Shown here: positions 1 to 64,000 of the stretch, one piece after another
Position numbering within the stretch: position 1 is the stretch's first letter
Layout of the letters: each line of letters starts with the position of its first letter
From: a bacterium
Lineage (GTDB): Bacteria; Myxococcota; UBA727; JAUIJE01
Direction of reading: 5' to 3'
Length of the DNA: 64,000 nucleotides
Assembly (NCBI GenBank): GCA_030431455.1
Contig: JAUIJE010000002.1
Location: 129,294 to 193,293, forward strand
The notes under the pieces: generated by a model
Seen by the model: the letters and a program-made list of their open reading frames with translations, nothing else
Told to the model about the DNA's origin: nothing
Databases searched by the model: none
Made by a program: the position numbers and the translations under genes

Positions 1-610
1 CGCGGGCGTACGCACAGGTCTCGTAGTTGAGGGGCTGGCCGGTGGCGCCGCTGATGCCCACCCGCAGCGCGTCAAAGGGCGAGGTCCCGCGCACCGCGGG
101 CAGCGCCGAGAGGTACGCGTCGATGGTCTGGCCCCCCGGGCTCGCCGACGACGAGCGCGTACACGAGAGCGCGCCGTGGTGGGTCGAGTGTCCGCCCCCG
201 CTGATCTTGCTGGACAAGCCCAGCACCACCGCCGCGTCTGATTCCAGTGACATTCCGCTTCCGGTGTCGAGCACCGAGGCGAGGCCGGGCGCGGACGCGA
301 AGTCGGTGCCCGGGACCTCGAGCACGCTGTCGAGGCCGTTGTACTGGCCATAGAACCAACGGTTGGTGCCCACCGACTGGCCGGTGGCGGCGTCCAGGGC
401 CGCGCGGGCGTTGTCGGCGAGGAAGTTCACCGGCTCGGCACAGTTGCCCTCGAGCACGAACACGAAGCGCCGGGGCATGTCCCCGCTGGTCTGGGCCCGG
501 GCGAGCGTGGACAGCAAGGGCGACAGCAGCGCGGCCCCGGCCCCGAGGGTCAAGCCCTTGAGGACGTCGCGGCGATGAAGGCCCCCGTGGCGGGGGTTGC
601 GAACGGTCAT
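1..610 (-). CDS. DUF1552-family protein with a twin-arginine (Tat) signal. Only the N-terminal part is in the window; the C-terminus runs off the window start.
   Basis: On the minus strand an ATG at 610-608 opens a frame reading MTVRNPRHGGLHRRDVLKGLTLGAGAALLSPLLSTLARAQ, which is an RR-motif Tat signal, and it stays open to position 1. The ATG overlaps the stop of the upstream gene (ATGA), which is the usual DUF1592-DUF1552 operon arrangement in Planctomycetes and Myxococcota. Confidence 0.55.
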   Translation of the reverse strand, partial: MTVRNPRHGGLHRRDVLKGLTLGAGAALLSPLLSTLARAQTSGDMPRRFVFVLEGNCAEPVNFLADNARAALDAATGQSVGTNRWFYGQYNGLDSVLEVPGTDFASAPGLASVLDTGSGMSLESDAAVVLGLSSKISGGGHSTHHGALSCTRSSSASPGGQTIDAYLSALPAVRGTSPFDALRVGISGATGQPLNYETCAYAR

Positions 611-2865
611 GGCGCCACCTCCTCGTCGTGACGGTAGAGAAAGGCGTCGCTCTGGGCGAAGGCGCTGAGCATGTCGATGAACGATCCTTGTTCGTCGTAG
701 GCGGTCTCCATCGCGGTCAGGGTGCACGCATCGGCGGTGGTCTCGTTGCGGCCGGCGAAGAAGCGGAACGCCTGGCGGATAAAACATCGCTTGGCATGGT
801 TGGACTGGGCGAGGAGTTGGGACAGCTCCACCGCGTCCTGCACCGATGTGTTCAGCACCGGGTCGGGGGCGTTGTCGATGGTGCTCGTGCCGTCGGGAGC
901 GCCGCCATGGTCGGTGGCGCGCACGAAACCCGCGTGGTTGTAGACCTCGAACGGGTAGCCCAGCGAGTTCATTTGGCTGTGGCAGCCCATGCAGGTGACC
1001 GCGTCGGGGCCTTGTTCGACGCTCTCCACCAATCGGTCGCGGGCGGATTTGCCCGGGTCACTGGGCACGAGCTTGGCCTCGACCATCACCAGCTCAAGGT
1101 TGGGCACGTCTTCGCAGAGGAGGTTTTCGCGGATCCAATGTCCCCGGTGCACGATGCTCGCGTCGTCTTCAAAGTTGCCGCCGTGGGCCGCGAGCCAGGC
1201 GGGGTGGGTGAGCACCCCCGCGCGTTCGGCCGGGTCCATGTCCACCCAGCGGCCCGCGAAGGTATCGGGCACATTGACGTCGAGGTTGTAGGGCCGGTGC
1301 AGGTTGGTGATCGCCTTCCAGATCGAGCCCACGCAGTAGCCGTGATCACCGCAGGTGCCGGTGCATTGGCTGTCGTCGGTGCAGGCCCCGCCGTTGTTGG
1401 CCACCATGTTGGAGGGCAGACGCCAGGTGCGGGTGGTCAACAGATTGGCGAACACGTCGGTGTCGTCGATGACCACCTTGGCGATGGTGTCGTCGAGCTG
1501 CTCGTCGAGCAACGACTCGTCCGCGTAGTAGCCGGACAACAGGTTGTTGTACGAGGTGGTGACGTTGAAGTTGTTGTAGGCCGAGGTCGCGCCGGGGGTG
1601 TCCTTGAACTGGATGCGCACGTCGGTGTAGCCGAGCCACTCCCGGAAGAAGTCCACCACCCGGGAGGCGAGCCAGTATTCGCCCCGCGCGTTGCGTTTGC
1701 CGTCGAGCAGGTCGAACCGTTGCATGTCGACGCCGCCGACGTTGTTGCGCAACAGGGTGTCCATCACCGCGGGGTCGGTGATGGTGCCGTCGGCCGCGGC
1801 GGCCTTGATGTCGGGGAGGTAGCCCTCGGGGGGGGCGGTCCAGTTGGGGTGCACCGGGTGTTGGTTGTCGAACGCAAAGGTGCCCGACAAGCCCGGGGGC
1901 ACGCGGGAGATCAAGCTCGAGAGCGCCCGGGCGGTCTCCCATTCGTCCAGTCGTCGACGACCATCGGGGAGGGCCGCGCCCTTCCCGAGCTCGCTCTTGA
2001 ACAGCGCACCGGAGGTCAGCCACGCCGCCTGGGTGGTCAACGACAGGGTGTTGTCGCGTTGGGACACGTCGGTCTCGGCGGCGAGCGCGTCGGTCAAGAA
2101 CACCGCCAGCCGCGACCGTTCCTCGTCGGTGGGCGGGCGGAACAGCACCCCCTCTTCGAGGTACTTGTAGGTGTAGTAGTCAATGCACGCCGCGTCCGGT
2201 TGGGCGTCGTTCCACATGCAGTTGAGTGCATTGTCATTGTATACGGTGTAGGTGCGGACCCCGAGGTTGCCCCCGCTGCGCGCGACCCAGCCGGAGCCGG
2301 CCTCGGGCAGCACCGCGAGCAACAGGTCGAGGGTGGACTCGTCGAGGGACACGCCCTTGTCGTAGGTGGTGTACAGGTGCCGGCCGGGGGCATCGAGCGG
2401 GTTGTTGCGCACCTGGCTGCCGTACCAGGTCGGGGCGTTGGGCTTGTTGACGGTGTTGGTCCACTCCCGGCGCTCCATGCGCCGCAACCGCGCCGGTGAG
2501 CTGCCCGGGCTCCCGTCGCACACAAACAATGTGTCTTGGTTGAGCCAGTTGGGGTCCGGCTCGGGGGTCACGTCCCCGTCGCCATCGCCATCCCCGTCGC
2601 CTGACGAACCGGCGTCGACGGCTCCGCCGTCCGATGGTTCTTCCACGCCGCCGTCAGGCGGTCCGTCCCCGTCGCCGTCGCCGTCCCCGGGGCGGGCGGG
2701 GATGACGTCCCCATCGCCGTCCCCGTCGCCTGGTCCGTCCCCGTCACCGTCACCGTCACCGAGGTTGTTGACCCCGACCAGCGCGGTACAACCCCATTGC
2801 GGCCCAAAGGCCAACGTCAACCACAACCCGGTGGCGATCGCGCGCTTCACACTGACTCCCCTCAC
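607..2865 (-). CDS. Secreted or lipo-protein of the DUF1592/DUF1595/DUF1588 (PSCyt/PSD) type with a CxxCH motif and an N-terminal poly(Asp-Gly) linker.
   Basis: 752 aa ORF with a coding-like, non-low-complexity composition. N-terminus reads LTLAFGPQWGC followed by DGDGDG tracts. C-terminal region carries CMGCH, a heme-c-binding CxxCH motif typical of the Planctomycete-cytochrome-like domains found upstream of DUF1552 genes. Confidence 0.6.
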   Translation of the reverse strand: MRGVSVKRAIATGLWLTLAFGPQWGCTALVGVNNLGDGDGDGDGPGDGDGDGDVIPARPGDGDGDGDGPPDGGVEEPSDGGAVDAGSSGDGDGDGDGDVTPEPDPNWLNQDTLFVCDGSPGSSPARLRRMERREWTNTVNKPNAPTWYGSQVRNNPLDAPGRHLYTTYDKGVSLDESTLDLLLAVLPEAGSGWVARSGGNLGVRTYTVYNDNALNCMWNDAQPDAACIDYYTYKYLEEGVLFRPPTDEERSRLAVFLTDALAAETDVSQRDNTLSLTTQAAWLTSGALFKSELGKGAALPDGRRRLDEWETARALSSLISRVPPGLSGTFAFDNQHPVHPNWTAPPEGYLPDIKAAAADGTITDPAVMDTLLRNNVGGVDMQRFDLLDGKRNARGEYWLASRVVDFFREWLGYTDVRIQFKDTPGATSAYNNFNVTTSYNNLLSGYYADESLLDEQLDDTIAKVVIDDTDVFANLLTTRTWRLPSNMVANNGGACTDDSQCTGTCGDHGYCVGSIWKAITNLHRPYNLDVNVPDTFAGRWVDMDPAERAGVLTHPAWLAAHGGNFEDDASIVHRGHWIRENLLCEDVPNLELVMVEAKLVPSDPGKSARDRLVESVEQGPDAVTCMGCHSQMNSLGYPFEVYNHAGFVRATDHGGAPDGTSTIDNAPDPVLNTSVQDAVELSQLLAQSNHAKRCFIRQAFRFFAGRNETTADACTLTAMETAYDEQGSFIDMLSAFAQSDAFLYRHDEEVAP

Positions 2866-2973
2866 CTGGGCCGCCGGGCGACCCTCGGTCAGTGTACGGG
2901 ATCGCGCCGCTGGTCGTCACATCACGGGCCCGGGTGACACACCCTTTCAGCGGCCTTTCAGGCCCCGACGCGC

Positions 2974-4335
2974 TCACCAATGCGGCGGCCGGCACGTCGT
3001 CGGGCGCGGGGGGCTGCGGTCGCGCACCTGACACTCCGCTTGTTGCGACCTCGTCAACAAGAACGACGCGCGCCGCACGCTCGCCACCGCGCGTGACGGC
3101 GAAACCGGCGCGTACACGTCGACCACCGAACGCGAGGAGCGCTCCCCGCACGCCACCGCGTGGGCGATCGCGGCCCGGGTCGACCGCGCCGCACCCTCGA
3201 GCACCAAGATGGCAGAGCCCCGCGACCGCAGCGCCTCGTCGTCGAGGTCGGTGCCGCTGTGCACCCGCCACCCGGCGGCGGTCAACGCCTGTTCGACGTC
3301 GGCCCCCACCCCGGCCTCCGTCTCGCCGTGCACCACGTACACATCGACCCCGGGGCCTTGCACCGCCTGGAGCACAAAAAACCACCCCACCCCGACCAGC
3401 CCCGCGGCCGCGGCCCCGAGGAACACGCCCGGGCGCCGGCCGACCTGGGTGACTCCCGCGGGGAACAACACCGCCGCGAACGACACCAGCTTGCCCGCGC
3501 ACACAAACAGCCACACCCACAGCGACGTCAGCAAGGTCGAATAGATGTAAATCCCCGACGCGTCGTAGTTGAGCGTGGCCGGCGGCGTCTCGAACCGGAG
3601 GCCCGACAAAAACATCGCCCACGCGGTGTCGAACGAAAACCGCGCCGGGGACAAACACCCCACGAACAGCGTGTTGATGCGCCCGTCCAAAATGGGCAGA
3701 GCGACCCGGCCCGCGACGTAAATCGCCACCAACGCGATGCCGAGCGACAACACCACGTCGAGGACCAGCCAACCCAGGACCACCACCGGGTGCCGTGCGC
3801 TCACCAACCGGGTGAGCACAAACCGGCTCTCGACGAGCGAGAGGTAGTCAGGGATCCAATTGGTGATCAACGTGATCAGCCCATAGGTCACGATCAACAC
3901 CCCGGCTTGGGCCCCGAGCACCGTGCCGCCGCCGTGCAGTGACATGGGGGGCTGCCCCCCGAGCCAGAGGCCGGCCAACACCACCAGGGCGAGCAACGAC
4001 GCGAGCACCGAACGCGCGAACGACGGCAACATCAGCGCCCCCCACCGGGTCGCCACCGGGCGCACGCGAAAAATCGCGTCGAACCACTGCAAAAACGCCC
4101 CCGCCCAGCCGCGGTCCTCGGCCGGCCGGCCGGTCAACCAGCTGCCCAGCCGCCCCGCGTAGGGGGACCGCCGAAGCTGGGGGCCATGGGCGACAAAAAA
4201 CGCCCCCGCCCCGATGGTCACCGCCGCCCACACCAGCACGCCCAACACACCACTCACGCGGCACCTCCTCTCCCAGAAACGAGCAAAAACAATGATCTGG
4301 CCTGGGCGAGGCTTGACCGTTGGCCCCTTCTGCAA
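2974..4335 (-). CDS. Hypothetical multi-pass membrane protein with a C-terminal cytoplasmic alpha/beta domain (TIR- or Rossmann-like).
   Basis: 453 aa ORF with several hydrophobic helices (LLALVVLAGLWLG, VLGWLVLDVVLSLGIALVAIYVAG, LWVWLFVCAGKLVSFAAVLF), then VDVYVVHGETEAGVGADVEQALTAAGWRVHSGTDLDDEALRSRGSAILVLEGA. The C-terminal 60 aa is low-complexity, so the true 3' end or frame is uncertain. Confidence 0.4.
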   Translation of the reverse strand: MQKGPTVKPRPGQIIVFARFWERRCRVSGVLGVLVWAAVTIGAGAFFVAHGPQLRRSPYAGRLGSWLTGRPAEDRGWAGAFLQWFDAIFRVRPVATRWGALMLPSFARSVLASLLALVVLAGLWLGGQPPMSLHGGGTVLGAQAGVLIVTYGLITLITNWIPDYLSLVESRFVLTRLVSARHPVVVLGWLVLDVVLSLGIALVAIYVAGRVALPILDGRINTLFVGCLSPARFSFDTAWAMFLSGLRFETPPATLNYDASGIYIYSTLLTSLWVWLFVCAGKLVSFAAVLFPAGVTQVGRRPGVFLGAAAAGLVGVGWFFVLQAVQGPGVDVYVVHGETEAGVGADVEQALTAAGWRVHSGTDLDDEALRSRGSAILVLEGAARSTRAAIAHAVACGERSSRSVVDVYAPVSPSRAVASVRRASFLLTRSQQAECQVRDRSPPRPTTCRPPHW

Positions 4336-4408
4336 GTTTCAGACGGATTACGGATGTTTTCGTCGATGGACGCGGCAGGCTCCTTATCGTTGTTTTTGCG
4401 GAGGTCCC

Positions 4409-6136
4409 ATGACTGCCCTTTTGATCCGTCGCCTCGGTCTTTTTGTTCCCCTCGCGCTCGGGCTCGGCTGCCAGCCTGACGTGCACGAGGGGGTGATGGG
4501 CCAGCTCGGGCTCGAACACCCCGCGGCGGAGGCGCACGGCCTGGAGGTCTGTCCCGACGGCGAGACGTTGTTCGGCATCGACGTGTCCAAGTGGCAAGGC
4601 GACATCAACTGGGCCGCGGTCGCGGGCGACGGGGTCAAGTACGCCCAGATTCGGGTGTCGGACGGGCTCGCGGCCGAGGACCCGAAGTTTCAGCAGAACT
4701 GGGCCGGGGCCAAAGCCAACGGGGTGACCCGCGGGGTGTACCAGTTCTTCCGGTCCAACCAGGACCCCATCGCCCAGGCCGAGCACATGCTCGCGATCAT
4801 GGGCCCCCTCGAGCCCGGTGACCTGCCCCCGATGATCGACGTCGAGAGCACCGACGGACAGACCCCGGCCACCATCGCCACCAAGGTGGGCCAATGGATC
4901 GACCACGTCGAGGCGGTGCTCGGGGTGCAGCCGATCATCTACTCGGGCAAGTACTTCTGGCAGGACAACGTGCAGACCGAAGAGTTCGCCGGCTATCCCC
5001 TGTGGCACGCCCAGTACCCCCTGCAGAGCACGCCGGGCAACGACGACTGGATCGGCCGCTGTCCCAACATCGCCAACCAGTGGACCCAGTGGGCGTTCTG
5101 GCAATACGCCAGCACCGGGGCGGTGGCGGGCATCAACGGCAACGTCGACGTCAACCGCTTCAACGGCAATGCAGCGGCATTGGCCAACCTCACGGTGGGC
5201 GACCCGGTGTGTGGCGATGGCCTGTGCCACTTCAGCGAACAGGACGGGGTCTGCCCCGCGGACTGCCCGGTGTGCGAACCGGTGCCGGCGGCGGGCAAGA
5301 CCATCGAGGAAGATGACCTGTGTTTCTTCGGGGGCGGCAACCCCGTGTTCATTCGCGAGGTCGAAGACGCCGGCCACGGCGGAGCGATGAAGTGGACCGC
5401 GGTGTGGGTCAACGACACGCCGGCCAACTACGCGGAGTGGACGTTGATGTTCGACGAGGCGGGGCAATACGAGGTGGAGGTCTACACCGACACCGCCTAC
5501 GCCCAGTGGACGGGGGCGCCGTACCAAATCCAGCATGCAGATTCATTGGACACGGTGACGATCAACCAGACCGCCACCAGCGGTTGGCAGAGCCTGGGCA
5601 CGTTTGATTTCGCCGCCGGGGGCGAGCAATGGATCCTGCTCGGTGACAACACCCAGAACGCGGCCGAAGACGACCAACAAATCGCGTGGGACGCGGTGCG
5701 GCTCACCCGCGTGGACCTGCCGGGCGACGGCGACGGCGACGGCGATGGGGATGGGGATGGCGACGGCGATGGCGATGGCGATGGCGATGGCGACGGCGAC
5801 GGCGACGGCGATGGAGACGGCGACGGCGACGGCGATGGCGACGGCGACTGCCCGGCCGGCACCGTGGGGTGCGCCTGCGGCGAAGGCTGTGGCGAGGACT
5901 TGCTCTGCTTCAATGGCATTTGCACCGAGTTGAGCAGCGGCGACGGGGATGGCGACGGAGACGGAGATGGCGATGGGGATGGAGATGGAGATGGAGATGG
6001 AGATGGGGATGGCGACGGGGACGGAGACGACACCGAGCCGATGGCGTGTCGCTGCGTCGACGCCGGGGGCAGCCTGGTGCCGGGGCCGTTTTTGTGGGGG
6101 CTTTTGGTGTTCGTGACCCGCCGCCGCCGGCGCTGA
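4409..6136 (+). CDS. Glycoside hydrolase family 25 lysozyme (muramidase) lipoprotein with a C-terminal domain, two poly(Asp-Gly) tracts, a Cys-rich segment and a MYXO-CTERM-like sorting tail.
   Basis: ATG at 4409 is preceded by GGAGG and opens MTALLIRRLGLFVPLALGLGCQ, a lipobox. The GH25 hallmark FGIDVSKWQGDINW and the DVES motif are present. The C-terminus reads ...ACRCVDAGGSLVPGPFLWGLLVFVTRRRRR, a Cys motif plus hydrophobic stretch plus Arg-rich tail characteristic of MYXO-CTERM. Confidence 0.8.
   Translation: MTALLIRRLGLFVPLALGLGCQPDVHEGVMGQLGLEHPAAEAHGLEVCPDGETLFGIDVSKWQGDINWAAVAGDGVKYAQIRVSDGLAAEDPKFQQNWAGAKANGVTRGVYQFFRSNQDPIAQAEHMLAIMGPLEPGDLPPMIDVESTDGQTPATIATKVGQWIDHVEAVLGVQPIIYSGKYFWQDNVQTEEFAGYPLWHAQYPLQSTPGNDDWIGRCPNIANQWTQWAFWQYASTGAVAGINGNVDVNRFNGNAAALANLTVGDPVCGDGLCHFSEQDGVCPADCPVCEPVPAAGKTIEEDDLCFFGGGNPVFIREVEDAGHGGAMKWTAVWVNDTPANYAEWTLMFDEAGQYEVEVYTDTAYAQWTGAPYQIQHADSLDTVTINQTATSGWQSLGTFDFAAGGEQWILLGDNTQNAAEDDQQIAWDAVRLTRVDLPGDGDGDGDGDGDGDGDGDGDGDGDGDGDGDGDGDGDGDGDGDCPAGTVGCACGEGCGEDLLCFNGICTELSSGDGDGDGDGDGDGDGDGDGDGDGDGDGDGDDTEPMACRCVDAGGSLVPGPFLWGLLVFVTRRRRR
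5721..5848. repeat. (GACGGC)n microsatellite encoding a poly(Asp-Gly) linker. A second tract lies at 5939-6038.
   Basis: Direct hexanucleotide repeats visible in the sequence, translating to DGDGDG... inside the GH25 protein. Confidence 0.9.
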
Positions 6137-6221
6137 CCGCACCGGCCACCCGCACAAAAAGAAGACGCCGGCCCGCGCACCATGGCGCGGACCGGCGTCG
6201 TTGCGTTTTTGTCGGCGAGAC

Positions 6222-6779
6222 TCAGTCGATGAGGGTGGTCTCGGCCACCGCCGGGCCACCGGGCAGATCGGGGTTGAACACCCCGACGGTGGCGGTGACC
6301 TCTTCGGCGTCCGCCGCGCCGGTCACGGCCACGGCGAAGTTGGTGGCCCCGATGTCCGCGGTGCAGGCGGCACCGGGCATGCCGTAGGCAGAATTGGATT
6401 GGATCGCGTGGGCGTTGAGGGTGGTGCCGTCGAGGTACATGCCCACCACCCCGAGCCCGGTGCCGAGGCACCCGCCGAGCTGGATGCGGACCATCACCAG
6501 GCGCTCGCCCGGCTCGAGCTCCGCCAGCGCGTCGGTGCAAAACGCGTTGGCCCCTTGGTCCTCGCCGTCGACGCACGCGTCGGCGGTGTCGGCGTTGTCT
6601 TGGTCGACAAAAAACGCAGCCTCCGAGAAGTCGCCGGGCGCGCCCCCTTCGGCGAGCAACCGGAACGAGACGGACTCGCCGGGGGGCGGCTCGCCCCCGG
6701 TGTTGTCGACGGGAACGCAGCCCACCGCGAGCGCGGCCACGATGGAAAAGAACGGAACGATGCGGACAATCTTGGTCAT
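6222..6779 (-). CDS. Hypothetical lipoprotein.
   Basis: ATG at 6779 is preceded by AGGAGG. Signal reads MTKIVRIVPFFSIVAALAVGCVPVDN (lipobox). The longer upstream part of the ORF is low-complexity and was excluded. Confidence 0.5.
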   Translation of the reverse strand: MTKIVRIVPFFSIVAALAVGCVPVDNTGGEPPPGESVSFRLLAEGGAPGDFSEAAFFVDQDNADTADACVDGEDQGANAFCTDALAELEPGERLVMVRIQLGGCLGTGLGVVGMYLDGTTLNAHAIQSNSAYGMPGAACTADIGATNFAVAVTGAADAEEVTATVGVFNPDLPGGPAVAETTLID

Positions 6780-6885
6780 GGTGCCTCCTGGTCTCCGCGC
6801 GTTGGAAATGCCAAAAGCGGGCCAAGCCGCGGAGCGCTTGGTGTCGAACGACGGGCCCTCAAAAATCTGGTGTCGCCCCCGGAAT

Positions 6886-7668
6886 ATGCGACGCGGGGAT
6901 CGTGGCCGGGCCGCGTGGGCGATGGGTTTGCTCTGGGCCGTGGCGCTGGCGGGGCGGGCCCAGACCGCGCCCGCGCCGGACGCGCCAGCGGTCACGCCCC
7001 CGGCACCGGTGGTGGCGCCGCCCGGCCCTGACCCCGTGGGCGAGGTGGCCGCGGCCCGGCTCGAGCGGCACGGCCGGCTCACCCAAGACGCGTACGCGGC
7101 CATCGCGGGGGCGGCGGTGCTCAGCTTCGGTGGCGTGTTTTCGGGCATCACCGCCTACTCCGCGGCCGAGTCGTTGGCCGCGGGCGAAGACGTGCCCTGG
7201 TTGCTGTTCGGCATCGGGGGCGTGGCCGGGGCCGTCGGTGCATGTACATTGTTGGCCACCGGGATCGACGCCGCGCTGGTGTACGCCCTCGATCTACACG
7301 GGGCGCGCCCGCTGCGGTTTTTGGCCCCGGCCCCGCCGCCCCTCGAGACCGCAGGCGACCCGGCCGCGCGCAAGGCCCGGCGGGACGACGCCGAGATCAA
7401 ACGCTGGGTGCTGTTCGCCACCGGCCTGGCCGGGGCGGGGGTGAGCGCGGCCGCGGGGGCCGGGCTGTTGTTCGTGGTGCTCGGGACCGAGTCGCTGGGC
7501 GACAGCGGGCCGGCCCAGACCGGGGTCGCGGCTGCAGGCACATTGTTGCTGTCGGGGGCGGTGCTGCTCGCGGGCAGCGCGGTGCTCGCCCCCCTGGTGT
7601 TGCGCAGCGAAGACGACATTGTGCAGGCGGTGCTCGACGAGCGCGCGCCGGCTTCGGCCTCAGAATAG
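6886..7668 (+). CDS. Hypothetical membrane protein with an N-terminal signal or anchor.
   Basis: Starts MRRGDRGRAAWAMGLLWAVALAGRAQT and has further hydrophobic helices (VAGAVGACTLLATGIDAALVYAL; LAGAGVSAAAGAGLLFVVLG; LLLSGAVLLAGSAVLAPLVL). A start at 6922 is an alternative. Confidence 0.4.
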   Translation: MRRGDRGRAAWAMGLLWAVALAGRAQTAPAPDAPAVTPPAPVVAPPGPDPVGEVAAARLERHGRLTQDAYAAIAGAAVLSFGGVFSGITAYSAAESLAAGEDVPWLLFGIGGVAGAVGACTLLATGIDAALVYALDLHGARPLRFLAPAPPPLETAGDPAARKARRDDAEIKRWVLFATGLAGAGVSAAAGAGLLFVVLGTESLGDSGPAQTGVAAAGTLLLSGAVLLAGSAVLAPLVLRSEDDIVQAVLDERAPASASE

Positions 7669-7670
7669 GC

Positions 7671-8840
7671 TCAGGCCGCGGGCCGGCCGGAGAGCGCTCC
7701 CGGGGGGGCGAAGGTCGCGGGCTGGTTGTCGAGCACGCGTTCGATGAGACCGTTCCAGAAACGTTTGCCGCTCCAGCGGTGCAACTGGTCATAGCCGGGA
7801 ATGCGACTGCGCACGGGGGCGGTGGCGGTGAGCACCCGCTGCAGCTGGGGCAAGACATGCTGGGCGGGCCCGTCCTCGACCCCGAGGGCGTCGGCGAGCT
7901 TTTTGCCCACGAACGCGCGGCACAGCCCGTGGCGCACGTGGATCTGCATCTCGACCAGGCGGGGGTTGACCTGGACCGACCGCTCCTTGCGCGGAATCGC
8001 GAGCAGGGCCTGGGCCAGGCCGCGCGAGTCCTCGTCGGGTTCGCCCTGGGTGAGAAAAATCATCTGCTCCATGCGCCGGGCTTCGTCGACGCTGTGGGGC
8101 AACAGGTCGGGGGCCACGCCGATGACGTGACCGACCCAGCGCCACAGGGCCATGTACTCTTCCTGCTCGTCCGGTTGCATACACATTCCGCACTGCCGGA
8201 GCCCGTCGATGAGCACGCTCGAGAACAGCAGGATGGTCGCGACCTGGTCGTGTTGGTTCACCGGGAGGGCCCAGCGGTCCATGTCCCAGCCGGGCGCGTC
8301 CTGCAGCATCAGGCGCACCTTGGTGTGCATGAGCCGCACCTTCATGGTGATGGCAAAACCGTCGCCAAAGCGGTGCATGCCCCCCGGCAGGACCACGGCC
8401 TGCAAAAACCGCCCGGTCTCGTTGAGCCGGCGCGCGGCCTTTTGGGTGAGCCGGCCGGAAAACGCCAGCGGCTTGTTGCCCGCGGGCGCGGCGTACCCGT
8501 GAATCAACGACTTGAACGACAGCGCCACCGAGCCGAGCACCCCCGAGCGCAGCAGCAGCGAACCCCCGCGGTCGATCACCGCCAGGTCTTGGCCGGCCAG
8601 GGCCTGTTCGGCCTCTTGTACGAGCGCGACCAGGCTCTGGCGCGGCCGCGCCACCGCCGACAGCCCGTGGCGCAGCGCGCGGTCGAGGGTCGCGACCGCG
8701 TCGTGGGGATGCGCCTGCACAAACGCGTCCATCAACGGGTCGGAATCGTACAGCCGCGACGTCAACCGCTCGAACAGCTCGGGATAGAGCGCGCGGGCTT
8801 CTTCTCGGTGGTGCACACGGGCGGGCAGCGGGCGGGTCAT
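7671..8840 (-). CDS. MpaB/DUF2236-family oxygenase (Lcp/rubber-oxygenase-like superfamily).
   Basis: 389 aa starting at the internal ATG 8840 (MTRPLPARVHHREEARALYPELFERL). Conserved-looking core with RWALPVNQHDQ and MCMQPDEQEEYMALWRWVGHVIG. The assignment is by overall similarity, not by a catalytic motif. Confidence 0.45.
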   Translation of the reverse strand: MTRPLPARVHHREEARALYPELFERLTSRLYDSDPLMDAFVQAHPHDAVATLDRALRHGLSAVARPRQSLVALVQEAEQALAGQDLAVIDRGGSLLLRSGVLGSVALSFKSLIHGYAAPAGNKPLAFSGRLTQKAARRLNETGRFLQAVVLPGGMHRFGDGFAITMKVRLMHTKVRLMLQDAPGWDMDRWALPVNQHDQVATILLFSSVLIDGLRQCGMCMQPDEQEEYMALWRWVGHVIGVAPDLLPHSVDEARRMEQMIFLTQGEPDEDSRGLAQALLAIPRKERSVQVNPRLVEMQIHVRHGLCRAFVGKKLADALGVEDGPAQHVLPQLQRVLTATAPVRSRIPGYDQLHRWSGKRFWNGLIERVLDNQPATFAPPGALSGRPAA

Positions 8841-9055
8841 GGGCCCAGCATACCCGACCGGCGCGCGGCCCTCCGGGCTTCGTTTTCGCAAGGCCCCGCC
8901 TCGCTCAGGCCGCCGGGTCGCAGAGCGTCGGACGCGGGCCGTGTGCGGGAGCCCAGATCAGGTCCTGCCCGCGGCATGACAGGCCTCGGCGCGGGGATCG
9001 GCGTTCGACGACGTGGCCGCATGTGGTAACCCTCGGCAGCTTTTTGAGGTCCCCC

Positions 9056-10270
9056 ATGCAACGTGCGCTCGTCGTCTCCACCCTCGTTCTGCTCACCGCG
9101 GGCCACGCCTCGGCCTACAAGCTGCTCGGCGCCCCCTGGGACCCCAATCGCGGGCCGGTGCCGTACGTGATGCACCCCGACGGCAGCGATGACATCTCGG
9201 ACGGGAGCGACCTGCAGGCCATCCGCAACGCCATGGACCGCTGGACGTGTATGGAGGACGCCGCGCTGCGGTCCCGGGAGTACCCGGTGGAGCTCAACGA
9301 CCAGGGCGAGCCCACCGGGTTCAACATTTGGTGGGACGAGACCGGCCAAGAGATGATGGGCCCGTCCACCCTCGGGGTGGGCGGCGGGGACGGCGGGTCG
9401 GGGGTGGCCCGGCGGTCGGGGTTCATCATTTTCAACGGCCTCGACCACACCTGGACCAGTGACATTGGAGCCAACCCCTCGATGGTCGATGTCGAGAGCA
9501 TCGCGGTGCACGAAGGCGGGCACATGCTCGGTCTCGGCCACTCCTGCACCGACGACCAGGAGACGGACTGCCTGCCCGCCGACCAATCGGTGATGAACCC
9601 GACATATCCCGGCGGCAACGCCCAAGAGCTCAAGCAGGACGACATCGACGGCTTTTTGGCCATGTACGAAAAGACCGATCCCGCCGACAACTCCACCTGC
9701 GACGGGCCCTACCGCCACGGGGAAATCTGCGCCTGCAACGACGACTGCATCGAGGGCTTGAGCTGCGTGGCCCAGCTCGACGACACCCAGATCTGCTCCC
9801 CCGGGGGCTGCGACAGCGACAACATCGACGCCTGCGGCCCCGGCTTCAACTGCGTGCTCTCGGCCAAGCCCGACGACGAGACCCCCGCGCCCGGCACCTG
9901 CATCAAAGGCGTGAGCGGCCAAGCCGCGCCGCCGGGCACCGCGTGTGGATCCAGCGAGTTCATCTGCGGCAACCTGGACTGCACGCGCTCGGGCACCGCC
10001 GACGCCGATGTGTGCTTCAAGGGCTGCCAGGTCGACGACGACTGCGATCACGGCTACGTGTGCGCGGGCATCCTGTGTCTGCTCGACCCCGACCGGCTGT
10101 CCATCGAGTGCCCCAGCGGGGACGGGGACGGCGACGGCGATGGGGATGGCGACGGGGACGCGGACATGGGCGATGGCTGCGGCTGCACCGCCCAGGACAC
10201 CAACCAGGGCGCGCTGGCCTTCGCCGCCTTCCCGCTGCTGTGGGCGGTGGTGAGACGCCGCCGGCGCTGA
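9056..10270 (+). CDS. Matrixin/metzincin-like zinc metalloprotease with a Cys-rich C-terminal domain, poly(Asp-Gly) linker and MYXO-CTERM-like tail.
   Basis: Signal peptide MQRALVVSTLVLLTAGHASA. Zinc-binding HEGGHMLGLGHS (HExxHxxGxxH) followed by a Met-turn SVMNP. C-terminus reads GDGDGDGDGDGDGDADMGDGCGCTAQ...AFAAFPLLWAVVRRRRR. Confidence 0.8.
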   Translation: MQRALVVSTLVLLTAGHASAYKLLGAPWDPNRGPVPYVMHPDGSDDISDGSDLQAIRNAMDRWTCMEDAALRSREYPVELNDQGEPTGFNIWWDETGQEMMGPSTLGVGGGDGGSGVARRSGFIIFNGLDHTWTSDIGANPSMVDVESIAVHEGGHMLGLGHSCTDDQETDCLPADQSVMNPTYPGGNAQELKQDDIDGFLAMYEKTDPADNSTCDGPYRHGEICACNDDCIEGLSCVAQLDDTQICSPGGCDSDNIDACGPGFNCVLSAKPDDETPAPGTCIKGVSGQAAPPGTACGSSEFICGNLDCTRSGTADADVCFKGCQVDDDCDHGYVCAGILCLLDPDRLSIECPSGDGDGDGDGDGDGDADMGDGCGCTAQDTNQGALAFAAFPLLWAVVRRRRR

Positions 10271-10433
10271 GCCCGGCCCCGGCGGGTCCAGGGGTTCGGG
10301 TCGCGGCCCTTTGTGTCGTTGAGAGCGTGTACGCCGCGATCGGCCTCGGTGCGGTCCGGGACGTGGCCATGGCGAGGTTCGTCGCGGTGGCCCGCGCCGG
10401 TGGGGTCCGTGCTGAGCGCGGCCCGAGGCCCCC

Positions 10434-11594
10434 GTGGAACGACCCCGACTGCTCTTTGTCGACGACGCCCCCAGCATCCTGCACGGGCTGGAGAACGCCC
10501 TGTTCGATCGCGAGGAAGAGTGGGACCTGACCTTCCTCGACGACCCCTTCGCCGCGGCCGCCCGGGTGGAGCGCGGCGAGGTCGACATCCTGATCAGTGA
10601 CATGCGGATGCCCGGCCTCGACGGGCGCGAGCTGATGTTGCGGGCCCAAGAGCACGCGCCGGCCGCGTACCGGATCATGCTCTCGGGCACGACCGAATGG
10701 GCGTTGGCCGAAGAGACCCTGACCGTGGCCCACGAGTTTTTGTCCAAGCCCTGCGGCGACGCCGCGCTGATGCGCGCCCCCGGCCACGGGGTCGACCTCG
10801 TGACCCGGCACAGCCCCGCCGTCCGGCAGCACCTCGGCCGGCTCGCGTTGCTGCCCCCGCGGCCGGCCCTGTTCGACGAGCTCAGCTTGCTCGCGGTCCA
10901 AGACGCCTCGGCCGACCGCCTGGTCGAACTGCTCGAGCTCGACGTCGGTCTGTCCGCCAAGCTCCTGCACCTCGCCCACACCGCGTTTTTCTCCGGGGGC
11001 GGCCCCATCCACACCGTGGCCGACGCGGTGCAACACCTCGGGGTGCCGTCGGTGCGCCGGCTGGTCGAGTCCGCCGAGGCTTACGTCGCCCCGACCCCCC
11101 AAATCGCGGAAGTGATCGAATCGCTCAACGCCCACTCGGTCCAAGTGGCCGAGCGCGCGGCCGCGATCGTGCCCCCCCCGCTGCGGGCCCAAGCCCGGAC
11201 CGCGGGGCTGCTCCACGACGTCGGGGAGTTGATCATCGCCCAGGCCGCGCCCGCGCTGTACCACGCCGCGGTGCCCCACCCACACGACACCGACCCCGCG
11301 CGCCTGTCCGAGGAGCGCCGCGCGTTTGGTTTTCACCACGCCGAGCTGGGCGCGGCCCTTTTGCAGATGTGGAACATCGGGGGCGGACCGGCGGCGGTGG
11401 CCGCGCACCACCATGGCCCGGCCCGCGGTCCCGACGAGCACCGCACGGTGTTGTGGGCGGTGTACCTGGCCGCGCTCGAGCCCGGGGCCGACCCCGTGGC
11501 CGGGCCCCCAGAGGTCGCGCCGCTGGTCGACCGGTGGCGCCGGGGGGCCGCGGACGAGGCCCCGCCCGCCCCCGTGGCCGCGCCCGCGCCCTGA
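10434..11594 (+). CDS. Response regulator with a receiver (REC) domain fused to an HDOD domain.
   Basis: GTG start. The N-terminus RLLFVDDAPSILHGL...DILISDMRMPGLDG...LSKP is a canonical REC with the phospho-acceptor Asp. The C-terminal half reads like HDOD. Confidence 0.7.
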   Translation: MERPRLLFVDDAPSILHGLENALFDREEEWDLTFLDDPFAAAARVERGEVDILISDMRMPGLDGRELMLRAQEHAPAAYRIMLSGTTEWALAEETLTVAHEFLSKPCGDAALMRAPGHGVDLVTRHSPAVRQHLGRLALLPPRPALFDELSLLAVQDASADRLVELLELDVGLSAKLLHLAHTAFFSGGGPIHTVADAVQHLGVPSVRRLVESAEAYVAPTPQIAEVIESLNAHSVQVAERAAAIVPPPLRAQARTAGLLHDVGELIIAQAAPALYHAAVPHPHDTDPARLSEERRAFGFHHAELGAALLQMWNIGGGPAAVAAHHHGPARGPDEHRTVLWAVYLAALEPGADPVAGPPEVAPLVDRWRRGAADEAPPAPVAAPAP

Positions 11595-11612
11595 GCGACG
11601 TCCGTCGTGGGG

Positions 11613-11984
11613 TCAGTCCGGGGTCACGCCCAGCAGGCGCTGCACGGTGGCTTTGAGCGCCGCGGGGGTGAAGGGTTTGGTCACCCACTCGCTCACCCCA
11701 CACCGCCGTCCGCGCTGGACCAAGTCGTCGTCGGTCTCGACCGTCAACATCAAGACCGGCGGCAACACCGCGGAGATGGTCTTGCCGCACTCGGCGAGCA
11801 TGTCGAGGCCGGTCATGCCCGGCATGTTCACGTCGCAGATGACCAAGGCGATGTCAGATTCGGCGGCCAGCTTCTCCAAGCCTTCGGCGCCGTGCCGGGC
11901 CTCGACGATGGTGTAGTCCGGCAACATCCGCGCGATCGAACGGCGGATGGCGGCGGAATCGTCGACGACGAGCACCTTGTACAT
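11613..11984 (-). CDS. Single-domain CheY-like response regulator.
   Basis: 123 aa: MYKVLVVDDSAAIRRSIARML...ICDVNMPGMTGLDML...TKPF, with all receiver hallmarks (DD pair, phospho-Asp, T, K). Confidence 0.85.
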   Translation of the reverse strand: MYKVLVVDDSAAIRRSIARMLPDYTIVEARHGAEGLEKLAAESDIALVICDVNMPGMTGLDMLAECGKTISAVLPPVLMLTVETDDDLVQRGRRCGVSEWVTKPFTPAALKATVQRLLGVTPD

Positions 11985-12077
11985 CAGCCCAAGTTACCAA
12001 GATGAAGAACCGGACCGAAGTTTTGGGCTCGATCTTGATCAAACCGACGCAAGCGGTCGGCGCGGTCCCGCAGGGGG

Positions 12078-13685
12078 TCAGCGCAGCTGCAGCCCGAGGA
12101 GTTCCTGCAGCGACATGTACAAGTCGTGCCCCATGTCCGGCCCGATGCTGTTGATCTCGCCGTACTGGCCGTTCTCTTTGTAGGCGAAGGGCGGGGCCTC
12201 GTCGAACTGCGCCTTGGGGATGATGTAGCCGAGGGCATCATTGGCATTGTTGATCGCCACCACCGTCTCGTCGTCGCCGAACAGGCTGAGCAGCGCGGGG
12301 TCGATGGGCGCGTCGGGAAAGTCCCCGCCCGCGGGGCGCTCGACCAGGGAGCCCTCCGGGCCCTCCAGCCACAGCTCGGGGTAGAGCTCGCCGGGGATGG
12401 TCACGATGGTGACGTCCCCGAAGCGCAGGATGTTGAGCTCGGTGTTGATCAGCATGCCCCCGTCGCGGATGTCCTCGATGGGCAGCTCGCGCAGCCGCTC
12501 CCCCTCGACGAAAGTGCCGTCGGGCAAAAACCCGTCGCGTTCGACCAGGCCGACCTTGAGGGCCAAAACCAAGCGAAGGTTGTCCACCTGGGTGAAGTAG
12601 GACATCCGGGTGAACGACAGGGTGGGGGTCACCGACCGGCCGTCGCTGAGCGCGGCCCCGGCCAGTCCCGCGACGTTGGTGCCGATGTAGTCCGCGAGTT
12701 CGAACGTGCCCGAGGGGCAGGTCTCGTCGCCGTTTTCGTCGGGGCAGCCGGCGATGTGCAGAGGGTTCATCAGGCCGCCGAGGTTGCCCGCGGAGAACAC
12801 CGCCACCGACCCGGGGTACTGGTCCTCGAGCCCGGTGCGCAGATAATGTGGATAGTCAGAGGTGATGATGTGGTTGTCGCCCCCCAATGCTTCTGGGTGG
12901 TTGCCCCAGAAGGTCCAGGTCGCGACCGTGCCCCCGTCGTCGGCATCGAAGCGCAGGGTGGTGATGGTGGGGTCTTTGACCTCGGGGAGGCGGGAGTCGT
13001 CGATGAGGTCGGGGGCGGTGCTTTGGCCCACCGTGACCGTCACCGGCACCATGTTGTCGAGGCTGGCCTCGAGCCCGGCCACCGCCCGGGTGATGATGTG
13101 CTCGAGATAGGCGGGGTCGCGCCCGGTGGTGCCCGGGTCGGGCCCGGAGATGCCCATGGTGTCCTCGGCCTCGTGGTTGTGCGTGGCCGCGACGATGACG
13201 TGGTCGAACCCGAGGGGCTCGGCCGCGGCCCGCAACGCGTTCACGTCGGCCTGGAACACCCCGAGGGTGTCGAAGCTGACCATGCCCACCAGCATGTCCC
13301 CCTGGGCGAACACCAAGGTCCGCGCCCACAGGTCGTCGTGCACCCCGTTGGCGGCCCGGCCCATGTCGAAGCCGGCCATCCAGGCCGCGTCCCATTGGCC
13401 GTCGCCGTCCGCGTCGTCGAAGGGCTCGTCCGGGTCCTTGACCCCGTCTCCGTCGAGGTCGTCCCAGGTCTCGAAGGTCGGCGTGATCGTCTCCGCCGCC
13501 GCCCCCACCATCAACGGACCGTCCCCGCTTTCGCAGCCCTGGGCCCCCGGACACACCGCGGGGGTGGGCCGCCCGTGGTTGTCCACCATCGGCACCGTGC
13601 GCATCGCGGGCACGGTGGTGATCTGTACGTCGCCGTCACAGGCAAAGAGACCGGCGCACCCCAACAAGGCCAGCAGCTTTTTCAT
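12078..13685 (-). CDS. Secreted lipoprotein, possibly a neutral/alkaline ceramidase-family hydrolase.
   Basis: ATG at 13685 opens MKKLLALLGCAGLFAC (lipobox). ATHNHEAEDTMGISGP resembles the His-rich zinc site (xTHxHSGP) of bacterial neutral ceramidases. The family call is tentative. Confidence 0.45.
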   Translation of the reverse strand: MKKLLALLGCAGLFACDGDVQITTVPAMRTVPMVDNHGRPTPAVCPGAQGCESGDGPLMVGAAAETITPTFETWDDLDGDGVKDPDEPFDDADGDGQWDAAWMAGFDMGRAANGVHDDLWARTLVFAQGDMLVGMVSFDTLGVFQADVNALRAAAEPLGFDHVIVAATHNHEAEDTMGISGPDPGTTGRDPAYLEHIITRAVAGLEASLDNMVPVTVTVGQSTAPDLIDDSRLPEVKDPTITTLRFDADDGGTVATWTFWGNHPEALGGDNHIITSDYPHYLRTGLEDQYPGSVAVFSAGNLGGLMNPLHIAGCPDENGDETCPSGTFELADYIGTNVAGLAGAALSDGRSVTPTLSFTRMSYFTQVDNLRLVLALKVGLVERDGFLPDGTFVEGERLRELPIEDIRDGGMLINTELNILRFGDVTIVTIPGELYPELWLEGPEGSLVERPAGGDFPDAPIDPALLSLFGDDETVVAINNANDALGYIIPKAQFDEAPPFAYKENGQYGEINSIGPDMGHDLYMSLQELLGLQLR

Positions 13686-13738
13686 GCGCGTCCGATACGC
13701 CACTGCAGCGGGCCCGCCAACACCGTTGGCGCCCTTGG

Positions 13739-15286
13739 TCAACCGCCAAAGATCTCAGGGTCGTAGCCGCCGCTGCAGTGACAGGCCCCGCTCGCCTCCA
13801 CCCACACATCGCTCAAAAGCTCGGTGCCCAACGCCTCGGCGCAGCAGGTGCGGCAGTCTTCTTCCGGGTCCAGCTTCCCCTGAATCGCCGCGGGGTCGAT
13901 GTCGCCGTCCGGGCACTTCACCTCCACGCCCAAACAGTGACATTTGTCTTCCTCGAACACCGACCCCTCGAGACAACACACCTCGCAGTCGGCCACCCCC
14001 GCCGCGTCTTGGTAACAGTGCGCGGCGTTGTCGAGGATCTCCTTGGCGCTGGGGGCATCCGACCCCCCGCACATCTCCCCGCACATCGACAAAAAGAAAA
14101 AACCCACAAACGCCACGATCGACAACAACGCCTTGATCGGGGTGTTGCTGCGGCTGGACTTTTCGAAATAGTCCATGTCGATGCCGAGGGCACAGGCCAC
14201 CAACACCGCGCGCTGGTCGACGTCAAAGCGGTCGGGGTCGGCGAACTCGATGCTGAAGTTGTCCGCGTCGGTGAAGGCCTCTTGCAGCAGGCCCGCGTGC
14301 TGTTTGGTGATGGCCCCGACCTCGGTCGTGGTGCCGGGCTGGACCAAGGGAAACTTCCAGACCCGGAAAAACCCCGCCTTCACCTGGGCGAACAGTTGGC
14401 CTTTGCCGTCGACGAGGTCGTACTGCCGCGACAGCAGCGCGAACTTTTTGCGCACCGCCCCCATCGGCCGCCCGGTGGCGCTTTCGTGCACCGTGGTCTG
14501 GGGCATCCAGAACGTGAACTTCCGCTCCGCCCGCGCCTGCGGCTGGCCTTGCGGGTCCTGCAGCGAGATCGACAGCGGCCGCCGGGCCCCGAGCACCTGC
14601 CGCAGGGCCACCCCGAGCACGCCCCCGCCCTCCTCGAGGGCGTGGCCGATGCCCGCCACCCCGGCGTCGATCTCGTAGTCGTTCTTTTGTTCGATCCCGA
14701 GCAGCTCGCCGGCCTTGCGGCGCTGGCGCAGCTCGATGCGGCCCGCTTGTCCCAAAAAGCCCATCGCCCCGCCCGCGCCCGCGGGTGCGAGCGGGGTCCC
14801 GTCGTCAAACGGGTCCGCCGCCCCCCCGTGCACCTCGACGTGGGCCCCGGGACGGTCGGGGGCCGGGCCCGCGGCCCCGGCGGGGCGGGCCACCGGGGTG
14901 GGCGCGTCGAGCTCGAGCCCGGAGCCGCCGCCGGTGACGAGCATCGGCGACAGCTCGGGCACCAACCGCTCGAGGTCGCCGGCGGCAAAACACGTCAGGC
15001 CGTCGGTGAGGCACGCATGGGTCTGCACCCCCTTGAGCAAGAAGCGTCGCATGCGCTGCTGGCACACCGGGCAGGACAAGGCGCTGGGCTGGCTTTGGTC
15101 GCGGGCGAGTGCACCCAATGTAGCTGCATCGATCCCGATGTGGGCGGTGACCTGCTTGGTCGCGTCCGCGGGGCAGACGTGGCTGCCGCAGCTCTGGCAT
15201 CCCCACGCCCCGACGGGGGCGCGGTTTTGCTCCCACTGGGTGCCCTGGCAGGTTGGACACAACGGACCGCTCACGATTCCCCCCAA
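13739..15286 (-). CDS. Zinc-ribbon / scramblase-like (tubby-fold) / transmembrane / Cys-rich modular protein.
   Basis: N-terminal CPTCQG...CQSCGSHVC and CPVCQQ...HAC are two zinc ribbons. Middle FTFWMPQTTVHESATGRPMGAVRKKFALLSRQYDLVDGKGQLFAQVKAGFFRVWKFPLV resembles PF03803 scramblase. Then a TM helix LLSIVAFVGFFFLSMCG and about 100 aa with 18 Cys. Confidence 0.5.
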   Translation of the reverse strand: MGGIVSGPLCPTCQGTQWEQNRAPVGAWGCQSCGSHVCPADATKQVTAHIGIDAATLGALARDQSQPSALSCPVCQQRMRRFLLKGVQTHACLTDGLTCFAAGDLERLVPELSPMLVTGGGSGLELDAPTPVARPAGAAGPAPDRPGAHVEVHGGAADPFDDGTPLAPAGAGGAMGFLGQAGRIELRQRRKAGELLGIEQKNDYEIDAGVAGIGHALEEGGGVLGVALRQVLGARRPLSISLQDPQGQPQARAERKFTFWMPQTTVHESATGRPMGAVRKKFALLSRQYDLVDGKGQLFAQVKAGFFRVWKFPLVQPGTTTEVGAITKQHAGLLQEAFTDADNFSIEFADPDRFDVDQRAVLVACALGIDMDYFEKSSRSNTPIKALLSIVAFVGFFFLSMCGEMCGGSDAPSAKEILDNAAHCYQDAAGVADCEVCCLEGSVFEEDKCHCLGVEVKCPDGDIDPAAIQGKLDPEEDCRTCCAEALGTELLSDVWVEASGACHCSGGYDPEIFGG

Positions 15287-15346
15287 CCAGGCGACGATAG
15301 GCCGAGCCCGGGGACGGGAGCAAGACGCGGACGGCCCGCCCGGGGG

Positions 15347-18300
15347 CTATTCCCGCAACACTTCGAGGCTGTAGCGGGTGAGCTCGCCCGTCGCGCTGTG
15401 GGTGGAGCGCACCTCCACGTAAAACCCCTCCCCCGGGTTGAGGTCGGGGGGGAGCACGGTGGTGTCGATGAGGTTGTTCTCGAAGGTCGCGACCACGGTC
15501 CCGGCCAGATCGAGCACCTTGACGGTGAGGTCGTGGACATCGTGCAGGCTGCTCGCCCGCACCCGGATGGTCTCCGCGGGGTCCAAGGCGGTGGCCAGGG
15601 TCACGCGGTACACATCGGGGTCGTCGGTGTTGCTCTGTCCCTGAACAAACAGTGGCAAGCTGGCGTCCTGCGCGCCGGCGATGTCGTCGTTGGGCTCTTG
15701 TTCCGCCGGGCCGAGGTTGCGCGCCACCTCCACCGCGTAGCTGTCGGGGCGGTTGGTCGACGAAAAGCCGTCGGGCACGATGGTGAAAAAGAGCTGATCG
15801 CCCGCCGGCAAGGGGTGCACCGCCTCGGCCGCGTAGTCCTCGACGTAGAAGGTCTCGGTGCCGTCGGGCTCATAGAGCCGGAGCTGGAAATCGCCGCGCT
15901 CGAGCTCGTTGTTGAAGCGCACCGAGAGGTGTTCGTCGGGGCTGGCGGGGGCGAGGAGGTCGACGCGGTAGGTGTCGATGTTGTTGCGGTTGTCCTGCCC
16001 CACCACCCGCACCGGGGCGGCGCCGAGGTGGAGCACGTGGGCGGAGACGAAGTCATCGTTGGGCTCTTGCTCGACGTCGTCTTGCAGGGACACGGACAGC
16101 TCGTAGAGATCGGGGGCCGAGGTGCTGTTGCCCTCGACCCGGAGCCGCACCGTCTCGGTGGCGGCCAGGGGAATGAACAGCACCGCGTCCTCGTGACGGC
16201 TGGTCTTGAGCTCTTGGCCGGCGTCGTCGATCCACGCGAGGTTGAGATCGGAGACGTCGGCGTCGTTGTGCAGCCGCACCCGGAGGTTCTGCCCCGGGGC
16301 GAGGGGGGCGGGGACGTCGAGGGTGAAGACGTCGGGCTCGCCCTTGATGCTCTGGCCCACCACCCGGTAAGGAAAGCTGGTGGTGGGGATGGGGTTGGCC
16401 GCGGCCACCACGTCGTTGGGCTCGAGTTCGGTGGCGTCGGTGACCCGCTCGACGTCGACCACGTACCGGAACTCGAAGTCGTCTTCGTTGCCCTCGAAGT
16501 CGAGGAAGAACGGCCCGGGTCCGTCGTGGGCAAACAGCCGCCAACGGGTCTGGCGCCGGGTGTTCACGCTGTAGAGTTCTTCGTCGAGCAGGTCCTTGAT
16601 GCGCAGCCGGGTGGCGGCGAGGGTGTCCAAGGCCTCGATGCGCACCTCGATGTACTCCCCCGGACCGAGGGCCGGGCTCGGCTCGAGCCGGTACACGTCG
16701 TGGAGGTTGTCGAGCAGGGTGCCGGTGAAGTGGGCGGGCAAGCTCTCGATGAGCTGGGCCGCGGCCACGGTGTCGTTGGGCTCGGCGTCGAACACCGGCG
16801 GCACCGGTCCCGCCTGCACCATGAGGGTCCACTCCCGCACCGGGGGGTTGGGGGGCTCGATCGCCACCGGGGTGATCAAGAAGTACAGCTCGGCGGGGGC
16901 CGCGTCGACGATCGCCCGGAGCCGGCCGGGCTCCTCCTCGGTGGCGTCGCGGATTTCGTGCAGCCGGCCCCGGGGGTCTTTTTGGTAGAGGATAAAATCG
17001 GGCATACCCGACAAGAAGCTGGTCTGGACCTCGAGCAACAGCGGCGCGCCCACGTCGATGCGGGTCCAGCTCGTGTCCGGCACATACCGCCCCGGCGACA
17101 GGTCGTCCCCGGTGGCGGAGAAGGCCACGTCCCCGTCGAGGTCGAAGGTGCCCGCGCCGCTGGCCGAGGTCGTGGTCACGGAAAAGCCCACCCACACATC
17201 GCTCTTGTCGCGGTTGACCGCGAGCCAGCGGTAGGTGCCCGCCTCGGGGGTCACCGCGTAGGCGGTGTCCCGGTCGAGGTCGTCCCAGGTGCCGATCACC
17301 CCGCTCGGCCCCACCAAGGTCGCCTGGGGCTGGTTGAGGTCGAGCAACACCGAGGTCAGGACCTGGCCCGCGGGGGCGTCAAACGCGAACACCTGGCCGC
17401 TCAGGCCCTCGATCTCCACCCGGGGCGCGGCCAAGGTCTCGTCGAGCCCCACCGCGCCCACCTCCTGGACCGTCATCCGGCTCACATCGACATCAAACGA
17501 AATGTCGAAGCCAAGCGAGGTCTGCCAATCCACCACCACCAAGAGCGCGCCCGCGGCCGAGGCCCACGCCCCTTGCACCAGGGCGTAGACATCATCGTCC
17601 TCCTCGAGCACGACCTCCTCGAGGAACGCCCCCTCGGGGGAGAACAGCAACAGCGCCGGCACGGTGGCGACGTCCTCCGCCTCAAAGCTGAGCAGCAGCC
17701 CCGCGGGTTCGGTGGACGACAGGGCAAAGAAGTTGTCGTCGAGGCCGAGCAGCTGCCCGGAGGCGCTCACCGTCTCCCCCGCCCCCCCGGGCAACAGTTC
17801 CTGCGGGGTGGGGGGCATGACCTCCTCGACGACGCCGATGTACGCAAAGTCCGGGTCGCCGATGAGCGGGGCCGCGTCGGGGTCGGCGATGACCGCCACC
17901 GGGGCGATGGTGAGCACATAGGGCCCGTCGTAGGGGAGCACCACCTCCCGCTCGGGTTCGCTCACCACCCCGAGGCGCGAGGTCCGCACGTAGCCTTCGG
18001 GCCCCTCGAGGCGGAACGCGGGCTGGGGCAGCCCCGCGTCGAAGATCTTGATGCGCAGGTACTGCCCCGCCACCCCGTCGAACGTCCACTGGTCGATGTC
18101 CTGCTCGACCACGTCGTCCCCGTCGAGGTCCACCGGCCGGCCGATGACCCCGGTGAAGATCAGGCTGTCGCCCACCGGCTCGAGCACCAATGTCTCTGGA
18201 CTCCCCCCGTAGGCGGGGTCGTTCATGTCCGGCACGCTCTCGGTGGCGTCCGCGTCCCCGGCGAGGATGTCGTCCTCGGACAGACAAAGGCCCGCGCTCG

Positions 18301-18823
18301 CGAACAGGCCCGGTCCGCACACCACGTCCGGCGTGCACAGGTGGGTGAGCGGGTGGTAGGTGGTGCCGGTGCCGCAGTTGTCGACGGGGACGCATTCCCC
18401 GCTGGCGTCGTCGAAGGTGGTGCCCTCACCGCACTGGGTGGTGTCGAGGCAGTCGCCGGTCACGGGGTCGGGGGTGGTGCCGTCGCCGCAGGTGAACAGC
18501 GGGAGGCACTGCCCGGTGGACGGGTCGAGTTCGGTGCCTTCACCACAGGTGGCTTCGGGCACACACTCCCGTGCACTGGCATTGTAGACGGTGCCCGGGC
18601 CACAGGTGGCCAGGGGTCGACACTCCCCGGTGGCTTCGTCGAGGGAGGTGCCCGGTCCGCACACCACCGGGACCAGGGTCGAGACGCACGCCCCGTCCTC
18701 GGCCCGGGTGTCCTCGCCGCAGAGCACCCCGTCCCCCGATGGGCACGCGCCGAACAGGGCTGCGGCGGGGAGCAGCGCGGCCAGGGACAAGAGGCGGGCG
18801 GTCATGGTCTTTTGGTCGGTCAT
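15347..18823 (-). CDS. Very large secreted protein with N-terminal Myxococcus-type Cys-rich repeats (CGxGT...C) followed by multiple pre-peptidase C-terminal (PPC)-like domains.
   Basis: ATG at 18823 is preceded by GAGGAG and opens a signal peptide MTDQKTMTARLLSLAALLPAAALFGAC. Repeats of about 13 aa of the form ...CGPGT.....C..... occur. Several EPNDxxxxA modules (EPNDTVAAAQ, EPNDVVAAAN, EPNDDFVSAH, EPNDDIAGAQ) mark PPC domains. Confidence 0.7.
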   Translation of the reverse strand: MTDQKTMTARLLSLAALLPAAALFGACPSGDGVLCGEDTRAEDGACVSTLVPVVCGPGTSLDEATGECRPLATCGPGTVYNASARECVPEATCGEGTELDPSTGQCLPLFTCGDGTTPDPVTGDCLDTTQCGEGTTFDDASGECVPVDNCGTGTTYHPLTHLCTPDVVCGPGLFASAGLCLSEDDILAGDADATESVPDMNDPAYGGSPETLVLEPVGDSLIFTGVIGRPVDLDGDDVVEQDIDQWTFDGVAGQYLRIKIFDAGLPQPAFRLEGPEGYVRTSRLGVVSEPEREVVLPYDGPYVLTIAPVAVIADPDAAPLIGDPDFAYIGVVEEVMPPTPQELLPGGAGETVSASGQLLGLDDNFFALSSTEPAGLLLSFEAEDVATVPALLLFSPEGAFLEEVVLEEDDDVYALVQGAWASAAGALLVVVDWQTSLGFDISFDVDVSRMTVQEVGAVGLDETLAAPRVEIEGLSGQVFAFDAPAGQVLTSVLLDLNQPQATLVGPSGVIGTWDDLDRDTAYAVTPEAGTYRWLAVNRDKSDVWVGFSVTTTSASGAGTFDLDGDVAFSATGDDLSPGRYVPDTSWTRIDVGAPLLLEVQTSFLSGMPDFILYQKDPRGRLHEIRDATEEEPGRLRAIVDAAPAELYFLITPVAIEPPNPPVREWTLMVQAGPVPPVFDAEPNDTVAAAQLIESLPAHFTGTLLDNLHDVYRLEPSPALGPGEYIEVRIEALDTLAATRLRIKDLLDEELYSVNTRRQTRWRLFAHDGPGPFFLDFEGNEDDFEFRYVVDVERVTDATELEPNDVVAAANPIPTTSFPYRVVGQSIKGEPDVFTLDVPAPLAPGQNLRVRLHNDADVSDLNLAWIDDAGQELKTSRHEDAVLFIPLAATETVRLRVEGNSTSAPDLYELSVSLQDDVEQEPNDDFVSAHVLHLGAAPVRVVGQDNRNNIDTYRVDLLAPASPDEHLSVRFNNELERGDFQLRLYEPDGTETFYVEDYAAEAVHPLPAGDQLFFTIVPDGFSSTNRPDSYAVEVARNLGPAEQEPNDDIAGAQDASLPLFVQGQSNTDDPDVYRVTLATALDPAETIRVRASSLHDVHDLTVKVLDLAGTVVATFENNLIDTTVLPPDLNPGEGFYVEVRSTHSATGELTRYSLEVLRE

Positions 18824-18833
18824 GGCGCGCTCC

Positions 18834-21800
18834 TCAATCCAACACGTTGACGTCGAGGATGTACTCATCGGACGCGTCGCTCTCGGCCCCGTCCTGCGAA
18901 ATCTCGACGTAGTAGGTGCCCGCCCCGGGGGGCGTGATGTTGACCCACACCCGGAAGCCCTGCCCGGTGTAGAGCTCGGCGAAGCTCTCATCGCGCAGGG
19001 TCACGCGGATGTTGCTCCCGTCCGAGAGGTTCTCCATGCGCAGCCGGTAGTCTTCGGTCCCGTCGACCACGACCTCGTAGACGTCGGCGTCGCCGGGGCG
19101 GACCATGCCGTAGATCGCGCCCGGCACCACAAAGCCATTGGACGAGGCCGCGTCTTGATTAGGCTCGCGTTCGCACCGGCCGCCGGCTTGGAGCTTGAGC
19201 CGGTAGCGGTCCTGGCCGCTCCCCGCCCCGGTGACCACCACCGAGAACGGCCCGGTGCTGCCCACCGGGAGCGCGTCGACGAGAAAACTCGTCGCGCTCT
19301 CGTCCACCGCGAGCAGGTTGGCGGTGTCGGGGTCGGGACCGTCGTAGAGCCGCACGAGGTTCTGGGAGTTGTCGTCCACGTTGATCACGCTCAGGCGCAA
19401 GGAGCTGTCCTCGGACAAGGGCGCGGCCAGCGCGAAGGTCCACACGTCGTCGTCAGCGTCGGTGGCGTAACCGTACACCTCGTGGCCCAGGTCGAGGTCG
19501 ACCTCGCCCAGGTCTTCGGCGAAGCCGGTGCCGTTGGGTTCGGACTCGGTCCCCGGGCCGGTGTCGACGTCGACCTGGTACACGAATTCGCCCCCCGATG
19601 AGCCGCTCACGATCACGGTGTAGACCCCCGCGGGCAGGTCGGGCACGTGCACCACGTTGAGCTCGGCCTCGTGGTAGCCGACCACGGTGCCGTCCGCGCT
19701 CTGTACGGTGACGTCGAGGTCGTTGGCGTTTTCAAAGTTGCGCGCGGTCACCCACAAAGACTCGTCGGGGCCCAGCGAGGCGGGCAGGTCGAAGGTAAAG
19801 ACATCGTCACCGCCGCCCTCCTCGCGGTAGCCGATCACCGACGCGGGCAACGGGCCCATGTGGTCGGCGTCCGAGAGGTCGTTGTTGGGTTCGACCTCGA
19901 CCGGCACGTCGGCCACGTCGAGGGTGATGACGTAGGGGCTCTCGGTGGTGATGAACTGCCCGTACACCTCGATGTGGTACAGCCCCGGCCCGTGGTAGCT
20001 CGCCACGTAGGTGCTGGTGTTGACCCCCAGCGTGCCCGGGGCGCTGTCGGGGTCGGGGATCGACGACAGGGGCAGGAAGTTCTGGTCGAGGACGCGGACC
20101 GCGACCCCGTCGGTGATGAAGCCAAAGCCGTTGTCGCTCTCCATGTTGTCGAAGTGCACCCGCAGCGATTGGTGGGGCTCGAGCTGGTCGAGCAGCTCGA
20201 AGGAGTAGACGTCGATCTCGTCGTCGTCGATGAAGCCGCGGAACTGGGCGAGCTCGCCCCCGAGGGGGACCGCGTTTTGTTTGACGTCGTTGGGCTCGAT
20301 GTCCCGGAAGATCGGCAGCTCGTGCACGGTGGCGGTGAGCGACCAGTCGAGCAAGGCGTGGTCGTCGGCGTCGAGCTCGATGAGCAAGGGGCGGGGGTCG
20401 CGGTTGACGATGTACAGCGGCCGGTCGAGCTGGGGCCGGTGCACGCGCCGGAGCTGCACCCCGTCGATGGAATACACCGCGATGTCCGGGTCGCCGGCGA
20501 GGATGTCGAGGTCAAAGCCCAGCATCGAGGACACCGGGGCCTCGACCACCAAGAACGCACGCTCGAACCCGTCAAAGCCATAGACCAGGTCATCGCCCGC
20601 GACCGTCCCGGTGGGGTTGGCGGCGAGGTCGAGGGCCCCGAGGTCGTAGGGGGTCTGCAGGGTCATCACGATGCCCACCCCGGTGTCGTCCGCGGGGCTG
20701 TCGTTGAACACGAAGAACACATACTCACCGTTGTCGGCGAGGAAGAAGAACTCGTCGTCGTCGAGGACCAGGGCCCGGCTGCCCCCCGGCCCCACCACCT
20801 GCACGTCGGGGTTGAACAGCCCGGTGCCGTGGATGTCCACGCTCACCACCTGCCGCGCCGCGGTGGTGATGCGGTAGGCGCCGGCGGTGAAGCCGGACAC
20901 GTCGAGGGTGTCGGTGGACGAGCTGGCGTCGGGCTGCACCGCCCCGCGGTTGACCAAGGGCACGATGTGCATGTTCACGGTGATGTCGTCGACCGGCCCG
21001 GTGGAGGTGCGCCAATCGAGCACCACCGTGGCCTCCCCGAGCCCCTTGACGTACACCCCCACAAAGTCGTCCTCCTCGATGACCTGGCGCTCGGACACCA
21101 GCTGCCATTGGCTGTTGAACACCAACACCGACGGCAGCGTCTCCGCGGACACGTTCTCGAAGGTCAACAGCACCGCCGCCCCGGTGAAGGTCTCGATGCC
21201 AAAGAAGTTGTCGCTGAGGTTCTTGAGGTTGAAATCGATGCTTGTGGGATTGAGGAAGTCAGCCCCGGGGTTGTGGTTGGGCACCCCGGGGGTGGCGATC
21301 TCGGTGATGCGGATGACGTAGCCCGCCTCGGGGTCGCCCAGGGGCACCCCCGAGGTCAAAAACGCGCTCGGGACCACGGTGAGCTCGTAGCGGCCGTCCC
21401 GGGGCAAGATCACCTCCCGCTTGGCCTCGGCCTCGTAGCCCACCGATGAGCTGCGCAGGTATTCGCCCGGCCCCTCGAGGGTGAACACCGGCGCGGGCAA
21501 CCCCAAGGACAGCACCTCGATGCGGTAGTAGCCGCCGCTTTGCCCCTCGAACGCCCACACGTCCCGGTCCTGGGTCAACGTGCCGTTGCCGGCCACGTCG
21601 GCGGGCCGGCCGATGACCCCGGTGAGCACCGTCTCGCCGTCGTCCGCGAGGGTGACCATCTCGGGCGTGCCCCCGTACAAGGGGTCGTTGTGGTCGGGGG
21701 TCGACTCGACAAAGTCCGCCCCGAGGGCGAGGCCTTGGTTGGGCCCCACGCACTGCCCGTCGAACAGCACCTGGCCCGGGCCGCAGGCCAAGGTGGACTC

Positions 21801-22259
21801 GCACAGCCCGCTGTCCGGGTTGAGGGTGGCCCCGGGGGCGCAGGGAAAGTCCGCTTCGCAGTCGTCGGTGAGCGGGTTGAAGGTCGTGCCCGCGCCGCAG
21901 GTGCGCACCGGCAAACACACGTGGGTGTCGGGGTCGGCGTAGGTGCCGGGGCCACACACCACGTCGGGGGTGCAGGTGTTGGTGGCGAGGTCGAGGAACG
22001 TGCCCGGGCCACACTCGGCCTCGGGCTCGCACACCCCGCCCATGAGCACGGTGCCCTCCCCGCAGGCGGTGAGGGGCTCGCACTCGAATGTCTCTGGATT
22101 GAGCAAGGTGCCTTCGCCGCACCGGGTGTCGGTGGCGTCGGCCACGCACACCCCGTTTTGCAACGTGGTGCCCGCCCCGCAGGTGTCGACCTGCGGGCCA
22201 CACGCGCTCACCGCCACGAACACGACGCTCCACCGAAGAGCGTGGGTTGCCATCCGCAT
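18834..22259 (-). CDS. Very large secreted protein and paralogue of the downstream gene, with Cys-rich repeats plus PPC-like domains.
   Basis: 1141 aa with signal MRMATHALRWSVVFVAVSACGP, CG.GT repeats, and EPNNDLSDADHMGP / EPNGTGFAEDLG / EPNQDAASSNGF modules. The stop lies 11 nt before the next start. Confidence 0.7.
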   Translation of the reverse strand: MRMATHALRWSVVFVAVSACGPQVDTCGAGTTLQNGVCVADATDTRCGEGTLLNPETFECEPLTACGEGTVLMGGVCEPEAECGPGTFLDLATNTCTPDVVCGPGTYADPDTHVCLPVRTCGAGTTFNPLTDDCEADFPCAPGATLNPDSGLCESTLACGPGQVLFDGQCVGPNQGLALGADFVESTPDHNDPLYGGTPEMVTLADDGETVLTGVIGRPADVAGNGTLTQDRDVWAFEGQSGGYYRIEVLSLGLPAPVFTLEGPGEYLRSSSVGYEAEAKREVILPRDGRYELTVVPSAFLTSGVPLGDPEAGYVIRITEIATPGVPNHNPGADFLNPTSIDFNLKNLSDNFFGIETFTGAAVLLTFENVSAETLPSVLVFNSQWQLVSERQVIEEDDFVGVYVKGLGEATVVLDWRTSTGPVDDITVNMHIVPLVNRGAVQPDASSSTDTLDVSGFTAGAYRITTAARQVVSVDIHGTGLFNPDVQVVGPGGSRALVLDDDEFFFLADNGEYVFFVFNDSPADDTGVGIVMTLQTPYDLGALDLAANPTGTVAGDDLVYGFDGFERAFLVVEAPVSSMLGFDLDILAGDPDIAVYSIDGVQLRRVHRPQLDRPLYIVNRDPRPLLIELDADDHALLDWSLTATVHELPIFRDIEPNDVKQNAVPLGGELAQFRGFIDDDEIDVYSFELLDQLEPHQSLRVHFDNMESDNGFGFITDGVAVRVLDQNFLPLSSIPDPDSAPGTLGVNTSTYVASYHGPGLYHIEVYGQFITTESPYVITLDVADVPVEVEPNNDLSDADHMGPLPASVIGYREEGGGDDVFTFDLPASLGPDESLWVTARNFENANDLDVTVQSADGTVVGYHEAELNVVHVPDLPAGVYTVIVSGSSGGEFVYQVDVDTGPGTESEPNGTGFAEDLGEVDLDLGHEVYGYATDADDDVWTFALAAPLSEDSSLRLSVINVDDNSQNLVRLYDGPDPDTANLLAVDESATSFLVDALPVGSTGPFSVVVTGAGSGQDRYRLKLQAGGRCEREPNQDAASSNGFVVPGAIYGMVRPGDADVYEVVVDGTEDYRLRMENLSDGSNIRVTLRDESFAELYTGQGFRVWVNITPPGAGTYYVEISQDGAESDASDEYILDVNVLD

Positions 22260-22273
22260 CGCTTCGCCTCCGC

Positions 22274-25200
22274 TCAGTTGGTGATGGTCACGATGAGCTC
22301 GTAGGGGGCTTCATCCGCGAGGGACGCGCCCTGCACCCGGATGAAGTAGTCCCCGGCGGAGCCGGCCACGTGTTGCACCACTTCGTTGTCGTTGGTGCTG
22401 GTCCCGCTTTGCACCACCGACCCCCCCGGGTCGAGGATGTCCACGTCGAGGTTGCCCACCGCGTGGCTGAACAGCACGTCCGCGCGCAACGTCTCGCCCG
22501 CCCCCACGCTCACCGTGAACAGGTCGGGGTCGCCGCCGCACAGCTGCAACTCTGGATAGCTGCCAGGCGCCACCGGGTAGGCCCCCGCGGGGGTGTCGTT
22601 GGGCTCGGTCAAGTCGTCCAGGCACAGGCCCACGCACTCGTCGTCGGGGGTGTCCGAACAGTTCTGCGAGATGCCGTCGCCGCACACCTCCCGGGCGCCG
22701 GGGCGCACGGTGGAGTCGGTGTCGTCGCAGTCACCGTCGCAGGAGGTGACCTTGTCCCCGTCGAGGTCGAGGCAGCCGCCTTCGGCCCGGACCTCGAGCT
22801 CGTAGGTGCTGGTCGGTCCCGCGCTCTCGCCGGTGGCGAAGGCCGCGACCCGGACCGCGTACACCCCGGGGTTGTCGAAGGTGTACAGAATGTAGCTGTC
22901 GGTGGTGGACAGGCCCGTCTGGGGGTCGATGTTGTTGTTGTTGGTCACCAGCTGCACCCCGCTTTCGTTGTACAGGGTGAGCAGCGAGTCGAGGGGGGAG
23001 CCGTCGTCGCGCGCGTCGATGTCGAACGCGAGCTGGGTCCCGGGCACGGTGACCTCGACGCAGTACCAGTCGTGGTCGGCCGCGGCCTGGATCACCCCGC
23101 CGCGCTCGCCCGGCCACGCCACCAGCTCGCACGCGGCCTGGGGCTGGTTGACCTCGGTCTCGGCCACCGCCGGGCAGCCGTCGTCGACGTAGCCGTTGCA
23201 GTTGTTGTCCTTGCCGTCGCCGCACACCTCGGGGGCCCCGGCGTAGACGGTGCCGTCGGCGTCGTTGCAGTCCCCTTGGGCCGGGGTCTGCAGGTCGCTG
23301 TCCCCGTCGTCGTCGCACATGTCGTCGACGATGTCGTTGCAGTCGTTGTCCACCCGGTCGCAGGCTTCGAGGGGCAGAGGCCCGCACAGGCCGCAGGCGT
23401 TGGACACCCCGTCGTCGACCTCGCCGTTGCAGTCGTTGTCCGCCCCGTCACAGATCTCGGGGCCGGTGGGCCCACACTCGCCGCAGGCGTTGAGCGCCCC
23501 GTCGTCGACCAGGCCGTTGCAGTTGTTGTCGAGACCGTCACAGATTTCTTCCGGCTCGGGGGCGCAGGCCCCGCAGCTGTTCTTGACGTACTCGTCGACA
23601 AAGCCGTCGCAGTTGTTGTCCACCCCGTCACACACCTCGGGGGCCCCCGGGTAGACGTCGTCGCGGCTGTCGTCGCAGTCCCCGTCGTTGGGGGTCACGC
23701 CGTCGGTGTCGAGGTCGGTGTCGCAGTCGGTGTCCACCACGTCGTCACAGTCGTTGTCGATGTTGTCGCCGCACAGCTCCACCGGGGGGTAGCCGCAACC
23801 GCCGCAGCTGTTCTTGACCCCTTCGTCCACATCACCGTCGCAGTCATTGTCGAACCCGTCGCAGATCTCGTTGGCCGCGGGGTTGCGGGTGGGGTCGTTG
23901 TCGTCGCAGTCCCCGTCGAGGCCGCCGTATCCGTCCCCGTCGAAGTCCCCGATGCAGGTCCCGGGGTCGCTCACCCCGTCGCAGTTGTTGTCTTTGTTGT
24001 CGCAGGTCTCGGCCCGGCCGAAGTGCACCTCGGGGTCGTCGTCTTCACAGTCGCCTTCGCAGGTGCTGACCCCGTCGAGGTCGTTGTCCTCGCACACCGG
24101 GTAAAAGAGCGCCTTGGCCTTGAGCACGTAGGTGAGCCGAGAGCCGCCGGCGAGGGTGGACTCGTCGCTGACCTCGATGGCGTAGATGCCGGGCCGGGCA
24201 AAGGTGAACGACAGGTAGCTGTCCGAGTCCTCTTCAAAGTAGCTGGTCTCGGGATCGATGCCGTCGTTGTTGGTGGTGATCACGTCCCCCGGGGTCTCGA
24301 GCAGCTTGAGCCGGGAGTTGAGCAGCGAGTCGTAGGGCGGCTCCTGGGCGTCGATGTCAAACTCGATTTCGGCATTTCCAGGAACGAAGAAACAATAGAC
24401 GTCCTTGTCCTTTTTGGGGTCGATGACCCCGTCCACGGTGAACGGCAGGGTCAAGAGCGGACAGTTGCTCATGTCGTCGTTGGGCTCGGCCTCGGACTTG
24501 ATGAGCTCGGGACACTCCTCGTCCACTTCCCCGTCGCAGTTGTTGTCGTAGCCGTCGCAGGTCTCGGTCTGGCCGGGGAACACCTGGTTGTCGGCGTCGT
24601 TGCAGTCCCCGTCACAGGGGGTGAGACCGTCGCCGTCCCCGTCTTCACAGATGAGCAGCTCCAGGGCGCGGATGTGCAGCTCGTAGGTGTACTCGGGCCC
24701 GCCGTCGTCGGCGTAGAAGTGATAGGTGTCGAGCCGCACGGTGGTGGGCTCGTCGAAGCTGTAGCTCAAGAACGGGTCCGACCCGTCGCTGTAGTCGTTG
24801 TACCCGCCGGGCAGCGCTTCACCGTCCGAGCCGAACAGGCTGAGCACCCCGTCGGTGGGGGCGCCCAAGATCGCCGAGTCGATGTCGAACTCGAGCACCG
24901 TGCCCGCGGGGGCGTGAAAGCAGTAGCTGTCGATGTCCCCCGCGGGGGTGTAGGCCCCCACGACCACGATTTCGTCGTCCAGGGTCGGGGGCAGGACTAT
25001 GTCTTGGCAGTTGGCTTGGCCGCCGTTGGGCTCGACCTCGGCGACCTGGCCCCCCACGCAGCCTTCGTCGACGGCGCCGTCACAGTCGTTGTCGAGCAGG
25101 TCGCAGATCTCCACCGGCACCGGGCCGCACTCGCCGCACTGGTTGCGCACCCCTTCGTCCACCTGCCCGTCGCAGTTGTCGTCGATGTCGTTGCAGGCTT

Positions 25201-25498
25201 CGGGCTCACCGGGGTTGCGGTCGGGGTCGTTGTCGTCGCAGTCCACCGCCGCGTCGTACCCGTCGTTGTCGAGGTCGTTGTCGATGATGGTGCAGTTGCC
25301 GAGCTCACAACGGTAGCCGAAGGGGCAATCGAGGTCGCCCTCGCAGGCGAACTCATCGACGTCCTCGCCCACCTGAAAGGTGTTGCCCCCCGCGTCGGGG
25401 GTCACGCCGGAGCCCGTGCTCCCGGGACAGCCCGAGAGCACCGAGAGCGACAAAACGAACAGAGAAAAGACGAGGGGGGAAGAAGTGTTCAAACGCAT
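22274..25498 (-). CDS. Giant lipoprotein with tandem 'putative metal-binding' (MopE-like DxDxDG...CDDxD...C.DG.DNDCDG..DE) repeats and PPC-like domains.
   Basis: Lipobox MRLNTSSPLVFSLFVLSLSVLSGC. There are at least 9 copies of the Asp/Cys-rich approximately 35 aa motif, and EPNGGQANCQ / EPNDDMSNCP / EPNDTPAGAY modules. The start at 25498 shares TGATG with the upstream stop; the alternative ATG at 25513 adds MLGAV. Confidence 0.7.
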   Translation of the reverse strand: MRLNTSSPLVFSLFVLSLSVLSGCPGSTGSGVTPDAGGNTFQVGEDVDEFACEGDLDCPFGYRCELGNCTIIDNDLDNDGYDAAVDCDDNDPDRNPGEPEACNDIDDNCDGQVDEGVRNQCGECGPVPVEICDLLDNDCDGAVDEGCVGGQVAEVEPNGGQANCQDIVLPPTLDDEIVVVGAYTPAGDIDSYCFHAPAGTVLEFDIDSAILGAPTDGVLSLFGSDGEALPGGYNDYSDGSDPFLSYSFDEPTTVRLDTYHFYADDGGPEYTYELHIRALELLICEDGDGDGLTPCDGDCNDADNQVFPGQTETCDGYDNNCDGEVDEECPELIKSEAEPNDDMSNCPLLTLPFTVDGVIDPKKDKDVYCFFVPGNAEIEFDIDAQEPPYDSLLNSRLKLLETPGDVITTNNDGIDPETSYFEEDSDSYLSFTFARPGIYAIEVSDESTLAGGSRLTYVLKAKALFYPVCEDNDLDGVSTCEGDCEDDDPEVHFGRAETCDNKDNNCDGVSDPGTCIGDFDGDGYGGLDGDCDDNDPTRNPAANEICDGFDNDCDGDVDEGVKNSCGGCGYPPVELCGDNIDNDCDDVVDTDCDTDLDTDGVTPNDGDCDDSRDDVYPGAPEVCDGVDNNCDGFVDEYVKNSCGACAPEPEEICDGLDNNCNGLVDDGALNACGECGPTGPEICDGADNDCNGEVDDGVSNACGLCGPLPLEACDRVDNDCNDIVDDMCDDDGDSDLQTPAQGDCNDADGTVYAGAPEVCGDGKDNNCNGYVDDGCPAVAETEVNQPQAACELVAWPGERGGVIQAAADHDWYCVEVTVPGTQLAFDIDARDDGSPLDSLLTLYNESGVQLVTNNNNIDPQTGLSTTDSYILYTFDNPGVYAVRVAAFATGESAGPTSTYELEVRAEGGCLDLDGDKVTSCDGDCDDTDSTVRPGAREVCGDGISQNCSDTPDDECVGLCLDDLTEPNDTPAGAYPVAPGSYPELQLCGGDPDLFTVSVGAGETLRADVLFSHAVGNLDVDILDPGGSVVQSGTSTNDNEVVQHVAGSAGDYFIRVQGASLADEAPYELIVTITN

Positions 25499-28110
25499 CA
25501 CGGCACCAAGCATTCGGCGGTGTAAGAAATCTCGACGGTGGCCCCCGCGTCGGGCACGGACGTTCCGTTGAAGGAGATGGAGTTGTTCTCCTCGTTGTAT
25601 TCCCAGCCGTTGAGCTCGTCGGCGGGGATGGGCACCCCGTTGACCAGCACCACGATGGTGGCCTCGTCGGGGATGCGGGTGAGGGTGAAGCGGGTCAGGG
25701 CGCTGAACGTGCCGATGCCGATCTCCTCCATCGTCGTCGACCAGTCCGGGGTGCAGATGGATTCGAACAACCCTTCGAGAGCCAACGAAATGTCGTAGTA
25801 ACGGTCCCCGCTGCTCGCGCTGTTGCCGTTGGCGTCGCAGCCCGCGGGGGGCTCGCCCGCGATGGCCGAGGCGATCACCGCTTGGCTGTCGTAGCCCTTG
25901 GCCGAGAGCAGCCCGTCGACGTAGTCGCTGACGTCGCCCTCGGAGAAGTCATCCTCGTCGGAGACGTAGATCACCGAGAGCAGGGCGTCGGGGCGGAGAA
26001 AGCCGCCGTTGGCGGTGGAGACCAGCGGTTCGGTCACCGCCAACACCGAGGCCGCGAGGCCCTTTTCGGTGGCGCTCCCGTCGGTGCCGACGTTGACCAT
26101 GGCCACGAAGTCGCCGATGGGATCGGCGCTGGCGTCGGGCCCGATGTTGGCGATGTAGGGGGCGACGAGTTTGCCCGCGTCGGCGTCGCTCACGTCGGTG
26201 GTGACCACCCCGATGTGGTAGTCGATGTTGAGCCCGACGGTGAAGTTGATGAACGAGCTGAAGTTCTGGGCGATGGACTGTTGCTCCTGCAGCATCGATC
26301 CGGAGTTGTCGATGACGAAGAGGATGTCCACCGCCGGGGTCTGCGACTGGGTGAAGACATCGACCACGTCGGCCGCGGACAGCGCCGCGGTGGTGCCGAA
26401 CACCGCGTGACGCTCCACCGGCTCTTTGGCCCCGGTGGAGAAGACCTCGAGGTGACCGCTGTGCTGGCCGGGGCCGGGGCCCGACAACATGCGCAGCGCG
26501 AGGGGGCGCGCTTCGCCCGAGGCCAAAAAGTCGCCGGGGGAAATCGGGGTCAGGAGCTCGAAGTTGGGGTCGGTGGCGGCGGAGAACGCGGTGCTGTCGA
26601 GACGCGCGGCCACCGGGCCCACGTTGGTGAGGGTGGCTTCGAAGGTGCGCGACACGCAGCCCTCGGTGACCGTGCCGAAGTACTGCACCCCCGGGGTGAG
26701 CACCAGGTCGGCGAAGTCGCCGAAGCCGAGCAGGTCGTGTTTTTGGGTGGTGCCGTCGTCGAAGGTGACGATCAGGTCCCCGGTGGAGGGGGCGGCGGCG
26801 ATGGGGGTGTAGGAGACGGTGGCGGTGGTGGTCTCGCCCGGCAACAATGTGCCTGCAGGCGCGCCGGTGATAAGGGAAAACTCAGGGGCGGCGTCGGGCG
26901 ACAGCGCGGTGCTGGCGATGTGGCAGTCGACCATGGAGGCGTTTTCGATGGTGACGGTGACCTCTTCGGTCAAGCCCACCCCGCGGGGGGGGAAGCTCAC
27001 CGGGCTCGGGTCAAACAACAGGCCGCAGGTCGGGGTCGGGTCGGCGAACGCGACGAGGTCGACCTCGACGTCGGGCTCCTCGGCGGAGGCGAGGCTCAAG
27101 GTGCCGAGCCGGTCGCCGGCGGCGGTGGGGGCGAAGGCCACGGTGATCGCGGTGCGCGCCCCCGGGGCGAGGGTGCCGGTCGAAGGCGCGGCGGTGATGC
27201 TGTAGTCGGTGTCGAGCGCGGTGATGGTGGCGCCGGTGAAGGTGCAGTCGATTTCGCCGTTGTTGACCACCTCCGCGTCGGCGGTGGTGGTCGAGAAGTC
27301 CACGCTGCCCCGCGGGAAGGACAGGGGGGCGGGGTCGAGGGCCAGGCGGCACCGTTCGGACGGGAGGGCTTCGCCGCCGAGGACCGCGGTGAACTCGAGC
27401 ACCCCCGCGGTCACCACCGAGAACATGCCCGCCCGGGTGCCGGGGCTTTGCGGGGCGAACGTGACCTCGACGCCCACGGTCTGGCCCGCGGCCACTTCGG
27501 TGAGGCTGTCGTCGGTGATCACAAAATCGGCGTGGCCCGCGGTGAGCCGAACCGCGTCGATGGCGCACGGCCCGTTGCCCTGGTTGGTGAGGTTGATGGT
27601 GCGCGGCGCTGAGGCATAGCCGACCTCGGTGTCGTCAAAGTCGACCGGGTCGGGGGCCACGAGCAAATCGCAGGTGGTCGGCGGCGTGCCGTTGCCGGTC
27701 AAGGGTGCGGTCTCGAGCGTCTGGTCGCTGTCGGGCACGTAAAAATCCATGTTCACCGCGTAGGCGTGGGCGTCGGTGGGCCGAAACCGCACCGGCAACA
27801 AAAACCGCCCGCCCGCCGCGAGCGGGGTCTCGACCTCGGTGGCCAGCGCCGCGAACGCCTCGGCGTCGGCCTCGGCCGCCCCCTCTTGCGCGGTGAAGAC
27901 CACGTCCAGCCCGTCGATGGGGGTGCTGCCGCAGTTGATGACCTGGACCGTGCGGATGGTGGTGCTGCGCACGGTGGTGTCGCCGAAGTCGGTCTCCGCC
28001 GGCTCGACGCAGAGGTCGTAGGTGGTGTTGAGCAGGTCTTCGTCCGGGCAGCCAGCGGTCAACAGCAGCGCGGCGGCGGCGAAGAGGGGACGGGGAGGAG
28101 TCCAGGCCAT
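25498..28110 (-). CDS. Lipoprotein with repeated Ig-like (ASH / choice-of-anchor-D-like) domains and a von Willebrand factor A domain.
   Basis: MAWTPPRPLFAAAALLLTAGCPDE is a lipobox. Several approximately 100 aa repeats each carry xxDFG/V..N.G. The MIDAS-type vWA motif DILFVIDNSGSM is present. It is the first gene of a 4-gene minus-strand operon. Confidence 0.65.
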   Translation of the reverse strand: MAWTPPRPLFAAAALLLTAGCPDEDLLNTTYDLCVEPAETDFGDTTVRSTTIRTVQVINCGSTPIDGLDVVFTAQEGAAEADAEAFAALATEVETPLAAGGRFLLPVRFRPTDAHAYAVNMDFYVPDSDQTLETAPLTGNGTPPTTCDLLVAPDPVDFDDTEVGYASAPRTINLTNQGNGPCAIDAVRLTAGHADFVITDDSLTEVAAGQTVGVEVTFAPQSPGTRAGMFSVVTAGVLEFTAVLGGEALPSERCRLALDPAPLSFPRGSVDFSTTTADAEVVNNGEIDCTFTGATITALDTDYSITAAPSTGTLAPGARTAITVAFAPTAAGDRLGTLSLASAEEPDVEVDLVAFADPTPTCGLLFDPSPVSFPPRGVGLTEEVTVTIENASMVDCHIASTALSPDAAPEFSLITGAPAGTLLPGETTTATVSYTPIAAAPSTGDLIVTFDDGTTQKHDLLGFGDFADLVLTPGVQYFGTVTEGCVSRTFEATLTNVGPVAARLDSTAFSAATDPNFELLTPISPGDFLASGEARPLALRMLSGPGPGQHSGHLEVFSTGAKEPVERHAVFGTTAALSAADVVDVFTQSQTPAVDILFVIDNSGSMLQEQQSIAQNFSSFINFTVGLNIDYHIGVVTTDVSDADAGKLVAPYIANIGPDASADPIGDFVAMVNVGTDGSATEKGLAASVLAVTEPLVSTANGGFLRPDALLSVIYVSDEDDFSEGDVSDYVDGLLSAKGYDSQAVIASAIAGEPPAGCDANGNSASSGDRYYDISLALEGLFESICTPDWSTTMEEIGIGTFSALTRFTLTRIPDEATIVVLVNGVPIPADELNGWEYNEENNSISFNGTSVPDAGATVEISYTAECLVP

Positions 28111-28442
28111 GATGTGAGGTCCTTCAGCAGCAGATGCCTACAGGTCGGGCGATGTAGGATTTCGTACTCTGCTTTTCGGGCATGGCTCAAGGAAAGGGAG
28201 CTGAACTCTCCTGAAACAAATCAAACACCGTGTCATGGCCTGATTCGTCAATAGTTATAGATACTTACGAGAGCCTTTGCGCGGCTCAGATCCAGGTGCC
28301 CAGGGGGCGCCGACCGCCCAGACGCTGGCCGAGAGCGAAAGGCTTCTCGGCCGGATCGCGGGGTTGGCCCGTCGGGCGCGGGCTGCCCCGGACCCGGACA
28401 ACCCCGATGCGGGACTCGAATTGCCGGTACAGTGAGCGGACC

Positions 28443-29018
28443 ATGAACTTGGCCCCCCGCACCAAAGCGACCTACGCGCACGAGATTCAGCAAGAGATCG
28501 GCCGGCTGTCGCCGGCGGCGCGCGACCAGATCGCGGCCGCGTGCGGCCACGTCTGGCAGGACATCGAAAACAGCCTGGCCTCGACCTGGCTCGACGAAGC
28601 GACGTTCAACCAACTCACCGAAGCGCACCGGTCGGTGCTCGGCGACGCCGAGACCCGGGCCTTCTACCGGCGGGTGGGCCGCACCCTGGCCAAAAATCCG
28701 TTCTTCAAGGTCGGCCTCGATGCGGTCATCCGTTTGTCGGGCATGTCCCCGCACCCCTTGGTGCGGTTCGCCACCCACGCGCGCGCGCTGGTGGTGCGCA
28801 ACGCCGGGCAGCTCACCTACCGCCGCGAGTCGGAGACCTGCGCGGTGCTGACCATGGTCGACTTCCCGCCCAGCACCTGGCAGTCGGGGACCACCGCGAT
28901 CATGCTCGCGGGCACGTGGGAGGGCGTGGTCGACCTCGCGGGCAAAGAGCCCCTGGTCGACATCGAAGACCTCGATTTGGCGGGCGGCGCGTGCCGGTTC
29001 CGCGTCGCCTGGTCATAG
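28443..29018 (+). CDS. Small hypothetical protein, possibly the Myxococcales-restricted DUF2378/TIGR02265 family.
   Basis: 192 aa starting at ATG 28443 (MNLAPRTKATYAHEIQQEIG...). Non-repetitive, balanced composition. The upstream part of the track ORF (MSWPDSS...) crosses an AT-rich promoter-like region and was excluded. Confidence 0.45.
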   Translation: MNLAPRTKATYAHEIQQEIGRLSPAARDQIAAACGHVWQDIENSLASTWLDEATFNQLTEAHRSVLGDAETRAFYRRVGRTLAKNPFFKVGLDAVIRLSGMSPHPLVRFATHARALVVRNAGQLTYRRESETCAVLTMVDFPPSTWQSGTTAIMLAGTWEGVVDLAGKEPLVDIEDLDLAGGACRFRVAWS

Positions 29019-29186
29019 CCGTCGACGACGACGCAAGCCGGCGGCCAACACGCCCAGCCACAACGCCCAGGAACTGGCGCACGCGCCCCACCACACCCGG
29101 AGACTGGATTTCATGGACGCAGCCTAGCGCGTCGCCCGCATTGCTTCGATGACGCCGCGCGTCTACGAGGATGGCAGGAGGCCGCC

Positions 29187-30263
29187 ATGTCCCCAGCGCC
29201 GATCGTTTTTGCCCCCGTGTCCGAGCTCATCGAAGAGCTCAAAGCCGGTCGCATGATCATCCTCGTCGACGACGAGGACCGTGAAAACGAAGGCGACTTT
29301 GTGGTCGCGGCGGAGCTGATCACCCCCGCCCAGGTCGTACACATGAACCGCGAGGCGAGCGGGATCATCACCACCCCCATGCCGAAGGATTGGCTCGCCC
29401 GCCTCCAGATTCCCGCCATGGTGCAGGACAACACGGAGAACATGCGCACCGCCTTCACCGTCACCGTCGACGCCAAACAGGGCATCAGCACCGGCAGCTC
29501 CGCCCACGACCGCGTCTACACCATGCGAAGGCTCGCCGATCCCGACGCCACCGCCGACGAGTTTGTGCGCCCCGGCCACATCAACCCGCTGATCGTGCGC
29601 GAAGGCGGCGTGCTCAAACGCGCCGGCCACACCGAAGCGAGCCATGACCTGCTGCAACGCGCCGGGCTCTCCCCCGTGGCCGTGCTCTGTGAAATCATGG
29701 GCGACGACGGCGAGATGCTCCGCCTGCCCCAGCTGCGCGCCCTCGCGGACAAGCTCTCGCTCAAGCTCGGCTCGATCGCGGACGTCATCCGCCACCGGCT
29801 CATGACCGAACAGCTCGTCGAGCGGGTCGAGACCCACCCCCTCGAGACGCGATTTGGGCCGCTGTCGGTGCACACCTTTCACAGCACCGTCGACGTCGGC
29901 CGCTACACCGCGTTTGTGCACGGCACCCCGTCCGCCGACGTGCCCACCCTCGTGCGCATGCACGCGGGCAGCCTGACCGGGGACTTGCTCGGGCTGCTCT
30001 CGGGCCAGACCAAAAGCACCGTCACGGCGGCGTTCGAACGGTTGACCCAAGAGCCCGCCGGGGTCCTGCTCTACATCGAACGCGACCCGCACACCGCCAT
30101 GGACGACCGCGATTACGGCATCGGGGCGCAGATCCTGCGCGACCTCGGCCTGCAAAAGCTGCGGCTGCTCACCGACCACCCCAAACGCCGCGCGGGCCTC
30201 GAGGGCTTCGGCCTCGAGGTCACCGAGCACGTGTCCTTGCTCGGTGACGCCTCACGGGATTGA
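29187..30263 (+). CDS. ribB: 3,4-dihydroxy-2-butanone-4-phosphate synthase (RibB) fused to a GTP-cyclohydrolase-II-like C-terminal domain that lacks the zinc-binding cysteines.
   Basis: RBS GGCAGGAGG. IILVDDEDRENEGDFVVAAE and GHTEAS are DHBP-synthase signatures. The C-terminal approximately 150 aa aligns in spirit to RibA but has no CxxGxxxxxxRCxC motif, so it is likely non-catalytic. Confidence 0.75.
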   Translation: MSPAPIVFAPVSELIEELKAGRMIILVDDEDRENEGDFVVAAELITPAQVVHMNREASGIITTPMPKDWLARLQIPAMVQDNTENMRTAFTVTVDAKQGISTGSSAHDRVYTMRRLADPDATADEFVRPGHINPLIVREGGVLKRAGHTEASHDLLQRAGLSPVAVLCEIMGDDGEMLRLPQLRALADKLSLKLGSIADVIRHRLMTEQLVERVETHPLETRFGPLSVHTFHSTVDVGRYTAFVHGTPSADVPTLVRMHAGSLTGDLLGLLSGQTKSTVTAAFERLTQEPAGVLLYIERDPHTAMDDRDYGIGAQILRDLGLQKLRLLTDHPKRRAGLEGFGLEVTEHVSLLGDASRD

Positions 30264-31198
30264 GCACGTCGGTGAACGATTCCGTCGGTTTTTCGGAACC
30301 CTCCCGTTCGGTCGCTGCGTCGACGGGCTGCAACACCCTTCAACTGGACGGCGTCCGCCTCCAAGCCAGACTCGCGGGCCAAGGTCCGCCGATCCTGCTG
30401 CTGCACGGTTATCCGGAGAGCCATCTGGCTTGGCGCCACATCATCGGTGAGCTCTCCCAGGAGAACCGCGTCGTTGCCCCCGACTGGTGCGGCTGGGGGG
30501 ACTCTGAACGACGACTCGATCTCGATCATACCTTCGCAGGTGAAGTGGCCCGACTCGCCCGCTTGATCAAGCTCCTTGGCCTCGAGAGGGCGACGGTGGT
30601 GGGACACGACTACGGCGGCCTCCTCGCCCTCGGGCTCACCATCCGGCACCCGGACCTCGTGGGTCGACTGGCCCTCTTGAACACCCGCGCCCACCGTACG
30701 TTCCCCCATCTGTTTTTCCTGGCCACGGCCCTGACCTGCTGGTTGGCGCGTACGCCGCTGCTCTGGCACCTGATTCGTGTGCTTCCTCTTCGGTTTTTTC
30801 ACGAGGTGGGCTTCCGCATGTTCATGGGCCGCCAACACCTCGAGCCGGCAGCGCTCGATCACTATGTGGGGTGGCTCTCCACAGATGTGGGCAAGAGGTG
30901 GTACGCGCGGTTCTTCGCGCAGTACCAGGTGATGCCCCATGAGGAACTCAAGAAGGGGCTCCACCACATCTGCGTGCCGACCGCGGTCATCTGGGGTGAT
31001 CGCGACGCCTGGGCGCCCCCAGCCGTGGCGCGCCAACTCGCCCAGAGAATCCCTGGCGCCGAGCTCACGTGGATTCGAGGCGGCCGCCATTTCATTCTCG
31101 AAGAACATCCGACCGATGTCGTGCGAGGCATCAAGGCCCTGCTCCGTCGTGACCCCGGTTTGGCGCCCCCCCCGATGCGTGACCTGACCCGCACCTGA
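30260..31198 (+). CDS. Alpha/beta-hydrolase of the epoxide hydrolase / haloalkane dehalogenase type (Asp nucleophile).
   Basis: LLLHGYPES (HGxP oxyanion motif) and VGHDYGG (the HDxG nucleophile elbow typical of epoxide hydrolases). The TTG start at 30260 overlaps the ribB stop; a later GTG start is possible. Confidence 0.65.
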   Translation: MSTSVNDSVGFSEPSRSVAASTGCNTLQLDGVRLQARLAGQGPPILLLHGYPESHLAWRHIIGELSQENRVVAPDWCGWGDSERRLDLDHTFAGEVARLARLIKLLGLERATVVGHDYGGLLALGLTIRHPDLVGRLALLNTRAHRTFPHLFFLATALTCWLARTPLLWHLIRVLPLRFFHEVGFRMFMGRQHLEPAALDHYVGWLSTDVGKRWYARFFAQYQVMPHEELKKGLHHICVPTAVIWGDRDAWAPPAVARQLAQRIPGAELTWIRGGRHFILEEHPTDVVRGIKALLRRDPGLAPPPMRDLTRT

Positions 31199-31258
31199 CC
31201 CGCGCCGAACCACGGGGCCGGTCTTGTCACGTCCGCTGTGGCATGCTGCGTTCGCGCC

Positions 31259-32620
31259 ATGGCCGACCTGCACGTGCTCATCGTCGATGACGACCGCGCC
31301 CTGCGCCTGGCGCTGGGCAAAGCGCTGCGCCGCAAGGGCTGCACCGTGTCCGAGGCCCAAGACGGTGAAGAGGCCGTCACCCCCCTGTCCGAGGGCGAGA
31401 CCGGCGGCGCGACCATCGACGTCTGTGTGCTCGACTTGAAAATGCCGCGCCTCGACGGGCTGGGCGTGCTGCGCAAGACCGTGGGCCGCCGGGTCCCGGT
31501 GGTGGTCCTGACCGGGCACGGCTCCATCGACGACGCGGTGGAGGCCATGCGCCTCGGGGCGAACAACTTCCTCCAAAAACCCGTCGACGCCGACGAGCTG
31601 TTGCCCGTGCTGCAACAAGCCGCGGGGGAGCCCGCGGCGGCGGACCGCATCCTCGGCGAGAGCGAGGCGATGGAGACCTTCCGCGAGCAGCTCGACCGGG
31701 CCGCGCAATCCGAAGAGCCCGTGCTGCTCCTCGGCGAGACCGGGACGGGCAAAGAGCTCGCCGCGCGGCGCTTGCACGAGATGAGCAAGAACCACGCGGG
31801 CCCGTTCATCGCGTTCAACGCCGCGTGCGTGCCCCGGGAGCTGTTCGAGAGCGAGCTGTTCGGTCACAAAAAGGGCGCGTTCACCGGGGCGAGCGAAAAA
31901 CGCGAGGGGCTGTTGGCCGAGGCGGGCGGGGGCACCCTGTTCATCGACGAGATCGGTGACCTCCCGGTCGACGCCCAGGCCAAGCTGCTGCGCGCCATCG
32001 AGGAGCGCCGGTTCCGGCCCGTGGGCAGCGACGTCGAGCGGCCGTTCCGCGCGCGCTTGTGCGCGGCCACCCACCAGGCTCTGCCCAAAATGGTCGAGGA
32101 GGGCACGTTCCGGGCGGACTTGTTCTACCGGCTCGGGGTCGTGCCCTTGCGCATCCCCCCGTTGCGGGAGCGCAGCGACGACATGCTGGTGATCGCCAAG
32201 TCCTGGCTGCAGCAACTCAGCCGCGACGGCCGTACACTGACATTGTCCCCCGAGGCCGAGGCCCGCATGCGGCGCCACCCCTTCCCCGGCAACGTGCGGG
32301 AGTTGATCAACCTGATGAAGCGGGCCGCGATCTTGTCCCCCGACGACGTGATCGACGACGACGAGATCGAGCGCCTGCTCCAAGAAAACCCCTTCACGGT
32401 CTGGGCCCAGAAGCACGCTCCAGAGACATTGGAGACGGGGGCCGACGGGGAGCCCCACATGGCCGCGGGCGAGCGCGTCACCCTCGAAGAGCTGGAGAAG
32501 GCCCACATCCGGCGCCTGCTCGACGAGGTGAACAACATCTCCGAGGTCGCGCGCATCGTCGGCATCGACCGGCGCACGCTCCAGCGCAAAATGGTGGCCT
32601 GGGGCTTCCGCGACGACTGA
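31259..32620 (+). CDS. Sigma-54-dependent transcriptional activator (NtrC family: REC + AAA+ + Fis-type HTH).
   Basis: HVLIVDDDRALR...LDLKMPRLDG receiver. Walker A GETGTGKE. GAFTGA is the sigma54 contact. ESELFGH. C-terminal HTH EVNNISEVARIVGIDRRTLQRKM. Confidence 0.85.
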   Translation: MADLHVLIVDDDRALRLALGKALRRKGCTVSEAQDGEEAVTPLSEGETGGATIDVCVLDLKMPRLDGLGVLRKTVGRRVPVVVLTGHGSIDDAVEAMRLGANNFLQKPVDADELLPVLQQAAGEPAAADRILGESEAMETFREQLDRAAQSEEPVLLLGETGTGKELAARRLHEMSKNHAGPFIAFNAACVPRELFESELFGHKKGAFTGASEKREGLLAEAGGGTLFIDEIGDLPVDAQAKLLRAIEERRFRPVGSDVERPFRARLCAATHQALPKMVEEGTFRADLFYRLGVVPLRIPPLRERSDDMLVIAKSWLQQLSRDGRTLTLSPEAEARMRRHPFPGNVRELINLMKRAAILSPDDVIDDDEIERLLQENPFTVWAQKHAPETLETGADGEPHMAAGERVTLEELEKAHIRRLLDEVNNISEVARIVGIDRRTLQRKMVAWGFRDD

Positions 32621-32634
32621 CGCCGGGGCCCGGC

Positions 32635-34608
32635 TCAGGCCGGCGTGGTCACCTGTTGCAGGGCGTCGATGAGCGCATCGGGGGTAAAGGGCTTGGCCAA
32701 AAACCGCGTCGGGGCGGTGGCCTCGTCGAGCTCGAGCACCCCCCGGGCGTAGCCGCTCATCAACACCGCCGGCAAATGAGGCTGCACGTCGCGCAGGGCC
32801 TCGATGGTGCGGGTCCCGTCGAGACCGGGCATGGTCAAGTCCACCAGGGCCACGTCGAACCGGTCACGCCGGGCCAGGCGCAACGCCTCGGTCCCGTCCG
32901 GCGCCTCCGTCACCTCCATGCCCACCCGCCGCAGGGCCCGGGCGATCACCCGGCGCATGCGCGCCTCGTCGTCGACGACGAGCACGCGGAACGTGGCCGG
33001 GGGGGGGCCGCCGGGATCGACGGCCAGACCGCGCGGGGGCCAGGACGCGGCGGGGCGCTCGGCGAGCGGAAACACGCACGTCACCTCCGTGCCTTCCCCC
33101 CGGTGGCTCTCGAGCAAGATGCCCCCGCCCAGCCCGCGCACAATGCCCAGGCACGCGGGCAGGCCCAAACCCCGGCCTTCGCTCTTGGTGGTGAAAAACG
33201 GCTCAAACACGTGGCGCCGCACCCGGGGCTCGATGCCCATCCCGTTGTCCGCGACGCGCACGTACGCCACCGGCCCGGCCCCAAGCCCCTCGTGGGCCAT
33301 GTAGGCCTCGAGGCCGCTCTCGTCGAGGGTCAACACCCCGGTCTCGACCCGGATGCCCCCCGCGTTGCCGCGCAATGCCTCTGCAGCGTTGGTCACAAGG
33401 TTGACCAACAGCTGGCGCATCTGGTTGGTGTCGGTCTTGACCCAAGGTTGGCCCGGGCCCGCGGTGATGAACAATGACCCCCGGTGTTTGACCGCCATGC
33501 CCAAAAGTGACTGCATGTCCCCGACCACATCGGTGAGGTCGGTGGTGCGCAGGGCGAACTGGCCTTGGCCGGCGTAGGCCAACAACTGCTGGCACAGGTG
33601 GGCCGCGTCCATGATGTCATCTTGGACCTCGACCAACGTCTCGGCCATCTCCTCGCCGCTCAGGGCGTCCCGCGCTGCATGTACATTGCCGAGCACCCGG
33701 GCAAAGATGTTGTTGAAGTCGTGCGCCAGCCCCCCGGCCAGCGCCCCCAGGCTCTCCAGCCGCGCCGAAGCGTGCAGCTTCTCTTCCAGCTGCTGCCGGC
33801 GCTGCTCCTCGGCCCGCAGCTCGGTGACATCGTGCAAGATCGCCAGCACCTCGGTGACCGCACCCTCGTCGAGGGCAAAGGGCACGAACGACCCGTCCCA
33901 ATGTCTATGCCTCACGCCCTCGAACGAGGCGTCCACCCGGGGCTCCCCCGCGAACACCCTGTCCAGCACGTCCTGGACCCGGGGCCGATCCGCCGCCGCC
34001 ACCATCATCGGAAACGGCGTGCGCCGCGCCTCCTCGTCGGTCCAGTCGGGGGGCAGGTAGTTGTAGTACTTGACCAACCCGTCCCGGCCGAAGGTGCCCA
34101 CGATCACCGGCAAGGTCTCGAGGATGACGGCAAGCTGCGCCCCGGCGCTCATGCCCAGCGGGTGGTCGTCGCTCTCGCCGCGGGTCATGCGTTCGCCGGC
34201 GGTGAGCAGCGCGGTGACCTCCAGCGACGTGACCCGCACCCCCACCGGCCCGTCCGGGCCTTTGACCGGCTCGTAGCGCACCCGGAACACGCGCTCTTTG
34301 TCGCGCAGCCACAGCCGCGCGTCGTGCGTCGCCGACTCCCCCGCGAGGGCCCGGTCGATGTGCTCGGCGATGGTGCCCTCGAGGTCGGGGAACAAGTCCA
34401 CCGCGCGTTGGCCCACCGTCTCGCGCGCCGGCAACTCGAGCGCCCGGACCGCCGCGTCGTTGAGGAACACGATGCGTCCCGCCACGTCGAGCCCGCCGAC
34501 CAACACATCGGGGAGTTGCAGGAGGGCCCGGAGCCACGCCGCGTCGTCCTGCAGGGTCGACGCGCGAGGCTCCAGCTGCGCACCCCCCTTGCGCGTCATG
34601 CTGCCCAC
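32635..34608 (-). CDS. Hybrid sensor histidine kinase (PAS domains, HisKA, HATPase_c, C-terminal REC).
   Basis: H-box LAGGLAHDFNNIF. N-box LVTNAAEAL. G-boxes DNGMGI and GRGLGL. C-terminal receiver VLVVDDEARMRR...DLTMPGLDG...AKPF. Confidence 0.8.
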   Translation of the reverse strand: MGSMTRKGGAQLEPRASTLQDDAAWLRALLQLPDVLVGGLDVAGRIVFLNDAAVRALELPARETVGQRAVDLFPDLEGTIAEHIDRALAGESATHDARLWLRDKERVFRVRYEPVKGPDGPVGVRVTSLEVTALLTAGERMTRGESDDHPLGMSAGAQLAVILETLPVIVGTFGRDGLVKYYNYLPPDWTDEEARRTPFPMMVAAADRPRVQDVLDRVFAGEPRVDASFEGVRHRHWDGSFVPFALDEGAVTEVLAILHDVTELRAEEQRRQQLEEKLHASARLESLGALAGGLAHDFNNIFARVLGNVHAARDALSGEEMAETLVEVQDDIMDAAHLCQQLLAYAGQGQFALRTTDLTDVVGDMQSLLGMAVKHRGSLFITAGPGQPWVKTDTNQMRQLLVNLVTNAAEALRGNAGGIRVETGVLTLDESGLEAYMAHEGLGAGPVAYVRVADNGMGIEPRVRRHVFEPFFTTKSEGRGLGLPACLGIVRGLGGGILLESHRGEGTEVTCVFPLAERPAASWPPRGLAVDPGGPPPATFRVLVVDDEARMRRVIARALRRVGMEVTEAPDGTEALRLARRDRFDVALVDLTMPGLDGTRTIEALRDVQPHLPAVLMSGYARGVLELDEATAPTRFLAKPFTPDALIDALQQVTTPA

Positions 34609-34696
34609 GCGCGTATGGTGAAGCTTCCAAACGGCTTTGTCGACCGCGAAGAGGCTTGACGACCGCCGAAAAGGCCGTCAGAAATGGTGCCGCAGT

Positions 34697-34773
34697 GGTG
34701 GCTGTAGCTCAGTTGGTAGAGCACTGGATTGTGATTCCGGGAGTCGCGGGTTCAAGCCCCGTCAGCCACCCCA
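34697..34773 (+). tRNA. tRNA-His (anticodon GTG) with an encoded G-1 and CCA.
   Basis: GGTGGCTGTAGCTCAGTTGGTAGAGCACTGGATTGTGATTCCGGGAGTCGCGGGTTCAAGCCCCGTCAGCCACCCCA is a near-identical architecture to E. coli tRNA-His, with a cloverleaf, a 7-nt anticodon loop TTGTGAT and the T-arm GGTTCAAGCCC. Confidence 0.85.
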
Positions 34774-34948
34774 AACAACGTCCCGCGTGAGCGGGACGTT
34801 TTTTGTGGGGGCTGACGGGGCGCAGCCCGTCCCTCCTCGAAGAGGAGGCCAGCCACACCCAAACAACGTCCCGCGTGAGCGGGACGTTTTTTGTGGGGGC
34901 TGACGGGGCGCAGCCCGTCCCTCCTCGAAGAGGAGGCCAGCCACACCC
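34773..34948. repeat. Perfect 88-bp tandem duplication (34773-34860 and 34861-34948) immediately 3' of tRNA-His. Each unit carries an intrinsic terminator and a tRNA-3'-end-like CCAGCCACACCCAAA motif.
   Basis: The two units are identical when read side by side. A degenerate third copy (CACAACCCAAACACGTCCCGCGGAAGCGGGC) lies at about 35192-35225. Confidence 0.9.
34777..34804 (+). terminator. Rho-independent terminator, GC stem AACGTCCCGC/GCGGGACGTT with loop GTGA then T6. A second identical copy lies at 34865-34892.
   Basis: Perfect 10-bp stem plus U-tract directly after the tRNA. Confidence 0.8.
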
Positions 34949-34953
34949 AAATG

Positions 34954-34982
34954 AAAGCTCCGCTTCGGCGGAGCTTTTTTTT
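34954..34982 (+). terminator. Third rho-independent terminator, AAAGCTCCGC-TTCG-GCGGAGCTTT followed by T8.
   Basis: Perfect 10-bp stem with a tetraloop and U-tract. Confidence 0.8.
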
Positions 34983-35221
34983 GTGGGGGCGCGCCGGCGG
35001 AGCCGGCGACAGCGAGGAGGAAGCGGGCCCGCGCTTCCTCGACCAAGGCAACCGTCGCGCTCTCCCGGGGCGCCCACCCGAAGCGCCCCAACGCGAACCC
35101 GCGCCGCCGACGAGCGCCACCGGCAAGCCCATCGTCCCCGAAGGGGACGCCCGGGCCCGCAGGAGCGCACGGACCCACAGGGGCCGCCGGACACAACCCA
35201 AACACGTCCCGCGGAAGCGGG

Positions 35222-35746
35222 CTACACCAACGAAAGCTGCTCAGGCTTTTTCGGCCGCGTCCCGAGCAGCTGCCGGGCGAGGCTCGCCTCCCGCTTGAAA
35301 AAGCCCTCGGTGTGGAACGACTCGTCGAGCCCGTACACGGTGAAGTCCAGGTGGTGACACAGCTCGTGCAGCAACGTGCGCACGAACGACCGGAACGCGA
35401 CCGGGCGTTGGTGCACCGCGGTGCGCATCCAGGCGCGGATCACCGCGCGCTGGCCCTCTTCGGCTTCGTACAGGCCGTGCAGCTCGGCGTACTCGTCGTG
35501 CGGGCGGCGCGCGAGCACGCGGACGGTGACGGGCGGGGCCGCGAGCTGTTGGGTCAGGACCCGCACCAGCCGATGGCTGGCCTTCTGGGTGGCCCGCACG
35601 CTGTCCTCGTCGAGCCCCGCGGCCAAGAGCGCCAGCCAGGGCGCGGCCGCGGCCGGGTCTGGCACGTCGACGCTTGTGATCTTGTCGCTGCGCCGCACGA
35701 TGCGGCGCTCGGCCGGGCGCAGCTTTTTGTAATAGGCGAAGGCCAC
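35222..35746 (-). CDS. Putative zinc metallopeptidase (HExxH; SprT/DUF45-like).
   Basis: The C-terminal 174 aa of a longer track ORF carries LLHELCHHLDFTVYGLDESFHTEGF. The N-terminal two-thirds of the track ORF is antisense to a better-looking plus-strand gene and was trimmed to the GTG at 35746. Start and family are both uncertain. Confidence 0.35.
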   Translation of the reverse strand: MAFAYYKKLRPAERRIVRRSDKITSVDVPDPAAAAPWLALLAAGLDEDSVRATQKASHRLVRVLTQQLAAPPVTVRVLARRPHDEYAELHGLYEAEEGQRAVIRAWMRTAVHQRPVAFRSFVRTLLHELCHHLDFTVYGLDESFHTEGFFKREASLARQLLGTRPKKPEQLSLV

Positions 35747-35857
35747 GCCTGGCTTTCGCACGCGGGGCGGCGCCTGCCAATGTGACCGCGCCGACACCGG
35801 GCCTGAATCCCGCCGGGCGTCGCCGTCGTCCGAGCCCGCACAAGCCGGGAGGAACCG

Positions 35858-36493
35858 ATGCGCGTGGTGTGGTGTGGACTGTTTTTGACCTGCACAGGGA
35901 TGTTCGGCGCGGCCCCGGCCGCGGCCGAGGCGGGACCGGCCTTGTCGCTGGACAACCTCGTGCAACTCGAGCGGGTCGAGACCGCGCGGCACACCTTGCG
36001 GCGCGCGCGCATCGAACGCATCCGGGAGGTCGCCCAGCTCGGCCAGAACGAAGCCCTGCAAAAGCGCGCCGCGCGCCTCGATGCGCTCGAGGACTTGCGC
36101 CACACCGCGCGCACCGGCGCGCTCGCCCAAAAACGCAAAGAGCTGAGCGCGGGCGCCACGGTCTACGAGACCGCGCGCGACGCCCGCGAACGGGACCGCC
36201 TCCGCGCCGACCGCGTGCGCCGCCGCGCCGTGGGCATGAACTACGACGACGGCGCGGGGGAGCTGGCCGCGATCGCGGCGGTCCCCGACGCGGACGCCCG
36301 GCCGACGACCGGCACCGCCAAAGCCCACAAACGACAAAAACAAAAGACCCGCGCGCAGCCGGGCAAAAGCACCGCGCGCAAAGAGCGGGCCGCGCGCCAA
36401 GAGCGGGCCGCCCGCGAAAAGCCCGCCCCCAAAAGCGACCGCACGTCGCGCGGCAAGACCCCGGCGAAAAAGCGCAGCCGGTCCCAGCGCTGA
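35858..36493 (+). CDS. Hypothetical secreted, highly basic, coiled-coil-like protein.
   Basis: RBS GGGAGG. Signal MRVVWCGLFLTCTGMFGAAPAAAEA. The rest is rich in R/E/A/K with heptad-like spacing. Confidence 0.4.
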   Translation: MRVVWCGLFLTCTGMFGAAPAAAEAGPALSLDNLVQLERVETARHTLRRARIERIREVAQLGQNEALQKRAARLDALEDLRHTARTGALAQKRKELSAGATVYETARDARERDRLRADRVRRRAVGMNYDDGAGELAAIAAVPDADARPTTGTAKAHKRQKQKTRAQPGKSTARKERAARQERAAREKPAPKSDRTSRGKTPAKKRSRSQR

Positions 36494-36509
36494 CGCCGCG
36501 ACGCCCCGG

Positions 36510-37484
36510 TCACAGCCCGGCGATGTACAGGGACAAACGCTGCAATGTCTCTGCATCAAAGAACGGGCCGCCCTGGGGCATCCGGTTGCCGATCCCCCCG
36601 ACGTCGGCCTGGGTGCCTTCGACCTTGCGGTAGAGATAGCTGTCCGCGGGCGAGCCCGGCTCGATGTAATCGAGCAACGAGCCGTTCGAGAGCACGTCGA
36701 TCACCGCGGTGTGGTCGTCGAGCGTGAGCCCGCCCGACAGGCCCCCGCCGATGTGACAGGGGGTGCAGTTGTTGTCCAACAAGGTCTGGACCTCGACCGC
36801 GGAAAACGCCTGACAGGCCAGATCCGCGGCGCAGTCCGGGTCGTCACAGTCGACGGCGTTGTCCCCATCGTTGTCCACCCCGTCGACACAGTCTTCGACC
36901 GGCCCCGCGTCCGGCCCGTCGATGACATCGGGCAAACCCGCGTCCAACCCCGCGTCGGGCAAATCGATCACATCGGGCAAACCCGCGTCGAGGCCCGCGT
37001 CGGGCAGGTCGATCACATCGGGCAAACCCGCATCGAGTCCGTTGACCACGTCGGGCAGACCCGCGTCCAACCCCGCGTCCGGGTCGCCATCGCCGTCGCC
37101 GTCGCCGTCCCCATCTCCGTCCCCGTCCCCGTCACCGTCGCCGTCACCGTCCCCATCCCCATCGCCATCTCCGTCCCCGTCGCCATCCCCATCGCCGTCC
37201 CCGTCCCCGTCTCCGTCCCCATCGCCGTCGCCGTCGCCATCTCCGTCACCGTCGCCGTCGCCGTCGCCGTCCCCATCTCCGTCCCCGTCCCCGTCGCCGT
37301 CACCGTCGCCGTCCCCATCTCCGTCACCGTCGCCGTCGCCAAACGACACGCATTGGCCATCCAGGTTGCACACTTCGCCCGCGGCGCAATCTTCGGAGGT
37401 GGCGCACGTGCCGCACCCCAGACTGGCCACCAGCCAGATCGCCAAAGCCAGTCCCCCCAACAACCGCAGCGCGCGAATGGTCAT
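36510..37484 (-). CDS. Lipoprotein with an approximately 80-unit poly(Asp-Gly) linker, DAGLPDVID repeats and a C-terminal c-type cytochrome-like (CxxCH) domain.
   Basis: Lipobox ...WLVASLGCGTC. About 250 nt of (GACGGN)n. C-terminal NNCTPCHIGGGLSGGLTL resembles the Planctomycete cytochrome-c (PSCyt1) domain. Confidence 0.6.
   Translation of the reverse strand: MTIRALRLLGGLALAIWLVASLGCGTCATSEDCAAGEVCNLDGQCVSFGDGDGDGDGDGDGDGDGDGDGDGDGDGDGDGDGDGDGDGDGDGDGDGDGDGDGDGDGDGDGDGDGDGDGDGDGDGDGDGDGDGDGDPDAGLDAGLPDVVNGLDAGLPDVIDLPDAGLDAGLPDVIDLPDAGLDAGLPDVIDGPDAGPVEDCVDGVDNDGDNAVDCDDPDCAADLACQAFSAVEVQTLLDNNCTPCHIGGGLSGGLTLDDHTAVIDVLSNGSLLDYIEPGSPADSYLYRKVEGTQADVGGIGNRMPQGGPFFDAETLQRLSLYIAGL
37084..37340. 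repeat. Long hexanucleotide microsatellite (GNCGTC/GACGGN)n encoding poly(Asp-Gly).
   Basis: Uninterrupted ccgtcgccgtcgccatc... run visible in the sequence. Confidence 0.9.
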
Positions 37485-37740
37485 GCGTCACTCCCCCTGT
37501 TTGTCCCCCCATCGTACCCGAGGCGCGCGGTGGCTCGCCCGGGTGCCTCTCCCGCCGCCCGGCGCGGCGTGGCTGTGCCTTTTCGCCCGCGCCGACCGGT
37601 GCGCTTCACCCGGCCGTCGCGCGCCCCACACACCTTTTTCACACCGCCTATCTCCGCAGGAATGTTCGCGTTTCTGCCATCTGTGCTTGTCGGGTGGGGC
37701 TCTGCCCCGTAGGGTGCGCCAAACGATTTATGGGGACCCG

Positions 37741-38646
37741 ATGACTTTCTTCCGCTATTCGGCCGATCGCCTCCCCTACGCCCTGTTTGCGAGCTACTTC
37801 GCCCTCGACGTGGCGCTGTTTTTCACCGTCGACAACCTGTGGGCCCCGCCGATCATCTTCGTCATCGGCTTCTTCCCCAAAGCGTTCATCTGCGCGTTCA
37901 ACCACCATCACCAGCATTTGCCGACCTTCTACCAGCCGGTGCTCAACCGCTTGGCGGAGATCATGTTCGGCTTCCAGACCGGCATCGGTCCCTATGCATG
38001 GTATCTGCACCACTCGCGCGGCCACCACGAGCACTACCTCGACCAGACCAAAGACGAGTCCGCGTGGATGCGCAAAGACGGCTCGACCATGGGCGAGTTC
38101 GAGTACACCATCAACGTGGCCGCCACCGCCTACTGGCGCGCGTACAAGCGCGGCGATGACCTGCCCAAGAAGCAGGCCGCCTTCGTCGCCATGAACAGCC
38201 TGATGCTCGCCCTCGTCGTCGGCGCGTTCGTCTACAACTGGTACAACGCGCTGTTCATGGTTTTGTTGCCGATGGTGGCGTCGCTGCTCATCACGGTGTG
38301 GGTGACCTACTACCACCACCGCGGCCTCGACACCGGCGATCACTTTTCCGGCTCGTACAACATCACCACCCCGCTGTTTAACACCCTGACCGGCAACCTC
38401 GGCTACCACACCGCGCACCACTACCGCCCGGGCGTGCACTGGTCGAAGCTCCCCGAGCTGCACGAGAAGATCAAAGACAAGATCCCCGCCCACTGCTACC
38501 GCGACGGCGCGGTGCTCGGCGGGCTCGTGGCCCGCCGCCGGGCCAAAAAAGAGCGCGAGCGTCGTCGCAAAGAGCGCCGGCGCAACCCCGGCGTGGCCGC
38601 CCCGGTCGGCGCCCGCAGCGACGACAGCGAGCGCTTGGCCGCCTGA
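37741..38646 (+). CDS. Membrane fatty-acid desaturase family protein (three His boxes). Could be a sphingolipid, acyl-lipid desaturase or CrtW-type ketolase.
   Basis: NHHHQH, HSRGHHEHY and HTAHHYRP His-boxes with intervening hydrophobic helices. An RRRAKKERERRRKERRR tail follows. Confidence 0.75.
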   Translation: MTFFRYSADRLPYALFASYFALDVALFFTVDNLWAPPIIFVIGFFPKAFICAFNHHHQHLPTFYQPVLNRLAEIMFGFQTGIGPYAWYLHHSRGHHEHYLDQTKDESAWMRKDGSTMGEFEYTINVAATAYWRAYKRGDDLPKKQAAFVAMNSLMLALVVGAFVYNWYNALFMVLLPMVASLLITVWVTYYHHRGLDTGDHFSGSYNITTPLFNTLTGNLGYHTAHHYRPGVHWSKLPELHEKIKDKIPAHCYRDGAVLGGLVARRRAKKERERRRKERRRNPGVAAPVGARSDDSERLAA

Positions 38647-38671
38647 GCGCGGCTTGGGTTAGGCTTGCGGC

Positions 38672-38944
38672 ATGTGCCGCAACATCAAGACCCTGTTCAA
38701 CTTTGATCCCCCCGCCACCGACGACGAAATCATGGCCGCGTCGCTGCAGTTTGTGCGCAAGCTGAGCGGCAGCACCAAGCCGTCGCAGGTCAACGAAGAG
38801 CCGTTCAACCAGGCGGTGCAGGAGGTGTTCGTCGCCGCCCGCCGCCTGATCGATTCGCTCGAGACCAAAGCCGCGCCCAAGAACCGCGACGTCGAGGCCG
38901 AGAAGGCCAAGGAGCGCTCGCGCAAACGGTTCGGGACCGCCTAG
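38672..38944 (+). CDS. DUF2277-family small protein.
   Basis: Starts MCRNIKTLFNFDPPATDDEI, the characteristic N-terminus of DUF2277. 90 aa. Confidence 0.65.
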   Translation: MCRNIKTLFNFDPPATDDEIMAASLQFVRKLSGSTKPSQVNEEPFNQAVQEVFVAARRLIDSLETKAAPKNRDVEAEKAKERSRKRFGTA

Positions 38945-38968
38945 TCGCCCGCCCCCGCCCGCTTGGCA

Positions 38969-39406
38969 CTATTCGGTGCAGGGCGCGCCGCCCAGGGCGG
39001 CGGCGCAATCGGTGGGCGCCGCATCGCAAAAGTGTTGCCGGCAGCTCAGGTTGTCGCCCATTTCGCTGCCCTCGGCCCCGGGGGCCAACGCGTCGGCCTC
39101 GGTGAGACACGCGGCCCGGCTCTCGAGCTCATCTTCGCCCCACTTGGCGTGGTAGTCGTCGTGGCACGACAGGAACACACAGTTGCAGTAGGCGGTGGCC
39201 TCGTCGCTCACGCCCCCGTCGAGGGTGACTTCGCCCGCGTCCCCGTGCCCGTGTTCGCCGGCGTCTCCGTCGTGGTGGTGTTCGCCCGCGTCCCCGTGCT
39301 CGTGCTCGTGTTCGCCCGCGTCCGCGGGGGTCTCGCCGTCGCACGCGGGGCCGAGCAGAAGTGCGGCCGCCCACAATGTCACCGCCATCGTACGGTTCAA
39401 AAACAT
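38969..39406 (-). CDS. His-rich lipoprotein with GDAGEH(x)H metal-binding-like repeats and a Cys-containing C-terminal domain.
   Basis: Signal MAVTLWAAALLLGPAC. ETPADAGEHEHEHGDAGEHHHDGDAGEHGHGDAGE, then 7 Cys. Confidence 0.5.
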   Translation of the reverse strand: MFLNRTMAVTLWAAALLLGPACDGETPADAGEHEHEHGDAGEHHHDGDAGEHGHGDAGEVTLDGGVSDEATAYCNCVFLSCHDDYHAKWGEDELESRAACLTEADALAPGAEGSEMGDNLSCRQHFCDAAPTDCAAALGGAPCTE

Positions 39407-40358
39407 GACCCCTCCAGGGTCGTGCCCGGCTCACCCTCGTAGCCGTGGCACTTGGCATATTTGCGCAGGAAGAAGAGCCAATCGGAATAGCCCTCGTCCC
39501 CTTCCAAATCGTGAAACTTGCTGCCCCCGCCGTGTTCGATCCCGCCCAGACTTTCGTCCAGGGGCTTGAGCAGCATCAGGCTCTGCAGCGGACAGGTCTC
39601 GTCGATGTAGCCCGCCGCCACAATGTTGTTGTACGTGGTCTCGGCCGCGCCCTCGGCGTAGGCGTAGACCATCCACGGCGGGGGCTCGCCCACGGTGGAC
39701 AGGGGCGCGCCCTCGACGTGGCAGAGGTCGCAGCGGCCGTGCCAGCGCCAGATGCGGGTCTCGAAGGTGTGGACCAGGTCGGGCCCCGAGCACTCTTCAA
39801 ACTTGAACGCCGGGGGCATCCCCCCCCATCCCCCCCGGCGCCGGCGTCGTCACCGATCCCCGCGTCGGGCAGGGTCCCATCCACCGGGGCGCAGTCGCTT
39901 TGTACATCGCCGCAAGCGGTGCTGTGACATTGGGCCGCGAACTCGATCCAGGCCAAAAAGCCGTCGTACTCCTTTTGCACGCTTTGGGCGGTGATGCCCC
40001 GGTAGGGCGGCGCGTCGAAGCCGCGGGCGATGAGCTCGAGCACCTTGCTCTGTTCGGGGGCATCGAAGCGCACCATGTCACTGGCTTCGAGACAGGCCAT
40101 GGTCGCGCAGGGCGTCTCCCGCACAAACGCCGAGAGGTCGAGGCCGGAAAGGTGACAAGCGTTGCAGGACTGGACGTGGTCGCTCTCGATCAGCGGCTTG
40201 ATGCGCGTCTCGTAGAGCCCGTCGCCGGTGGCGGCGGCGCAGGCCGCGCCCGCGTCGGGTGCAGGTCCGGCGTCGGGCGGGCCCTCGCCCGCGCCGCCTG
40301 TGCAGCCGCCGCACACCCACAAGATCGCGCATGCCGCTGCGCCCCACCGTGCCATCAC
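39397..40358 (-). pseudogene. Di-heme c-type cytochrome-like lipoprotein interrupted by a frameshift in a poly-C/G tract (39821-39836). This could be a sequencing error or a phase-variable site.
   Basis: The upstream frame gives lipobox MMARWGAAACAILWVCGGC and QSCNACHLSG (CxxCH). It runs into junk after GDDAGAGG exactly at ccccccccatccccccc. The downstream frame, starting MPPAFKFEE, has CDLCHVEG (second CxxCH) and KCHGY. Removing 1 nt from the C-run fuses the two frames. Confidence 0.55.
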
Positions 40359-40409
40359 GGAGAGTATACGCCCGGGGCCGCGGCTCGGTTCGCCGGTGGG
40401 GGCCGGGGC

Positions 40410-42297
40410 TCAGGCCGCTTTTTCTTCGGGGTGGCCACCGGCGGCGCCCACCCGGGGCAAGACGATGGTGAAGGTGGTGCCTTCGCCGGGGCGGGAGTCC
40501 ACGCGCAGTTCGCCGTGGTGTTGGTCAACGACGATGGACCGGGCGATGGCCAGGCCCTGGCCGGTGCCGCGCCCCACCTCTTTGGTGGTGAAAAAGGGGT
40601 CAAAGATCTTTTGTCGGATCGCGTCCGGGATGCCGCACCCGGTGTCGGCGATGGCGATTTCGCACGCGTCGTCCCGGGTCCGGGTGGTCACGGTGATGGT
40701 GCCGCGCGTCGGGGCCGGGTCGTCGGGCGCGCGGGCGTCGGCGATGGCGTGGCCGGCGTTGACCACGATGTTGACGAACACCTGGTTGAGCTCGCTCGGC
40801 AGCCCGGGCACTTTGGGCAGGTCGGGGTCGAGGTGCAGCGCGAGGTCGGCGACGTATTTCCACGCGCTGCGCGAGATCGTGAGGGTGTTTTCCAGGGCCG
40901 CGTTGAGGTCGACGAGGGTGCGCTCTTCGCTGCCGGGATGTGAGAACGCCTTCATCGCGGACACGATTTTGGCCACCGCCGCGACCCCGGCGACGTTGGC
41001 GTCGATCGCCTTGGGCAGGCGCTGCTTGAGGGCCGGGATCTTGAGCCGGCGCGCGGCCTCGGCGGCCCGGGCCACCGCGTCGGGGGGCGCGCTCTCGTCG
41101 AGGATGGCTTCATAGGTGCGCAACGCGTCGAGGATTTTGCCCAAGCCCTTGGCCATGAAGTTGGTGTTGTTGCTGATGTACTGCATCGGGGTGTTGATTT
41201 TCGTGGGCGATGCCGGCCGCGAGTTGGCCCACCGACTCGAGCTTTTGGCCTTGCAGCCGGTCTTGTTCGAGCCGGAGACGGGTCTGTTCTTGTTGCAGCC
41301 GCTCGGTGACGTCCTCGAACAACACCAACGCAAACGCCACGGCCCCGTCGGCGTCGAAGATCGGCGCGGCGGTGGCGTGGATGGGCACGGGCCCCGCAGG
41401 ACCGATGACGTCGATGTCGTCGGCGAACTTGGTCTCGCCGCGCAGCGCGTAGGCGAGCGGGAGCTCCTCGGGCGGGTAAGGCACGCCGGGCTGCCCCCGC
41501 CGGTGCGCGTGGTATTCTTGGTCCGGGCCGCGCCACCCGTTTTCGATGGTGGGCGAGCCGGCCATGATGCGGCGCGCCTCGTCGTTGGCAAAAAAGGGCG
41601 ATCCGGTCGCGTCGACGACGAAGACCCCCGCGGGCATCTGCGCCAAGAACTGCCGCAGCTCGGTGGTGCGGTTGTCGGCCAGCTTGTGGCTCGCTTCGAG
41701 GGCGGCCTTTTGGGCGGCCAGGGTGTCGAACAGGACGACGATGCGGGAGGCCACCGTCGCGCACGCCAGGCCGCACAAGAGCACGGCGAACACGTGGCCG
41801 GACATGGTGGCGAGGTGTTCGCGGCCATGCACGACGAGGTGGGCCACCAACAGGGCGAGGGCATAGCCGACGCCCACCACCGCGCCGACCCAGAAGCGGC
41901 GGCAGCGCATCGACAACATCAGCGGCTGGCCGATGGCGTAGAGCAGGGCCCAGAGCCACCAATGTTCGAACACCCCGGCGGTGGCGACGTAGGTGTACCC
42001 GCAGGTGGGGATGGCGACGGCGGCGCGGATGAGCTCGGCTTTTTGGGGGTGCCAGCGCCGGCTCAGGGCGCTGAGCGGCAGGTTGAACACCGGCATGAAG
42101 GCGAACAACAAGACGGTCTCGAGCGTGGTGTCGCCGCGCAGCCAAAACCACACCGCGAACCCGGTGGCCAACATGCTCAAGCTGCCGAACACAAGGTCGG
42201 CAGCGTCGAGCGTGGCCGCGGCGAGCCGGTCACCTTCGCGGTTTTTCCTGACCTCGGCCGCCCCGGTTGTGGATGCGACCGAGTCGTCGAGCAGCAT
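40410..42297 (-). pseudogene. Membrane PAS-domain sensor histidine kinase, interrupted by a single-base frameshift inside its H-box (homopolymer at about 41183-41186).
   Basis: Frame A (41110-42297) reads TM helices, PAS, ...ESVGQLAAGIAHENQHP then junk. Frame B (40410-41864) continues ...INTPMQYISNNTNFMAKG... N-box NIVVNAGHAI, DTGCGIP, GRGTGQGL. The DNA reads cacgaaaatcaacacc where GIAHEINTP needs cacgaaatcaacacc, so there is one extra A. Confidence 0.6.
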
Positions 42298-42351
42298 GCG
42301 GGCCTCCGCTTGCCCATCGGCACGGAGGCACGCCCTGTGAAGAGATCCGTG

Positions 42352-42840
42352 TCAGCCCAACAGGCGGTAGTTGGGGACCTTCTGCACCACCAGGCGGTCC
42401 ATGATCGCCTGGATGTCTTTGTGGGGCTTGAGCAGCTTGCGCGTCCTGCGGCAGAGCCAGCCCCCGTCGAGCACGATGAGCGCGGCGCGTTTGCCTTTTT
42501 GGTTCTTCACCTCGTGGAACACGCGCCAGCGCATGCCGTCGTCGGAAAAACCTTCGGCCTTGAAGTTGATGGTGATGGTGTCGCGGTGGAGCACCTCGCG
42601 CAGGAAACGGATCTCCTCGCGGAAGATCACCGGGCCGAAATGCTCCTCGTCGAAGCGGGACAGATCAAACCCCTCGTGCTCGAGGTAGGTGAGCCGCACG
42701 TGGGTCGCGTAGTCGGTGTACGCCGAGTGGCGCAGGTGCTGGTTGGGGTCACAATCGGCCCACCGCACCTCAAAGGACTTCTCGAACAGCTTCGTCTCGG
42801 GCTCACGCATCGTCATCTCGTCATTTCGCACTGCAACCAT
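42352..42840 (-). CDS. Hotdog-fold acyl-CoA thioesterase (4HBT/YbgC-like).
   Basis: 162 aa. FEVRWADCDPNQHLRHSAYTDY matches the 4HBT-type N-terminal motif (conserved Asp plus H). Size and pattern are typical. Confidence 0.65.
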   Translation of the reverse strand: MVAVRNDEMTMREPETKLFEKSFEVRWADCDPNQHLRHSAYTDYATHVRLTYLEHEGFDLSRFDEEHFGPVIFREEIRFLREVLHRDTITINFKAEGFSDDGMRWRVFHEVKNQKGKRAALIVLDGGWLCRRTRKLLKPHKDIQAIMDRLVVQKVPNYRLLG

Positions 42841-43087
42841 GTCGGTCTCCTCGGGGCGTAGACCGGGTATCGCGCCTCAGCGTGGTGCGGGTCAAGGCCA
42901 ATTCCACGACGAGAAACAGTGACATTCTGGTCATGTGCGTCACCGGTTACACGGCACGCGGGGCACGGCCCGACAGGCTCGTCCGCGGTGCGCAACCTTT
43001 TGCGCGTGTCCCGGTGGTGCCGGGGCCGGCGCCGACTTTTTTTCCCGAGCTTGCTAGGCTCATCGCGTTCGCCCGAAGGAGATCTGC

Positions 43088-43927
43088 GTGTCGCGATTGC
43101 CCACCGTGCTGTTGTCTCTGCTCCTGCTCCCCGCCGCGGCCTGCCCCGGACCCGAGCCGGTCTACAACGAGGACATCGACCTCGAAGCGGTCCCGGTCCA
43201 GCCCGGCGAGCTCGCCGGGACCTGGGCGGTCAAACACGCGTTCAACACCTGGGCGGACATCCCCATCGTGGGCCGGTCCGAGGCCTGGGGCGACACCTAC
43301 CTGCTCATGGAGCGCACCTACGACGAACAAAGCGGCAGCTATGCCCAAACGCTCAAGCCGTGCTGGGGTTCGCTCGCCTCGGAGAACAACGTCTCGTACA
43401 TCCCCGACGACGGCTGGTTGAGTGTGCCCGCCCAAGCCCCGCGTGGGCTCGAGGCCCGGGACGACGATGGCTTCTATTCGGTGGACGCGCACCTCGAGCT
43501 CTGGGGCCTCGAGGGCCTCGACGACCCCTACGACGACCCCATCCCCGTCGACGAGAACGAGGCGGACGAGGCCCGCTTCGCGGACATGATCGTGGACATG
43601 GACGACGACGGCAAGGAAGGCATGACCTTGGTCGTCGAGGAAGGCTTCTACTCGGGGGAGCTCTATTTTGTGCAACGCAAGAAGCTCGACCTCGAGGGGG
43701 TGATGCAGGGACCGGACAAGGTCGTCGGGTTGCTCACCCCGTCGTTCGAGTCGTGCACCATCTCCCTCGAGACCGGGGGGCCCATCGTGCAAGGCAAGCC
43801 GCAGCACCCGCACGAAGACCCCAAGGCCAACTGGTTCGAGGAGGTCCGCTTGCCCGACGGCGCCGACTGCACCGACGTCATCGCGGCCAAAGACGACGAG
43901 CTCTTGTCGAAGTTTACGCCGTTTTAG
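43088..43927 (+). CDS. Hypothetical acidic lipoprotein.
   Basis: GTG start preceded by AAGGAG. MSRLPTVLLSLLLLPAAACPG is a lipobox. Asp/Glu-rich. Confidence 0.5.
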   Translation: MSRLPTVLLSLLLLPAAACPGPEPVYNEDIDLEAVPVQPGELAGTWAVKHAFNTWADIPIVGRSEAWGDTYLLMERTYDEQSGSYAQTLKPCWGSLASENNVSYIPDDGWLSVPAQAPRGLEARDDDGFYSVDAHLELWGLEGLDDPYDDPIPVDENEADEARFADMIVDMDDDGKEGMTLVVEEGFYSGELYFVQRKKLDLEGVMQGPDKVVGLLTPSFESCTISLETGGPIVQGKPQHPHEDPKANWFEEVRLPDGADCTDVIAAKDDELLSKFTPF

Positions 43928-44867
43928 CCGCGGTTCCTGGGCCACTGACTTTGGCGCGCAGGGCTTGCCACAAATACGCATAGGCGCGCGACACCGGGCT
44001 CTCTGGCTGCCCGCGTACGGTCGCGGCCAAGGCCCACACCCGCTCCGCCCGCGGGTCATGGGCGTCGACGTGCGCGAGCAACGCCGCGTCGTCCCGCGCC
44101 GCGTCGTAGGTCCCGCCGCTCGCCTCGGCAAAAAGCCGCGACACCCGCGTGGCCAGCGCGCGGGCCGCGTCGTCATCGGGCGCGACGCCTTTTTGGGCCA
44201 AGCCGAGCGCGTCGTCCATGAGCGCGCGCTGCGCGTCTTGCCATGATGGCAGGTCGAACCGTTCGAGCCCGGCCCAGAACGGCCGGGCCCGTTCGGCCAG
44301 TTGTTCCACAAAGCCCGCGTCGGTGACGATCTCGGTCAGCTCCAGCAACGCCTCCCATTGACCGTCGTCCAATGTATCTGGAAACTCTGACAAGAGCGCG
44401 TGCAAGATGCGGTCGAGCCAGTCGGGGTCGACGACGTCCTCGAGCCCGGCGCGCATCCGGTGCGCGAGCAGGCGCTCCTTTTCGAGGGCGTCGAGCTTGG
44501 TCAACGCCTCGAGCCGCGCGAGGGTGGCCAAGGGGTCGCGGTCCTGGGCCAACGCGGCATCGAGCGCAGACTTTTGCCTCTGCAGTTGGCGCAGCTCGAC
44601 ATCGAGCGCGGCTTGGCGCAGGCGGAGCACGTCGTGGCCGGTTTGTTCACCGTCGAGCAGGGCGCGGATGTGTTCGAGGTCGACGCCAAAGCCGCGCAAC
44701 GCGCGAATGGTGAGCAGCTTGGCCCGGTCGTCTTCGGAGTATTTGCGGTAGCCGCTCTCGGCCACGTGGCTCGGCGGCAGCAGCCCTTGGTCCGAATAGA
44801 ACCGAATGGTCTGCACCGAGACCCCGCTTCGTTTGGCCAGGGCCCCGATGCCCATCAGCGCGCCCAT
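43914..44867 (-). CDS. MerR-family transcriptional regulator with a long C-terminal effector domain.
   Basis: N-terminal HTH MGIGALAKRSGVSVQTIRFYSDQGLL...YRKYSEDD is canonical MerR. A coiled-coil dimerisation helix follows. It is divergent from a promoter with a 19-bp spacer. Confidence 0.8.
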   Translation of the reverse strand: MGALMGIGALAKRSGVSVQTIRFYSDQGLLPPSHVAESGYRKYSEDDRAKLLTIRALRGFGVDLEHIRALLDGEQTGHDVLRLRQAALDVELRQLQRQKSALDAALAQDRDPLATLARLEALTKLDALEKERLLAHRMRAGLEDVVDPDWLDRILHALLSEFPDTLDDGQWEALLELTEIVTDAGFVEQLAERARPFWAGLERFDLPSWQDAQRALMDDALGLAQKGVAPDDDAARALATRVSRLFAEASGGTYDAARDDAALLAHVDAHDPRAERVWALAATVRGQPESPVSRAYAYLWQALRAKVSGPGTAAKTA

Positions 44868-44918
44868 GCTGTCTCCCGTTTGTGCCCCGTGGCGCGGGGA
44901 GCCCGCCGTGCGTTTCGG

Positions 44919-44949
44919 TTGACTCTATAGTTACTAGAGACTTTATCAT
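44919..44949 (+). promoter_or_regulatory. MerR-type promoter: TTGACT, a 19-bp spacer containing the imperfect dyad GACTCTA-N7-TAGAGAC, then TATCAT.
   Basis: Read directly: ttgactctatagttactagagactttatcat. The 19-bp spacing is the signature of MerR-activated promoters. The -10 overlaps the first ATG of the downstream gene, so that gene is likely leaderless and starts at ATG 44957. Confidence 0.5.
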
Positions 44950-45667
44950 GTCGTTCATGCACCGGACAAGCCCCCCGGACGGCGCCGCCTGGGCCGCCCA
45001 CATCCGCGAACACGGCTACTTGCTCGTGCCCGCCCTGCTCGATGCCGCCACCCTGGCCGCGGGCCGGGCCGCGTTTGGCGAGGCCTCGTTCGCCGACCGG
45101 TCCCTCGCCGACCTGCGCGGCCAGGGTCCGTTCGAGGACTGGGCCGCCCTGCCCCCGGTGCGCGCGTGTCTGCAGGACCTGCTCGGGCCCCACCGGTTGA
45201 GCGCGCTGCGGGGCCGAAGCCCGCGCCGGGGACACGGCCAACAGGGCCTGCACATCGATGACGCGATGGCCGCGCCCCACGGCCGCTATTCCCTGATCAA
45301 CGTGTTCTTCCTGCTCGATGATGTGGACGCGGACAACGGCGGCACCCGCATCGTGCCCGGCACCCATCGACTCCACCGCGCGCCGCCCAAGGACATGGCC
45401 CAGCCGCACTCGCGCCACAAGCATGAAATCGTGCCAAGCGCGCCCGCGGGCTCGCTGTTGCTGTTCTCGTCGCACACCTGGCACAGCGGCACCACCAACC
45501 ATTCCGGTCGCGCGCGCCGCATCGTGATCAGTCAGTTTGTGCATGACCCAGGCCCCACAAGGAGAAAGAAGAATGACTCAGCCGATGAAAGAACCGCCCA
45601 CCCTCGGCCACCACAAAGGGTTCGAGGTCTACCCCATGCCGATGTTCGCGCGGCTGTCGTGCCGTGA
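44948..45667 (+). CDS. Phytanoyl-CoA dioxygenase (PhyH)-family Fe(II)/2-oxoglutarate oxygenase.
   Basis: HIDDAMAAPHGRYSLINVFFLLDDVDADNGGTRIVPGTH is an HxD...H facial-triad pattern. Start 44948 or 44957. The C-terminal tail overlaps the next gene by about 95 nt, so the 3' end is uncertain. Confidence 0.6.
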   Translation: MSFMHRTSPPDGAAWAAHIREHGYLLVPALLDAATLAAGRAAFGEASFADRSLADLRGQGPFEDWAALPPVRACLQDLLGPHRLSALRGRSPRRGHGQQGLHIDDAMAAPHGRYSLINVFFLLDDVDADNGGTRIVPGTHRLHRAPPKDMAQPHSRHKHEIVPSAPAGSLLLFSSHTWHSGTTNHSGRARRIVISQFVHDPGPTRRKKNDSADERTAHPRPPQRVRGLPHADVRAAVVP

Positions 45668-46052
45668 CATTGCCACTTCCGCGGCCTGGTACGACGAGGC
45701 TTTGGGCTTCGCCACCATGTTCGCGTCCCCCGACGGGCGGATGGCGCACCTGCGCGGGCGCAAGTACCAGGACCTGATGCTCGTGCCCGCGGGCGAGGCC
45801 GACCCGAGCCCAGCGATGATGTTGTCGTTCGATGTCGACCCGGACCTGCACGCTCTGCACAAAAAGGCCAAAGCCGCGGCGACGGTGGGCCGGTCCCATG
45901 TGGCCGACCTCGCGTCCACCCCGTGGGGCACGCTGGAGATGACCGTCACCGATCCCGACGGACACACGTTTGTCTTCACCCAGCGGGATAAAAACCCCGA
46001 GGTCACCGCGCGCATGCGGGAGCAGTTCGCGAAAGACCGCGGTGAACGCTAA
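45573..46052 (+). CDS. Glyoxalase/bleomycin-resistance/VOC-family protein.
   Basis: RBS AAGGAGAAAGAAG. 159 aa with an approximately 2x beta-alpha-beta-beta-beta pattern. MFARLSCRDIATSAAWY is a typical first strand. Confidence 0.65.
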   Translation: MTQPMKEPPTLGHHKGFEVYPMPMFARLSCRDIATSAAWYDEALGFATMFASPDGRMAHLRGRKYQDLMLVPAGEADPSPAMMLSFDVDPDLHALHKKAKAAATVGRSHVADLASTPWGTLEMTVTDPDGHTFVFTQRDKNPEVTARMREQFAKDRGER

Positions 46053-49000
46053 GGACCCGGTCGCACCACCGCGCCCGCCGGGATGTGGGCGCCGTCGTCG
46101 ACGGTGGCGCCGGTGAGCACTTGGGCCCCGGCGCCAATCACCGCGTGCGAACCGATGGTGACGTCGTCGCCGATCTGCGCGGTCTCGTGCACGACGACGT
46201 TGTCTTTGATCACGGTGCGGGCGCCCACGCGCACGTGCGGGCAGAGCACCGAGCGAAAACCGAGCACGCTGTCCTGCCCCATCTTGCAGTCCAGTGACAC
46301 ATAGGCATTGGGCTGGACCTGGACCCCGTCGGCGAGTTCGGCGCGGCCGAGCAACAGTTTGCTCTGGCCCATGAGGTGGCCGGCCACGCTCGAGCCCGCG
46401 GCGAGCAGCACCCCGCGCCCGAGGTCGAGCAAGGCCGGGTCCAAAATCCACGCGTCGGTGGCGGTGCGCACAAAATACGACGTGCGCGCGCCGAGGGCGC
46501 GCAGCGCGAGGTAGCGCAAGAGGTTGCTGCCGAGGATGGTGCGGCGCCAGAGCGGCAGGTAGAGGATGCGCTGGGCCATGAGCCGCAGGCCCCAGGCGGT
46601 GGTGGTCTTGTGCGAGAGCGCATAGAGCCCGGGCGACACCGGGGGCAACAGCCGCACCGCGGCCCCGACGAGGAAAATCAAGACCACCAAAAAGAGCAGG
46701 TAGGCCACGGGCAATAGGGCATAGCCGATCGCGCTCGGCACCAACGCGGCCAGCCACTGCCAAGCCGAGCCCGCGGCCGCGGCCGCGCCCCCCGCGGTGA
46801 CGAAAAAGAGCACAAAGAACGCGAGGTCGGTGATCACCGCGCCCTTTTCGGGCGAGGCCGTCGCCCCCTCGTCGTTGAACAGCGGACGGTCGCCGGACAG
46901 GCGCACGACCGCGGGCGCCGCGCCGGCGTCGCCGAGGTGGGCCGCGAGCTGGCGGATGGTGGGGTGGTCCCAGGCCACGGTGATGTCGATGGGCCGGCCG
47001 ATGTGTTCTTCGAGCGCGGCCACGAACTGGACCGCGGCCACCGAGTCGAGGCCAAACGTGCTGAACACCGCGTCCGGGTCCACCTCGTCCGCGGGCCGCG
47101 ACAGGCGCTCGGCCACCCACCCGATCATAAACGGCTCGAGCCCACCCGCCGCCGGGGCCGACGCGGGCCCGACCGGGGCCGGGGCGGATGCGGGCCCTGC
47201 TGGCGCCGACGCGCGGGCCTTTTTCGGCAATGTGCGCAGGTCGGCCACGGTGGCTTGGTCGAGGTCGAACCCGGCGCTGTCGAGCCCGCGGTCTTCACAC
47301 AGTTGCGCGAGGTGAATCTCGTCAAACCCGAGAGCGGACAGCGGCTGGTCCGAGGAGATCGCCGACTGTGCATAGCCAAGCTCGGCCGCCAGCCAGGCCA
47401 AGAGCCCATCGTCGGCTTCGCGCGATTTTTCCGCCGAAGGCCCGGCCGGGCGGGGGGCGTCTCGTCGGTGGGCGATGTCGAACGCCCCCTGTTCGAACTG
47501 CTCGCGCGCGGCCAAATGGCGAATCTTGCCGCTGGTGGTGCGCGGCAAGGCCACGCGGCCGACCACCGCGAGCGCGTCGGGGGCAAAGCCACAGTCTTGC
47601 AGCAGGCGCGCCGCCACCGCGTCAAAGGCGCGCCCGGCGGTGTCCGCGTCCCACTTCGCTTCGATGAGCAGCGCGGCCCGGTCTTGGTCGTCCTCGACAA
47701 ACGAAAACGCACACACCTCGGTGAAGGGCGCGCCCTGCGCTTCGAGGGCGCGGCGCGCGCTGTGCTCGACGTCTTCGGCGGCGTGGTTTTTGCCGTGCAC
47801 GATGAGCACGTTTTTTTTGCGCCCCACGATGTAGAGCTGCCCGTCACACATCGCGCCCAGGTCTCCGGTGCGCAAATAGCCGTCGCCGTGGCCGTGCACG
47901 GTGCGGCCGAAGGTCTCCGCGCTCAGCTCCGGCTTGCCATAATAGCCGCGCGCGACGTTGGGCCCCCGGTAGTAGACCTCGCCCACGGTGCCGTCGGGCA
48001 CCGGGCGTTGCTCGTCGTCGGCCACCACCAGCACGCCCCCGGGGGCGACCAGCCCCGCCGAGACCGTGGTCCCGAGCGCCAATGCGTCTTTGCTCTTGGT
48101 GCGCGCGGTGCCGGGCGGGGCCGAGGACACAAACAGCGTGGCCTCGGCCATGCCGTAGCAGGGCAAAAACACGTCCGGCCGGAGCCCGGCGGGCGCGAAC
48201 TTCTGCACAAACTGCTCGAGGGTGTCGGCCCGCACGCGCTCGGCCCCGCAGATCGCCGATTGCCACGCGGACAGGTCGAGCTTTTGTACGTCCTCGTCGG
48301 CGATGCGGTCGACGCACAACTGGTACGCGAAGTTGGGCCCGGCGGTGACGCGGGCTTTGTATTTGGCGATCGCTTCGAGCCAGCGAAACGGCCGCCGCAA
48401 AAACTGCGTCGGGGTCATGAAATAAAACCGCGCGGGCAAGAACACCGACTGCAACACCATGCCGAGCAGGCCCATGTCATGGTAGGGCGGCAACCAGCCC
48501 GCGCCCGGCCTGGGCTCTTCCCAGTCGTCGAACGAGAAGCGGGCGCACATCATGTCCTGGTTCGCAAAGGCATTGCGGTGGGTGACCATCACCCCCTTGG
48601 GCGCGCCGGTGCTGCCCGAGGTGTATTGCAAAAACGCCACGTCATCCGGCGCCGGCGGGGGCGCCACGTAGGGCGCGCCGCTTTCGTCGAGCACCACCTT
48701 GGCCATCGCGTCGAGGGCGTGGGGAAAAGTGCCCAGCTTGGCGAGGAGCGCGGCATCGAGGCTGATGGCCCCCGCGCGCGCGTCCTGGGCGATGGAGAGC
48801 GCGGGGCTTTCCGCGTCAAGCCGGCCCCCCCGCGGGGGGTAGGCGGGCACCGGGACCTTGCCCGCGAGCAAGGTCCCGAAGAAGGCCACGATGAAGTCGA
48901 TGCCCGCTTCGTGCCAGAGCAGCACCCGCTCGGCGTCAGGGGCGGCGCGGTGCAGGGCCCCCGCGACCCGGGACGCGCGGTCGAGCAATTGGGCCAAGGT

Positions 49001-49120
49001 CACGTCCTCGGCGATGTCGAGCTTGCTGTCCAAGAACGAATAGGCGACGAAGTCTGGGTGGGTCTCGGCCCGCCAGACCAAGAGTTCGGACAATGTCGCT
49101 GGACGTTCGGGCTCGGTCAT
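46049..49120 (-). CDS. Tri-functional fusion: fatty-acyl-AMP ligase (FAAL), acyl carrier protein, transmembrane segment and left-handed beta-helix (hexapeptide) acyltransferase.
   Basis: ATG 49120. FAAL motifs FLQYTSGSTGAPKGVMVTH and YRTGDLG. ACP FSTFGLDSVAAVQF (phosphopantetheinyl Ser). Three hydrophobic helices (AFFVLFFVTAGGAAAAAG...LLPVAYLLFLVVLIFLVGAAV). C-terminal hexapeptide repeats ...IKDNVVVHETAQIGDDVTIGSHAVIGAGAQVLTGATV. Confidence 0.8.
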   Translation of the reverse strand: MTEPERPATLSELLVWRAETHPDFVAYSFLDSKLDIAEDVTLAQLLDRASRVAGALHRAAPDAERVLLWHEAGIDFIVAFFGTLLAGKVPVPAYPPRGGRLDAESPALSIAQDARAGAISLDAALLAKLGTFPHALDAMAKVVLDESGAPYVAPPPAPDDVAFLQYTSGSTGAPKGVMVTHRNAFANQDMMCARFSFDDWEEPRPGAGWLPPYHDMGLLGMVLQSVFLPARFYFMTPTQFLRRPFRWLEAIAKYKARVTAGPNFAYQLCVDRIADEDVQKLDLSAWQSAICGAERVRADTLEQFVQKFAPAGLRPDVFLPCYGMAEATLFVSSAPPGTARTKSKDALALGTTVSAGLVAPGGVLVVADDEQRPVPDGTVGEVYYRGPNVARGYYGKPELSAETFGRTVHGHGDGYLRTGDLGAMCDGQLYIVGRKKNVLIVHGKNHAAEDVEHSARRALEAQGAPFTEVCAFSFVEDDQDRAALLIEAKWDADTAGRAFDAVAARLLQDCGFAPDALAVVGRVALPRTTSGKIRHLAAREQFEQGAFDIAHRRDAPRPAGPSAEKSREADDGLLAWLAAELGYAQSAISSDQPLSALGFDEIHLAQLCEDRGLDSAGFDLDQATVADLRTLPKKARASAPAGPASAPAPVGPASAPAAGGLEPFMIGWVAERLSRPADEVDPDAVFSTFGLDSVAAVQFVAALEEHIGRPIDITVAWDHPTIRQLAAHLGDAGAAPAVVRLSGDRPLFNDEGATASPEKGAVITDLAFFVLFFVTAGGAAAAAGSAWQWLAALVPSAIGYALLPVAYLLFLVVLIFLVGAAVRLLPPVSPGLYALSHKTTTAWGLRLMAQRILYLPLWRRTILGSNLLRYLALRALGARTSYFVRTATDAWILDPALLDLGRGVLLAAGSSVAGHLMGQSKLLLGRAELADGVQVQPNAYVSLDCKMGQDSVLGFRSVLCPHVRVGARTVIKDNVVVHETAQIGDDVTIGSHAVIGAGAQVLTGATVDDGAHIPAGAVVRPGP

Positions 49121-50028
49121 GCGGCGCGCGAGAGCTGCGCGTACTTGTCGAGCACCGGCGCGGCGTGCCGGGTGCGGGCAAACGCCCGGTGGGCGAGCAC
49201 CGCGCCGAGCCGCGCGGGGCGGTCGTGGTCGGGCACCCGGGGGGCGGCGTCGCGGCCGAGGTGGCGCTTGGCCACGTCGTCGGCCCAGGCCAAATACGCG
49301 CCCGCGTCGAAGAACTTCTCGAGCAGCTCGTGGGCAAAAAAGCGCGTCGCGAGGTCGCGCTCGCCGTCGGGCAAGGCCAGTGCCGACAAGTACGCAGAGT
49401 CGGTCACGATGTGTTGGGCTTCTTCCCGGCGGTGACAGGCGTGGGCGGTGAGCCAGCAGGGCTGGACCGGCTCTTTCATGTCGAGCAGCAGGTGGTGCAC
49501 CCGGACGGTGGCCTCTTCGAAAAAGAGAATGTCGAGCCACACCAAATAGTGAAAAGCGGCGGGGGGGAGCTTGTCCCCTTCGCCGAGGGCGAAGCGGCGA
49601 TTGGACAGCGTCGAGGTCGCTTGGTGCAGCCGGGCGGCCCAGTCCTCGTGCTGCTGCGCGAGCTTTTTCTGGTACCGGTTGAAGAGGGTGATGTGTTTGC
49701 CCTCTTCTTTGACCAGCGCGTCGAGGGCGATGCTCGGCCGCACGCTCGATTGTTGCTCGGCCACGAACCGCAAAATCAGCTTCTCGAGTTCGACAAACTC
49801 GCGGCACAGAAGCGTGGCTGCTCCCCATTGCAGCTCTTGGTCGGCGGCGGGCACCGCGCGGAACGGCCCCGGATCGATGCCCGCTTCGCGCAACAACACA
49901 TCGGGCACGTAGCGGCCGGGGGCATCAAACGCGTCCCAGGCCACGTCCTGTTCGAGGTCGAAGCGATAGCCGACATCCCGCGCGTCGAGGCGCTCGATGG
50001 GGGCCAGGTGGGGGTACAGACCGCTCAC
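49117..50028 (-). CDS. Putative di-iron oxygenase (AurF/ferritin-like four-helix-bundle family).
   Basis: Paired E...H motifs (EEGKHITLF; EEAQHIV; HELLEKF). Its stop overlaps the FAAL-fusion start (ATGA), so it is co-translated with it. Confidence 0.45.
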   Translation of the reverse strand: MSGLYPHLAPIERLDARDVGYRFDLEQDVAWDAFDAPGRYVPDVLLREAGIDPGPFRAVPAADQELQWGAATLLCREFVELEKLILRFVAEQQSSVRPSIALDALVKEEGKHITLFNRYQKKLAQQHEDWAARLHQATSTLSNRRFALGEGDKLPPAAFHYLVWLDILFFEEATVRVHHLLLDMKEPVQPCWLTAHACHRREEAQHIVTDSAYLSALALPDGERDLATRFFAHELLEKFFDAGAYLAWADDVAKRHLGRDAAPRVPDHDRPARLGAVLAHRAFARTRHAAPVLDKYAQLSRAA

Positions 50029-50092
50029 GCCCTCGTATATACAAGACGACCGCCGCCTCTCCTAGGCGGGGTCTTTTGTCCAGGAGCGCCGC

Positions 50093-51748
50093 GTGATCCC
50101 TCCGTCCCTTTTGCACACGCTCGGACAGGCTTCGCGCAAAAAAGAGGCCCAAGCCTTCATCCGCGATTGCGCGCAGCCGGACCTTGCCCAGCGCGCGCGG
50201 CTCGATTGGCTCCTGACCAACAACCAGGACACCGCGTTCGGCAAGCAGCACGGTTTTTCCGACATCCCTGACGCCCATGGCTATCGCGAGCGCGTGCCCC
50301 TCATGCGCCCGGCCGAGCTGCTGCCCTGGGTCGAGCGCCAAATGAAGGGCGAGCCCAACGTGCTCACCCGCGAAGACCCCGAGTACTTTGTGCGCACCAC
50401 CGGCTCGACCGGCGTGCCCAAACACGTGCCGATCACCCCCACCTACCGCACGGAGTTTCAGCGCACGGTGTTCTCGTCGGTGTGGCACATCTACCGCCGC
50501 TATCCCGCCGCGTTCAAAGGGCGCATCTTGTACTTCGTGGGCTCGCCCCAGCTCGACGTCACCGACGGGGGCGTGCCCATCGGGACCATGAGCGGCTACA
50601 ACTTTGTGAAGATGCCGGGGCTCGTGCGTGCGCTCTACGCCTGGCCGCCCGAGCTCTTTTCCGTCGCGGACCTGTCCACACGCAACTACATTGCCCTGCA
50701 CCTCGCGGCCACGTCCGGGGTCACGGTGATGGCGGGCATCTTTCCTGCCAGCGTGGTCTATCTGTTTCGCGACCTCGAAGAGCGCATCGAGCTGCTCGCC
50801 CACCACGTCAAAAAGGGCACCCTCCCTGACGAGCTCGTGCTCACCGACGCCCAGCGCGCGTTTTTTCAAAAACAGATTCGCCCCAGCAAAAAACACGGCG
50901 ACCGCCTCGCCCAAGCGGCCAAACAATCCCGGGGCGGCATCGTGCCCACCGTGCTCGACCAGCTCAAGCTCGCCTACTGCTGGACCACGTCGACGGCAGG
51001 CGCGTTTTTGCCCGAGCTGCGCGCCCACTTCGGTGACGAGATCATCATCCGCGACGCGATTTACTCGGCCTGCGAAGGGTGGTGCAACGTGCCCCTCGGC
51101 GAGCCCACCCCGGGCGGCCCCCTCGCGGTGCGGTCGCACTTTTTTGAGTTCATCCCCGAGGACAAGGCCGACGAGGACCAACCAGAGACATTGTTGGCCC
51201 AAGAGCTCGAGGTCGGCGAGCGCTACCTGATCGTGTTCTCCACCGCGGGGGGTGTCTACCGGTATCGTCTCGGGGACGTGGTCGAGGTCAGCTCGCGGTT
51301 TGAGCAGACCCCCGTCATCCACTTCGTGCGCAAGCTCGGCGCCGCCTGCAACCTGGTGGGCGAAAAACTCGAGGAGGTGCACGTGGCCCAGGCGGTGCGC
51401 GAGGTGTTCGGCGACGGGCTCACCTACTACGTGCTCGCCCCGCGCGCGGGCGACGTGCCCGGCTACGACCTTTACGTCGAGGGCGCATCCGACGGCGACT
51501 GGTCCGCGCGCACCGCCGCCATCGATGTGGCCCTCGGCAAAGCCGCCCCCGATTACGGGCGGCTCCGCCAAGGCCAAAGCCTCGGTCCGGTGCGCACCTT
51601 GGACGTGCCCGCGGGCACCTACCGCGCCGACCGGCAGCGGCTGAGCGATCTTGGCACCGCCGAGAGCCAGATCAAAACCGCGCACTTGGTCGACGACCAA
51701 GCGCGCGTGCCGGTGCTGGTCAAAGAACGCGCCGCGGTCCGCGCCTAA
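50093..51748 (+). CDS. GH3-family (auxin-responsive GH3-like) adenylate-forming acyl-acid amido synthetase.
   Basis: 551 aa. FVRTTGSTGVPKHVPIT is the ANL-superfamily P-loop. The length and the YRLGDVVEV, WSARTAAIDVAL regions fit bacterial GH3 proteins. Confidence 0.65.
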   Translation: MIPPSLLHTLGQASRKKEAQAFIRDCAQPDLAQRARLDWLLTNNQDTAFGKQHGFSDIPDAHGYRERVPLMRPAELLPWVERQMKGEPNVLTREDPEYFVRTTGSTGVPKHVPITPTYRTEFQRTVFSSVWHIYRRYPAAFKGRILYFVGSPQLDVTDGGVPIGTMSGYNFVKMPGLVRALYAWPPELFSVADLSTRNYIALHLAATSGVTVMAGIFPASVVYLFRDLEERIELLAHHVKKGTLPDELVLTDAQRAFFQKQIRPSKKHGDRLAQAAKQSRGGIVPTVLDQLKLAYCWTTSTAGAFLPELRAHFGDEIIIRDAIYSACEGWCNVPLGEPTPGGPLAVRSHFFEFIPEDKADEDQPETLLAQELEVGERYLIVFSTAGGVYRYRLGDVVEVSSRFEQTPVIHFVRKLGAACNLVGEKLEEVHVAQAVREVFGDGLTYYVLAPRAGDVPGYDLYVEGASDGDWSARTAAIDVALGKAAPDYGRLRQGQSLGPVRTLDVPAGTYRADRQRLSDLGTAESQIKTAHLVDDQARVPVLVKERAAVRA

Positions 51749-52329
51749 GGCAGCGCCGCGGCCTTGGCCTCCGCGCGGCGGAGGGCCCAGAACACAAAGC
51801 CCATGCACGCGATGAGCCCCACCACCGCGGGCACGATCACCGACGCGCCGGCATCGCCCGCGTTCTGTACGCTCCACGCGACCTTGCCGATGGCCATCAT
51901 CGCCATCACCGCGCCCCCGACGAGCTTGTTGCGTTTCCAAAACGCGAGGGCCAATAGGCCCAATGACAGCGGGGCGAGCAACGCCATGAACCCTTTGCTG
52001 AACGTCCACGTCCCGGTGAGCCAGTCCTTTTCAAACTGCAGAAACATTTTGACCTGTTCGCTCGCTTCGTCCGGCGCGGGGAACCAGAACATGCTGGTGA
52101 GGATGCCGAGCACCACCGCGGCGATGCCGGTCAGCGAACGTTTGTAGGCAAACCAGCAGAACGGAATGATGAACAGCGGCCGGATGAACCAGCTCAGCTG
52201 GTTTTCGTGCCGGGCGAACGCCCAATCAAAGAACGCCTCGCTGCTCGCCATCGCGATCACAAACCCGGCGCTCAACCCGAACAGCCCGGCGGCCACCGCG
52301 CGGTCCCGCGCCTTCTTCCTGTCGCCCAT
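51745..52329 (-). CDS. Hypothetical membrane protein (4-5 TM).
   Basis: Hydrophobic helices, W-rich (WFIRPLFIIPFCWFAY). Divergent from the TetR gene. Confidence 0.45.
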   Translation of the reverse strand: MGDRKKARDRAVAAGLFGLSAGFVIAMASSEAFFDWAFARHENQLSWFIRPLFIIPFCWFAYKRSLTGIAAVVLGILTSMFWFPAPDEASEQVKMFLQFEKDWLTGTWTFSKGFMALLAPLSLGLLALAFWKRNKLVGGAVMAMMAIGKVAWSVQNAGDAGASVIVPAVVGLIACMGFVFWALRRAEAKAAALP

Positions 52330-52464
52330 GTCCGCCTCCTGCCGGGCCAAACCGCTTGGTTTTCCGCCCGTTGTGCTCTATACCGACCATAGGTCGGTAA
52401 AGCCCTGGGGACAAGGAGATCTGCCCCCCTTGCTCAAATCCGAGACAATGCGGAGAGGACCGCG

Positions 52465-53127
52465 ATGGGACGGGTGCGCAAAAAACCGGAAGAACGCCGG
52501 GCCGAAATCGTGGACGCGGCTTTGACCCTGAGCGCGACCCGCGGGCTCCAGGACGTGAGCGTGGCCGACATCATCGCCACCGCGCAGGTGAGCAAGGGCG
52601 GCTTTTACCACCACTTCGCGTCCAAAGATGACGTGCTCCTGGCCGTGGTCGAGCGCCTCGCCGACGTGGCCCTGGCCAGCTTTGTGCTCGTGGCCCAAGA
52701 CCCCAAGCTGAGCGCCACCGAAAAGCTGCGCCGCATCCTGCACGACGGGCCCCGGCAAAAGCGCGCCGCCGTCGGTGACGAAGGGCTCGAAGCGGTGCGC
52801 CAGTCGCTCTTTTCCGACGAGGGGCTCGCGCTGCGCACGGCGTTGGTGCAGCAGACCATCAAAAAGACCGCGCCGCTTTTGCAGCGGGTGATCGACGAAG
52901 GGCGCAGCGACGGCAGCATGCCGCGCGCGGATGACGACGTGGCCCGCCGCATCTTGCTCTACGGCGCGGCCTTGACCAATGCCGCTGCGCTCGATCCGGG
53001 CGCGGACATGCGCGCGATGTTGACCGCCTACTGGCGCGACACCGCCCGGCTCTTGGGCATGGACGAGCACGCCCTCGACGACGAGGGCGCGCTCAGCGAC
53101 GCAGAGGACGCAACAGCTGCGCGATGA
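52465..53127 (+). CDS. TetR-family transcriptional regulator.
   Basis: RBS GGAGAGG. N-terminal HTH ...AEIVDAALTLSATRGLQDVSVADIIATAQVSKGGFYHHFASKDDVL. Confidence 0.85.
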   Translation: MGRVRKKPEERRAEIVDAALTLSATRGLQDVSVADIIATAQVSKGGFYHHFASKDDVLLAVVERLADVALASFVLVAQDPKLSATEKLRRILHDGPRQKRAAVGDEGLEAVRQSLFSDEGLALRTALVQQTIKKTAPLLQRVIDEGRSDGSMPRADDDVARRILLYGAALTNAAALDPGADMRAMLTAYWRDTARLLGMDEHALDDEGALSDAEDATAAR

Positions 53128-53950
53128 AGGTGCGGGGCGCAGGGTCGCTCACGCCCACGTCGAACGACCCCGTGTGCCAAGGCGCGCGCCAGGTGCCGAA
53201 CAACCGGTCCCAGACCACGAGGGCGGAGCCGAAGTTGGTGTCGGCGTGGGCGGGGTCTTTGCTGTGGTGGATGCGGTGGGACGCGGGCCCCATGAGCACG
53301 TGTTCGACCGGGCCGAGGCGAAAATCAATGTTGCTGTGATCGAGCTGGCCCACAAAGGTGTTGAGGGTGATGAACCAGAACACGACCTCGTCGGGCGCAC
53401 CCACCGCGACCAGGGGCAAAAACATGAACAGCGGCTGAAAGAACCGCTCGACCAGGTGCGAGCGCGAGGTCTTCCAGGCGCTCAAGCGGTCCACGTCGTG
53501 GTGCAGCTCGTGAAAACGCCAGAGCAGGGGCACGCGGTGGAGCAAACGGTGTTCGATGTAGCGGCCAAAGTCCGCCACCACGAAGACGAGCACCAGCTGC
53601 GCCCAAAACGGCCAGGTGAGCGGCCAGATGCCGCGGCCGGAGGTCGCGTCGAGCACCTGGCCGACGAGGAGCAGGCCCGCCCATTGGGCCACAAACGTGC
53701 CCGCCCGGGCGCCGCCCGCGGTGCCGAGCAACGCGTGGGCCGTGTCGTGCAGCATCTGACCGTCATTGCACAACCAGTCGCGGCGGTAGGGCAGCACGCG
53801 TTCGATGGCGATGAGGGTGCCGAACACCCCGAGGCTGACCACGAACAGGGCCAGGAAGGGGTCGATGAGGTCGCGCAGCCACATGGTCACGCAGGTGGCG
53901 AGCACGATGAGCACCCAAAATAGAGAATAGCGGACGACGAGACCGGCCAT
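53093..53950 (-). CDS. Fatty-acid hydroxylase / sterol-desaturase superfamily membrane di-iron enzyme.
   Basis: His boxes HRLLH, HELHH and HRIHH with 4 TM helices. Confidence 0.75.
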   Translation of the reverse strand: MAGLVVRYSLFWVLIVLATCVTMWLRDLIDPFLALFVVSLGVFGTLIAIERVLPYRRDWLCNDGQMLHDTAHALLGTAGGARAGTFVAQWAGLLLVGQVLDATSGRGIWPLTWPFWAQLVLVFVVADFGRYIEHRLLHRVPLLWRFHELHHDVDRLSAWKTSRSHLVERFFQPLFMFLPLVAVGAPDEVVFWFITLNTFVGQLDHSNIDFRLGPVEHVLMGPASHRIHHSKDPAHADTNFGSALVVWDRLFGTWRAPWHTGSFDVGVSDPAPRTFIAQLLRPLRR

Positions 53951-53953
53951 CGC

Positions 53954-55819
53954 TCAGCGCCGCAAACGGGTCAGGGCCCGGCCGAGCACCGACCGGGTGA
54001 GCACCACCCCGGCCTGCAGCCGGGTGGTGCGCTCGGGGCGCAGGGTGCCTTCGAGGTGTTTTTGCAGCGCGGCTTGGCGCTGGACCTTGCCCGACGAGGT
54101 CTTGGGGATGCTCCCGGGGGCGAGGGCCACGCAGGCGGCGTGCACCGAGAACCGTTCGTTGATCGCGGACTCGATGGCGCGACCGAGCGCGTCGTGTTCG
54201 TCCTCGGGGGTGCGGGTCTCGAAAAACACGTGCAGCTGCTCGTCCCCCGACACATTGTCGGACAGGCCCACCGCCACCGCGGTGCCTTTTTTGACCCCCG
54301 CTTGGTCGTTGACCAGGGCCTCGACCTCTTCGCCGCGGATGTTGCGGCCCCGCACCACGATGACGTTCTTCAGACGCCCGGTCACGAACAGCTCGCCCCC
54401 TTCGACAAAGCCGAGGTCGCCGGTGATGACCCAGCCGTCCTCGGTCACGGGCAGGTCCCCCGCGGTCACCGAGCTCAGCAGGTTGGGGCCGCCGGCTTGG
54501 ATGTGGCCGACCTCGCGCTCGTCGAGGATCGTGCCGTCATCGCCCACCACCCGCACCGCGGAGGTGGGCAACACCGGGCCACAGGACACGACCTCGACCC
54601 CGTCGGGATCGTCCTCCGCCACCCCCTCGTCGAGCCCGTCGCGGTTCACCCGGAGGGTACGCACCTTTTGCCCCGGCGCACACGCGCTCACCGCCACCGT
54701 GGCCTCGGCCAACCCGTAGGCGGGGGTAAACGCGTCGATGGAAAAGCCCGCGGGCCCAAACTTGTCGGCGAACTTGCGCAATGTATCTGCACAGATGAAC
54801 TCCGCGCCGTTGAGCATCATGCGCACCGAAGACAGGTCCAGGCTCTGCGCCTCCTCGTCGGAGATGCGCGCCACCGCGCGGGCGAACGCGAAGTTCGGCC
54901 CCATGGAGAACGTGGCCCGGGTCTCGGACATGGCGCGCAACCACACCATCGGATCGAGCATAAACGTCACCGGGGACATCAAGGTGAGCGGGAACTGCCC
55001 GAGCAGCGGACACATCAGCCCGCCCATCAACCCCATGTCATGGTAAAGCGGCACCCAGCACACCATCTTGTCCTCGGGCCCGACCCCGACCATGCGGCAG
55101 AGCCCATAGACATTGGCGATGACCGCCCGCTGGGAGATCTCCACCCCCTTGGGATCGGACGTCGACCCCGAGGTGAACTGCACAAACGCAATGTCGCTGG
55201 GCAAGACGTCCACCTGGGGCGTGCGCGGGGTCACCGCGTCGGCGGACAGGCCCCGCACCCAGCGCACGGTGGGCGCGGACAGCGCCACCTCCCCGAGCAC
55301 CGAGGTCAGCCGGGGGTCGGCCACGAGCATGGCCGCGTCGCAGGAGCGCGCGATGTGGCCGATGCGGGCCAAGCCTTGCTGCAGCTGGGCCAAGGCGGGC
55401 GGCGGGTAGGCGGGCACGGGCACGCCCCCGGCGAGCTGCACCCCAAAAAAGCCGATCACAAACTCGTGCGAGGTGGGCAGCACCAGCACCACGCGTTCGT
55501 GCTTTTTCAGGCCCGAAGCCCGCAGCTCGGCGGCGAAGCCGGCGGCGCGTTCGAGCAGGGCGCGGTAGCTCAGGAAGGTCTCGTCCTCGCCGTCTTCGCT
55601 GAGCACGGTGATGCCGATGTCGTCCCGCGCGCCGGCCGCGACCGCGGCCTCGAGCATGGTGGGGTGCGGCCAGCGGTCGTCGCGCGCACACACCAAACAC
55701 GCGCGGCGTCCGCGGCGATCGTCGATCAAGGGCGCGCGCTGCTCGATCCGCACGGGCGTGGGGCGGGCCGCACCCTGGGCGCGGGGCGCGGCGTCTGCGG
55801 GGGCGGAGACCGATTCCAT
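53954..55819 (-). CDS. Fatty-acyl-AMP ligase (FAAL, FadD32-like).
   Basis: FVQFTSGSTSDPKGVEISQ, YHDMGL, ITGDLG, KTSSGKVQR. The start is uncertain: ATG 55819, internal ATG 55657 (MLEAAV...) or a GTG. Confidence 0.8.
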   Translation of the reverse strand: MESVSAPADAAPRAQGAARPTPVRIEQRAPLIDDRRGRRACLVCARDDRWPHPTMLEAAVAAGARDDIGITVLSEDGEDETFLSYRALLERAAGFAAELRASGLKKHERVVLVLPTSHEFVIGFFGVQLAGGVPVPAYPPPALAQLQQGLARIGHIARSCDAAMLVADPRLTSVLGEVALSAPTVRWVRGLSADAVTPRTPQVDVLPSDIAFVQFTSGSTSDPKGVEISQRAVIANVYGLCRMVGVGPEDKMVCWVPLYHDMGLMGGLMCPLLGQFPLTLMSPVTFMLDPMVWLRAMSETRATFSMGPNFAFARAVARISDEEAQSLDLSSVRMMLNGAEFICADTLRKFADKFGPAGFSIDAFTPAYGLAEATVAVSACAPGQKVRTLRVNRDGLDEGVAEDDPDGVEVVSCGPVLPTSAVRVVGDDGTILDEREVGHIQAGGPNLLSSVTAGDLPVTEDGWVITGDLGFVEGGELFVTGRLKNVIVVRGRNIRGEEVEALVNDQAGVKKGTAVAVGLSDNVSGDEQLHVFFETRTPEDEHDALGRAIESAINERFSVHAACVALAPGSIPKTSSGKVQRQAALQKHLEGTLRPERTTRLQAGVVLTRSVLGRALTRLRR

Positions 55820-55852
55820 GGCCGGGCGAGTATAGCGACCGGGGGGGGCGGC

Positions 55853-57226
55853 TCAATGCCCTCCGTCCAGGGTGGCCAGCGCGGCCGCCAAGGCTGGGCG
55901 GAGGTCGCGTTCGTCGACGACCACATCGAGGTAGCCGTGTTGCGCGGCCTGGGCCAGGGGCGAACGCCCATCGACGGTGGCGTCCCCTTTGATCTGGTCC
56001 TGGGCGGGCTGGCCCATGCCCACCACCTGGGCGGTGGGCAGGCCGATGCGGTGCTGGGCGGAATAGGACAGCACCGTGCCCCCGCCGACGCTGCGGCGGA
56101 GGATGACGCTCACGTGCGGGACCGCAGCATCGGCGAACGCGCAGACCACGCTCGCCCCCGCGTGCAGGATGCCGCCTTGCTCCTGGTCGAGCCCCGGCAA
56201 AAAGCCGGGCACGTCGACGAGGGAGACGAGGGGCAGGCCGAAGCGGTCCGCGCGCCGGATGTGCCGCGCGAGCTTGTGCGACGCGGTCACGTCGAGGGCG
56301 CCGGCCTGGTGCAGGGACTGGTTGGCGAAGAAGGCCACGCCCCGGCCCGCGAGCCGGGCAAAGCCGACCACGAGGCTGCGGCCATAGTCCGGCTCGAACC
56401 GCACCACGCTCCCGTCGTCGAACAGCCCGGTGATGACCTTTTGCACGTCAAAGCCTTGGCGCAACGACGCGGGCACCAGGCCCCCCAAGGTCGTGGCCGG
56501 CGCCTTCGCGGCCGCGGGGGTGCGCAGGTCGATCAGGGTGCGCACAAGGGCGATGCCCGCCGCCTCGTCGTCGACCACCGCTTGCACCGCGCCGGTGTAG
56601 GCCGCGTGCATGGCCGGGCCCCCGAGCTCGTCGAGGTCGACCTGTTGCCCCCGGGCCTGGGCGGTGACGGTGGGCCCGGTCAAGAAGAGATGGCTTTGCT
56701 CGTCGACCATCACCAGCACGTCGGTGAGCACCGCGGCGTAGGCGGCGGCGCCCCCGCACAGGCCACATGCCAATGTCACTTGAGGCACGCGGTGTTTGGC
56801 CCGGGCCACCGCTTCGGTCCACTGGGGGTTGCCGAGCACCGCGGGCACCCCGTCTTTGACCCGCGCCCCCTGAGAATCCATCAGCGCGATCACCGGCCAG
56901 CCCGCGGCGGTGGCCTGCTCGACGAGGCGGGCGGTCTTCTCCGCCCCCGCGCGCGTCACCGCGCCGCGGTCCACCGTCCCGTCGTGGGCATACACCGCGA
57001 CGCGCTGGGCCCCGATGCGCCCCACGCCGCACACCACGCCCTCCCCGCCGTCGAGGTAGCGTTGCCGCTCGACGAATGTGTCTGCATCGAGCAGCGCATC
57101 GATGCGCGCCCGCGGCCCGCCCCGGCCCATCCGGGCGTGGCGGGTGCGCAACACCTCGTCGCCCGCCGCGGCGAGCTCCTGCTCGAGAGCGGCGAGGTCG
57201 GCGGCGGGATCGCGCGGCTCGCTCAC
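55853..57226 (-). CDS. Carboxyltransferase (AccD/PccB-like beta subunit of acyl-CoA carboxylase).
   Basis: Two carboxyl-transferase half-domains (…GGEGVVCGVGRIG…, …ALDVTASHKLARHIRRADRFGLPLVSLVDVPGFLPG…). The GTG start at 57226 overlaps the upstream ACP stop (GTGA). The upstream ORF extension is low-complexity. Confidence 0.7.
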   Translation of the reverse strand: MSEPRDPAADLAALEQELAAAGDEVLRTRHARMGRGGPRARIDALLDADTFVERQRYLDGGEGVVCGVGRIGAQRVAVYAHDGTVDRGAVTRAGAEKTARLVEQATAAGWPVIALMDSQGARVKDGVPAVLGNPQWTEAVARAKHRVPQVTLACGLCGGAAAYAAVLTDVLVMVDEQSHLFLTGPTVTAQARGQQVDLDELGGPAMHAAYTGAVQAVVDDEAAGIALVRTLIDLRTPAAAKAPATTLGGLVPASLRQGFDVQKVITGLFDDGSVVRFEPDYGRSLVVGFARLAGRGVAFFANQSLHQAGALDVTASHKLARHIRRADRFGLPLVSLVDVPGFLPGLDQEQGGILHAGASVVCAFADAAVPHVSVILRRSVGGGTVLSYSAQHRIGLPTAQVVGMGQPAQDQIKGDATVDGRSPLAQAAQHGYLDVVVDERDLRPALAAALATLDGGH

Positions 57227-57477
57227 GCCGCGGACTCGCTGCGCCGGGCCTGGATGAACGCCACCAGGTCCTTGACCGTGTCGAGGTCGCGGTAATCGTG
57301 CAGCTTGGCCTTGTAACCGAACCGCTTGTGCACAAAGAACACAAAGTCCACCACGTCGAGCGAGTCGAGCCGCAGGTCGCGCACAAAGGACGCCTCCGGC
57401 GTGACCTGGTCGGGCTGGGCCCGGAAGTTTTGCACCAGGATGTCGCGGACAGCGTCGAGAATCTCTTGGTCGGTCAC
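57223..57477 (-). CDS. Acyl carrier protein.
   Basis: 84 aa from GTG 57477 (GGAG 9 nt upstream). DLRLDSLDVVDFVF is the phosphopantetheine attachment motif. It is embedded as the tail of a junk track ORF. Confidence 0.65.
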   Translation of the reverse strand: MTDQEILDAVRDILVQNFRAQPDQVTPEASFVRDLRLDSLDVVDFVFFVHKRFGYKAKLHDYRDLDTVKDLVAFIQARRSESAA

Positions 57478-57491
57478 GGCGATCGGCTCCG

Positions 57492-58514
57492 TCAGGGCGC
57501 GTCCCCCACGCGCCACAAGGCTGCGGCGCAGGCGTAGCCCGCGCCCGCGGCGAGCAGTAGCACAACATCCCCGGCTTGTACGCGGCCGGCGCGGCGGGCC
57601 CGGTCGAGGGCGATCAACACCGACCCCGACGAGGTGTTGCCCACGGTCTCGATGCAGGAAAAGACTTTGTCGTCGTCGAGCCCGGCCAGCGCGGCCACCC
57701 GGCGCAGGATGCGCCCGTTGGCCTGGTGCGGGACCACCAGCGACACCGCGGCTTTGTCGACGCCCGCCCCGTCGAGGATGCGCGCGGCCGCGTCGGCCAT
57801 GCCCTCGGTGGCGGACATGTACACATCGAGCCCGTCGACCATGCGCAAATGCTGCTCGCCCGCGGCGAGGCGTTCGGCGGTGAGCGGCCGGCGCGACCCG
57901 CCGCCGACGATGCCGATCTTGTCCCGTCCCCGGCTGTCCAAAAACGCCGCGGTGGCGAGCAGGCCGCCCGCGTCCGGGCCCGGCCCGAGCAAAAGCGCGC
58001 CCGCCCCGTCCGCGAACAAGGGCGCGGTGCCCACGTCGGTCACGTCCAGCACCCGCGAACGGATGTCCGCGCCGACGACGAGCACGACTTCGCCCGCGGT
58101 GAGCACGTGGCGCGCGGCGGTGTCGAGGGCATAAAGCGACCCGGCGCAGGCGGCGGCCACGTCGTGGGCGGGGCATTCGAGGTCGAGCCCGAGGCCCGCG
58201 TGCACGAAGCTCGCGGTCGAGGGCACGGGCTGGTCGGGCGAGGTCGTGGACACGATCAACCGGTCGATGCCGGCCGCGGACAGGCCCGCGTCGTCGAGAC
58301 ACGCCTTCGCCGCGGCGATGGCCAAATCCGAGGTGGCCACGTCGTCGGGCGCGATGTGCCGCGAGACGATGCCGGTCTTTTTCACGATGTCGTCGGCGGT
58401 GGTGTCACACCCCGCGGCGATGACCGCGGCGTTGTCGCGCACAGGATCCGGCAGATGGTGCCCGGTGCCGAGGATGTGCACGCGGGGGCCCGGGGGAAAG
58501 ACAAACACGCTCAT
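57492..58514 (-). CDS. fabH: 3-oxoacyl-ACP synthase III (KAS III / FabH).
   Basis: Cys-His-Asn triad contexts AAACAGSLYAL, VVPHQANGRI and GNTSSGS. The ATG at 58514 overlaps the upstream ACP stop (ATGA). Confidence 0.85.
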   Translation of the reverse strand: MSVFVFPPGPRVHILGTGHHLPDPVRDNAAVIAAGCDTTADDIVKKTGIVSRHIAPDDVATSDLAIAAAKACLDDAGLSAAGIDRLIVSTTSPDQPVPSTASFVHAGLGLDLECPAHDVAAACAGSLYALDTAARHVLTAGEVVLVVGADIRSRVLDVTDVGTAPLFADGAGALLLGPGPDAGGLLATAAFLDSRGRDKIGIVGGGSRRPLTAERLAAGEQHLRMVDGLDVYMSATEGMADAAARILDGAGVDKAAVSLVVPHQANGRILRRVAALAGLDDDKVFSCIETVGNTSSGSVLIALDRARRAGRVQAGDVVLLLAAGAGYACAAALWRVGDAP

Positions 58515-58726
58515 GCGGTTTTGTTCACCAAGGCACAAAGTCCCTGCACCGTGAGCGGCCGGGCCGCGGCCACGTCGGCCGCGCGCAACGTCACCGCGAG
58601 ACCCTCTTCGAGGGTCTCGATGAGCACGACCTCGTCGAACGAGTCGAGCTCGAGGGGCGCGTCATCGGCCGCGGGCAATGCCACGTGGGCGCGCAACAGC
58701 TGGCGCAACGATTCAGGGGTGCTCAC
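58511..58726 (-). CDS. Second small carrier protein (ACP/PCP-like).
   Basis: 71 aa with LELDSFDEVVLIETLEE, a Ser-containing DSx motif in helix II. Confidence 0.55.
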   Translation of the reverse strand: MSTPESLRQLLRAHVALPAADDAPLELDSFDEVVLIETLEEGLAVTLRAADVAAARPLTVQGLCALVNKTA

Positions 58727-59981
58727 CGTCGGACGGTCCTTTCAGCGCGGCCAGGCGATCGACCTTGCCCGAGCCGAGTGTGGGCAGCTCACGCCAAAAA
58801 CAAAAGGCCCGCGGGCGCATCGCCCCCGAAAGCTGCGCACGCACCTTCGCGATGACTTCGTCCGGGTCGCGGCGGGTGGCGATCGCGGCCTTCACGACCT
58901 GGCCCAGCCGGGCCGACGGCATGGGCCCCACCACCGCCGCGTCGATCCCGGGCACTTGCAACAGCGCATCTTCCACCGCCACCGGCGAGACGCGCACCCC
59001 GCCGGTGTTGATCACCGCGTCAGCGCGACCCTGGATGATCACGCGGCCCTCGTCATCGATGGCACCCACATCGCCGGTGGGCAAACGCCCTTCGTGGGTC
59101 GCTACCGTGGCCACGCCCTGGCCCCACTCGATGGTGCCCGACATCGCCCCGGGGGTCATCGCCCACAACTTGCCGTCCTCGACGACCATCTCCACCCCCG
59201 GCACGGGTGGACCCACGAGTCCGGGCACATCCGTCACCCCGTCGTCGCGCCAGGTGCAGAGCCGTGGCCCGGCTTCGGTGCAGCCATATTGGGTATAGCG
59301 CGCGCTGTTCGGCATCACCGTCCGCCACCGCTTCCACAGCGCCGCGTCCACCCGCGCCCCCGCCGACGCCACCCAAGCCGGGGCGACGGCGCCGTCGTCG
59401 ATGAGGTCGAGCAACATCGGCAGCTGGGACGGCACCAACTGCACGCCATCGGGCCGCGCGGCGAGAACCCCGCGGAGCCTGAGCAGGGCGGTGCGCCCGG
59501 TGGGCGCGACAAACGTGCCCCCTGCGATGATGGTCCACAGCAACTGGCCCACCAGTCCGTAGATGTGGTGCATCGGGCTCAGCCCGGCCATTCGACCGGG
59601 CGCGGGCAATACTTTGGAAATGGCGGCTAGGTTGTGCCGCACCGAGCGCCCCGACAACACTACCTGTCGAGGGGCCCCGGTGCTCCCTGACGACGCGACC
59701 ACCAGCGCCGCGCTCGGAAAATGTTCCTGCATCAAGAGCTCGGTCGCTGCATTCGGCGCGGTCACGGTGGGGCCCGGCACGATCACCGCACGCCCTTGCC
59801 GCCACCACGAGAGACAGTGCACCAGCACCCCTGCGGGGTTGCCGTCGTCGGGCCAGGGCACATCGCGTGCGGCCCGGTGCAGCAAAGCCACGCCGGTGGT
59901 GCTTTGTTTGCCCCGCACCAGCCGTGGTCGGTCGTCGTCTTCGAGCGCCCGGGCAAACGCTTGGTACAGCGCGCGGCTCAT
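58713..59981 (-). CDS. Stand-alone adenylate-forming enzyme (AMP-dependent synthetase/ligase, DltA/OleC-like size).
   Basis: VVASSGSTGAPRQVVLS P-loop, YGCTEAG, LPTGDVG, LGSGKVDR. Confidence 0.75.
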   Translation of the reverse strand: MSRALYQAFARALEDDDRPRLVRGKQSTTGVALLHRAARDVPWPDDGNPAGVLVHCLSWWRQGRAVIVPGPTVTAPNAATELLMQEHFPSAALVVASSGSTGAPRQVVLSGRSVRHNLAAISKVLPAPGRMAGLSPMHHIYGLVGQLLWTIIAGGTFVAPTGRTALLRLRGVLAARPDGVQLVPSQLPMLLDLIDDGAVAPAWVASAGARVDAALWKRWRTVMPNSARYTQYGCTEAGPRLCTWRDDGVTDVPGLVGPPVPGVEMVVEDGKLWAMTPGAMSGTIEWGQGVATVATHEGRLPTGDVGAIDDEGRVIIQGRADAVINTGGVRVSPVAVEDALLQVPGIDAAVVGPMPSARLGQVVKAAIATRRDPDEVIAKVRAQLSGAMRPRAFCFWRELPTLGSGKVDRLAALKGPSDGEHP

Positions 59982-61009
59982 GGGCGAAGCACCATCGCGG
60001 CCCCGGTCACGCCCCCGCCCACCGCGCAGAGCAACACGCGGCCTTTGGCGTCGAGGCGCCCGTCGCGCCGGGCCTCCGAGAGCGCGTAGAGCACCCCCGC
60101 GGCGCCGATGTTGGCGTGTTGGTGCACGGTGCTGACGCGGGGAACGTGCGCGAGGGCCACGTCGGTCATGACCTGCTGCACAAACCCCGCGCTGGTCTGG
60201 TGGGGCACGACCAGGTCAATGCCGCCCGGGGCCTTTTCCCGTGCGGCGGTGATGCATTGGGCGTAGAGGCCGCGCGCGCCGTCAGCGAACGCCCCCTCGT
60301 CGCCGGCCAAGCGGTATTCGCCCGCGGCGATGGCGTCGGCGGTGGGCGGCATCGGCCCCTTGGTGCCCACCGCGTCGGACAGGCCCTGCAGCGTGGTGGC
60401 CGCGAACGCCTCGATGGTGCCGGGGCCCGGGGTGAGCACCACCGCGGCGGCCCCGTCGGCGAGGTGGAGCGCGGCGAGCTTTTTGCCGGTGGGCAACACC
60501 CGCGAAAACGTGTCGCCGGCGACGACGAGCACACGCTTCGCCCCGGCCGCGATCCACTGCGCCCCGGTGAACACCGCGAGCAGGCCCCCCGCGCACCCGC
60601 TGCGCACGTCGAAGGCACAGCCGGCCGCGCCCAGGCGATGCGCGAGCACCGAGGCGGTGGGGGTGGTGAACCGGGCCGGGCTCGACGTGGCCACGATCAA
60701 AGCGTCGAGCGCGGCGGGGTCGGTCTGGGCGTCGGCCAAGGCGGCGTCGGCCGCGCCCGCGAGCAGGTCGAGGATGGTGACGTCCGCCCGCGCGGCGTAC
60801 GGCGGGGCCACAAAATGATGCTGCACCAGCCCGTGTTCGTCCTCGAGGGACTCGGCCACAAACGCGCGGTGCTCGTCGGAGGTGCCGTGGCCGATGTGGG
60901 CGAGCAGCGCCCGGTTGTCCATCGCCACCGGGCCCAGGCAGGTGCCGAGCCCCGCGAGCTGCAGGCCGGGCACCGGGCCGAGGGCAGACAGGCGGTTCGT
61001 TGCGTTCAC
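59978..61009 (-). CDS. Second KAS III-like condensing enzyme (FabH/OleA-like thiolase fold) with a variant active-site context.
   Basis: DVRSGCAGG (Cys), VPHQTS (His), HQHANIG. Its stop overlaps the adenylase start (ATGA). Confidence 0.7.
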   Translation of the reverse strand: MNATNRLSALGPVPGLQLAGLGTCLGPVAMDNRALLAHIGHGTSDEHRAFVAESLEDEHGLVQHHFVAPPYAARADVTILDLLAGAADAALADAQTDPAALDALIVATSSPARFTTPTASVLAHRLGAAGCAFDVRSGCAGGLLAVFTGAQWIAAGAKRVLVVAGDTFSRVLPTGKKLAALHLADGAAAVVLTPGPGTIEAFAATTLQGLSDAVGTKGPMPPTADAIAAGEYRLAGDEGAFADGARGLYAQCITAAREKAPGGIDLVVPHQTSAGFVQQVMTDVALAHVPRVSTVHQHANIGAAGVLYALSEARRDGRLDAKGRVLLCAVGGGVTGAAMVLRP

Positions 61010-61101
61010 GACCGCACGGTACCACCCGATGCTCGAGTTGAGACATCCGCGCGGGGGTCGCCCGGGTGGCTCTATTCTGATCGGGTCCCATTAGCGACCT
61101 G

Positions 61102-61557
61102 TTGGCCCACCCCTGGATCGATGTCAGCGAGGCCCCGCTGTACCGGCTGACGCTGTTCAAAGCGAAAGCGCCCGAGCAAGAGTGGGAACCGCTCGTCGAG
61201 TCCTGGATGCAGACCACGCGCGACTTCTACGCCCAGCTCGACCACCCGCTGGGCTGGGTCGTCGACGCCCGGTTTGTGCCCTCGTCCCGTTCGACCTCGC
61301 AGCAGCGACACCGGCTGCGGCAACACCTCAACGACACCGCCCCGGTGATGGGCCAATGGTGCGCGGCCGCCGCGATCATCATCGACAAGGCCGCGGTGCG
61401 CGGCGTGCTCACCGCGTTGCACTGGATTTCGCCCCCCGCCTATCCACAAAAGGTTTTCGCGACCCCGGAGGAGGGCGAAGCCTGGGTTCGCCCCCGGCTC
61501 GACGCCGCGCTGGACGCGCACGGATGGGCTACTGGACGGTCCGCGCCGGTGCGCTAG
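61102..61557 (+). CDS. Hypothetical protein.
   Basis: 151 aa ORF of balanced composition between two biosynthetic operon arms. TTG start per the track, and the true start is uncertain. No recognisable motif. Confidence 0.3.
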   Translation: MAHPWIDVSEAPLYRLTLFKAKAPEQEWEPLVESWMQTTRDFYAQLDHPLGWVVDARFVPSSRSTSQQRHRLRQHLNDTAPVMGQWCAAAAIIIDKAAVRGVLTALHWISPPAYPQKVFATPEEGEAWVRPRLDAALDAHGWATGRSAPVR

Positions 61558-61566
61558 CCTCGCCCC

Positions 61567-62316
61567 ATGACCTTGTCACCCGGCGCGATGGTGGTGATCG
61601 GCGGCTCCACCGGGGCCGGTCGCGCGGTGGCGACGTCGTTCGCGAAGGCGGGGGGCACGGTCTATGCCGCCGGCCGCGACGAGGACCGGCTCGCGTCGCT
61701 GCAAAAAGAGCTCGACGACCGTGGCCAGACCTTCGCCCTCGACGTGACCACCCCGGACGCGTTTTTGTTCGTGGGCGCGCTGCCCGACGCGCCGGCGGTG
61801 ACCGGCGCGGTCTACGCCGCGGCCCACCGGTATGTGCCTGCACGCTTACACCACATGGGCGACGACGAGCTGTTGCAGGTGCTGTCCACAGATTTGCTCG
61901 GGGCCGAACGGTTCGCGCGGGCCGTCCTGCCCCGGCTCATGACCCAGCCCACGTCGAGCCTGGTGTTCGTCGGGTCGCTGGCCGCGCAGGTGGGCATGAA
62001 GGGGGGCGCGGCCTATGCCGCGGCCAAGGCCGGGCTCGAGGGGCTCGCGCGCAACCTCGCCCTCGAGTACGGCCAGTACGGCGTGCGCTGCAACGTGGTG
62101 CGGCCCGGCTTCATCGACGGGGCGCGCTTCGACGCGCGCACCGCCGACAGCGACGCCCGGCGCGAAAAGCTGCTCGCCCAGACCACCCTCGGCACGTTGG
62201 TGAGCGAACAAGACGTGGCCGACCTCGTGCTGTTTTTATGTTCGGACAAGGCCCGCGCCATCACCGGCGCGGTGGTGGACATCACCGCCGGGGCCCACCT
62301 GAACCGCCTTTGGTGA
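61567..62316 (+). CDS. Short-chain dehydrogenase/reductase (SDR; FabG/OleD-like).
   Basis: VIGGSTGAGRAVA (glycine-rich NAD(P) loop), S...YAAAK catalytic YxxxK, PGFIDG. Confidence 0.8.
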   Translation: MTLSPGAMVVIGGSTGAGRAVATSFAKAGGTVYAAGRDEDRLASLQKELDDRGQTFALDVTTPDAFLFVGALPDAPAVTGAVYAAAHRYVPARLHHMGDDELLQVLSTDLLGAERFARAVLPRLMTQPTSSLVFVGSLAAQVGMKGGAAYAAAKAGLEGLARNLALEYGQYGVRCNVVRPGFIDGARFDARTADSDARREKLLAQTTLGTLVSEQDVADLVLFLCSDKARAITGAVVDITAGAHLNRLW

Positions 62317-63433
62317 GCAGCGCGTACACCAGGTAAAAGCCCGCGCAGACCGCGGCCATGATCCCGTACACCGTTTGGGCATAGCCGGCGTACAACCCCA
62401 AAAAGAGCGGGGGCCCGACCACGGTGGCCACGTCGGTGAGCGTCCCGTACACCCCGAAGGTGGTCCCGTACCGGCCTTCGCCGGAATGGTCCGCCACCGC
62501 CTTGAGCGCGAGGGCGAACACGATGGACGCAACCAGCACATACCCCAGGAATGTCACTGCAAACGCCGCGGGCCCCGGGATCGCGTACATCGCGGCCAAC
62601 ACCCCCGCGAGGGCGAGCCCAAAGACGAGAATGGTGCGCGCGGGCCGCACCCGGTCGGCCAAAAAGCCGCCGATGCCCTGGGCCACGCCGAAGAGCACCC
62701 CCATGCCCAAAAAAAGCAGGGACACGGTGCGCGTGTCCCAGGCGAACGCGTCTTTTCCGTACACGGGCAAAAGGCCTTGAAAGGCGGTGTACGTCATCTT
62801 GTTGAAAAAGACCGGGAGCATCAGGGCCACGAGCCACACGTCGACCAGCGCGGTCTTGATGTGCGCGACCTCTTCGCGCAGCGTGGTCGGTTCTTTCACA
62901 TTGCCCTCGGGCAACCGCCGCACGAGGAGCAGGACCGAGACCAGGGCCGAGACCCCAAACGCGAGCCAGATGACAAAGCGCGGGCCGTGGCTTTCGGAAA
63001 ACGCCGCGGCCAGGCCCGGCCCGACGAGCAGCCCCGCGGTGCCCACCGCCCCGATGGTGCCCACCCGCCGCCCGGTGGTGGCCGGGTCCCCGGTGGCGAC
63101 GACCACGCCGGACGCGGGGTAGACAAGTCCCGTGGCCGCGCCTTCGAGGGTGCGCGCGATGGCGAGCACAATGGCATTGTCGGTCAAACAGAACGGCAAC
63201 AGCGACAAGGTGAACAGCACCGTGCCAATGATGAGCATGCGCCGGCCCCCGTGGCGGTCGGCGAGCACGCCCCCCGGGACCTGGGCCACGATTTTGCTCG
63301 TGGCGTAACAAAAAAGAATCATCGCCAGCGCGCCTTCGCGCCCAAACGTGTCGTCGATGAGCGCGGGCAACTGCGGGATGATCACCCCGTACCCGAGCGA
63401 CACGATGAACAAGGCGGTGGCGCACAACCACAT
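62282..63433 (-). CDS. MFS transporter.
   Basis: 12 predicted helices. The GxLaDrxGrR-like motif VPGGVLADRHGGRRM lies between TM2 and TM3. Confidence 0.8.
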   Translation of the reverse strand: MWLCATALFIVSLGYGVIIPQLPALIDDTFGREGALAMILFCYATSKIVAQVPGGVLADRHGGRRMLIIGTVLFTLSLLPFCLTDNAIVLAIARTLEGAATGLVYPASGVVVATGDPATTGRRVGTIGAVGTAGLLVGPGLAAAFSESHGPRFVIWLAFGVSALVSVLLLVRRLPEGNVKEPTTLREEVAHIKTALVDVWLVALMLPVFFNKMTYTAFQGLLPVYGKDAFAWDTRTVSLLFLGMGVLFGVAQGIGGFLADRVRPARTILVFGLALAGVLAAMYAIPGPAAFAVTFLGYVLVASIVFALALKAVADHSGEGRYGTTFGVYGTLTDVATVVGPPLFLGLYAGYAQTVYGIMAAVCAGFYLVYALLTKGGSGGPRR

Positions 63434-63477
63434 GCGCGGAGCCTACTCTTCTCCGGGCCGCACCGGGACGGGCCCAG

Positions 63478-63510
63478 CGCAAAAAAGGACGCACCGCGTG
63501 TGCGGTGCGC
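63478..63510 (-). terminator. Rho-independent terminator on the minus strand (GCGCACCGC-ACAC-GCGGTGCGC then T-run).
   Basis: Plus strand reads aaaaaaggacgcaccgcgtgtgcggtgcgc. On the minus strand this is a hairpin followed by UUUUUU, directly downstream of repeat unit A. Confidence 0.55.
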
Positions 63511-63660
63511 CCCGTCGGTGGACCAAGATTCGCGATGTCGTGCATGTTCCAGATGTAGACATCGACGGCATTCCACCGACACTGGCTCGATTGTTCGACG
63601 ACAAAAATGGAGGTGACGTAGCTACGGTGCTCTACCGGCTGAGCTACGGCGCCGCTTGCG
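63510..63660. repeat. Approximately 150-bp imperfect direct repeat (copy A). Copy B lies at 63850-64000 at the window edge. Each ends in a tRNA-5'-half-like sequence, and copy A is followed by a T-arm-like GGTTCGAGCCCC.
   Basis: The two copies share GGTGGACCAA..TCGCGATGTCGTGCA...GTAGACATCGACGGCATTCCACCG...TTCGACGACAA...CTGAGCTACGGCGCCGCTT. The reverse complement of the last block is GGCGCCGTAGCTCAGCCGGTAGAGCACC, a canonical tRNA acceptor/D-arm. No complete cloverleaf could be folded. Confidence 0.6.
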
Positions 63661-64000
63661 CGTCACCGGCGGGGCTCGAACCCGCGACCGCCGTCGTGAA
63701 TGTAGTCATTCTCCGCATTCGCCGAACGCAACAAACCAAAACAACTCCTTCGTTTCTCTCTTCGTCTTTCGTCAAAACCATCTCGGTGCGAACCCGATGT
63801 GCCGGCGCGGTCTGGCTGGCCCCCGGGGGGACGGCCCCATTGCCGCCCCCCCCTGCCGACGTGGTCGGTGGACCAAAAATCGCGATGTCGTGCACGCTGA
63901 ATGTAGACATCGACGGCATTCCACCGGCAGGACCGTGTGTTTGGTTCGACGACAAGGGCGGGGAAGACGGCGCTCTGCCTTCTGAGCTACGGCGCCGCTT

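Follow-up and report, generated by a model that had tools for sequence, protein, structure and literature searches.

A lipid-type biosynthetic gene cluster with a GH3 amido synthetase, two KASIII enzymes and two FAALs in a bacterium of the Myxococcota

Results

Gene content and layout

The window analysed is a stretch of 64,000 nucleotides from a bacterium of the Myxococcota. GC3 frame analysis together with Pfam and NCBIfam searches showed that positions 46049-63433 hold 16 tightly packed genes over about 17 kb:

g1, 46049-49120, minus strand: 1023 aa; FAAL, degenerate carrier-like segment, ACP, two TM helices and LbH transferase
g2, 49117-50028, minus strand: 303 aa; soluble, putatively a di-iron carboxylate protein; ATGA overlap of its stop with the start of g1
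g3, 50093-51748, plus strand: 551 aa; GH3-family acyl-acid amido synthetase, forming amide bonds at the expense of ATP
g4, 51745-52350, minus strand: 201 aa; hydrophobic membrane protein; GC3 0.87
g5, 52465-53127, plus strand: 220 aa; TetR-family regulator (Pfam TetR_N 2.5e-14)
g6, 53093-53950, minus strand: 285 aa; membrane di-iron enzyme of the fatty-acid-hydroxylase superfamily; last gene of the main operon
g7, 53954-55819, minus strand: 621 aa; stand-alone FAAL (Pfam AMP-binding 4e-62)
g8, 55853-57226, minus strand: 457 aa; acyl-thioester carboxyltransferase, PccB/AccD/MccB-like; GTG start overlaps the g9 stop
g9, 57223-57516, minus strand: about 97 aa, start set at GTG 57516; acyl carrier protein translationally coupled to g8 (Pfam PP-binding 3e-8)
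g10, 57492-58514, minus strand: 340 aa; FabH-like KASIII (KASIII-b)
g11, 58511-58726, minus strand: 71 aa; small carrier protein dedicated to the adenylase g12
g12, 58713-59981, minus strand: 422 aa; short ANL adenylase (Pfam AMP-binding 4e-25, AMP-binding_C 5e-9)
g13, 59978-61009, minus strand: 343 aa; divergent KASIII (KASIII-a; Pfam ACP_syn_III and ACP_syn_III_C)
g14, 61102-61557, plus strand: 151 aa; upstream of the SDR g15 on the same strand; GC3 0.86
g15, 61567-62316, plus strand: 249 aa; FabG-like SDR (Pfam adh_short_C2 6e-41)
g16, 62282-63433, minus strand: 383 aa; MFS efflux transporter (Pfam MFS_1 1e-54), with which the cluster ends on the right

All domains that an earlier note had listed for this region are present; g4 and g14 were absent from its list. 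The four overlaps it had reported were also found, all on the minus strand: ATGA at 49117-49120, 58511-58514 and 59978-59981, and GTGA at 57223-57226. From g13 to g6 the genes form a single co-directional run of nine genes, overlapping or separated by gaps of at most 33 nt. To the right of g16 lie a terminator-like hairpin (63486-63513) and Y-RNA-like genes.

Condensing, loading and reducing enzymes

The two KASIII enzymes resemble FabH. g10 scores 272 bits with NCBIfam PRK09352, above the subfamily cut-off of 249, is 37% identical to E. coli FabH and has kept Cys112, His244 and Asn274. The more divergent g13 matches FabH structures at E 3e-30 as compared to 8e-6 for OleA. The Cys-His-Asn triad, which is of the decarboxylative type, is invariant in both KASIII clades. 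KASIII-a is present in every related locus and is the sole KASIII of the minimal locus L088.

The adenylase g12 is presumed to be an acid:carrier-protein ligase. Seven orthologues keep its core motifs without change, the C-terminal catalytic Lys among them; the nearest solved enzymes of g12 are oxalate, malonate and aryl acid-CoA ligases, at only E 1e-20. No Pfam family matches g11 itself; its orthologues match PP-binding weakly, always lie between the adenylase and KASIII-b in the relatives, and share with g11 an invariant Ser in the LDS/LES motif. The best NCBIfam matches of g15 are FabG models (3-oxoacyl-ACP reductase; 150 bits, under the cut-off), and it is presumed to be a 3-oxoacyl reductase. 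Its homologues (38–48% identical) adjoin KASIII-a in most related loci.

These results bear on the OleA/OleC/OleD olefin or beta-lactone logic that had been proposed for the KASIII, adenylase and SDR genes. This reading is unsupported, because the KASIIIs keep Cys-His-Asn and score as FabH-like, not OleA-like, and there is no OleB. The adenylase is always paired with its own carrier protein and thus fits a loader, not a beta-lactone synthetase.

FAAL, ACP and carboxyltransferase

Both long adenylases proved to be FAALs, as had been claimed: solved FAALs match g1 and g7 at E 1e-82 to 1e-97, acyl-CoA ligases at only about 1e-20 to 1e-25. For g7, the E. coli FAAL 3PBK gives 2e-82 as compared to 1e-25 for 4-coumarate-CoA ligases, and over the equivalent region g7 has 495 aa against 473 in the ligase, a difference of about the size of the FAAL insertion. 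g7 is 36–40% identical to the FAALs of L002, L003, L085 and L092, and is the orthologue of the FAAL encoded after the carboxyltransferase in the relatives.

The AccD-type assignment of g8 (Pfam Carboxyl_trans 1e-83) also held. Its best PDB matches are the carboxyl transferase entries 5INF, 5INI and 5ING (6e-75), followed by PccB and AccD5; among solved structures, beta subunits of acyl-CoA carboxylases are nearest to it. The window contains neither biotin carboxylase nor BCCP, and carboxylation by g8 therefore needs partners from outside it; g8 could alternatively act as a decarboxylase. The ACP g9 matches NCBIfam acyl carrier protein models at 1e-16, slightly under their cut-offs, and the junction between ACP and carboxyltransferase overlaps in five of six related loci.

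Since g10 passes the FabH cut-off, g9 is AcpP-like and g15 is FabG-like, a housekeeping fab operon for fatty-acid synthesis or salvage might be considered, but this is extremely improbable. Neither fabD nor fabF, nor fabZ, occurs in the 41–64 kb stretch of the window, and the set contains GH3, two FAALs, a membrane LbH, TetR and MFS. Homologues of g8 at 40% identity or more are far too rare for a housekeeping function, about 30 being listed from 5.8e9 proteins. A related cluster surrounds every one of these with its context read (P0002, P0008, P0011, P0021, P0025 and P0028).

The g1 fusion and g2

Pfam places AMP-binding (1e-60), PP-binding (5e-18, residues 669–729) and Hexapep (1e-14) in g1, and its best PDB matches are FAALs (E 3e-97). 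Residues from about 570 to 640 give a marginal PP-binding match (E 0.038), with GFDEI at the expected position of the Ser motif. The C-terminal 284 aa give matches with LpxD/LpxA models and, at E 2e-12, with TIGR02353, which represents the Pls/PosA terminal domain; the LbH matches are weak (43–67 bits) and partly repeat-driven. The two TM helices with LbH are similar to one repeat unit of the terminal domain of poly-lysine/poly-ornithine synthetases (Pls/PosA), a domain that passes an acyl group from its carrier to a free amine (PMC10522769). By this resemblance, and by its co-occurrence with or fusion to FAAL and ACP, LbH is a putative Pls/PosA-like membrane transferase using a carrier-protein-bound substrate, and g1 is predicted to be a self-contained module for fatty acid activation, carriage and transfer. 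The LbH acyltransferase of the earlier note is thus present as a domain; it makes up the C-terminal part of g1 and has no gene of its own. The same type of fusion is found in P0259, P0262 and L089 (a 1042-aa ORF), and P0322 joins FAAL, ACAD, ACP and LbH in a single chain.

The di-iron oxygenase proposed for g2 stands partly. Two E-x(~30)-ExxH motifs (EEGKH and EEAQH) are seen in the translation, but the Pfam AurF match is sub-threshold (E 1e-5; 25.3 bits, gathering score 29.6). There was no NCBIfam match, no meaningful PDB match and no homologue in seven related loci.

GH3, tailoring, regulation and export

The GH3 N, M and C domains of g3 match Pfam at 2e-50, 2e-21 and 2e-9. The three GH3 nucleotide motifs given in PMC12493201 are recognisable in g3 as TTGSTGVPK, YSACE and GVYRYRLGD, and g3 looks catalytically intact. 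The only NCBIfam match is OlsH, an enzyme that uses ATP to convert free fatty acids to N-acyl ornithine (PMC12493201); since the 78 bits are far under the equivalog cut-off of 620, the acyl and amine substrates are not transferable from OlsH. Homologues of g3 (41–51% identity) occur in L003, L086, L087, L088, L089 and L094.

g6 (Pfam FA_hydroxylase 1e-31) shows the His boxes HRLLH, HELHH and HRIHH. Its best NCBIfam match is the ornithine-lipid hydroxylase OlsE (206 bits, cut-off 475), and a 44% identical homologue is found in L001. The NCBIfam matches of g5 are weak and sub-threshold, and g16 has homologues in L003, L086, L087, L090 and L092 (38–42% identical). g4 lacks a Pfam family and g14 a Pfam or NCBIfam family, and neither has a homologue in the related loci.

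Related loci form two modules

Matching arrangements were found in about a dozen uncultured bacteria from metagenomes and MAGs; the named ones are mainly Myxococcota, plus one Planctomycetes MAG. The genes are syntenic in these distant relatives, the opposite of the scattering that the earlier note had named as evidence against a cluster. Two modules can be distinguished. Module A, the more widespread, consists of the divergent KASIII, the short adenylase, the carrier protein of about 70 aa, the FabG-like SDR, GH3 and an exporter, usually but not always with the FabH-like KASIII-b. Module B, in a subset of loci, comprises a FAAL, the membrane transferase with two TM helices and LbH, and an ACP with the PccB/MccB-like carboxyltransferase to which it is translationally coupled. 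The LbH proteins either co-occur with ACP, carboxyltransferase and FAAL or are fused to FAAL-ACP; in the window LbH is fused to an extra FAAL-ACP (g1).

The order KASIII-a, adenylase, carrier, KASIII-b, ACP, carboxyltransferase, FAAL is shared by the window, L001, L002/L090, L003, L092 and two JGI contigs. Within the sequence read, L087 has module A without carboxyltransferase, FAAL or LbH, as does L088 in a minimal form (KASIII, then SDR-adenylase-MMPL-carrier-GH3). L089 has the g1-like fusion and no carboxyltransferase. For L086 the sequence read excludes the right-hand flank of KASIII-b. L085 carries ACP, carboxyltransferase, FAAL and ACAD together with LbH and SDRs, with no KASIII within 10 kb. 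The clade of g3 comprises 292 matches at E<=1e-40, with module A in every context read. Extra genes in the relatives encode methyltransferases, P450, alpha/beta hydrolases, a B12-radical SAM enzyme and a nitroreductase.

That each module stands alone in some of the stretches read (A in L087 and L088, B in L085) could mean that they are independent neighbours with separate products. We find this quite improbable: in the window, and in no fewer than five further loci, ACP, carboxyltransferase and FAAL come directly after KASIII-b on its strand, the genes overlap in the window, and the L085 contig also carries P0192, a GH3 of the g3 clade.

Discussion

The region 46049-63433 is a dedicated, coherent lipid-type biosynthetic cluster. 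The genes it holds, their synteny and domain families, the intact catalytic motifs and the fusions are directly observed. The earlier note had centred it on the head-to-head joining of two long fatty acyl chains. In this reading, of the mycolate FadD32/AccD4 or the lipstatin/Ole type, a 2-alkyl-3-hydroxy or 3-oxo acid, a beta-lactone or an olefin would be formed, and GH3 and LbH would merely decorate it. FAAL, ACP and carboxyltransferase are contiguous with KASIII and SDR, decarboxylative Cys-His-Asn KASIIIs would suit an alkylmalonyl extender, and KASIII pairs can make alpha-branched beta-keto acids, as LstAB does (PMC12141560). However, g10 and g13 are FabH-like rather than OleA-like, and both Pks13 and a carrier-free OleC-type synthetase are missing. 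L087 and L088 have the KASIII, adenylase, carrier, SDR and GH3 set without FAAL or carboxyltransferase, and L089 likewise lacks the latter. Two-chain condensation can therefore not be the function that defines the family, and as core chemistry it is rather unlikely. An alkylmalonyl, mycolate-like branch is possible. Head-to-head condensation of two long chains would be an add-on at most, since the FAAL/carboxyltransferase pair is missing from at least two sampled loci.

It is also conceivable, with less probability, that the product is not a lipid but a small diffusible metabolite or signal. g12 would then load a non-fatty starter (aryl, keto or amino acid), the KASIIIs would extend it as in the PqsD/PqsBC or dialkylresorcinol pathways, GH3 would conjugate it, and the FAAL chain would be only an alkyl tail. 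The nearest solved enzymes of g12, which include feruloyl, coumarate and anthranilate ligases, are not long-chain ligases, TetR with an MFS pump is typical of secondary metabolite clusters, and the P450, methyltransferases, B12-radical SAM enzyme and nitroreductase of the relatives also fit. Yet the g12 matches are all E 1e-20 or worse and confined to the conserved core. Nor is there a conserved aromatase, cyclase, chorismate-utilising enzyme or aminotransferase, and with its membrane LbH, FA_hydroxylase and two FAALs the cluster seems geared to lipid substrates.

The explanation that we prefer, tentatively and at somewhat below even confidence, is a dedicated two-module pathway of discrete type-II-style enzymes whose product would be a specialised lipid with an amide link, of the lipoamino-acid or aminolipid type. 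Every substrate, the step order, the role of the carboxyltransferase and the product are inferred from the families involved. In module A, g12 would activate a carboxylic acid and load it onto g11; a fatty acid is the most likely substrate. KASIII-a, in most loci together with KASIII-b, would extend the chain by decarboxylative Claisen condensation, and g15 would reduce the 3-oxo group. After release, g3 would adenylate the free acid and couple an amine or amino acid to it, by the type of reaction demonstrated for OlsH, and g16 would export the product.

GH3 enzymes require a free acid, and no thioesterase is conserved in the cluster core. The order could also be reversed, with GH3 acting first and the N-acyl amino acid then being loaded by g12 and extended.

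In module B, g7 would load a long-chain fatty acid onto g9, where g8, with the biotin carboxylase and BCCP of the cell, may carboxylate it at C2. The resulting alkylmalonyl thioester could be a branched extender for KASIII-b. The membrane transferase would move an ACP-bound acyl chain to a hydroxyl or amino group of the lipid, supplied here by its own fused FAAL-ACP; g2, co-translated with g1, may modify the tethered chain. g6 would hydroxylate and g5 regulate. The OlsE-like hydroxylase of the window and L001, together with the methyltransferases, P450 and alpha/beta hydrolases of the relatives, mirrors known aminolipid tailoring.

A literature search found no paper describing this architecture, in agreement with the earlier note, and the GH3-linked lipid pathway appears to be undescribed so far. 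Its product is most likely an amide-linked two-chain lipid, in the best model an N-(3-hydroxyacyl) amine or amino-acid lipid that would be acylated again from ACP.

Gene content and borders of the cluster

Sixteen genes, g1 to g16, occupy positions 46049-63433. They were called by third-position GC, and each call was then checked against Pfam and NCBIfam; raw lists of open reading frames are noisy here because the window has about 69% G+C.

Genes of the cluster (window coordinates, strand, content)
g1, 46049-49120, minus, FAAL, ACP, 2 TM helices and LbH
g2, 49117-50028, minus, putative di-iron protein
g3, 50093-51748, plus, GH3
g4, 51745-52350, minus, membrane protein
g5, 52465-53127, plus, TetR
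g6, 53093-53950, minus, FA_hydroxylase
g7, 53954-55819, minus, FAAL
g8, 55853-57226, minus, carboxyltransferase
g9, 57223-57516, minus, ACP
g10, 57492-58514, minus, KASIII
g11, 58511-58726, minus, 71-aa carrier
g12, 58713-59981, minus, short adenylase
g13, 59978-61009, minus, KASIII
g14, 61102-61557, plus, no assigned function
g15, 61567-62316, plus, SDR
g16, 62282-63433, minus, MFS

The run from g13 to g6, counted as nine genes, is co-directional throughout, its neighbouring genes overlapping or lying no more than 33 nt apart, and all four ATGA/GTGA overlaps claimed in the earlier note were found in the sequence. The domains of its gene list were recovered among the 16 genes, but the list lacked g4 and g14, and the LbH domain, though present, is the C-terminal part of g1 rather than a gene of its own. 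The weakest call is the di-iron protein g2, which has two readable E-x30-ExxH motifs but an AurF match under the gathering score. Against PDB sequences g2 gave only a marginal match to symerythrin, and its single-sequence AlphaFold2 model has a pLDDT of 36. One idea is that it could be a CylC-like halogenase or an acyl-ACP desaturase working on the g1-bound chain.

The borders set in that note hold, since the genes to the left have no homologues in seven related loci and the right end, beyond the MFS gene g16, is marked by a strong terminator-like hairpin (63486-63513) and a Y-RNA-like gene. The left flank carries 4HBT thioesterase (42352-42840), lipoprotein, MerR, PhyH and glyoxalase genes; the thioesterase, MerR, PhyH and glyoxalase genes were rejected as cluster members, with homologues in none of the seven loci. 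The remaining window contains regulators, secreted repeat proteins and riboflavin genes, and among the window genes scanned there was no biotin carboxylase, BCCP, fabD, fabF or phosphopantetheinyl transferase. The G+C content, a set of genes usual for myxobacteria and the best named homologues are the grounds for calling the cluster myxobacterial.

Other features were seen around the cluster. The ORFs of the PhyH-family dioxygenase (44882-45667, plus) and the glyoxalase-family protein (45537-46052, plus) overlap by about 130 nt as listed, and neither gene is kept beside related clusters. The GC3 signal changes frame near 45500, and one start or stop assignment in this pair (44882-46052) is therefore probably wrong. 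At the right edge, 63592-63725 on the minus strand is a full-length match to the Rfam family YrlA (Y-RNA-like; 49.1 bits, E 6e-10, gathering score 69) and has a tRNA-like domain, and the hairpin at 63486-63513 is on its downstream side, relative to its strand. A second copy of this unit of about 145 nt follows some 350 nt on, from about 63864 past the window end at 64000, which suggests tandem Y-RNA-like genes, perhaps with an adjoining rsr (Ro60) gene beyond the window. A long gene run on the minus strand (12078-28137) encodes a ceramidase-like protein (sub-threshold match), a scramblase-family protein and four proteins of 879-1224 aa; among these large proteins, ten MopE metal-binding repeats and a PPC domain are found in one, ASH/HYDIN Ig-like domains in another, and a third belongs to no family. 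This run appears to be unrelated to the lipid cluster.

Related loci

In a search of 5.8 billion proteins, g8 has an identical database copy, followed by relatives with 40-48% identity, about 30 of which are listed before generic PccB proteins. Every g8 relative with readable context (L001, L002, L003/L004 and two JGI contigs) shows the same arrangement, in the order KASIII, adenylase (418-488 aa), small carrier (67-86 aa), KASIII, ACP, carboxyltransferase and FAAL. An SDR and an LbH protein of 255-312 aa are found close by, often together with GH3, MFS, acyl-CoA dehydrogenase (ACAD), methyltransferase or P450 genes. A metagenome scan with an alignment of the g13-type KASIII gave the same gene set in L089/L094, L091, L092 and L093, and in L090, a longer piece of the L002 contig. 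The synteny is thus strong even in very distant relatives, and the scattering of genes that would have spoken against a cluster was not seen. When named genomes were scanned with the carboxyltransferase alignment, generic PccB motifs dominated, and the matches listed included 80 ordinary propionyl-CoA carboxylase loci; by tblastn the cluster was in none of these, and a FadD-carboxyltransferase pair was found in one Streptomyces.

The clade of the GH3 protein g3 is much larger than the set of carboxyltransferase relatives, with 292 matches at E<=1e-40, and its named members come from Kofleriaceae, Polyangiaceae, Archangiaceae, Myxococcaceae, Planctomycetes, Sericytochromatia and Kiritimatiellia MAGs; the phyletic distribution rests on MAG labels and about a dozen contigs. 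Three gene contexts of this clade were read. In L086 and L087 the SDR, MFS and GH3 genes adjoin KASIII-adenylase-carrier-KASIII, and in L087 an alpha/beta hydrolase follows the second KASIII in place of ACP-carboxyltransferase-FAAL. The third, L088 from a Planctomycetes MAG, is minimal and consists of one KASIII, SDR, adenylase, MMPL, carrier and GH3. Conversely, L085 has ACP-carboxyltransferase-FAAL-ACAD with LbH and SDR genes and no KASIII within 10 kb, and a GH3 of the same clade is found elsewhere on its contig.

From this comparison the cluster is best described as a more widespread module A (the KASIII of g13, called KASIII-a, adenylase, carrier, usually the g10-type KASIII-b, SDR, GH3 and exporter) with an add-on module B (ACP, carboxyltransferase, FAAL and membrane LbH transferase). 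The two could also be independent systems that happen to be adjacent, but this is unlikely, because the junction between KASIII-b and ACP-carboxyltransferase-FAAL is same-strand and overlapping in many loci.

Two of the related loci carry further genes. L089 (11568-16311 and 19763-20452) encodes a B12-binding radical SAM enzyme, an aldo-keto reductase, a nitroreductase and a second MFS, the stop of which overlaps the FAAL-ACP-LbH gene by 4 nt; these extra genes suggest extensive family-specific tailoring, for example C-methylation. In L002 a 603-aa protein (366-2177, minus) gives a partial match to the anti-phage ProA model (86 bits, cut-off 1500) and is probably an unrelated neighbour.

Condensing enzymes, adenylase and reductase

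Both g10 and g13 contain the two ACP_syn_III Pfam domains, and Cys112, His244 and Asn274 are invariant when 12 cluster KASIIIs are aligned with E. coli FabH. The KASIIIs fall into two clades. KASIII-b has 31-39% identity to FabH, and g10 itself scores over the FabH subfamily cut-off (272 against 249 bits). KASIII-a is divergent, with 26-30% identity to FabH, and it is the clade kept in the minimal locus.

Housekeeping fatty-acid synthesis would account for enzymes of this type, but it is excluded here. The only genes of the fab kind are FabH-, ACP- and FabG-like, the last being the SDR g15, which is nearest to FabG models, and they are embedded among GH3, FAAL, carboxyltransferase, LbH, TetR and MFS genes; Pfam found no malonyl-CoA:ACP transacylase and no KASI/II in the 41-64 kb stretch.

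The earlier note had proposed head-to-head condensation of fatty acyl chains, in one form by the chemistry of OleA/OleC/OleD, leading to olefins or beta-lactones. The cluster does share with the lipstatin (LstABCD) and OleABCD/nocardiolactone systems an operon for work on fatty acyl chains that combines a pair of KASIII-family genes with a reductase and an ANL enzyme. However, this form of the model fails on the identity of the KASIIIs: g13 matches FabH structures with E 3e-30 to 1e-17 but Xanthomonas OleA (3ROW/3S21) with only 8e-6 (29 bits), and with g10 above the FabH cut-off, membership of OleA was rejected for both. LstAB and OleA are non-decarboxylative and take a Glu base from one subunit, while the enzymes here are FabH-like with the full Cys-His-Asn. 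In addition, the cluster KASIII genes are separated by the adenylase and carrier genes, and the ANL enzyme has a dedicated carrier protein. No OleB alpha/beta hydrolase was found between 46049 and 63433 (Pfam), and no carrier-independent OleC-type synthetase either, the sole short ANL enzyme, g12, being always accompanied by its own carrier in the window and in the relatives.

In the adenylases none of the ANL core motifs varies, the C-terminal Lys included, and the small carrier likewise has an invariant Ser. A search with g12 gave only 7 matches at E<=1e-20, since this adenylase evolves too fast for a word-based search. Among solved ligases, those for short-chain or aryl acids come nearest to it, with weak scores; a non-lipid metabolite made from an aryl or amino-acid starter is nevertheless improbable in our estimate. 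A parallel is seen in the KASIII starter and shunt systems (PqsD/PqsBC, BioZ, ZhuH, PA3286-type), where a FabH-like enzyme likewise condenses an unusual activated primer with a malonyl thioester. They differ in that the primer would here sit on a 70-aa carrier of its own, with a truncated ANL adenylase to load it, and that the downstream partner is a GH3 amide synthetase.

FAALs and carboxyltransferase

The assignment of two FAALs in the earlier note was borne out. Both g7 and the N-terminus of g1 match solved FAALs (E. coli 3PBK, Legionella 3KXW, FadD23, FadD28 and FadD32) with E 1e-82 to 1e-97, as compared to about 1e-20 to 1e-25 for acyl-CoA ligases, and g7 is about 22 residues longer than 4-coumarate-CoA ligase over the shared region, which fits the FAAL insertion. 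The carboxyltransferase g8 matches Carboxyl_trans of Pfam (1e-83, residues 32-386) with both half-sites, and PccB/AccD5/MccB-type structures with E 1e-66 to 6e-75. Its best solved relatives are the 5INF/5INI/5ING carboxyl transferase, followed by PccB and AccD5, and the beta subunits of MCC/GCC and the malonate decarboxylase subunits score far lower. We take 5INF/5INI to be the beta subunit of a medium-chain acyl-CoA carboxylase, the source of alkylmalonyl-CoA for stambomycin. Among 23 g8 homologues there is no variation in the Gly-rich active-site segments. With 457 aa as compared to 484-521 aa, g8 is about 30-60 residues shorter than the cluster-type homologues, and what is missing is mainly a C-terminal segment conserved in the others.

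In five of six relatives, as in the window, the ACP gene overlaps the start of the carboxyltransferase gene, a conserved overlap which argues for a tight partnership of the two encoded proteins. No partner biotin carboxylase or BCCP was found among the window genes scanned, nor in any related locus table, and the partner would thus have to be encoded elsewhere.

A FAAL gene beside a PccB/AccD-type carboxyltransferase gene is also found in the mycolate system (FadD32/Pks13/AccD4) with its MccB-type supply (PDB 5INF/5INI), and here as there the pair could give a 2-carboxyacyl thioester, followed by decarboxylative Claisen condensation and keto-reduction. The mycolate-like form of head-to-head condensation, with an alkylmalonyl extender and a decarboxylative KASIII, is a possible but less probable reading. 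Since module A occurs without FAAL or carboxyltransferase in sampled loci, such condensation cannot be what defines the family. The cluster also differs from the mycolate system in having discrete KASIIIs and no Pks13 (Pfam found no ketoacyl-synt/PKS domain protein in the cluster), in the translational coupling of the carboxyltransferase to a free-standing ACP, and in having no biotin carboxylase/BCCP. The host is not an actinobacterium, and scores stay below the FadD32 and AccD equivalog cut-offs (265-272 bits for g1 and g7 against 975 for FadD32).

The GH3 enzyme and the putative membrane transferase

All three GH3 Pfam domains (N, M and C) are over their cut-offs in g3, and its motifs TTGSTGVPK, YSACE and GVYRYRLGD are the counterparts of the three nucleotide motifs of OlsH and AtGH3.11/12. 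OlsH joins fatty acids to ornithine (PMC12493201) and is the sole NCBIfam match of g3 (NF052613), but with 78 bits against a cut-off of 620 and a best stretch of only residues 26-231, which implies that g3 belongs to a different GH3 clade. The Ols system of Singulisphaera acidiphila (OlsH/OlsI, PMC12493201) shares with the cluster the GH3-family enzyme with its three nucleotide motifs, the N-acyl amide made from a free (3-hydroxy) fatty acid and ATP, which would be expected here for g3, the addition of a second acyl chain by another enzyme, and tailoring hydroxylases and methyltransferases nearby. Unlike Ols, the cluster has no OlsI-type alpha/beta hydrolase, so that g3 falls outside the OlsH equivalog by operon as well as by score. 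The cluster adds an acyl-chain factory of its own (adenylase, carrier, KASIIIs and SDR) and the FAAL/ACP/carboxyltransferase/LbH module, both absent from Ols.

At the C-terminus of g1, TIGR02353, the Pls/PosA terminal domain, is the second-ranked NCBIfam match (46 bits, cut-off 423, profile positions 238-433 of 695), beside LpxD/LpxA models. TIGR02353 is the top NCBIfam match in all four stand-alone LbH proteins tested, and the LbH units score 43-67 bits against the same cut-off. In Pls/PosA this terminal domain joins a carrier-bound acyl group to a free amine at the membrane, and in PosA it has three TM-helix pairs, each followed by a left-handed beta-helix, that pack like a trimeric acyltransferase (PMC10522769). 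The synthetases of epsilon-poly-L-lysine and delta-poly-L-ornithine thus have in common with g1 an adenylation domain, a carrier domain, paired TM helices and a left-handed beta-helix. But g1 has one [2 TM + LbH] unit instead of three, which presumably trimerises, its adenylation domain is a FAAL and not an amino-acid A domain, and no polymer is expected. Judged by its sequence, g1 resembles Pls/PosA in mechanism yet is not a member of that family. In most relatives the unit is stand-alone, with 250-310 aa; an exhaustive search of 1.84 billion representatives gave 126 relatives at E<=1e-10, almost all of 250-300 aa.

Fusions give further information on the LbH unit. The proteins P0259 and P0262 are FAAL-ACP-LbH fusions like g1, L089 has a g1-like ORF of 1042 aa, and P0322 (1556 aa) has FAAL-ACAD-ACP-TM-LbH in one polypeptide, the four functions of which are separate neighbouring genes in L003, L085 and L092. 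These fusions point to a functional tie between LbH and the FAAL-loaded carrier protein. As a Rosetta-stone link, P0322 would place the action of the dehydrogenase on the FAAL-loaded, carrier-bound chain before the LbH transfer. Residues ~551-660 of g1 (47141-47470, minus), which lie between its FAAL and its true ACP, form a second carrier-like segment with a marginal PP-binding match (E 0.038) and GFDEI at the position of the phosphopantetheine Ser motif; this is probably a degenerate carrier or a docking domain.

A model for the pathway

That the genes form a dedicated cluster for a specialised lipid is very probable. The stronger statement, a two-module pathway to an amide-linked lipid, is put forward tentatively, at slightly less than even chances; it is built on gene content, synteny, families, intact motifs and fusions, from which we infer all substrates, the order of the steps and the product. 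In module A, g12 would load an acid onto g11, KASIII-a, together with KASIII-b where present, would extend the chain decarboxylatively, and g15 would reduce the 3-oxo group. After release, the acid would be coupled to an amine by the GH3 enzyme, in the manner of OlsH, and the MFS would export the product. Module B would be the source of a second chain, with the FAAL g7 loading the ACP g9 and g8 carboxylating C2 to give an alkylmalonyl thioester for KASIII-b, and the membrane LbH protein passing an acyl chain from its carrier to a hydroxyl or amine group of the lipid. In this host the LbH is joined to a FAAL-ACP of its own, in g1, which the presumably co-translated di-iron protein g2 precedes, and g6, a putative OlsE-like hydroxylase, ends the operon. 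As product we predict an N-(3-hydroxyacyl) amine or amino-acid lipid with a second, possibly modified, acyl chain.

A more far-reaching version is conceivable, although we think it rather unlikely. The family would be a type-II assembly line, hitherto unrecognised, whose products are bacterial lipids of a new class, for membranes or for signalling; in it the ACP-coupled carboxyltransferase alpha-carboxylates a carrier-bound fatty acid to give a branched extender, GH3 amidates the hydroxy acid, and the single-unit Pls-type LbH is a new carrier-dependent catalyst of lipid condensation or acyl transfer. The alpha-carboxylated extender, if true, would be mycolic-acid-like chemistry outside Actinobacteria.

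Novelty and significance

Every domain of the cluster belongs to a known family, and it is the combination that is new: a carrier-protein-based pathway that contains a GH3 amide synthetase, a carboxyltransferase coupled to an ACP, and a membrane LbH transferase of Pls type that has a single unit and is fused or linked to FAAL-ACP. The literature search found no description of the cluster or of this combination, in agreement with the earlier note, whose author knew of no characterised myxobacterial pathway of exactly this architecture. We place it among the fatty-acid-derived or aminolipid biosynthetic clusters, as a testable target for genome mining and not as a categorically new kind of system. 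In our judgement, standard rule-based cluster finders may overlook it, since PKS, NRPS and other signature core enzymes are absent from it.

If the model holds, the cluster would open genetic access to a lipid class that is new to Myxococcota and further poorly cultured phyla, and it would enlarge the bacterial GH3 amide synthetases, of which OlsH is the one characterised case, to several hundred sequences in dedicated pathways. For alkylmalonyl extender units, a carboxyltransferase coupled to an ACP would be a new source. It would also give a role to the stand-alone [2 TM + LbH] units, kin of the enigmatic polymerisation domain of poly-lysine synthetase, a role which the FAAL-ACP-LbH and FAAL-ACAD-ACP-LbH fusions make directly testable.

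Follow-up and report, generated by a model that had tools for sequence, protein, structure and literature searches.

A single-chain FAAL-ACP-LbH protein as a candidate membrane-anchored, self-loading acyltransferase related to one repeat of the Pls/PosA C-terminal domain

The gene at positions 46,049-49,120 (reverse strand) of the window, that is, of the whole 64,000-nucleotide stretch of DNA analysed, encodes a single polypeptide of 1023 residues in which a FAAL-type adenylation domain is followed by a degenerate carrier-like domain (pseudo-ACP), an acyl carrier domain (ACP), a transmembrane (TM) helical hairpin and a left-handed beta-helix (LbH) domain. Here we argue that this protein is a membrane-anchored, self-loading acyltransferase; for the whole five-step chain described below, including the acceptor, we put the probability at roughly 0.45, while the first four steps alone, namely activation, loading, anchoring and LbH transfer, appear quite likely. 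The core logic of activation, carriage and transfer at the membrane, proposed in a preliminary description of this DNA, is supported by the Pls/PosA homology of the C-terminal module, by the ACP genes that abut stand-alone genes for this module in three loci (L009, L011 and L012), and by the recurrence of the order FAAL-ACP-hairpin-LbH in three distant homologues, one of them from an organism with 33% GC.

The coding frame runs uninterrupted from the ATG at 49,120 to the stop codon at 46,049-46,051, with no internal stop among its 1023 codons, and GC3 stays between 0.77 and 0.95 in all 60-codon blocks, domain junctions included. The same protein and DNA, identical, are found in an independent Logan assembly and in NCBI. 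The single fused polypeptide is thus borne out, and the hidden stop or frameshift that, according to the preliminary description, would refute its proposal was not found. A longer start at 49,828, offered by the ORF finder, was rejected, as GC3 in that frame is 0.43, versus 0.85 for the overlapping upstream gene's own frame; since the extension is non-coding by this measure, the ATG at 49,120, chosen in the preliminary description, is the right start.

The adenylation domain (residues 1-548; 47,477-49,120, like all parts of this gene on the reverse strand) is matched by Pfam AMP-binding over residues 16-394 (E 1e-60) and by the NCBIfam FAAL models (E 1e-99 to 1e-90, below the cut-offs of these models), and its closest solved structures are all FAALs (7r7f, E 3e-97; 3kxw; FadD23/32/28). 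On sequence grounds, it is a member of the FAAL clade. Its A5-A6 spacer measures 53 residues versus 68-71 in 9 of the 11 other FAAL-clade domains measured, and the FAAL-specific insertion looks shortened, which we count against our best explanation. The acyl carrier domain (residues ~655-735; 46,916-47,158) is matched by Pfam PP-binding over residues 669-729 (E 5e-18) and by the N-terminal ACP region of Pks13 (E 2e-10); the serine of its GLDS motif (690-693), Ser693 (codon 47,042-47,044), is the predicted phosphopantetheine site, and its equivalent is kept in all three other fused homologues (P0121, P0124 and P0184). Both domain assignments of the preliminary description, which had made its case depend on the presence of this serine in orthologues, are therefore upheld. 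Between the two domains lies a degenerate second carrier-like domain that had been overlooked (residues ~566-633; 47,222-47,425). Here the PP-binding match is weak (E 0.031), BLASTP aligns the domain with the true ACP (E 6e-4) in such a way that GFDE (Glu601) takes the place of GLDS, the GxDS motif of ACPs, and the helices of the AF2 model (566-581, 594-597, 601-610 and 625-630; pLDDT 73-86) mirror the pattern of the true ACP.

The membrane segment, previously described as three helices, is predicted by hydropathy and AF2 to be a hairpin of only two spans (residues 757-823; 46,652-46,852). Hydropathy analysis yields two segments (759-786 and 790-832), and both the C-terminal and the full-length AF2 models contain two long helices (757-791 and 803-823; pLDDT 95-99 in the C-terminal model) linked by a short helix of 4-6 residues; the connecting loop carries no charged residues, and Asp765 in the first helix is near-invariant. 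Two spans fit the required chemistry because both the ACP and the LbH domain then lie on one side of the membrane. The hairpin is followed by a family-specific linker (residues 824-880; 46,481-46,651), for which AF2 and conservation suggest a PG motif (Gly831) and a strand, then three helices (Trp843, Arg851 and Arg869); in the numbering of the C-terminal fragment, the strand occupies residues 91-94 and the helical part residues 98-135. The chain ends with the LbH domain (residues 881-1023; 46,049-46,480), which has a two-strand insertion starting at His915 (codon 46,376-46,378). Pfam Hexapep, found in the C-terminal ~120 residues with the best stretch at 962-996 (E 1e-14), confirms the hexapeptide-repeat nature of this domain, as first described.

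By sequence comparison, the hairpin, the linker and the LbH domain are one homology unit, the best curated match of which is one repeat of the Pls/PosA C-terminal domain (TIGR02353). The match (E 2.6e-12; 46 bits versus a cut-off of 423) spans the hairpin, the linker and the first LbH turns. The AF2 model of residues 741-1023 (pLDDT 94.9, pTM 0.90) corresponds, element by element, to the repeat unit of the PosA model, where a helix pair is followed by a strand, by core helices and by an LbH with two strands inserted (PMC10522769). Neither the unit nor its kinship with Pls/PosA had been noticed in the preliminary description.

This unit defines a family that has had no annotation so far. It is present in 132 of the best 150 representatives, with 125 of these being stand-alone proteins of about 270 residues and only 4 being fused to FAAL-ACP; among the 132 members, Gly831 is conserved in 130, His915 in 127 and Trp843 in 122. 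When five stand-alone members were compared with NCBIfam, TIGR02353 was the top match in four (E 1e-14 to 1e-20) and ranked fifth for the remaining one (E 1e-11). No Pfam family covers residues 741-880 and no paper on this FAAL-ACP-LbH fusion was found in the literature, so that the earlier judgment that such fusions are essentially uncharacterised holds.

The start of the target gene overlaps, via ATGA, a gene for a 303-residue di-iron-oxygenase-like protein (49,117-50,028, reverse), which matches Pfam AurF below the cut-off (E 1e-5) and contains two E-x(~30)-E-x-x-H motifs (EGKH at 109 and EAQH at 203, each preceded by Glu about 30 residues before). The co-translated gene of the preliminary description is thus real, whereas the general role in substrate modification that was ascribed to it is unsupported, as tblastn reveals no counterpart in eight other loci and no AurF-family gene was called in three further loci fetched later. 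Divergently from this two-gene operon, across a 64-bp spacer, lies the gene for a GH3-family acyl-acid amido synthetase (50,093-51,748, forward; Pfam GH3 N, M and C domains). It is followed, on the reverse strand, by an OlsE-like membrane hydroxylase (53,093-53,950; Pfam FA_hydroxylase; NCBIfam OlsE, E 7e-61, 206 bits versus a cut-off of 475), a second, stand-alone FAAL of 621 residues (53,954-55,819; NCBIfam PRK09192 fatty acyl-AMP ligase, 396 bits; 39% identity to its L010 homologue), a 457-residue, mmdA-like carboxyltransferase (55,853-57,226; Pfam Carboxyl_trans, E 3e-83; conserved in L003, L009 and L010, with a Carboxyl_trans gene also called in L014), a stand-alone ACP of 84 residues (57,223-57,477; PP-binding, E 2e-8; LDSL motif), a first FabH-like KASIII (57,492-58,514; NCBIfam PRK09352, 272 bits, above the cut-off; Cys-His-Asn motifs present), a small ACP-like protein of 71 residues (58,511-58,726; ELDSF motif; counterparts with weak PP-binding matches in L010 and L013), a short ANL adenylating enzyme of 422 residues (58,713-59,981; Pfam AMP-binding and AMP-binding_C; kept in five other loci) and a second FabH-like KASIII (59,978-61,009; Pfam ACP_syn_III and ACP_syn_III_C; NCBIfam, 134 bits). 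A short-chain dehydrogenase/reductase (SDR; 61,567-62,316, forward; 41% identity to the L003 SDR by tblastn) and an MFS transporter (62,282-63,433, reverse; tblastn, 42% identity over 381 residues to an L003 MFS gene that comes next after the stand-alone TM-LbH gene) complete the set.

Conservation of this neighbourhood, also overlooked before, extends well beyond the window. A GH3 gene is found beside the hairpin-linker-LbH unit in 8 of the 12 loci examined, within the operon of the unit in L010, L011, L012 and L013, and the usual companions in these loci are ACP, SDR, KASIII, carboxyltransferase and MFS/MMPL genes. Homologues of the window's GH3 protein with 41-53% identity adjoin TM-LbH genes in L003, L007 and L010. 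The OlsE-like hydroxylase occurs in three loci; in L003 and L014 its gene adjoins that of GH3, and in the window the two are about 1.3 kb apart. Judged by their sequences, the GH3 proteins are only distant relatives of OlsH: across the loci they score 68-84 bits against a cut-off of 620 (78 bits, E 4e-22, in the window), and three show no match.

The proposed mechanism can be envisaged as follows. A free fatty acid would be adenylated by the FAAL-type domain, as suggested by its family membership, and the acyl group would be handed on to the ACP of the same polypeptide, where the phosphopantetheine arm at Ser693 would receive it. The predicted two-span hairpin would anchor the protein in the inner membrane and return the chain to the cytoplasm, bringing the ACP and the C-terminal domain face to face. 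The hairpin-linker-LbH unit, probably a homotrimer, would then employ the near-invariant His915, together with Gly831, Asp894 and the conserved linker Arg/Trp residues, to activate a nucleophile for attack on the acyl-S-ACP thioester; homology and conservation point to this step, and the terminal domain of Pls/PosA likewise transfers an acyl group from a carrier to a free acceptor (PMC10522769). For the acceptor, the gene neighbourhood suggests a product of the surrounding cluster. KASIII, SDR, ACP, carboxyltransferase and the second FAAL might build a 3-hydroxy fatty acid, possibly 2-alkylated, which the GH3 enzyme would join to an amino acid, as OlsH does with ornithine; the LbH module would attach the ACP-bound "piggyback" fatty acid to the 3-hydroxyl by an ester bond, and the product might be hydroxylated by the OlsE-like enzyme and moved by the MFS transporter. 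A thioesterase to release the 3-hydroxy acid so that the GH3 enzyme can use it was not identified.

LbH enzymes, and Pls itself, form amide bonds too. Hence, with the same architecture and loading, the LbH domain could form an amide, as Pls/PosA and LpxD do, with a free amino acid, polyamine or amino sugar being N-acylated by the ACP-bound fatty acid and the GH3 enzyme acting on another carboxylate, e.g. to attach a second amino acid or to acylate some other amine. We consider this combination somewhat unlikely, given that 8 of the 12 loci already contain a dedicated amide-forming enzyme, GH3, and that most loci with the module also carry SDR and KASIII genes, the would-be makers of a 3-hydroxyl acceptor.

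It appears still less likely that the acceptor belongs to the envelope and lies outside the GH3 pathway, being a lysophospholipid (as for Aas), a lipid A-like or glycolipid precursor, or a polysaccharide, while the cluster makes only the unusual fatty acid to be transferred. In favour of such an acceptor, the AMP-binding part matches the Aas model (E 5e-25), and the 4 of 12 loci without a nearby GH3 gene include those of two of the three other fused proteins (L002 and L006); among the fused homologues, P0184 adjoins Wzy and GT4 glycosyltransferase genes, and P0121 adjoins MFS, KASIII, radical-SAM and MMPL genes. However, the GH3 association, often overlapping or operonic, would be hard to explain if unrelated, and no LpxA/LpxD-type sugar-nucleotide-binding domain was detected in the target by Pfam and NCBIfam profile searches. 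An iterative, Pls-like reaction, with hydroxy fatty acids being loaded by the FAAL and ester-linked one after another by the LbH trimer into an oligo-ester (estolide-like) lipid, is improbable. The Pls domain to which the module is homologous is a polymerase that extends a free chain by monomers taken from a carrier (PMC10522769), and hydroxy acids are within the capacity of the cluster (KASIII and SDR), but GH3 and the three other adenylating/carrier pairs suggest a lipid of several defined parts and not a homopolymer. An assembly or annotation artefact behind the fusion, or a non-catalytic scaffold role for the LbH part, is scarcely credible: although LbH domains have structural roles in some complexes and the gamma-carbonic-anhydrase-like subunits of complex I are among the fold matches, the open frame, uniform GC3, identical independent assembly and three distant homologues speak against an artefact, and the single near-invariant His, in place of the three zinc-binding His of gamma-carbonic anhydrases, against a scaffold.

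The self-loading acyltransferase envisaged here combines features of several known systems. Like Pls/PosA, the epsilon-poly-L-lysine and delta-poly-L-ornithine synthetases, it unites adenylation, a carrier and a membrane module of helix pair, linker and LbH with the same predicted structural elements, and lacks condensation and thioesterase domains; unlike them, it has a FAAL-type rather than amino-acid-specific adenylation domain and a single unit with two helices and one LbH, against their three units with six helices and three LbH in all. Its gene belongs to a fatty-acid/GH3 cluster, and the expected reaction is one acyl transfer, not a polymerisation. The Pls polymerase domain is unsolved, and the transferase described here is a single-copy relative of it. 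LpxA and LpxD, LbH acyltransferases that depend on acyl-ACP in lipid A synthesis, are soluble proteins with UDP-sugar-binding domains and work with free ACP, whereas here the LbH is tethered to the hairpin and linker, with ACP and loader in the same chain. Aas (2-acyl-glycerophosphoethanolamine acyltransferase/acyl-ACP synthetase) similarly couples ATP-dependent activation, ACP loading and transfer to a membrane lipid acceptor in one inner-membrane protein with a related AMP-binding part, but employs an N-terminal PlsC-type acyltransferase and a separate ACP. With FadD32-Pks13 of mycolic acid condensation, the system shares FAAL loading of a related ACP, the carboxyltransferase, condensing enzymes and reductase of the cluster and, in related loci, MmpL-type exporters; the likeness is one of logic only, as there is no type I PKS or thioesterase-mediated transfer here and KASIII would condense.

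The closest parallel for the cluster is OlsH/OlsI, where OlsH, a GH3 enzyme, makes N-acyl ornithine, and its partner O-acyltransferase OlsI, an unrelated alpha/beta-hydrolase, has an unknown acyl donor (PMC12493201). In both cases, a GH3-family enzyme adjoins a membrane acyltransferase, and together with the OlsE-like hydroxylase of the cluster this fits N-acylation followed by O-acylation. The GH3 enzyme here is, however, distant, the olsHGI operon lacks the KASIII, ANL, ACP and carboxyltransferase genes of this cluster, and the LbH module with its own FAAL-ACP would replace OlsI, no alpha/beta-hydrolase of the OlsI kind being found among the cluster genes scanned. Thus, the conserved GH3 cluster appears to narrow the candidate acceptor: judging from the neighbourhood, it probably makes an amino-acid-containing lipid, and the expected product would be an acyloxyacyl amino lipid, similar to ornithine lipids, or a lipoamino acid.

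The protein is encoded by a single open frame on the minus strand of the window, from the ATG at 49120 to the stop codon at 46049-46051, and comprises 1023 aa. A longer version proposed by an ORF finder, starting at 49828, was rejected: the GC3 of its extra 236 codons is 0.43, as compared to 0.85 for the overlapping upstream gene in its own frame and 0.89 for the target gene, and therefore the start chosen in the preliminary description is right. Within the target, GC3 stays between 0.77 and 0.95 in each 60-codon block, all domain junctions included, an independent Logan assembly contains identical DNA, and NCBI also has the protein on record. These findings rule out a hidden stop, a frameshift or a chimeric assembly. 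The GC content is 69%, and the nearest matches of the adenylation domain are myxobacterial, with only 35-40% identity.

The N-terminal adenylation domain (Pfam AMP-binding, aa 16-394, E = 1e-60) groups, by sequence and as originally assigned, with the fatty acyl-AMP ligases (FAALs) and not with acyl-CoA synthetases. The NCBIfam FAAL models score 300-333 bits, under their strict cut-offs (PRK05850, 333 bits, and PRK09192, 322 bits, are each below their own), and TIGR01733, the model for amino-acid adenylation, fares much worse (151 bits, with a cut-off of 317). The closest solved structures are all FAALs, namely, 7r7f (E = 3e-97), followed by 3kxw, FadD23, FadD32, FadD28 and 3pbk. The use of CoA by FAALs is blocked by a specific insertion of approximately 20 aa, located between motifs A5 and A6. 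In the target, the spacer between A5 (YGMAE) and A6 (GEVYYRG) is 53 aa long (window 47981-48157, minus strand; aa 322-380), as compared to 68-71 aa in nine of the 11 other FAAL-clade domains that were measured and to 47 and 110 aa in the remaining two; residues 321-353 of this region are modelled at low confidence (pLDDT <50). The insertion seems to have been largely lost, so that exclusion of CoA cannot be assumed. The ACP is fused to the FAAL within the same chain and lies between the adenylation and membrane domains (Pfam PP-binding, aa 669-729, E = 5e-18). Its phosphopantetheine site is Ser693 of the GLDS motif, and the serine, the absence of which from orthologues would have refuted the preliminary description, is retained in all three other fused proteins. 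Between the FAAL and the ACP, there is a second, degenerate carrier-like domain (aa ~566-633; window 47222-47425, minus strand), with a weak PP-binding match (E = 0.031) and a match to the true ACP at E = 6e-4, in which GFDE faces GLDS. In the full-length model, this domain shares the four-helix pattern of the ACP, with Glu601 at the place of Ser693. It is not present in the fused homologues P0121 and P0124, and may be either a docking element or an evolutionary remnant.

The membrane segment, previously described as three-helical, turns out to be a two-span hairpin. Hydropathy yields two segments (759-786 and 790-832), and in AlphaFold modelling of aa 741-1023, for which 46 family sequences were used (pLDDT 94.9, pTM 0.90), there are two long helices (757-792 and 803-823 in the full-length numbering) joined by a six-residue helix; the full-length model agrees on the hairpin, and the connecting loop is free of charged residues. 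Given two spans, the ACP and the C-terminal domain are predicted to reside on the same side of the membrane, as the proposed chemistry requires. In the model, the hairpin leads into a Pro-Gly motif and a short strand; three helices come next, and then the beta-helix, the first turns of which are broken by a two-strand hairpin beginning with His915. The left-handed beta-helix of hexapeptide repeats (LbH) is present as anticipated: Pfam Hexapep matches the last ~120 residues, the best stretch being 962-996 (E = 1e-14), and a Pfam search finds no family for aa 741-880. What the preliminary description missed is that the hairpin, the linker and the LbH (hereafter, the TM-LbH unit) together are homologous to one C-terminal repeat unit of Pls/PosA, NRPS-like synthetases of the poly-lysine type.

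The comparison with Pls/PosA is instructive. These enzymes have an adenylation domain for a cationic amino acid and a C-terminal domain of ~700 aa, in which six membrane helices form three pairs and three LbH segments lie in tandem, whereas the target has one helix pair, one LbH and a FAAL-type adenylation domain. Model TIGR02353 reaches only 45.9 bits on the target, against a cut-off of 423, and covers only profile positions 238-433. Hence, the target falls outside the Pls/PosA family. Yet, it shares with these enzymes an otherwise unique module and the domain order, that is, a carrier with a phosphopantetheine serine between the adenylation and membrane domains, followed by a unit of helix pair, strand, core helices and LbH with a two-strand insertion. 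The repeat homology to TIGR02353 has an E-value of 2.6e-12 for the target and of 1e-11 to 1e-20 for five stand-alone relatives, in four of which this model is the top NCBIfam match, and the AF2 elements of the target module match the description of the PosA model (PMC10522769). Like LpxA and LpxD, the target appears to be an acyl-ACP-dependent LbH protein, and, like Aas, it would activate a fatty acid, load an ACP and acylate a membrane acceptor; the architecture differs in both cases. The catalytic histidine of LpxA (His125) and LpxD (His239) lies at the trimer subunit interface; the candidate catalytic residue of the target, His915, is placed by the model where the family-specific two-strand insertion begins. 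The UDP-sugar-binding domains, N-terminal in LpxD and C-terminal and helical in LpxA, were not detected, as PF04613 and PF13720 match neither the target nor the stand-alone members.

An exhaustive HMMER search over 1.84 billion representatives yielded 126 proteins at E <= 1e-10, and the hairpin-plus-linker profile recognizes 132 of the best 150 representatives. These 132 members include 125 stand-alone proteins (<=340 aa), three proteins with other extensions and four FAAL-ACP fusions, namely, the target (1023 aa), P0121 (1017 aa), P0124 (943 aa) and P0184 (1556 aa), the latter with an extra acyl-CoA-dehydrogenase domain. The family came to light only in this exhaustive search and was recovered by none of three word-index protein searches: the full-length target retrieved only the FAAL-ACP parts of NRPS and AONS proteins (33-42% identity), profile A1 retrieved LpxD, LpxA and GlmU, and the hairpin-plus-linker profile, A4, retrieved three proteins. 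A genome-contig search with a single protein gave one irrelevant LbH match. Source annotations of the members are generic ('acetyltransferase-like isoleucine patch superfamily enzyme'), and a literature search returned nothing on the fusion, TIGR02353, single-unit Pls relatives or a cryo-EM structure of Pls, in accord with the initial view of the fusion as essentially uncharacterised. The most conserved residues are Gly831 (130/132), His915 (127/132), Asp894 (126/132) and Trp843 (122/132), along with Arg869, Arg851 and Asp765 of the first membrane helix. The single conserved histidine favours acyltransferase chemistry over a purely structural role; a gamma-carbonic-anhydrase reading was ruled out because the family retains one histidine, not three. 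In one extended member, P0186 (locus L008, 722-2803), the hairpin-LbH unit is N-terminal and is followed by a C-terminal extension of ~450 aa without a Pfam match; two radical-SAM genes, one of them B12-binding, lie downstream, and a B12/radical-SAM gene is also found in the locus of P0121 (L002).

Taken together, the homology to Pls, the recurrence of the fusions, the conservation pattern and knowledge of the enzyme families make it quite probable that the protein activates, carries and transfers an acyl chain at the membrane, as proposed at the outset, as long as the acceptor is left unnamed. Specifically, the FAAL domain would adenylate a fatty acid and load Ser693 of the ACP, which would then offer the thioester to the LbH module at a site close to the membrane; there, His915 would activate a nucleophile.

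As to the acceptor, the gene neighbourhood is the only guide. Twelve loci with usable flanks, the window included, were compared. The window cluster spans ~46.0-63.4 kb and consists, in this order, of the target, a di-iron gene, a divergent GH3 gene (across a 64-bp spacer), and genes for a small membrane protein, a TetR regulator, an OlsE-like hydroxylase, a second FAAL, a carboxyltransferase, an ACP, a KASIII, a small ACP-like protein, a short ANL enzyme, a second KASIII, an SDR and an MFS protein; the adenylate-forming enzymes number four, and the carriers, either domains or proteins, three. GH3 genes are found in eight of the 12 loci, in four of which (L010, L011, L012 and L013) they share the operon with the TM-LbH gene; SDR genes are found in 10, a KASIII-ANL-small-ACP cassette in eight, an MFS or MMPL exporter in eight and a carboxyltransferase in five. 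A hydroxylase resembling OlsE (185-206 bits; cut-off, 475) is encoded in the window, L003 and L014; in L003 and L014, its gene is immediately next to GH3. In L009, L011 and L012, the first gene after the stand-alone TM-LbH gene encodes an ACP. Since the adenylating enzyme, the ACP and the TM-LbH unit are encoded separately elsewhere, the target can be read as a Rosetta-stone fusion.

Several neighbours deserve separate mention. The di-iron gene (49117-50028, minus strand) encodes a ferritin-like protein with two E-x~30-E-x-x-H motifs, and weak similarity to AurF and symerythrin; it matches no NCBIfam model, and none of its close relatives has a solved structure. By an ATGA overlap, the gene is translationally coupled to the target gene, in line with the co-translation noted initially; tblastn against eight other loci found no counterpart of this gene, nor of the window genes for the small membrane protein, TetR, glyoxalase and PhyH. 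The small hydrophobic protein (194-201 aa; 51745-52329, minus strand), whose gene separates those of GH3 and TetR, matches no family. The glyoxalase-family gene (45636-46052, plus strand) is convergent with the target gene, their 3' ends overlapping by four bases, and is preceded by the gene for the PhyH-type dioxygenase (44948-45667, plus strand). Methyltransferases encoded beside family members (L011, 9177-10004; L009, 15284-15883) are unlike the ornithine-lipid N-methyltransferase; their identification as OlsG-like was rejected, as they resemble BioC-like and ICMT-like carboxyl O-methyltransferases, a similarity that hints at methylation of a free carboxylate of the product in some clusters.

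GH3 enzymes link an adenylated carboxylic acid to an amino acid through an amide bond. A bacterial representative, OlsH, converts a free (3-hydroxy) fatty acid into N-acyl ornithine, to which an unrelated alpha/beta-hydrolase, OlsI, adds a second fatty acid, the donor of which has yet to be identified (PMC12493201; reviewed in PMC12971839). The GH3 protein of the window belongs to the GH3 family (Pfam N, M and C) but is not an OlsH equivalog (78 bits against a cut-off of 620), and the GH3 proteins of the compared loci are far from OlsH (68-84 bits, or no match). No OlsI-type alpha/beta-hydrolase domain was found in the cluster genes scanned; instead, a TM-LbH gene takes the neighbouring position. 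No thioesterase was identified. Because these clusters lack an OlsI-like gene but contain TM-LbH, ACP and SDR genes, we propose that the second acylation is performed by the TM-LbH unit. In this scheme, the KASIII, SDR, ACP, carboxyltransferase and second FAAL would make a 3-hydroxy acid, GH3 would couple this acid with an amino acid, the TM-LbH module would esterify the hydroxyl with an ACP-borne fatty acid, the OlsE-like enzyme would hydroxylate the product, and the MFS or MMPL protein would move it. With the acceptor deduced from gene context, we assign this GH3-coupled route to an acyloxyacyl amino lipid a probability of about 0.45.

Other readings fare less well. N-acylation of an amine, as in Pls and LpxD, is unlikely when set beside the GH3-rich context, although it is the strongest competitor. 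Acylation of an unrelated envelope acceptor is less likely still in view of the same context, even though two fused homologues have no GH3 gene nearby. Iterative ester formation, conceivable by analogy with Pls, appears highly improbable, and an artefact or a non-catalytic scaffold is barely credible, given the intact frame and the conserved histidine. P0184 (L006, 5101-9771), from a genome with 33% GC, has the order FAAL, acyl-CoA dehydrogenase, ACP, hairpin and LbH; its gene adjoins Wzy-type and GT4 glycosyltransferase genes, without a GH3 gene, a setting that hints at another kind of acceptor, perhaps a surface glycan or a glycolipid.

The window segment ~50093-63433, together with loci L003, L007, L009, L010, L013 and L014, represents an apparently undescribed conserved cluster, with GH3, OlsE-like hydroxylase, FAAL, carboxyltransferase, 2-3 small ACPs, two KASIII, short ANL, SDR and MFS/MMPL genes. 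An OleABCD/beta-lactone or mycolate-type role is compatible with its two KASIII, ANL, carboxyltransferase and SDR, and formation of its product by mycolate-like or Ole-like head-to-head condensation is one possibility.

More broadly, and as a tentative proposal only, the GH3-coupled route can be viewed as part of a larger scenario, in which the hairpin-linker-LbH unit would constitute a widespread, unannotated class of carrier-dependent membrane acyltransferases. The polymerase domain of Pls/PosA would be its triplicated derivative, the single unit would perform piggyback acylation in a fourth, GH3-dependent acyloxyacyl amino lipid route, and the target would be a rare self-loading form. For the Pls-type C-terminal domain, no experimental structure or mechanism has become available since its first description, only AlphaFold and RoseTTAFold models being discussed (PMC10522769), and no PDB entry spans more than the bare beta-helix. 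A single-unit relative of ~270 aa, or the self-contained fusion described here, is far simpler to study by structural and mutational approaches. In the GH3-dependent ornithine-lipid pathway, the acyl donor of the second step remains open, and the authors of that study noted that roles are unknown for most bacterial GH3 enzymes (PMC12493201). The conserved GH3/TM-LbH/ACP/SDR cluster, found in many uncultured high-GC bacteria, is a concrete and testable candidate for encoding a new pathway to lipoamino acids or amino lipids.

Follow-up and report, generated by a model that had tools for sequence, protein, structure and literature searches.

A probable tandem array of bacterial Y RNA genes, alternating tRNA-like and hairpin types, in a poorly sampled GC-rich bacterium

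Organization of the locus

The window analysed here is a stretch of 64,000 nucleotides, and its end (63434-64000) holds a series of repeated, structured elements on the minus strand. Read in that direction the series would comprise a YrlA-like unit (copy B), a short hairpin (B'), a spacer, a second YrlA-like unit (copy A), a second hairpin (A') and an intrinsic terminator, beyond which lies an unrelated MFS transporter gene. A sequence-only reading of this DNA had described repeats with tRNA-like pieces and a minus-strand terminator, and these are real: the copies share the block AAGCGGCGCCGTAGCTCAG at 19 of 19 positions, a T arm is present (GGTCGCGGGTTCGAGCCCCGCC), and a 12-bp stem is followed by a run of T. 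That reading was also right in counting two copies, but the unit is not a repeat of ~150 bp; it spans ~345 nt and contains two RNA modules and a spacer, the two minus-strand copies starting 343-351 nt apart. The window has exactly two occurrences of the 25-mer GGTGGAATGCCGTCGATGTCTACAT, where 0 are expected by chance, and the pattern GAATGC-N6-10-CTACA has three sites against 0.02 expected, which are exactly copy A and hairpins A' and B'.

The terminator that closes the array (63481..63513, minus strand) has a 12-bp stem (63513→63486, nine G-C pairs) with a 4-nt loop, followed by TTTTT, as the hairpin plus U-run terminator of the sequence-only reading had it. The 3' end of hairpin A' runs directly into it, and no terminator follows hairpin B'. 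The spacer between B' and copy A (63728..63863, minus strand) consists of G+C-rich hairpins and a purine-rich stretch; it matches neither of our hairpin models (R1 and R2, below), and a scan of it recognised no Y unit, sigma-70-like promoter or strong terminator. A sigma-70 promoter scan of the region as a whole recognised none. A sigma-54-like GGCAC…TTCGC upstream of copy A was considered and rejected by eye, as its spacing is wrong.

In tblastn searches of the 64 kb, four Ro60/Rsr queries found no rsr/TROVE gene and an RtcB query found no rtcB, and RtcR matched nothing but a generic sigma-54 activator. Given that there is no rsr in bases 1-64000, any linked rsr must lie past base 64000, which is upstream of the array on the minus strand. 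On the visible side the array is flanked by the MFS gene and a lipid gene cluster, with nothing phage-like. A homolog search with the MFS protein returned one 98% match, the rest being ≤45% identical; those that were named came from Myxococcota/Deltaproteobacteria MAGs. The search provided no usable synteny. Neither of two spurious ORFs spanning the region is on record.

Comparison with a second strain revealed 0 differences in 235 nt (window 63434-63668), a segment that covers copy A from its closed acceptor-like hairpin to its 3' end, hairpin A', the terminator and the leader and is all of this region that the strain's contig contains, as against 33 differences over 1152 nt in the gene next to it. 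Looked up through the MFS protein, two Logan contigs, each from a different sample, both start inside copy A at window position 63668. That these independent assemblies break at the same 30-mer, CGGTGACGCGCAAGCGGCGCCGTAGCTCAG, implies that the closed acceptor-like hairpin is present a second time.

The tRNA-like units

YrlA is a Y RNA that resembles tRNA; Salmonella Typhimurium and Mycobacterium smegmatis have it, as do over 250 further species (PMC4201824). Copy A (63592..63727, minus strand) is assigned to this type as a complete unit by covariance match, by fold and by a match to the hairpin model R2. The Rfam YrlA model (RF02553) aligned to copy A over its full length (model positions 1-114 of 114, 63725→63592) with 49.1 bits and an E value of 6.1e-10, and R2, which describes the stem only, matched at 63725→63595 (20.7 bits, E 0.005). 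The RF02553 score is below the Rfam gathering cut-off of 69, but so are those of genuine YrlAs adjacent to rsr, that of Nonomuraea scoring 51 bits and those of metagenome arrays 38-68 bits, and we therefore judged the cut-off to be conservative. What had looked like tRNA debris is a defined gene class, and Y-RNA loci can escape annotation that relies on Rfam cut-offs (here 49 vs 69).

In the minimum-free-energy fold of copy A the ends of the RNA pair as a 9-bp stem, GUUCGGCGA/UCGUCGAAC, although the single-sequence folds are only modestly better than those of shuffled sequences (z -1.4 to -2.7). Within this stem, near the 5' end, lies GGCGAAUG (63716..63723, minus strand), which as read from the sequence fits GNCGAAN0-1G, the proposed Rsr/Ro60 contact, and the stem also has the conserved internal loop AUGC / UUUUUG. 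The central domain runs from a V region that starts CUAC (YUAY) through a T arm and a closed acceptor-like (AS) hairpin to a D arm. The T arm (63669..63685, minus strand; GCGGG-UUCGAGC-CCCGC, aligned to the T stem-loop of RF02553) has the equivalents of T54, U55, C56 and A58, with C48 just before it. The AS hairpin (63647..63668, minus strand; CGGUGACGC-GCAA-GCGGCGCCG) falls at the AS position when aligned to the Rfam model and forms nine pairs, one of them an A•G mismatch, under a GNRA tetraloop. The D arm (63629..63644, minus strand; GCUC-AGCCGGUA-GAGC), placed by the same alignment and by sequence, has the equivalents of A14, G15, G18, G19 and A21, and U8 and A9 stand ahead of it. The nucleotides of a tRNA elbow are thereby present as equivalents of G15/C48, G18G19/U55C56 and U54/A58. 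Every YrlA sequence feature defined in PMC4201824 was found in copy A, namely GNCGAAN0-1G, YUAY, the T→AS→D order, the G15:C48 equivalent, and G18G19 with U55C56. The center of copy A is accordingly predicted to be a circularly permuted tRNA mimic set within a stem of the Ro60/Rsr-binding type.

Copy B (63944..64000, minus strand) was recognised by its identity to copy A and is visible only in its 3' part, comprising the end of the AS hairpin, the D arm and the 3' strands; its 5' half is beyond the window edge. Besides the identical 19-nt block, the 3' stem strand UUGUCGUCGAAC agrees at 12 of 13 positions, and the D loop, AGAAGGCA, retains A14, G15, G18, G19 and A21. An acceptor/D-arm block had been claimed for both copies, and GGCGCCGTAGCTCAG is indeed common to them, but copy B continues AAGGCAGAGCGCC and not CCGGTAGAGCACC. 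The block had moreover been placed at the end of each copy, where in fact it lies in the middle of the RNA on the minus strand, after the T arm. Over the part visible for both, the copies are 75% identical in a strongly mosaic manner, the hairpin at 88% and the linker and variable helix at just 41-58%. Functional blocks are thus selectively conserved, between copies A and B as well as between the two strains.

Perfect tRNA-like D-arm and T-arm sequences in direct repeats at the border of a gene cluster might also be expected of functionless, tandemly duplicated tRNA pseudogenes or attachment-site scars, and the sequence-only reading had offered a pseudogene array, integration scars or mobile-element debris as possible origins. 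The T→D order, the closed GNRA-looped hairpin that joins the arms and the absence of an anticodon arm argue against this, as does the match of the whole unit to the YrlA model (E 6e-10). ARAGORN called no tRNA in the repeat region, the single tRNA gene in the 64 kb being tRNA-His (34698-34773), and the Rfam tRNA model had no match in 63300-64000 even at E ≤ 10. The mosaic conservation tracks the RNA modules, and nothing changed between the strains in the 235 nt compared. We regard such an origin as extremely improbable. With a second closed acceptor-like hairpin implied by the assembly breaks, copy B is also unlikely to be explained by a canonical tRNA just past the edge.

The hairpin units

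Hairpins A' (63514..63580, minus strand) and B' (63864..63928, minus strand) are each ~65 nt long and have the Y-RNA stem (GAAUGC … CUACA … UUG) without the tRNA domain. They were matched by R2, a covariance model derived from hairpin units in Rsr loci elsewhere only, with the window sequences excluded, at 29.1 bits for A' (E 2.5e-5, 63578→63516), which is also defined by its fold, and at 29.7 bits for B' (E 1.7e-5, 63926→63866); all 15 pairs of the R2 alignment are standard in both. In A' the basal helix GUCGGUGGA/UCCACCGAC is followed by an internal loop (AUGC / AAUCUUGG), a second helix (CGAUGUC/GACAUCG) and an apical loop that opens UACAU, and the signature GAATGC-N6-10-CTACA is present. 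The differences between B' and A' are concentrated in the apical loop. Both hairpins carry GUGGAAUG, in which the strict GNCGAAN0-1G is broken at one position with the partner base flipped and the pair kept, and the same deviation occurs in some Rsr-linked hairpins, at loci L044, L102 and L070, where the forms GCGGAAUG, GAGGAAUG and CGGGAAUG are seen.

Over the 64 kb of the window R2 matches the two hairpins and copy A and nothing else, and on 607 kb of other DNA it gave 60 matches at E ≤ 1e-3, only in loci with Rsr-linked Y-RNA arrays. The Rsr loci hold hairpin units of 56-67 nt with the same architecture as A' and B'. In their alignment 95.8% of the cells are paired and 9 of 15 pairs are compensatory, and the covariation score is 0.71 as compared with ≤0.14 when the partners are slid, where, helix 1 having been chosen by complementarity, the unbiased covariation comes from helix 2 only. 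In these loci the pattern GAATGC-N6-10-CTACA marks same-strand arrays of 2-5 units, and such arrays are common beside rsr. Of 64 non-tRNA loci collected with a T-arm…D-arm pattern, 38 have an rsr at a distance of 69-1024 nt, in every case encoded on the same strand.

The Rfam YrlB model (RF02565) had no match in 63300-64000 with a threshold as loose as E ≤ 10, and no other Rfam family matched the hairpins credibly. An integron attC or dif-like recombination site was rejected for want of a motif match, and a small ORF in the hairpin is interrupted by stop codons. Could the likeness to Y RNAs be a coincidence, in a generic intergenic repeat such as a REP- or MITE-like palindrome? The repeat forms hairpins in an intergenic region and short-read assemblies break at it, as this would have it, but there are two copies only in the 64 kb, both within the array, the specific match came from a model built without window sequences, and the hairpin pattern had no genuine match in 185,579 species genomes, its 10 hits being chance occurrences in coding regions. 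This explanation is very hard to sustain.

The closest relative of the hairpins (L105 1838-1908, identical to L125 3238-3308; R1 29.3 bits, E 5e-5; R2 32.7 bits) lies on a 286-kb phage-like contig that IMG/VR lists as viral (IMGVR_UViG_3300020195_000009). There it is a solitary unit flanked by two tRNA genes, and the tRNA array around it includes YrlA-like units as well. Both strands of both helices have changed between the two, GGUGGA/UCCACC to GGUCAA/UUGACC and CGAUGUC/GACAUCG to CGAGGUC/GACUUCG, so that the structure is backed by compensatory change in each helix with respect to this single homolog, and the conservation extends beyond pairing to bases of the internal and apical loops. The narrow model R1 retrieved no additional close relative from 80 viral Rsr loci, and patterns taken from the window had 0 matches in two viral scans.

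That the only close relative is viral raises the question of whether the array is part of a mobile element, such as a prophage, starting past base 64000, in which case the Y RNAs would be phage-borne, with or without a phage rsr, and not part of a chromosomal rsr operon. At least 403 viral contigs encode Rsr, and phage YrlAs are known (PMC4201824). However, an MFS gene and a lipid cluster occupy the visible side, the 64 kb have one tRNA gene, and the same junction is found in two strains; we consider phage ownership unlikely. It would change to whom the array belongs and not what the RNAs are.

A further possibility is that each YrlA transcript extends at its 3' end through the hairpin, which would serve in processing, stability or defense against exonucleases, or as part of a compound terminator, with a likeness to the Y stem that arose by internal duplication. 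In both copies no more than 12-15 nt separate the hairpin from the YrlA ahead of it, A' directly abuts the terminator, and both the silence of the YrlB model and the single base by which the strict Rsr motif is missed would fit. Against this, B' has no terminator after it, free-standing units of the same architecture, scored by R2, lie beside rsr in many loci, the homolog on the phage contig is solitary, and it is loop bases, not pairing alone, that are conserved. We find a mere extension rather improbable. The sequence-only reading had suggested one tRNA-like sRNA of ~175 nt with a terminator, which was correct as to its kind, a YrlA-type Y RNA, but not as to a single 175-nt RNA, there being a ~135-nt YrlA-like unit, a separate ~65-nt hairpin and the terminator. 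The hairpins are better read as a probable second Y RNA type, corresponding to the 'long hairpin' YrlB/Yrn2-type partner of YrlA. To our knowledge such a partner accompanies YrlA in every species studied.

The array among known Y RNA systems

Taken together, the minus strand of 63434-64000 probably carries the last, downstream units of a tandem series of bacterial Y RNA genes. The unit, as its sequence reads, is a tRNA-mimicking YrlA-type RNA alternating with a short hairpin Y RNA, of a class already known to partner the Ro60/Rsr protein. Membership in the Y RNA class, selective conservation and the terminator are demonstrated from sequence and structure; we infer transcription of the array, binding to Rsr and linkage to an rsr past base 64000. 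The class is not new; here it is seen in a poorly sampled GC-rich bacterium.

By analogy with the family, the Y RNAs would probably be transcribed in one or two precursors that are trimmed afterwards, and each would bind the outer face of the ring-shaped Rsr via its stem. The tRNA-like module would recruit or gate an effector, as with PNPase in the RYPER complex or RNA repair in rtcB operons, and the hairpin type would offer Rsr an alternative partner or simply gate the ring. More speculatively, mini-Y hairpins of ~56-70 nt (GAAUGC…CUACAU…UUG, with two covarying helices) might form a widespread Y-RNA subfamily outside all Rfam models, lacking the tRNA domain and common to bacteria and jumbo phages, here fused into a regular YrlA plus mini-Y unit that is perhaps uncoupled from rsr or loads two Rsr rings per transcript.

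The hairpins are a class that no Rfam model detects, and the array extends the Ro60/Y-RNA system to a barely sampled GC-rich lineage that is probably Myxococcota-like. The combination of GAAUGC-N6-10-CUACA with an R2-type model recovers entire Y-RNA arrays and is usable as a search tool. If the hairpins were confirmed as Rsr ligands, this would help explain why there are several Y RNAs at every Rsr locus and why such hairpins are present in phages with tRNA arrays.

Like tRNAs and tRNA mimics such as tmRNA and viral tRNA-like structures, the YrlA-like units have T-loop and D-loop sequences with potential elbow interactions; unlike canonical, permuted or pseudogene tRNAs and tmRNA, they have no anticodon arm and no free acceptor end, their arm order is permuted, and tRNA and tmRNA detectors are silent on them. 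Copy A resembles YrlA (RF02553), the crystal structure of which has been described (bioRxiv 10.1101/312249), in a terminal stem that carries GNCGAAN0-1G and the internal loop AUGC/UUG, in the CUAC that opens the V region, in T and D arms that are nearly invariant and have a closed acceptor-like hairpin between them, and in sharing its locus with other Y RNAs. It differs in its long acceptor-like stem (nine pairs, GCAA loop) and in scoring 49.1 as against 69, and the locus differs from YrlA loci in having no rsr or rtcB within 64 kb on one side and in the duplication of a unit that alternates with a hairpin RNA.

Hairpins A' and B' are, like YrlB (RF02565) and Deinococcus radiodurans Yrn2, short stem-loops beside YrlA/Yrn1 that have an Rsr-binding-type stem and no full tRNA domain. 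In M. smegmatis YrlB and YrlA are transcribed together and released from a single precursor by processing; the same holds for D. radiodurans Yrn2 with tRNA-Asp and Yrn1. Unlike YrlB, the window hairpins carry the deviant motif, and their apical loop is not small and pyrimidine-rich but 16-18 nt long, opening UACAU. The YrlB model itself is narrow and Salmonella-centred, BLASTN with YrlB having found orthologs only in S. enterica serovars (PMC4201824). It weakly matches one phage-contig hairpin unit that R2 also finds, and had no match at E ≤ 0.1 to the 56-67-nt hairpins in Rsr loci.

The closest parallel in layout is with the arrays of rtcR-rsr-(Y RNAs)-rtcB operons (a Rhizobium sp. CIAT894 plasmid, L014, and the metagenome loci L091, L047 and L099), which hold two to five same-strand units opening GAAUGC…CUACA, tRNA-like and hairpin units mixed, at 100-170-nt spacing. 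Whereas those arrays lie between rsr and rtcB, the window array ends in a terminator ahead of an MFS gene, and its units alternate regularly with a period of ~345 nt that includes a 135-nt spacer.

Copy A as a YrlA-type RNA

A composite repeat occupies 63481-64000 on the minus strand in two occurrences spaced 343-351 nt apart, each comprising a tRNA-like unit (copy A, which is whole, and copy B, which is truncated by the window edge) and a hairpin on its 3' side (A' and B', respectively). The window contains the 25-mer GGTGGAATGCCGTCGATGTCTACAT exactly two times, where 0 would be expected by chance. The sequence-only reading had described a pair of ~150-bp repeats; the repeats are real, but the true unit is ~345 nt, and of the sequence it had placed in both copies only GGCGCCGTAGCTCAG is common to them. 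Its T-arm-like sequence is indeed present, as is its terminator, a 12-bp stem (63513→63486) with a T run behind it.

When 63300-64000 was scanned against Rfam at a permissive threshold, copy A matched YrlA ('Y RNA-like', RF02553) with 49.1 bits (E 6.1e-10) over the full length of the model (1-114 of 114), at 63725→63592 of the minus strand. RNAs of this family are bacterial Y RNAs, ligands of the Ro60-autoantigen ortholog Rsr, which they bind through a stem made by their two ends; the central part resembles a tRNA and runs V, T arm, closed 'acceptor' hairpin (AS), D arm (PMC4201824; bioRxiv 10.1101/312249). All of the sequence features described in these papers were found in copy A on the minus strand: the GNCGAAN0-1G motif as GGCGAAUG (63723→63716), YUAY as CUAC (63705→63702), the T arm GCGGG-UUCGAGC-CCCGC preceded by the C48 equivalent (63685→63669), the AS hairpin CGGUGACGC-GCAA-GCGGCGCCG with 9 pairs and a GCAA tetraloop (63668→63647), and the D arm GCUC-AGCCGGUA-GAGC with A14, G15, G18, G19 and A21 (63644→63629). 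In the minimum-free-energy fold, the two ends of copy A come together as GUUCGGCGA/UCGUCGAAC. By sequence and structure, copy A belongs to the YrlA type. Its 49.1 bits lie below the Rfam RF02553 cut-off of 69 bits, which is conservative given that a Nonomuraea YrlA directly upstream of rsr scores 51 bits with this model and tandem YrlA units in five metagenomic rsr loci score 38-80 bits.

A tRNA gene, a tRNA pseudogene and an att scar, the last two of which had been proposed from sequence, are each excluded by the permuted arm order, the closed acceptor-like hairpin and the lack of an anticodon arm. The suggested ARAGORN and Rfam checks were run: ARAGORN reported one tRNA in the whole window (tRNA-His, 34698-34773) and none at the repeats, and Rfam at gathering thresholds found no tRNA there either.

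The hairpins and the Rsr-locus hairpin class

Each YrlA-like unit is followed 12-15 nt on its 3' side, outside the RF02553 model, by a hairpin (A', 63580→63514; B', 63928→63864; both minus strand) with basal helix GUCGGUGGA/UCCACCGAC, an internal loop of AUGC against AAUCUUGG (copy B variant AUUUUUGG), a second helix CGAUGUC/GACAUCG and an apical loop that starts UACAU. The copy A stem has the same design (helix, AUGC/AUUUUUG loop, helix ending GAC…GUC, CUACAU), but the hairpins carry a loop in place of its tRNA domain. Copy A and the two hairpins account for all 3 window sites of the signature GAATGC-N6-10-CTACA (0.02 expected). The hairpins depart by one base from strict GNCGAAN0-1G (GUGGAAUG), the partner base being flipped to keep the pair, and the same departure is seen in Rsr-linked hairpins (GCGGAAUG, GAGGAAUG, CGGGAAUG). 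Rfam YrlB (RF02565) did not detect the window hairpins.

In Rsr-encoding loci the signature forms same-strand arrays of two to five units, as on the Rhizobium sp. CIAT894 plasmid pRheCIAT894d (L014 5545-6221), where five tandem Y-RNA-like units run from rsr on one side to rtcB on the other; one of the five attains the Rfam YrlA cut-off, and the final unit is without a tRNA-like domain. Using a script that joined each signature to its 3' strand, we found that these arrays include hairpin units of 56-67 nt designed as in the window (for example GCCCUGAAUGCCGCUGUGACUACAUCCAAAGACGUCUCAGCAGAUUUUGUCAGGGC, from locus L091), none of which was detected by Rfam. Alignment of eight Rsr-linked hairpins gave a two-helix structure with 95.8% of cells paired, both-side changes in 9/15 pairs, and a covariation score of 0.71 versus ≤0.14 with the partners slid. 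Complementarity guided the choice of helix 1 in this alignment but not that of helix 2, where 4/8 pairs nonetheless show compensatory change. In several rtcR-rsr-rtcB loci a hairpin Y unit of near-constant length, 56 nt, is the first element after rsr (L091 1771-1826; L023 826-881; L033 806-861; L046 7513-7568; L066 6737-6792; L111 11372-11427), and no Rfam family was detected in those scanned.

A covariance model built from those eight hairpins only (R2) gave, at E ≤ 1e-3, 60 matches in 607 kb of other fetched DNA, all within Rsr-linked Y-RNA array loci. In the window it returned exactly three matches at E < 0.01, namely B' (29.7 bits, E 1.7e-5) and A' (29.1 bits, E 2.5e-5), each with 15/15 pairs standard, and copy A (20.7 bits, E 0.005), with the tRNA domain counted as an insertion. 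Given these matches and the specificity of the model, the window hairpins belong to a class of hairpin Y RNAs that recurs in Rsr loci. Its counterpart is the 'long hairpin' second Y RNA (YrlB, Yrn2), present in all three species examined (PMC4201824).

A narrow model made from the two window hairpins (R1) found one clear homolog (L105 1838-1908; 29.3 bits, E 5e-5) in a 286-kb contig listed in IMG/VR as viral (IMGVR_UViG_3300020195_000009). Its AAUGCCGUCGA-GUCUACAUCU is nearly unchanged, and compensatory changes occur in the basal helix (GGUGGA/UCCACC to GGUCAA/UUGACC) and the second helix (CGAUGUC/GACAUCG to CGAGGUC/GACUUCG). A tRNA-Ala gene lies on each side of it, within an array of at least 21 tRNAs, and the same stretch holds four further R2-positive units and one Rfam YrlA match; RF02565 matches one R2-positive hairpin there weakly. 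In this jumbo-phage-like contig (locus L125, equivalent to L105; L125 3238-9049), five units resembling Y RNAs (two of hairpin type, three of YrlA size) are scattered among at least 21 tRNA genes within 7.7 kb, and the 11.5 kb examined holds no Rsr gene. Searches of 109 metagenome loci and of 80 viral Rsr loci gave no further close relative, nor did pattern scanning of 185,579 species genomes, in which all 10 matches were due to chance.

Conservation, copy B and genomic context

Identity between copies A and B is 75% over the stretch visible in both and sharply mosaic: 19/19 in AAGCGGCGCCGTAGCTCAG, 12/13 in UUGUCGUCGAAC and 88% in the ~65-nt hairpin, against 41-58% in the linker and variable helix. 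Conservation between strains is selective, a second strain having 0 differences in the 235 nt of Y-RNA region in its contig (63434-63668: the 3' part of copy A, starting with the AS hairpin, together with A', terminator and leader) versus 33 in the 1152-nt MFS gene. Strain invariance and mosaic identity together point to selection on the RNA modules, and gene conversion between the copies is a possible source of the conservation as well.

Two Logan contigs start at the same 30-mer, CGGTGACGCGCAAGCGGCGCCGTAGCTCAG, and position 1 of loci L001 and L015 is window 63668, so that two independent short-read assemblies break inside the Y RNA. A k=31 assembly breaks in this way at a repeated node. Given this shared break and the agreement of copy B with all 19 visible bases of the 30-mer, copy B probably has the same closed AS hairpin and would be a full YrlA-like gene, not a tRNA. 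Such breaks imply that these arrays are often missing or split in MAGs, which may account for the scarcity of relatives found.

On the minus strand the array is followed by the terminator, the MFS transporter gene (62282-63433) and a biosynthetic cluster of lipid type. The organism itself is thinly sampled. Outside its species, the closest MFS homolog shares 44% identity, and the best named matches are from Myxococcota/Deltaproteobacteria MAGs (43-45%). The adjoining lipid or polyketide-like cluster (52400-62316) encodes two FabH-like KAS III, two AMP-ligases, ACP, a carboxyltransferase, a fatty-acid hydroxylase, an SDR and a TetR regulator. GC content is 68.8%, and the encoded MopE-repeat, PPC, PSCyt3 and PSD2 proteins likewise point to a Myxococcota-like bacterium. 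Four very large ORFs in succession (15347-28137, minus; 1217, 1158, 1224 and 879 aa) encode MopE-type metal-binding repeats, PPC domains and ASH/HYDIN-like Ig domains; for the first of them Pfam gives no match. A scramblase-domain protein (13739-15346, minus) and a GH3 protein (50066-51748, plus) fall into Pfam families that take their names from eukaryotic proteins, and a 1291-aa fusion (46049-49924, minus) joins AMP-binding, phosphopantetheine carrier and C-terminal hexapeptide-repeat (LbH) acyltransferase-like domains.

No rsr or rtcB was found in the 64 kb by tblastn with RtcB, three bacterial Rsr proteins and human Ro60, the last a query validated by its 39%-identity match to a TROVE protein of Bosea. 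Among 64 non-tRNA loci retrieved with a T-arm…D-arm pattern, 38 carry rsr, always on the same strand and 69-1024 nt away, upstream of the Y RNA in 27 of the 38; among loci with at least 3 kb on both sides, 7/12 carry rsr. Given this usual proximity, we would expect rsr just past base 64000, upstream of copy B. Six metagenome loci (L026, L032, L035, L042, L096, L101) hold a distinct tRNA-like RNA class, in which T-AS-D is framed by 5' GGCCGGUGGUGUAGG and 3' CUUGUUCCCCGGCC, not by the GAAUGC/UUG stem; in L026 and L101 it adjoins ORFs with weak Rsr matches (58-64 bits), and it may represent a divergent Ro/Y system.

Assessment and putative function

The array is of a known RNA kind, a YrlA-type bacterial Y RNA with a hairpin partner, in a new lineage; we consider the Y-RNA identification highly probable, more securely so for copy A than for the hairpins. 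Its less usual aspects are that two Y-RNA types alternate regularly within a duplicated ~345-nt unit, that the stem motif is a variant, that neither rsr nor rtcB occurs on the visible side, and that the hairpin class, which escapes Rfam, has its closest relative in a jumbo-phage-like contig.

By family resemblance (PMC4201824; 10.1101/312249), transcription of the array would be expected, possibly starting at an rsr promoter upstream and giving a precursor that is then processed, and each RNA would bind Rsr via its stem, the tRNA-like module acting as an effector-binding or gating domain and the hairpin RNAs as an alternative Rsr partner. More speculatively, the long acceptor-like stem might permit RNase P cleavage, as in M. 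smegmatis. Known settings for the effector or gating role of the tRNA-like module are the RYPER complex, with PNPase, and RNA repair next to RtcB (PMC4201824; 10.1101/312249).
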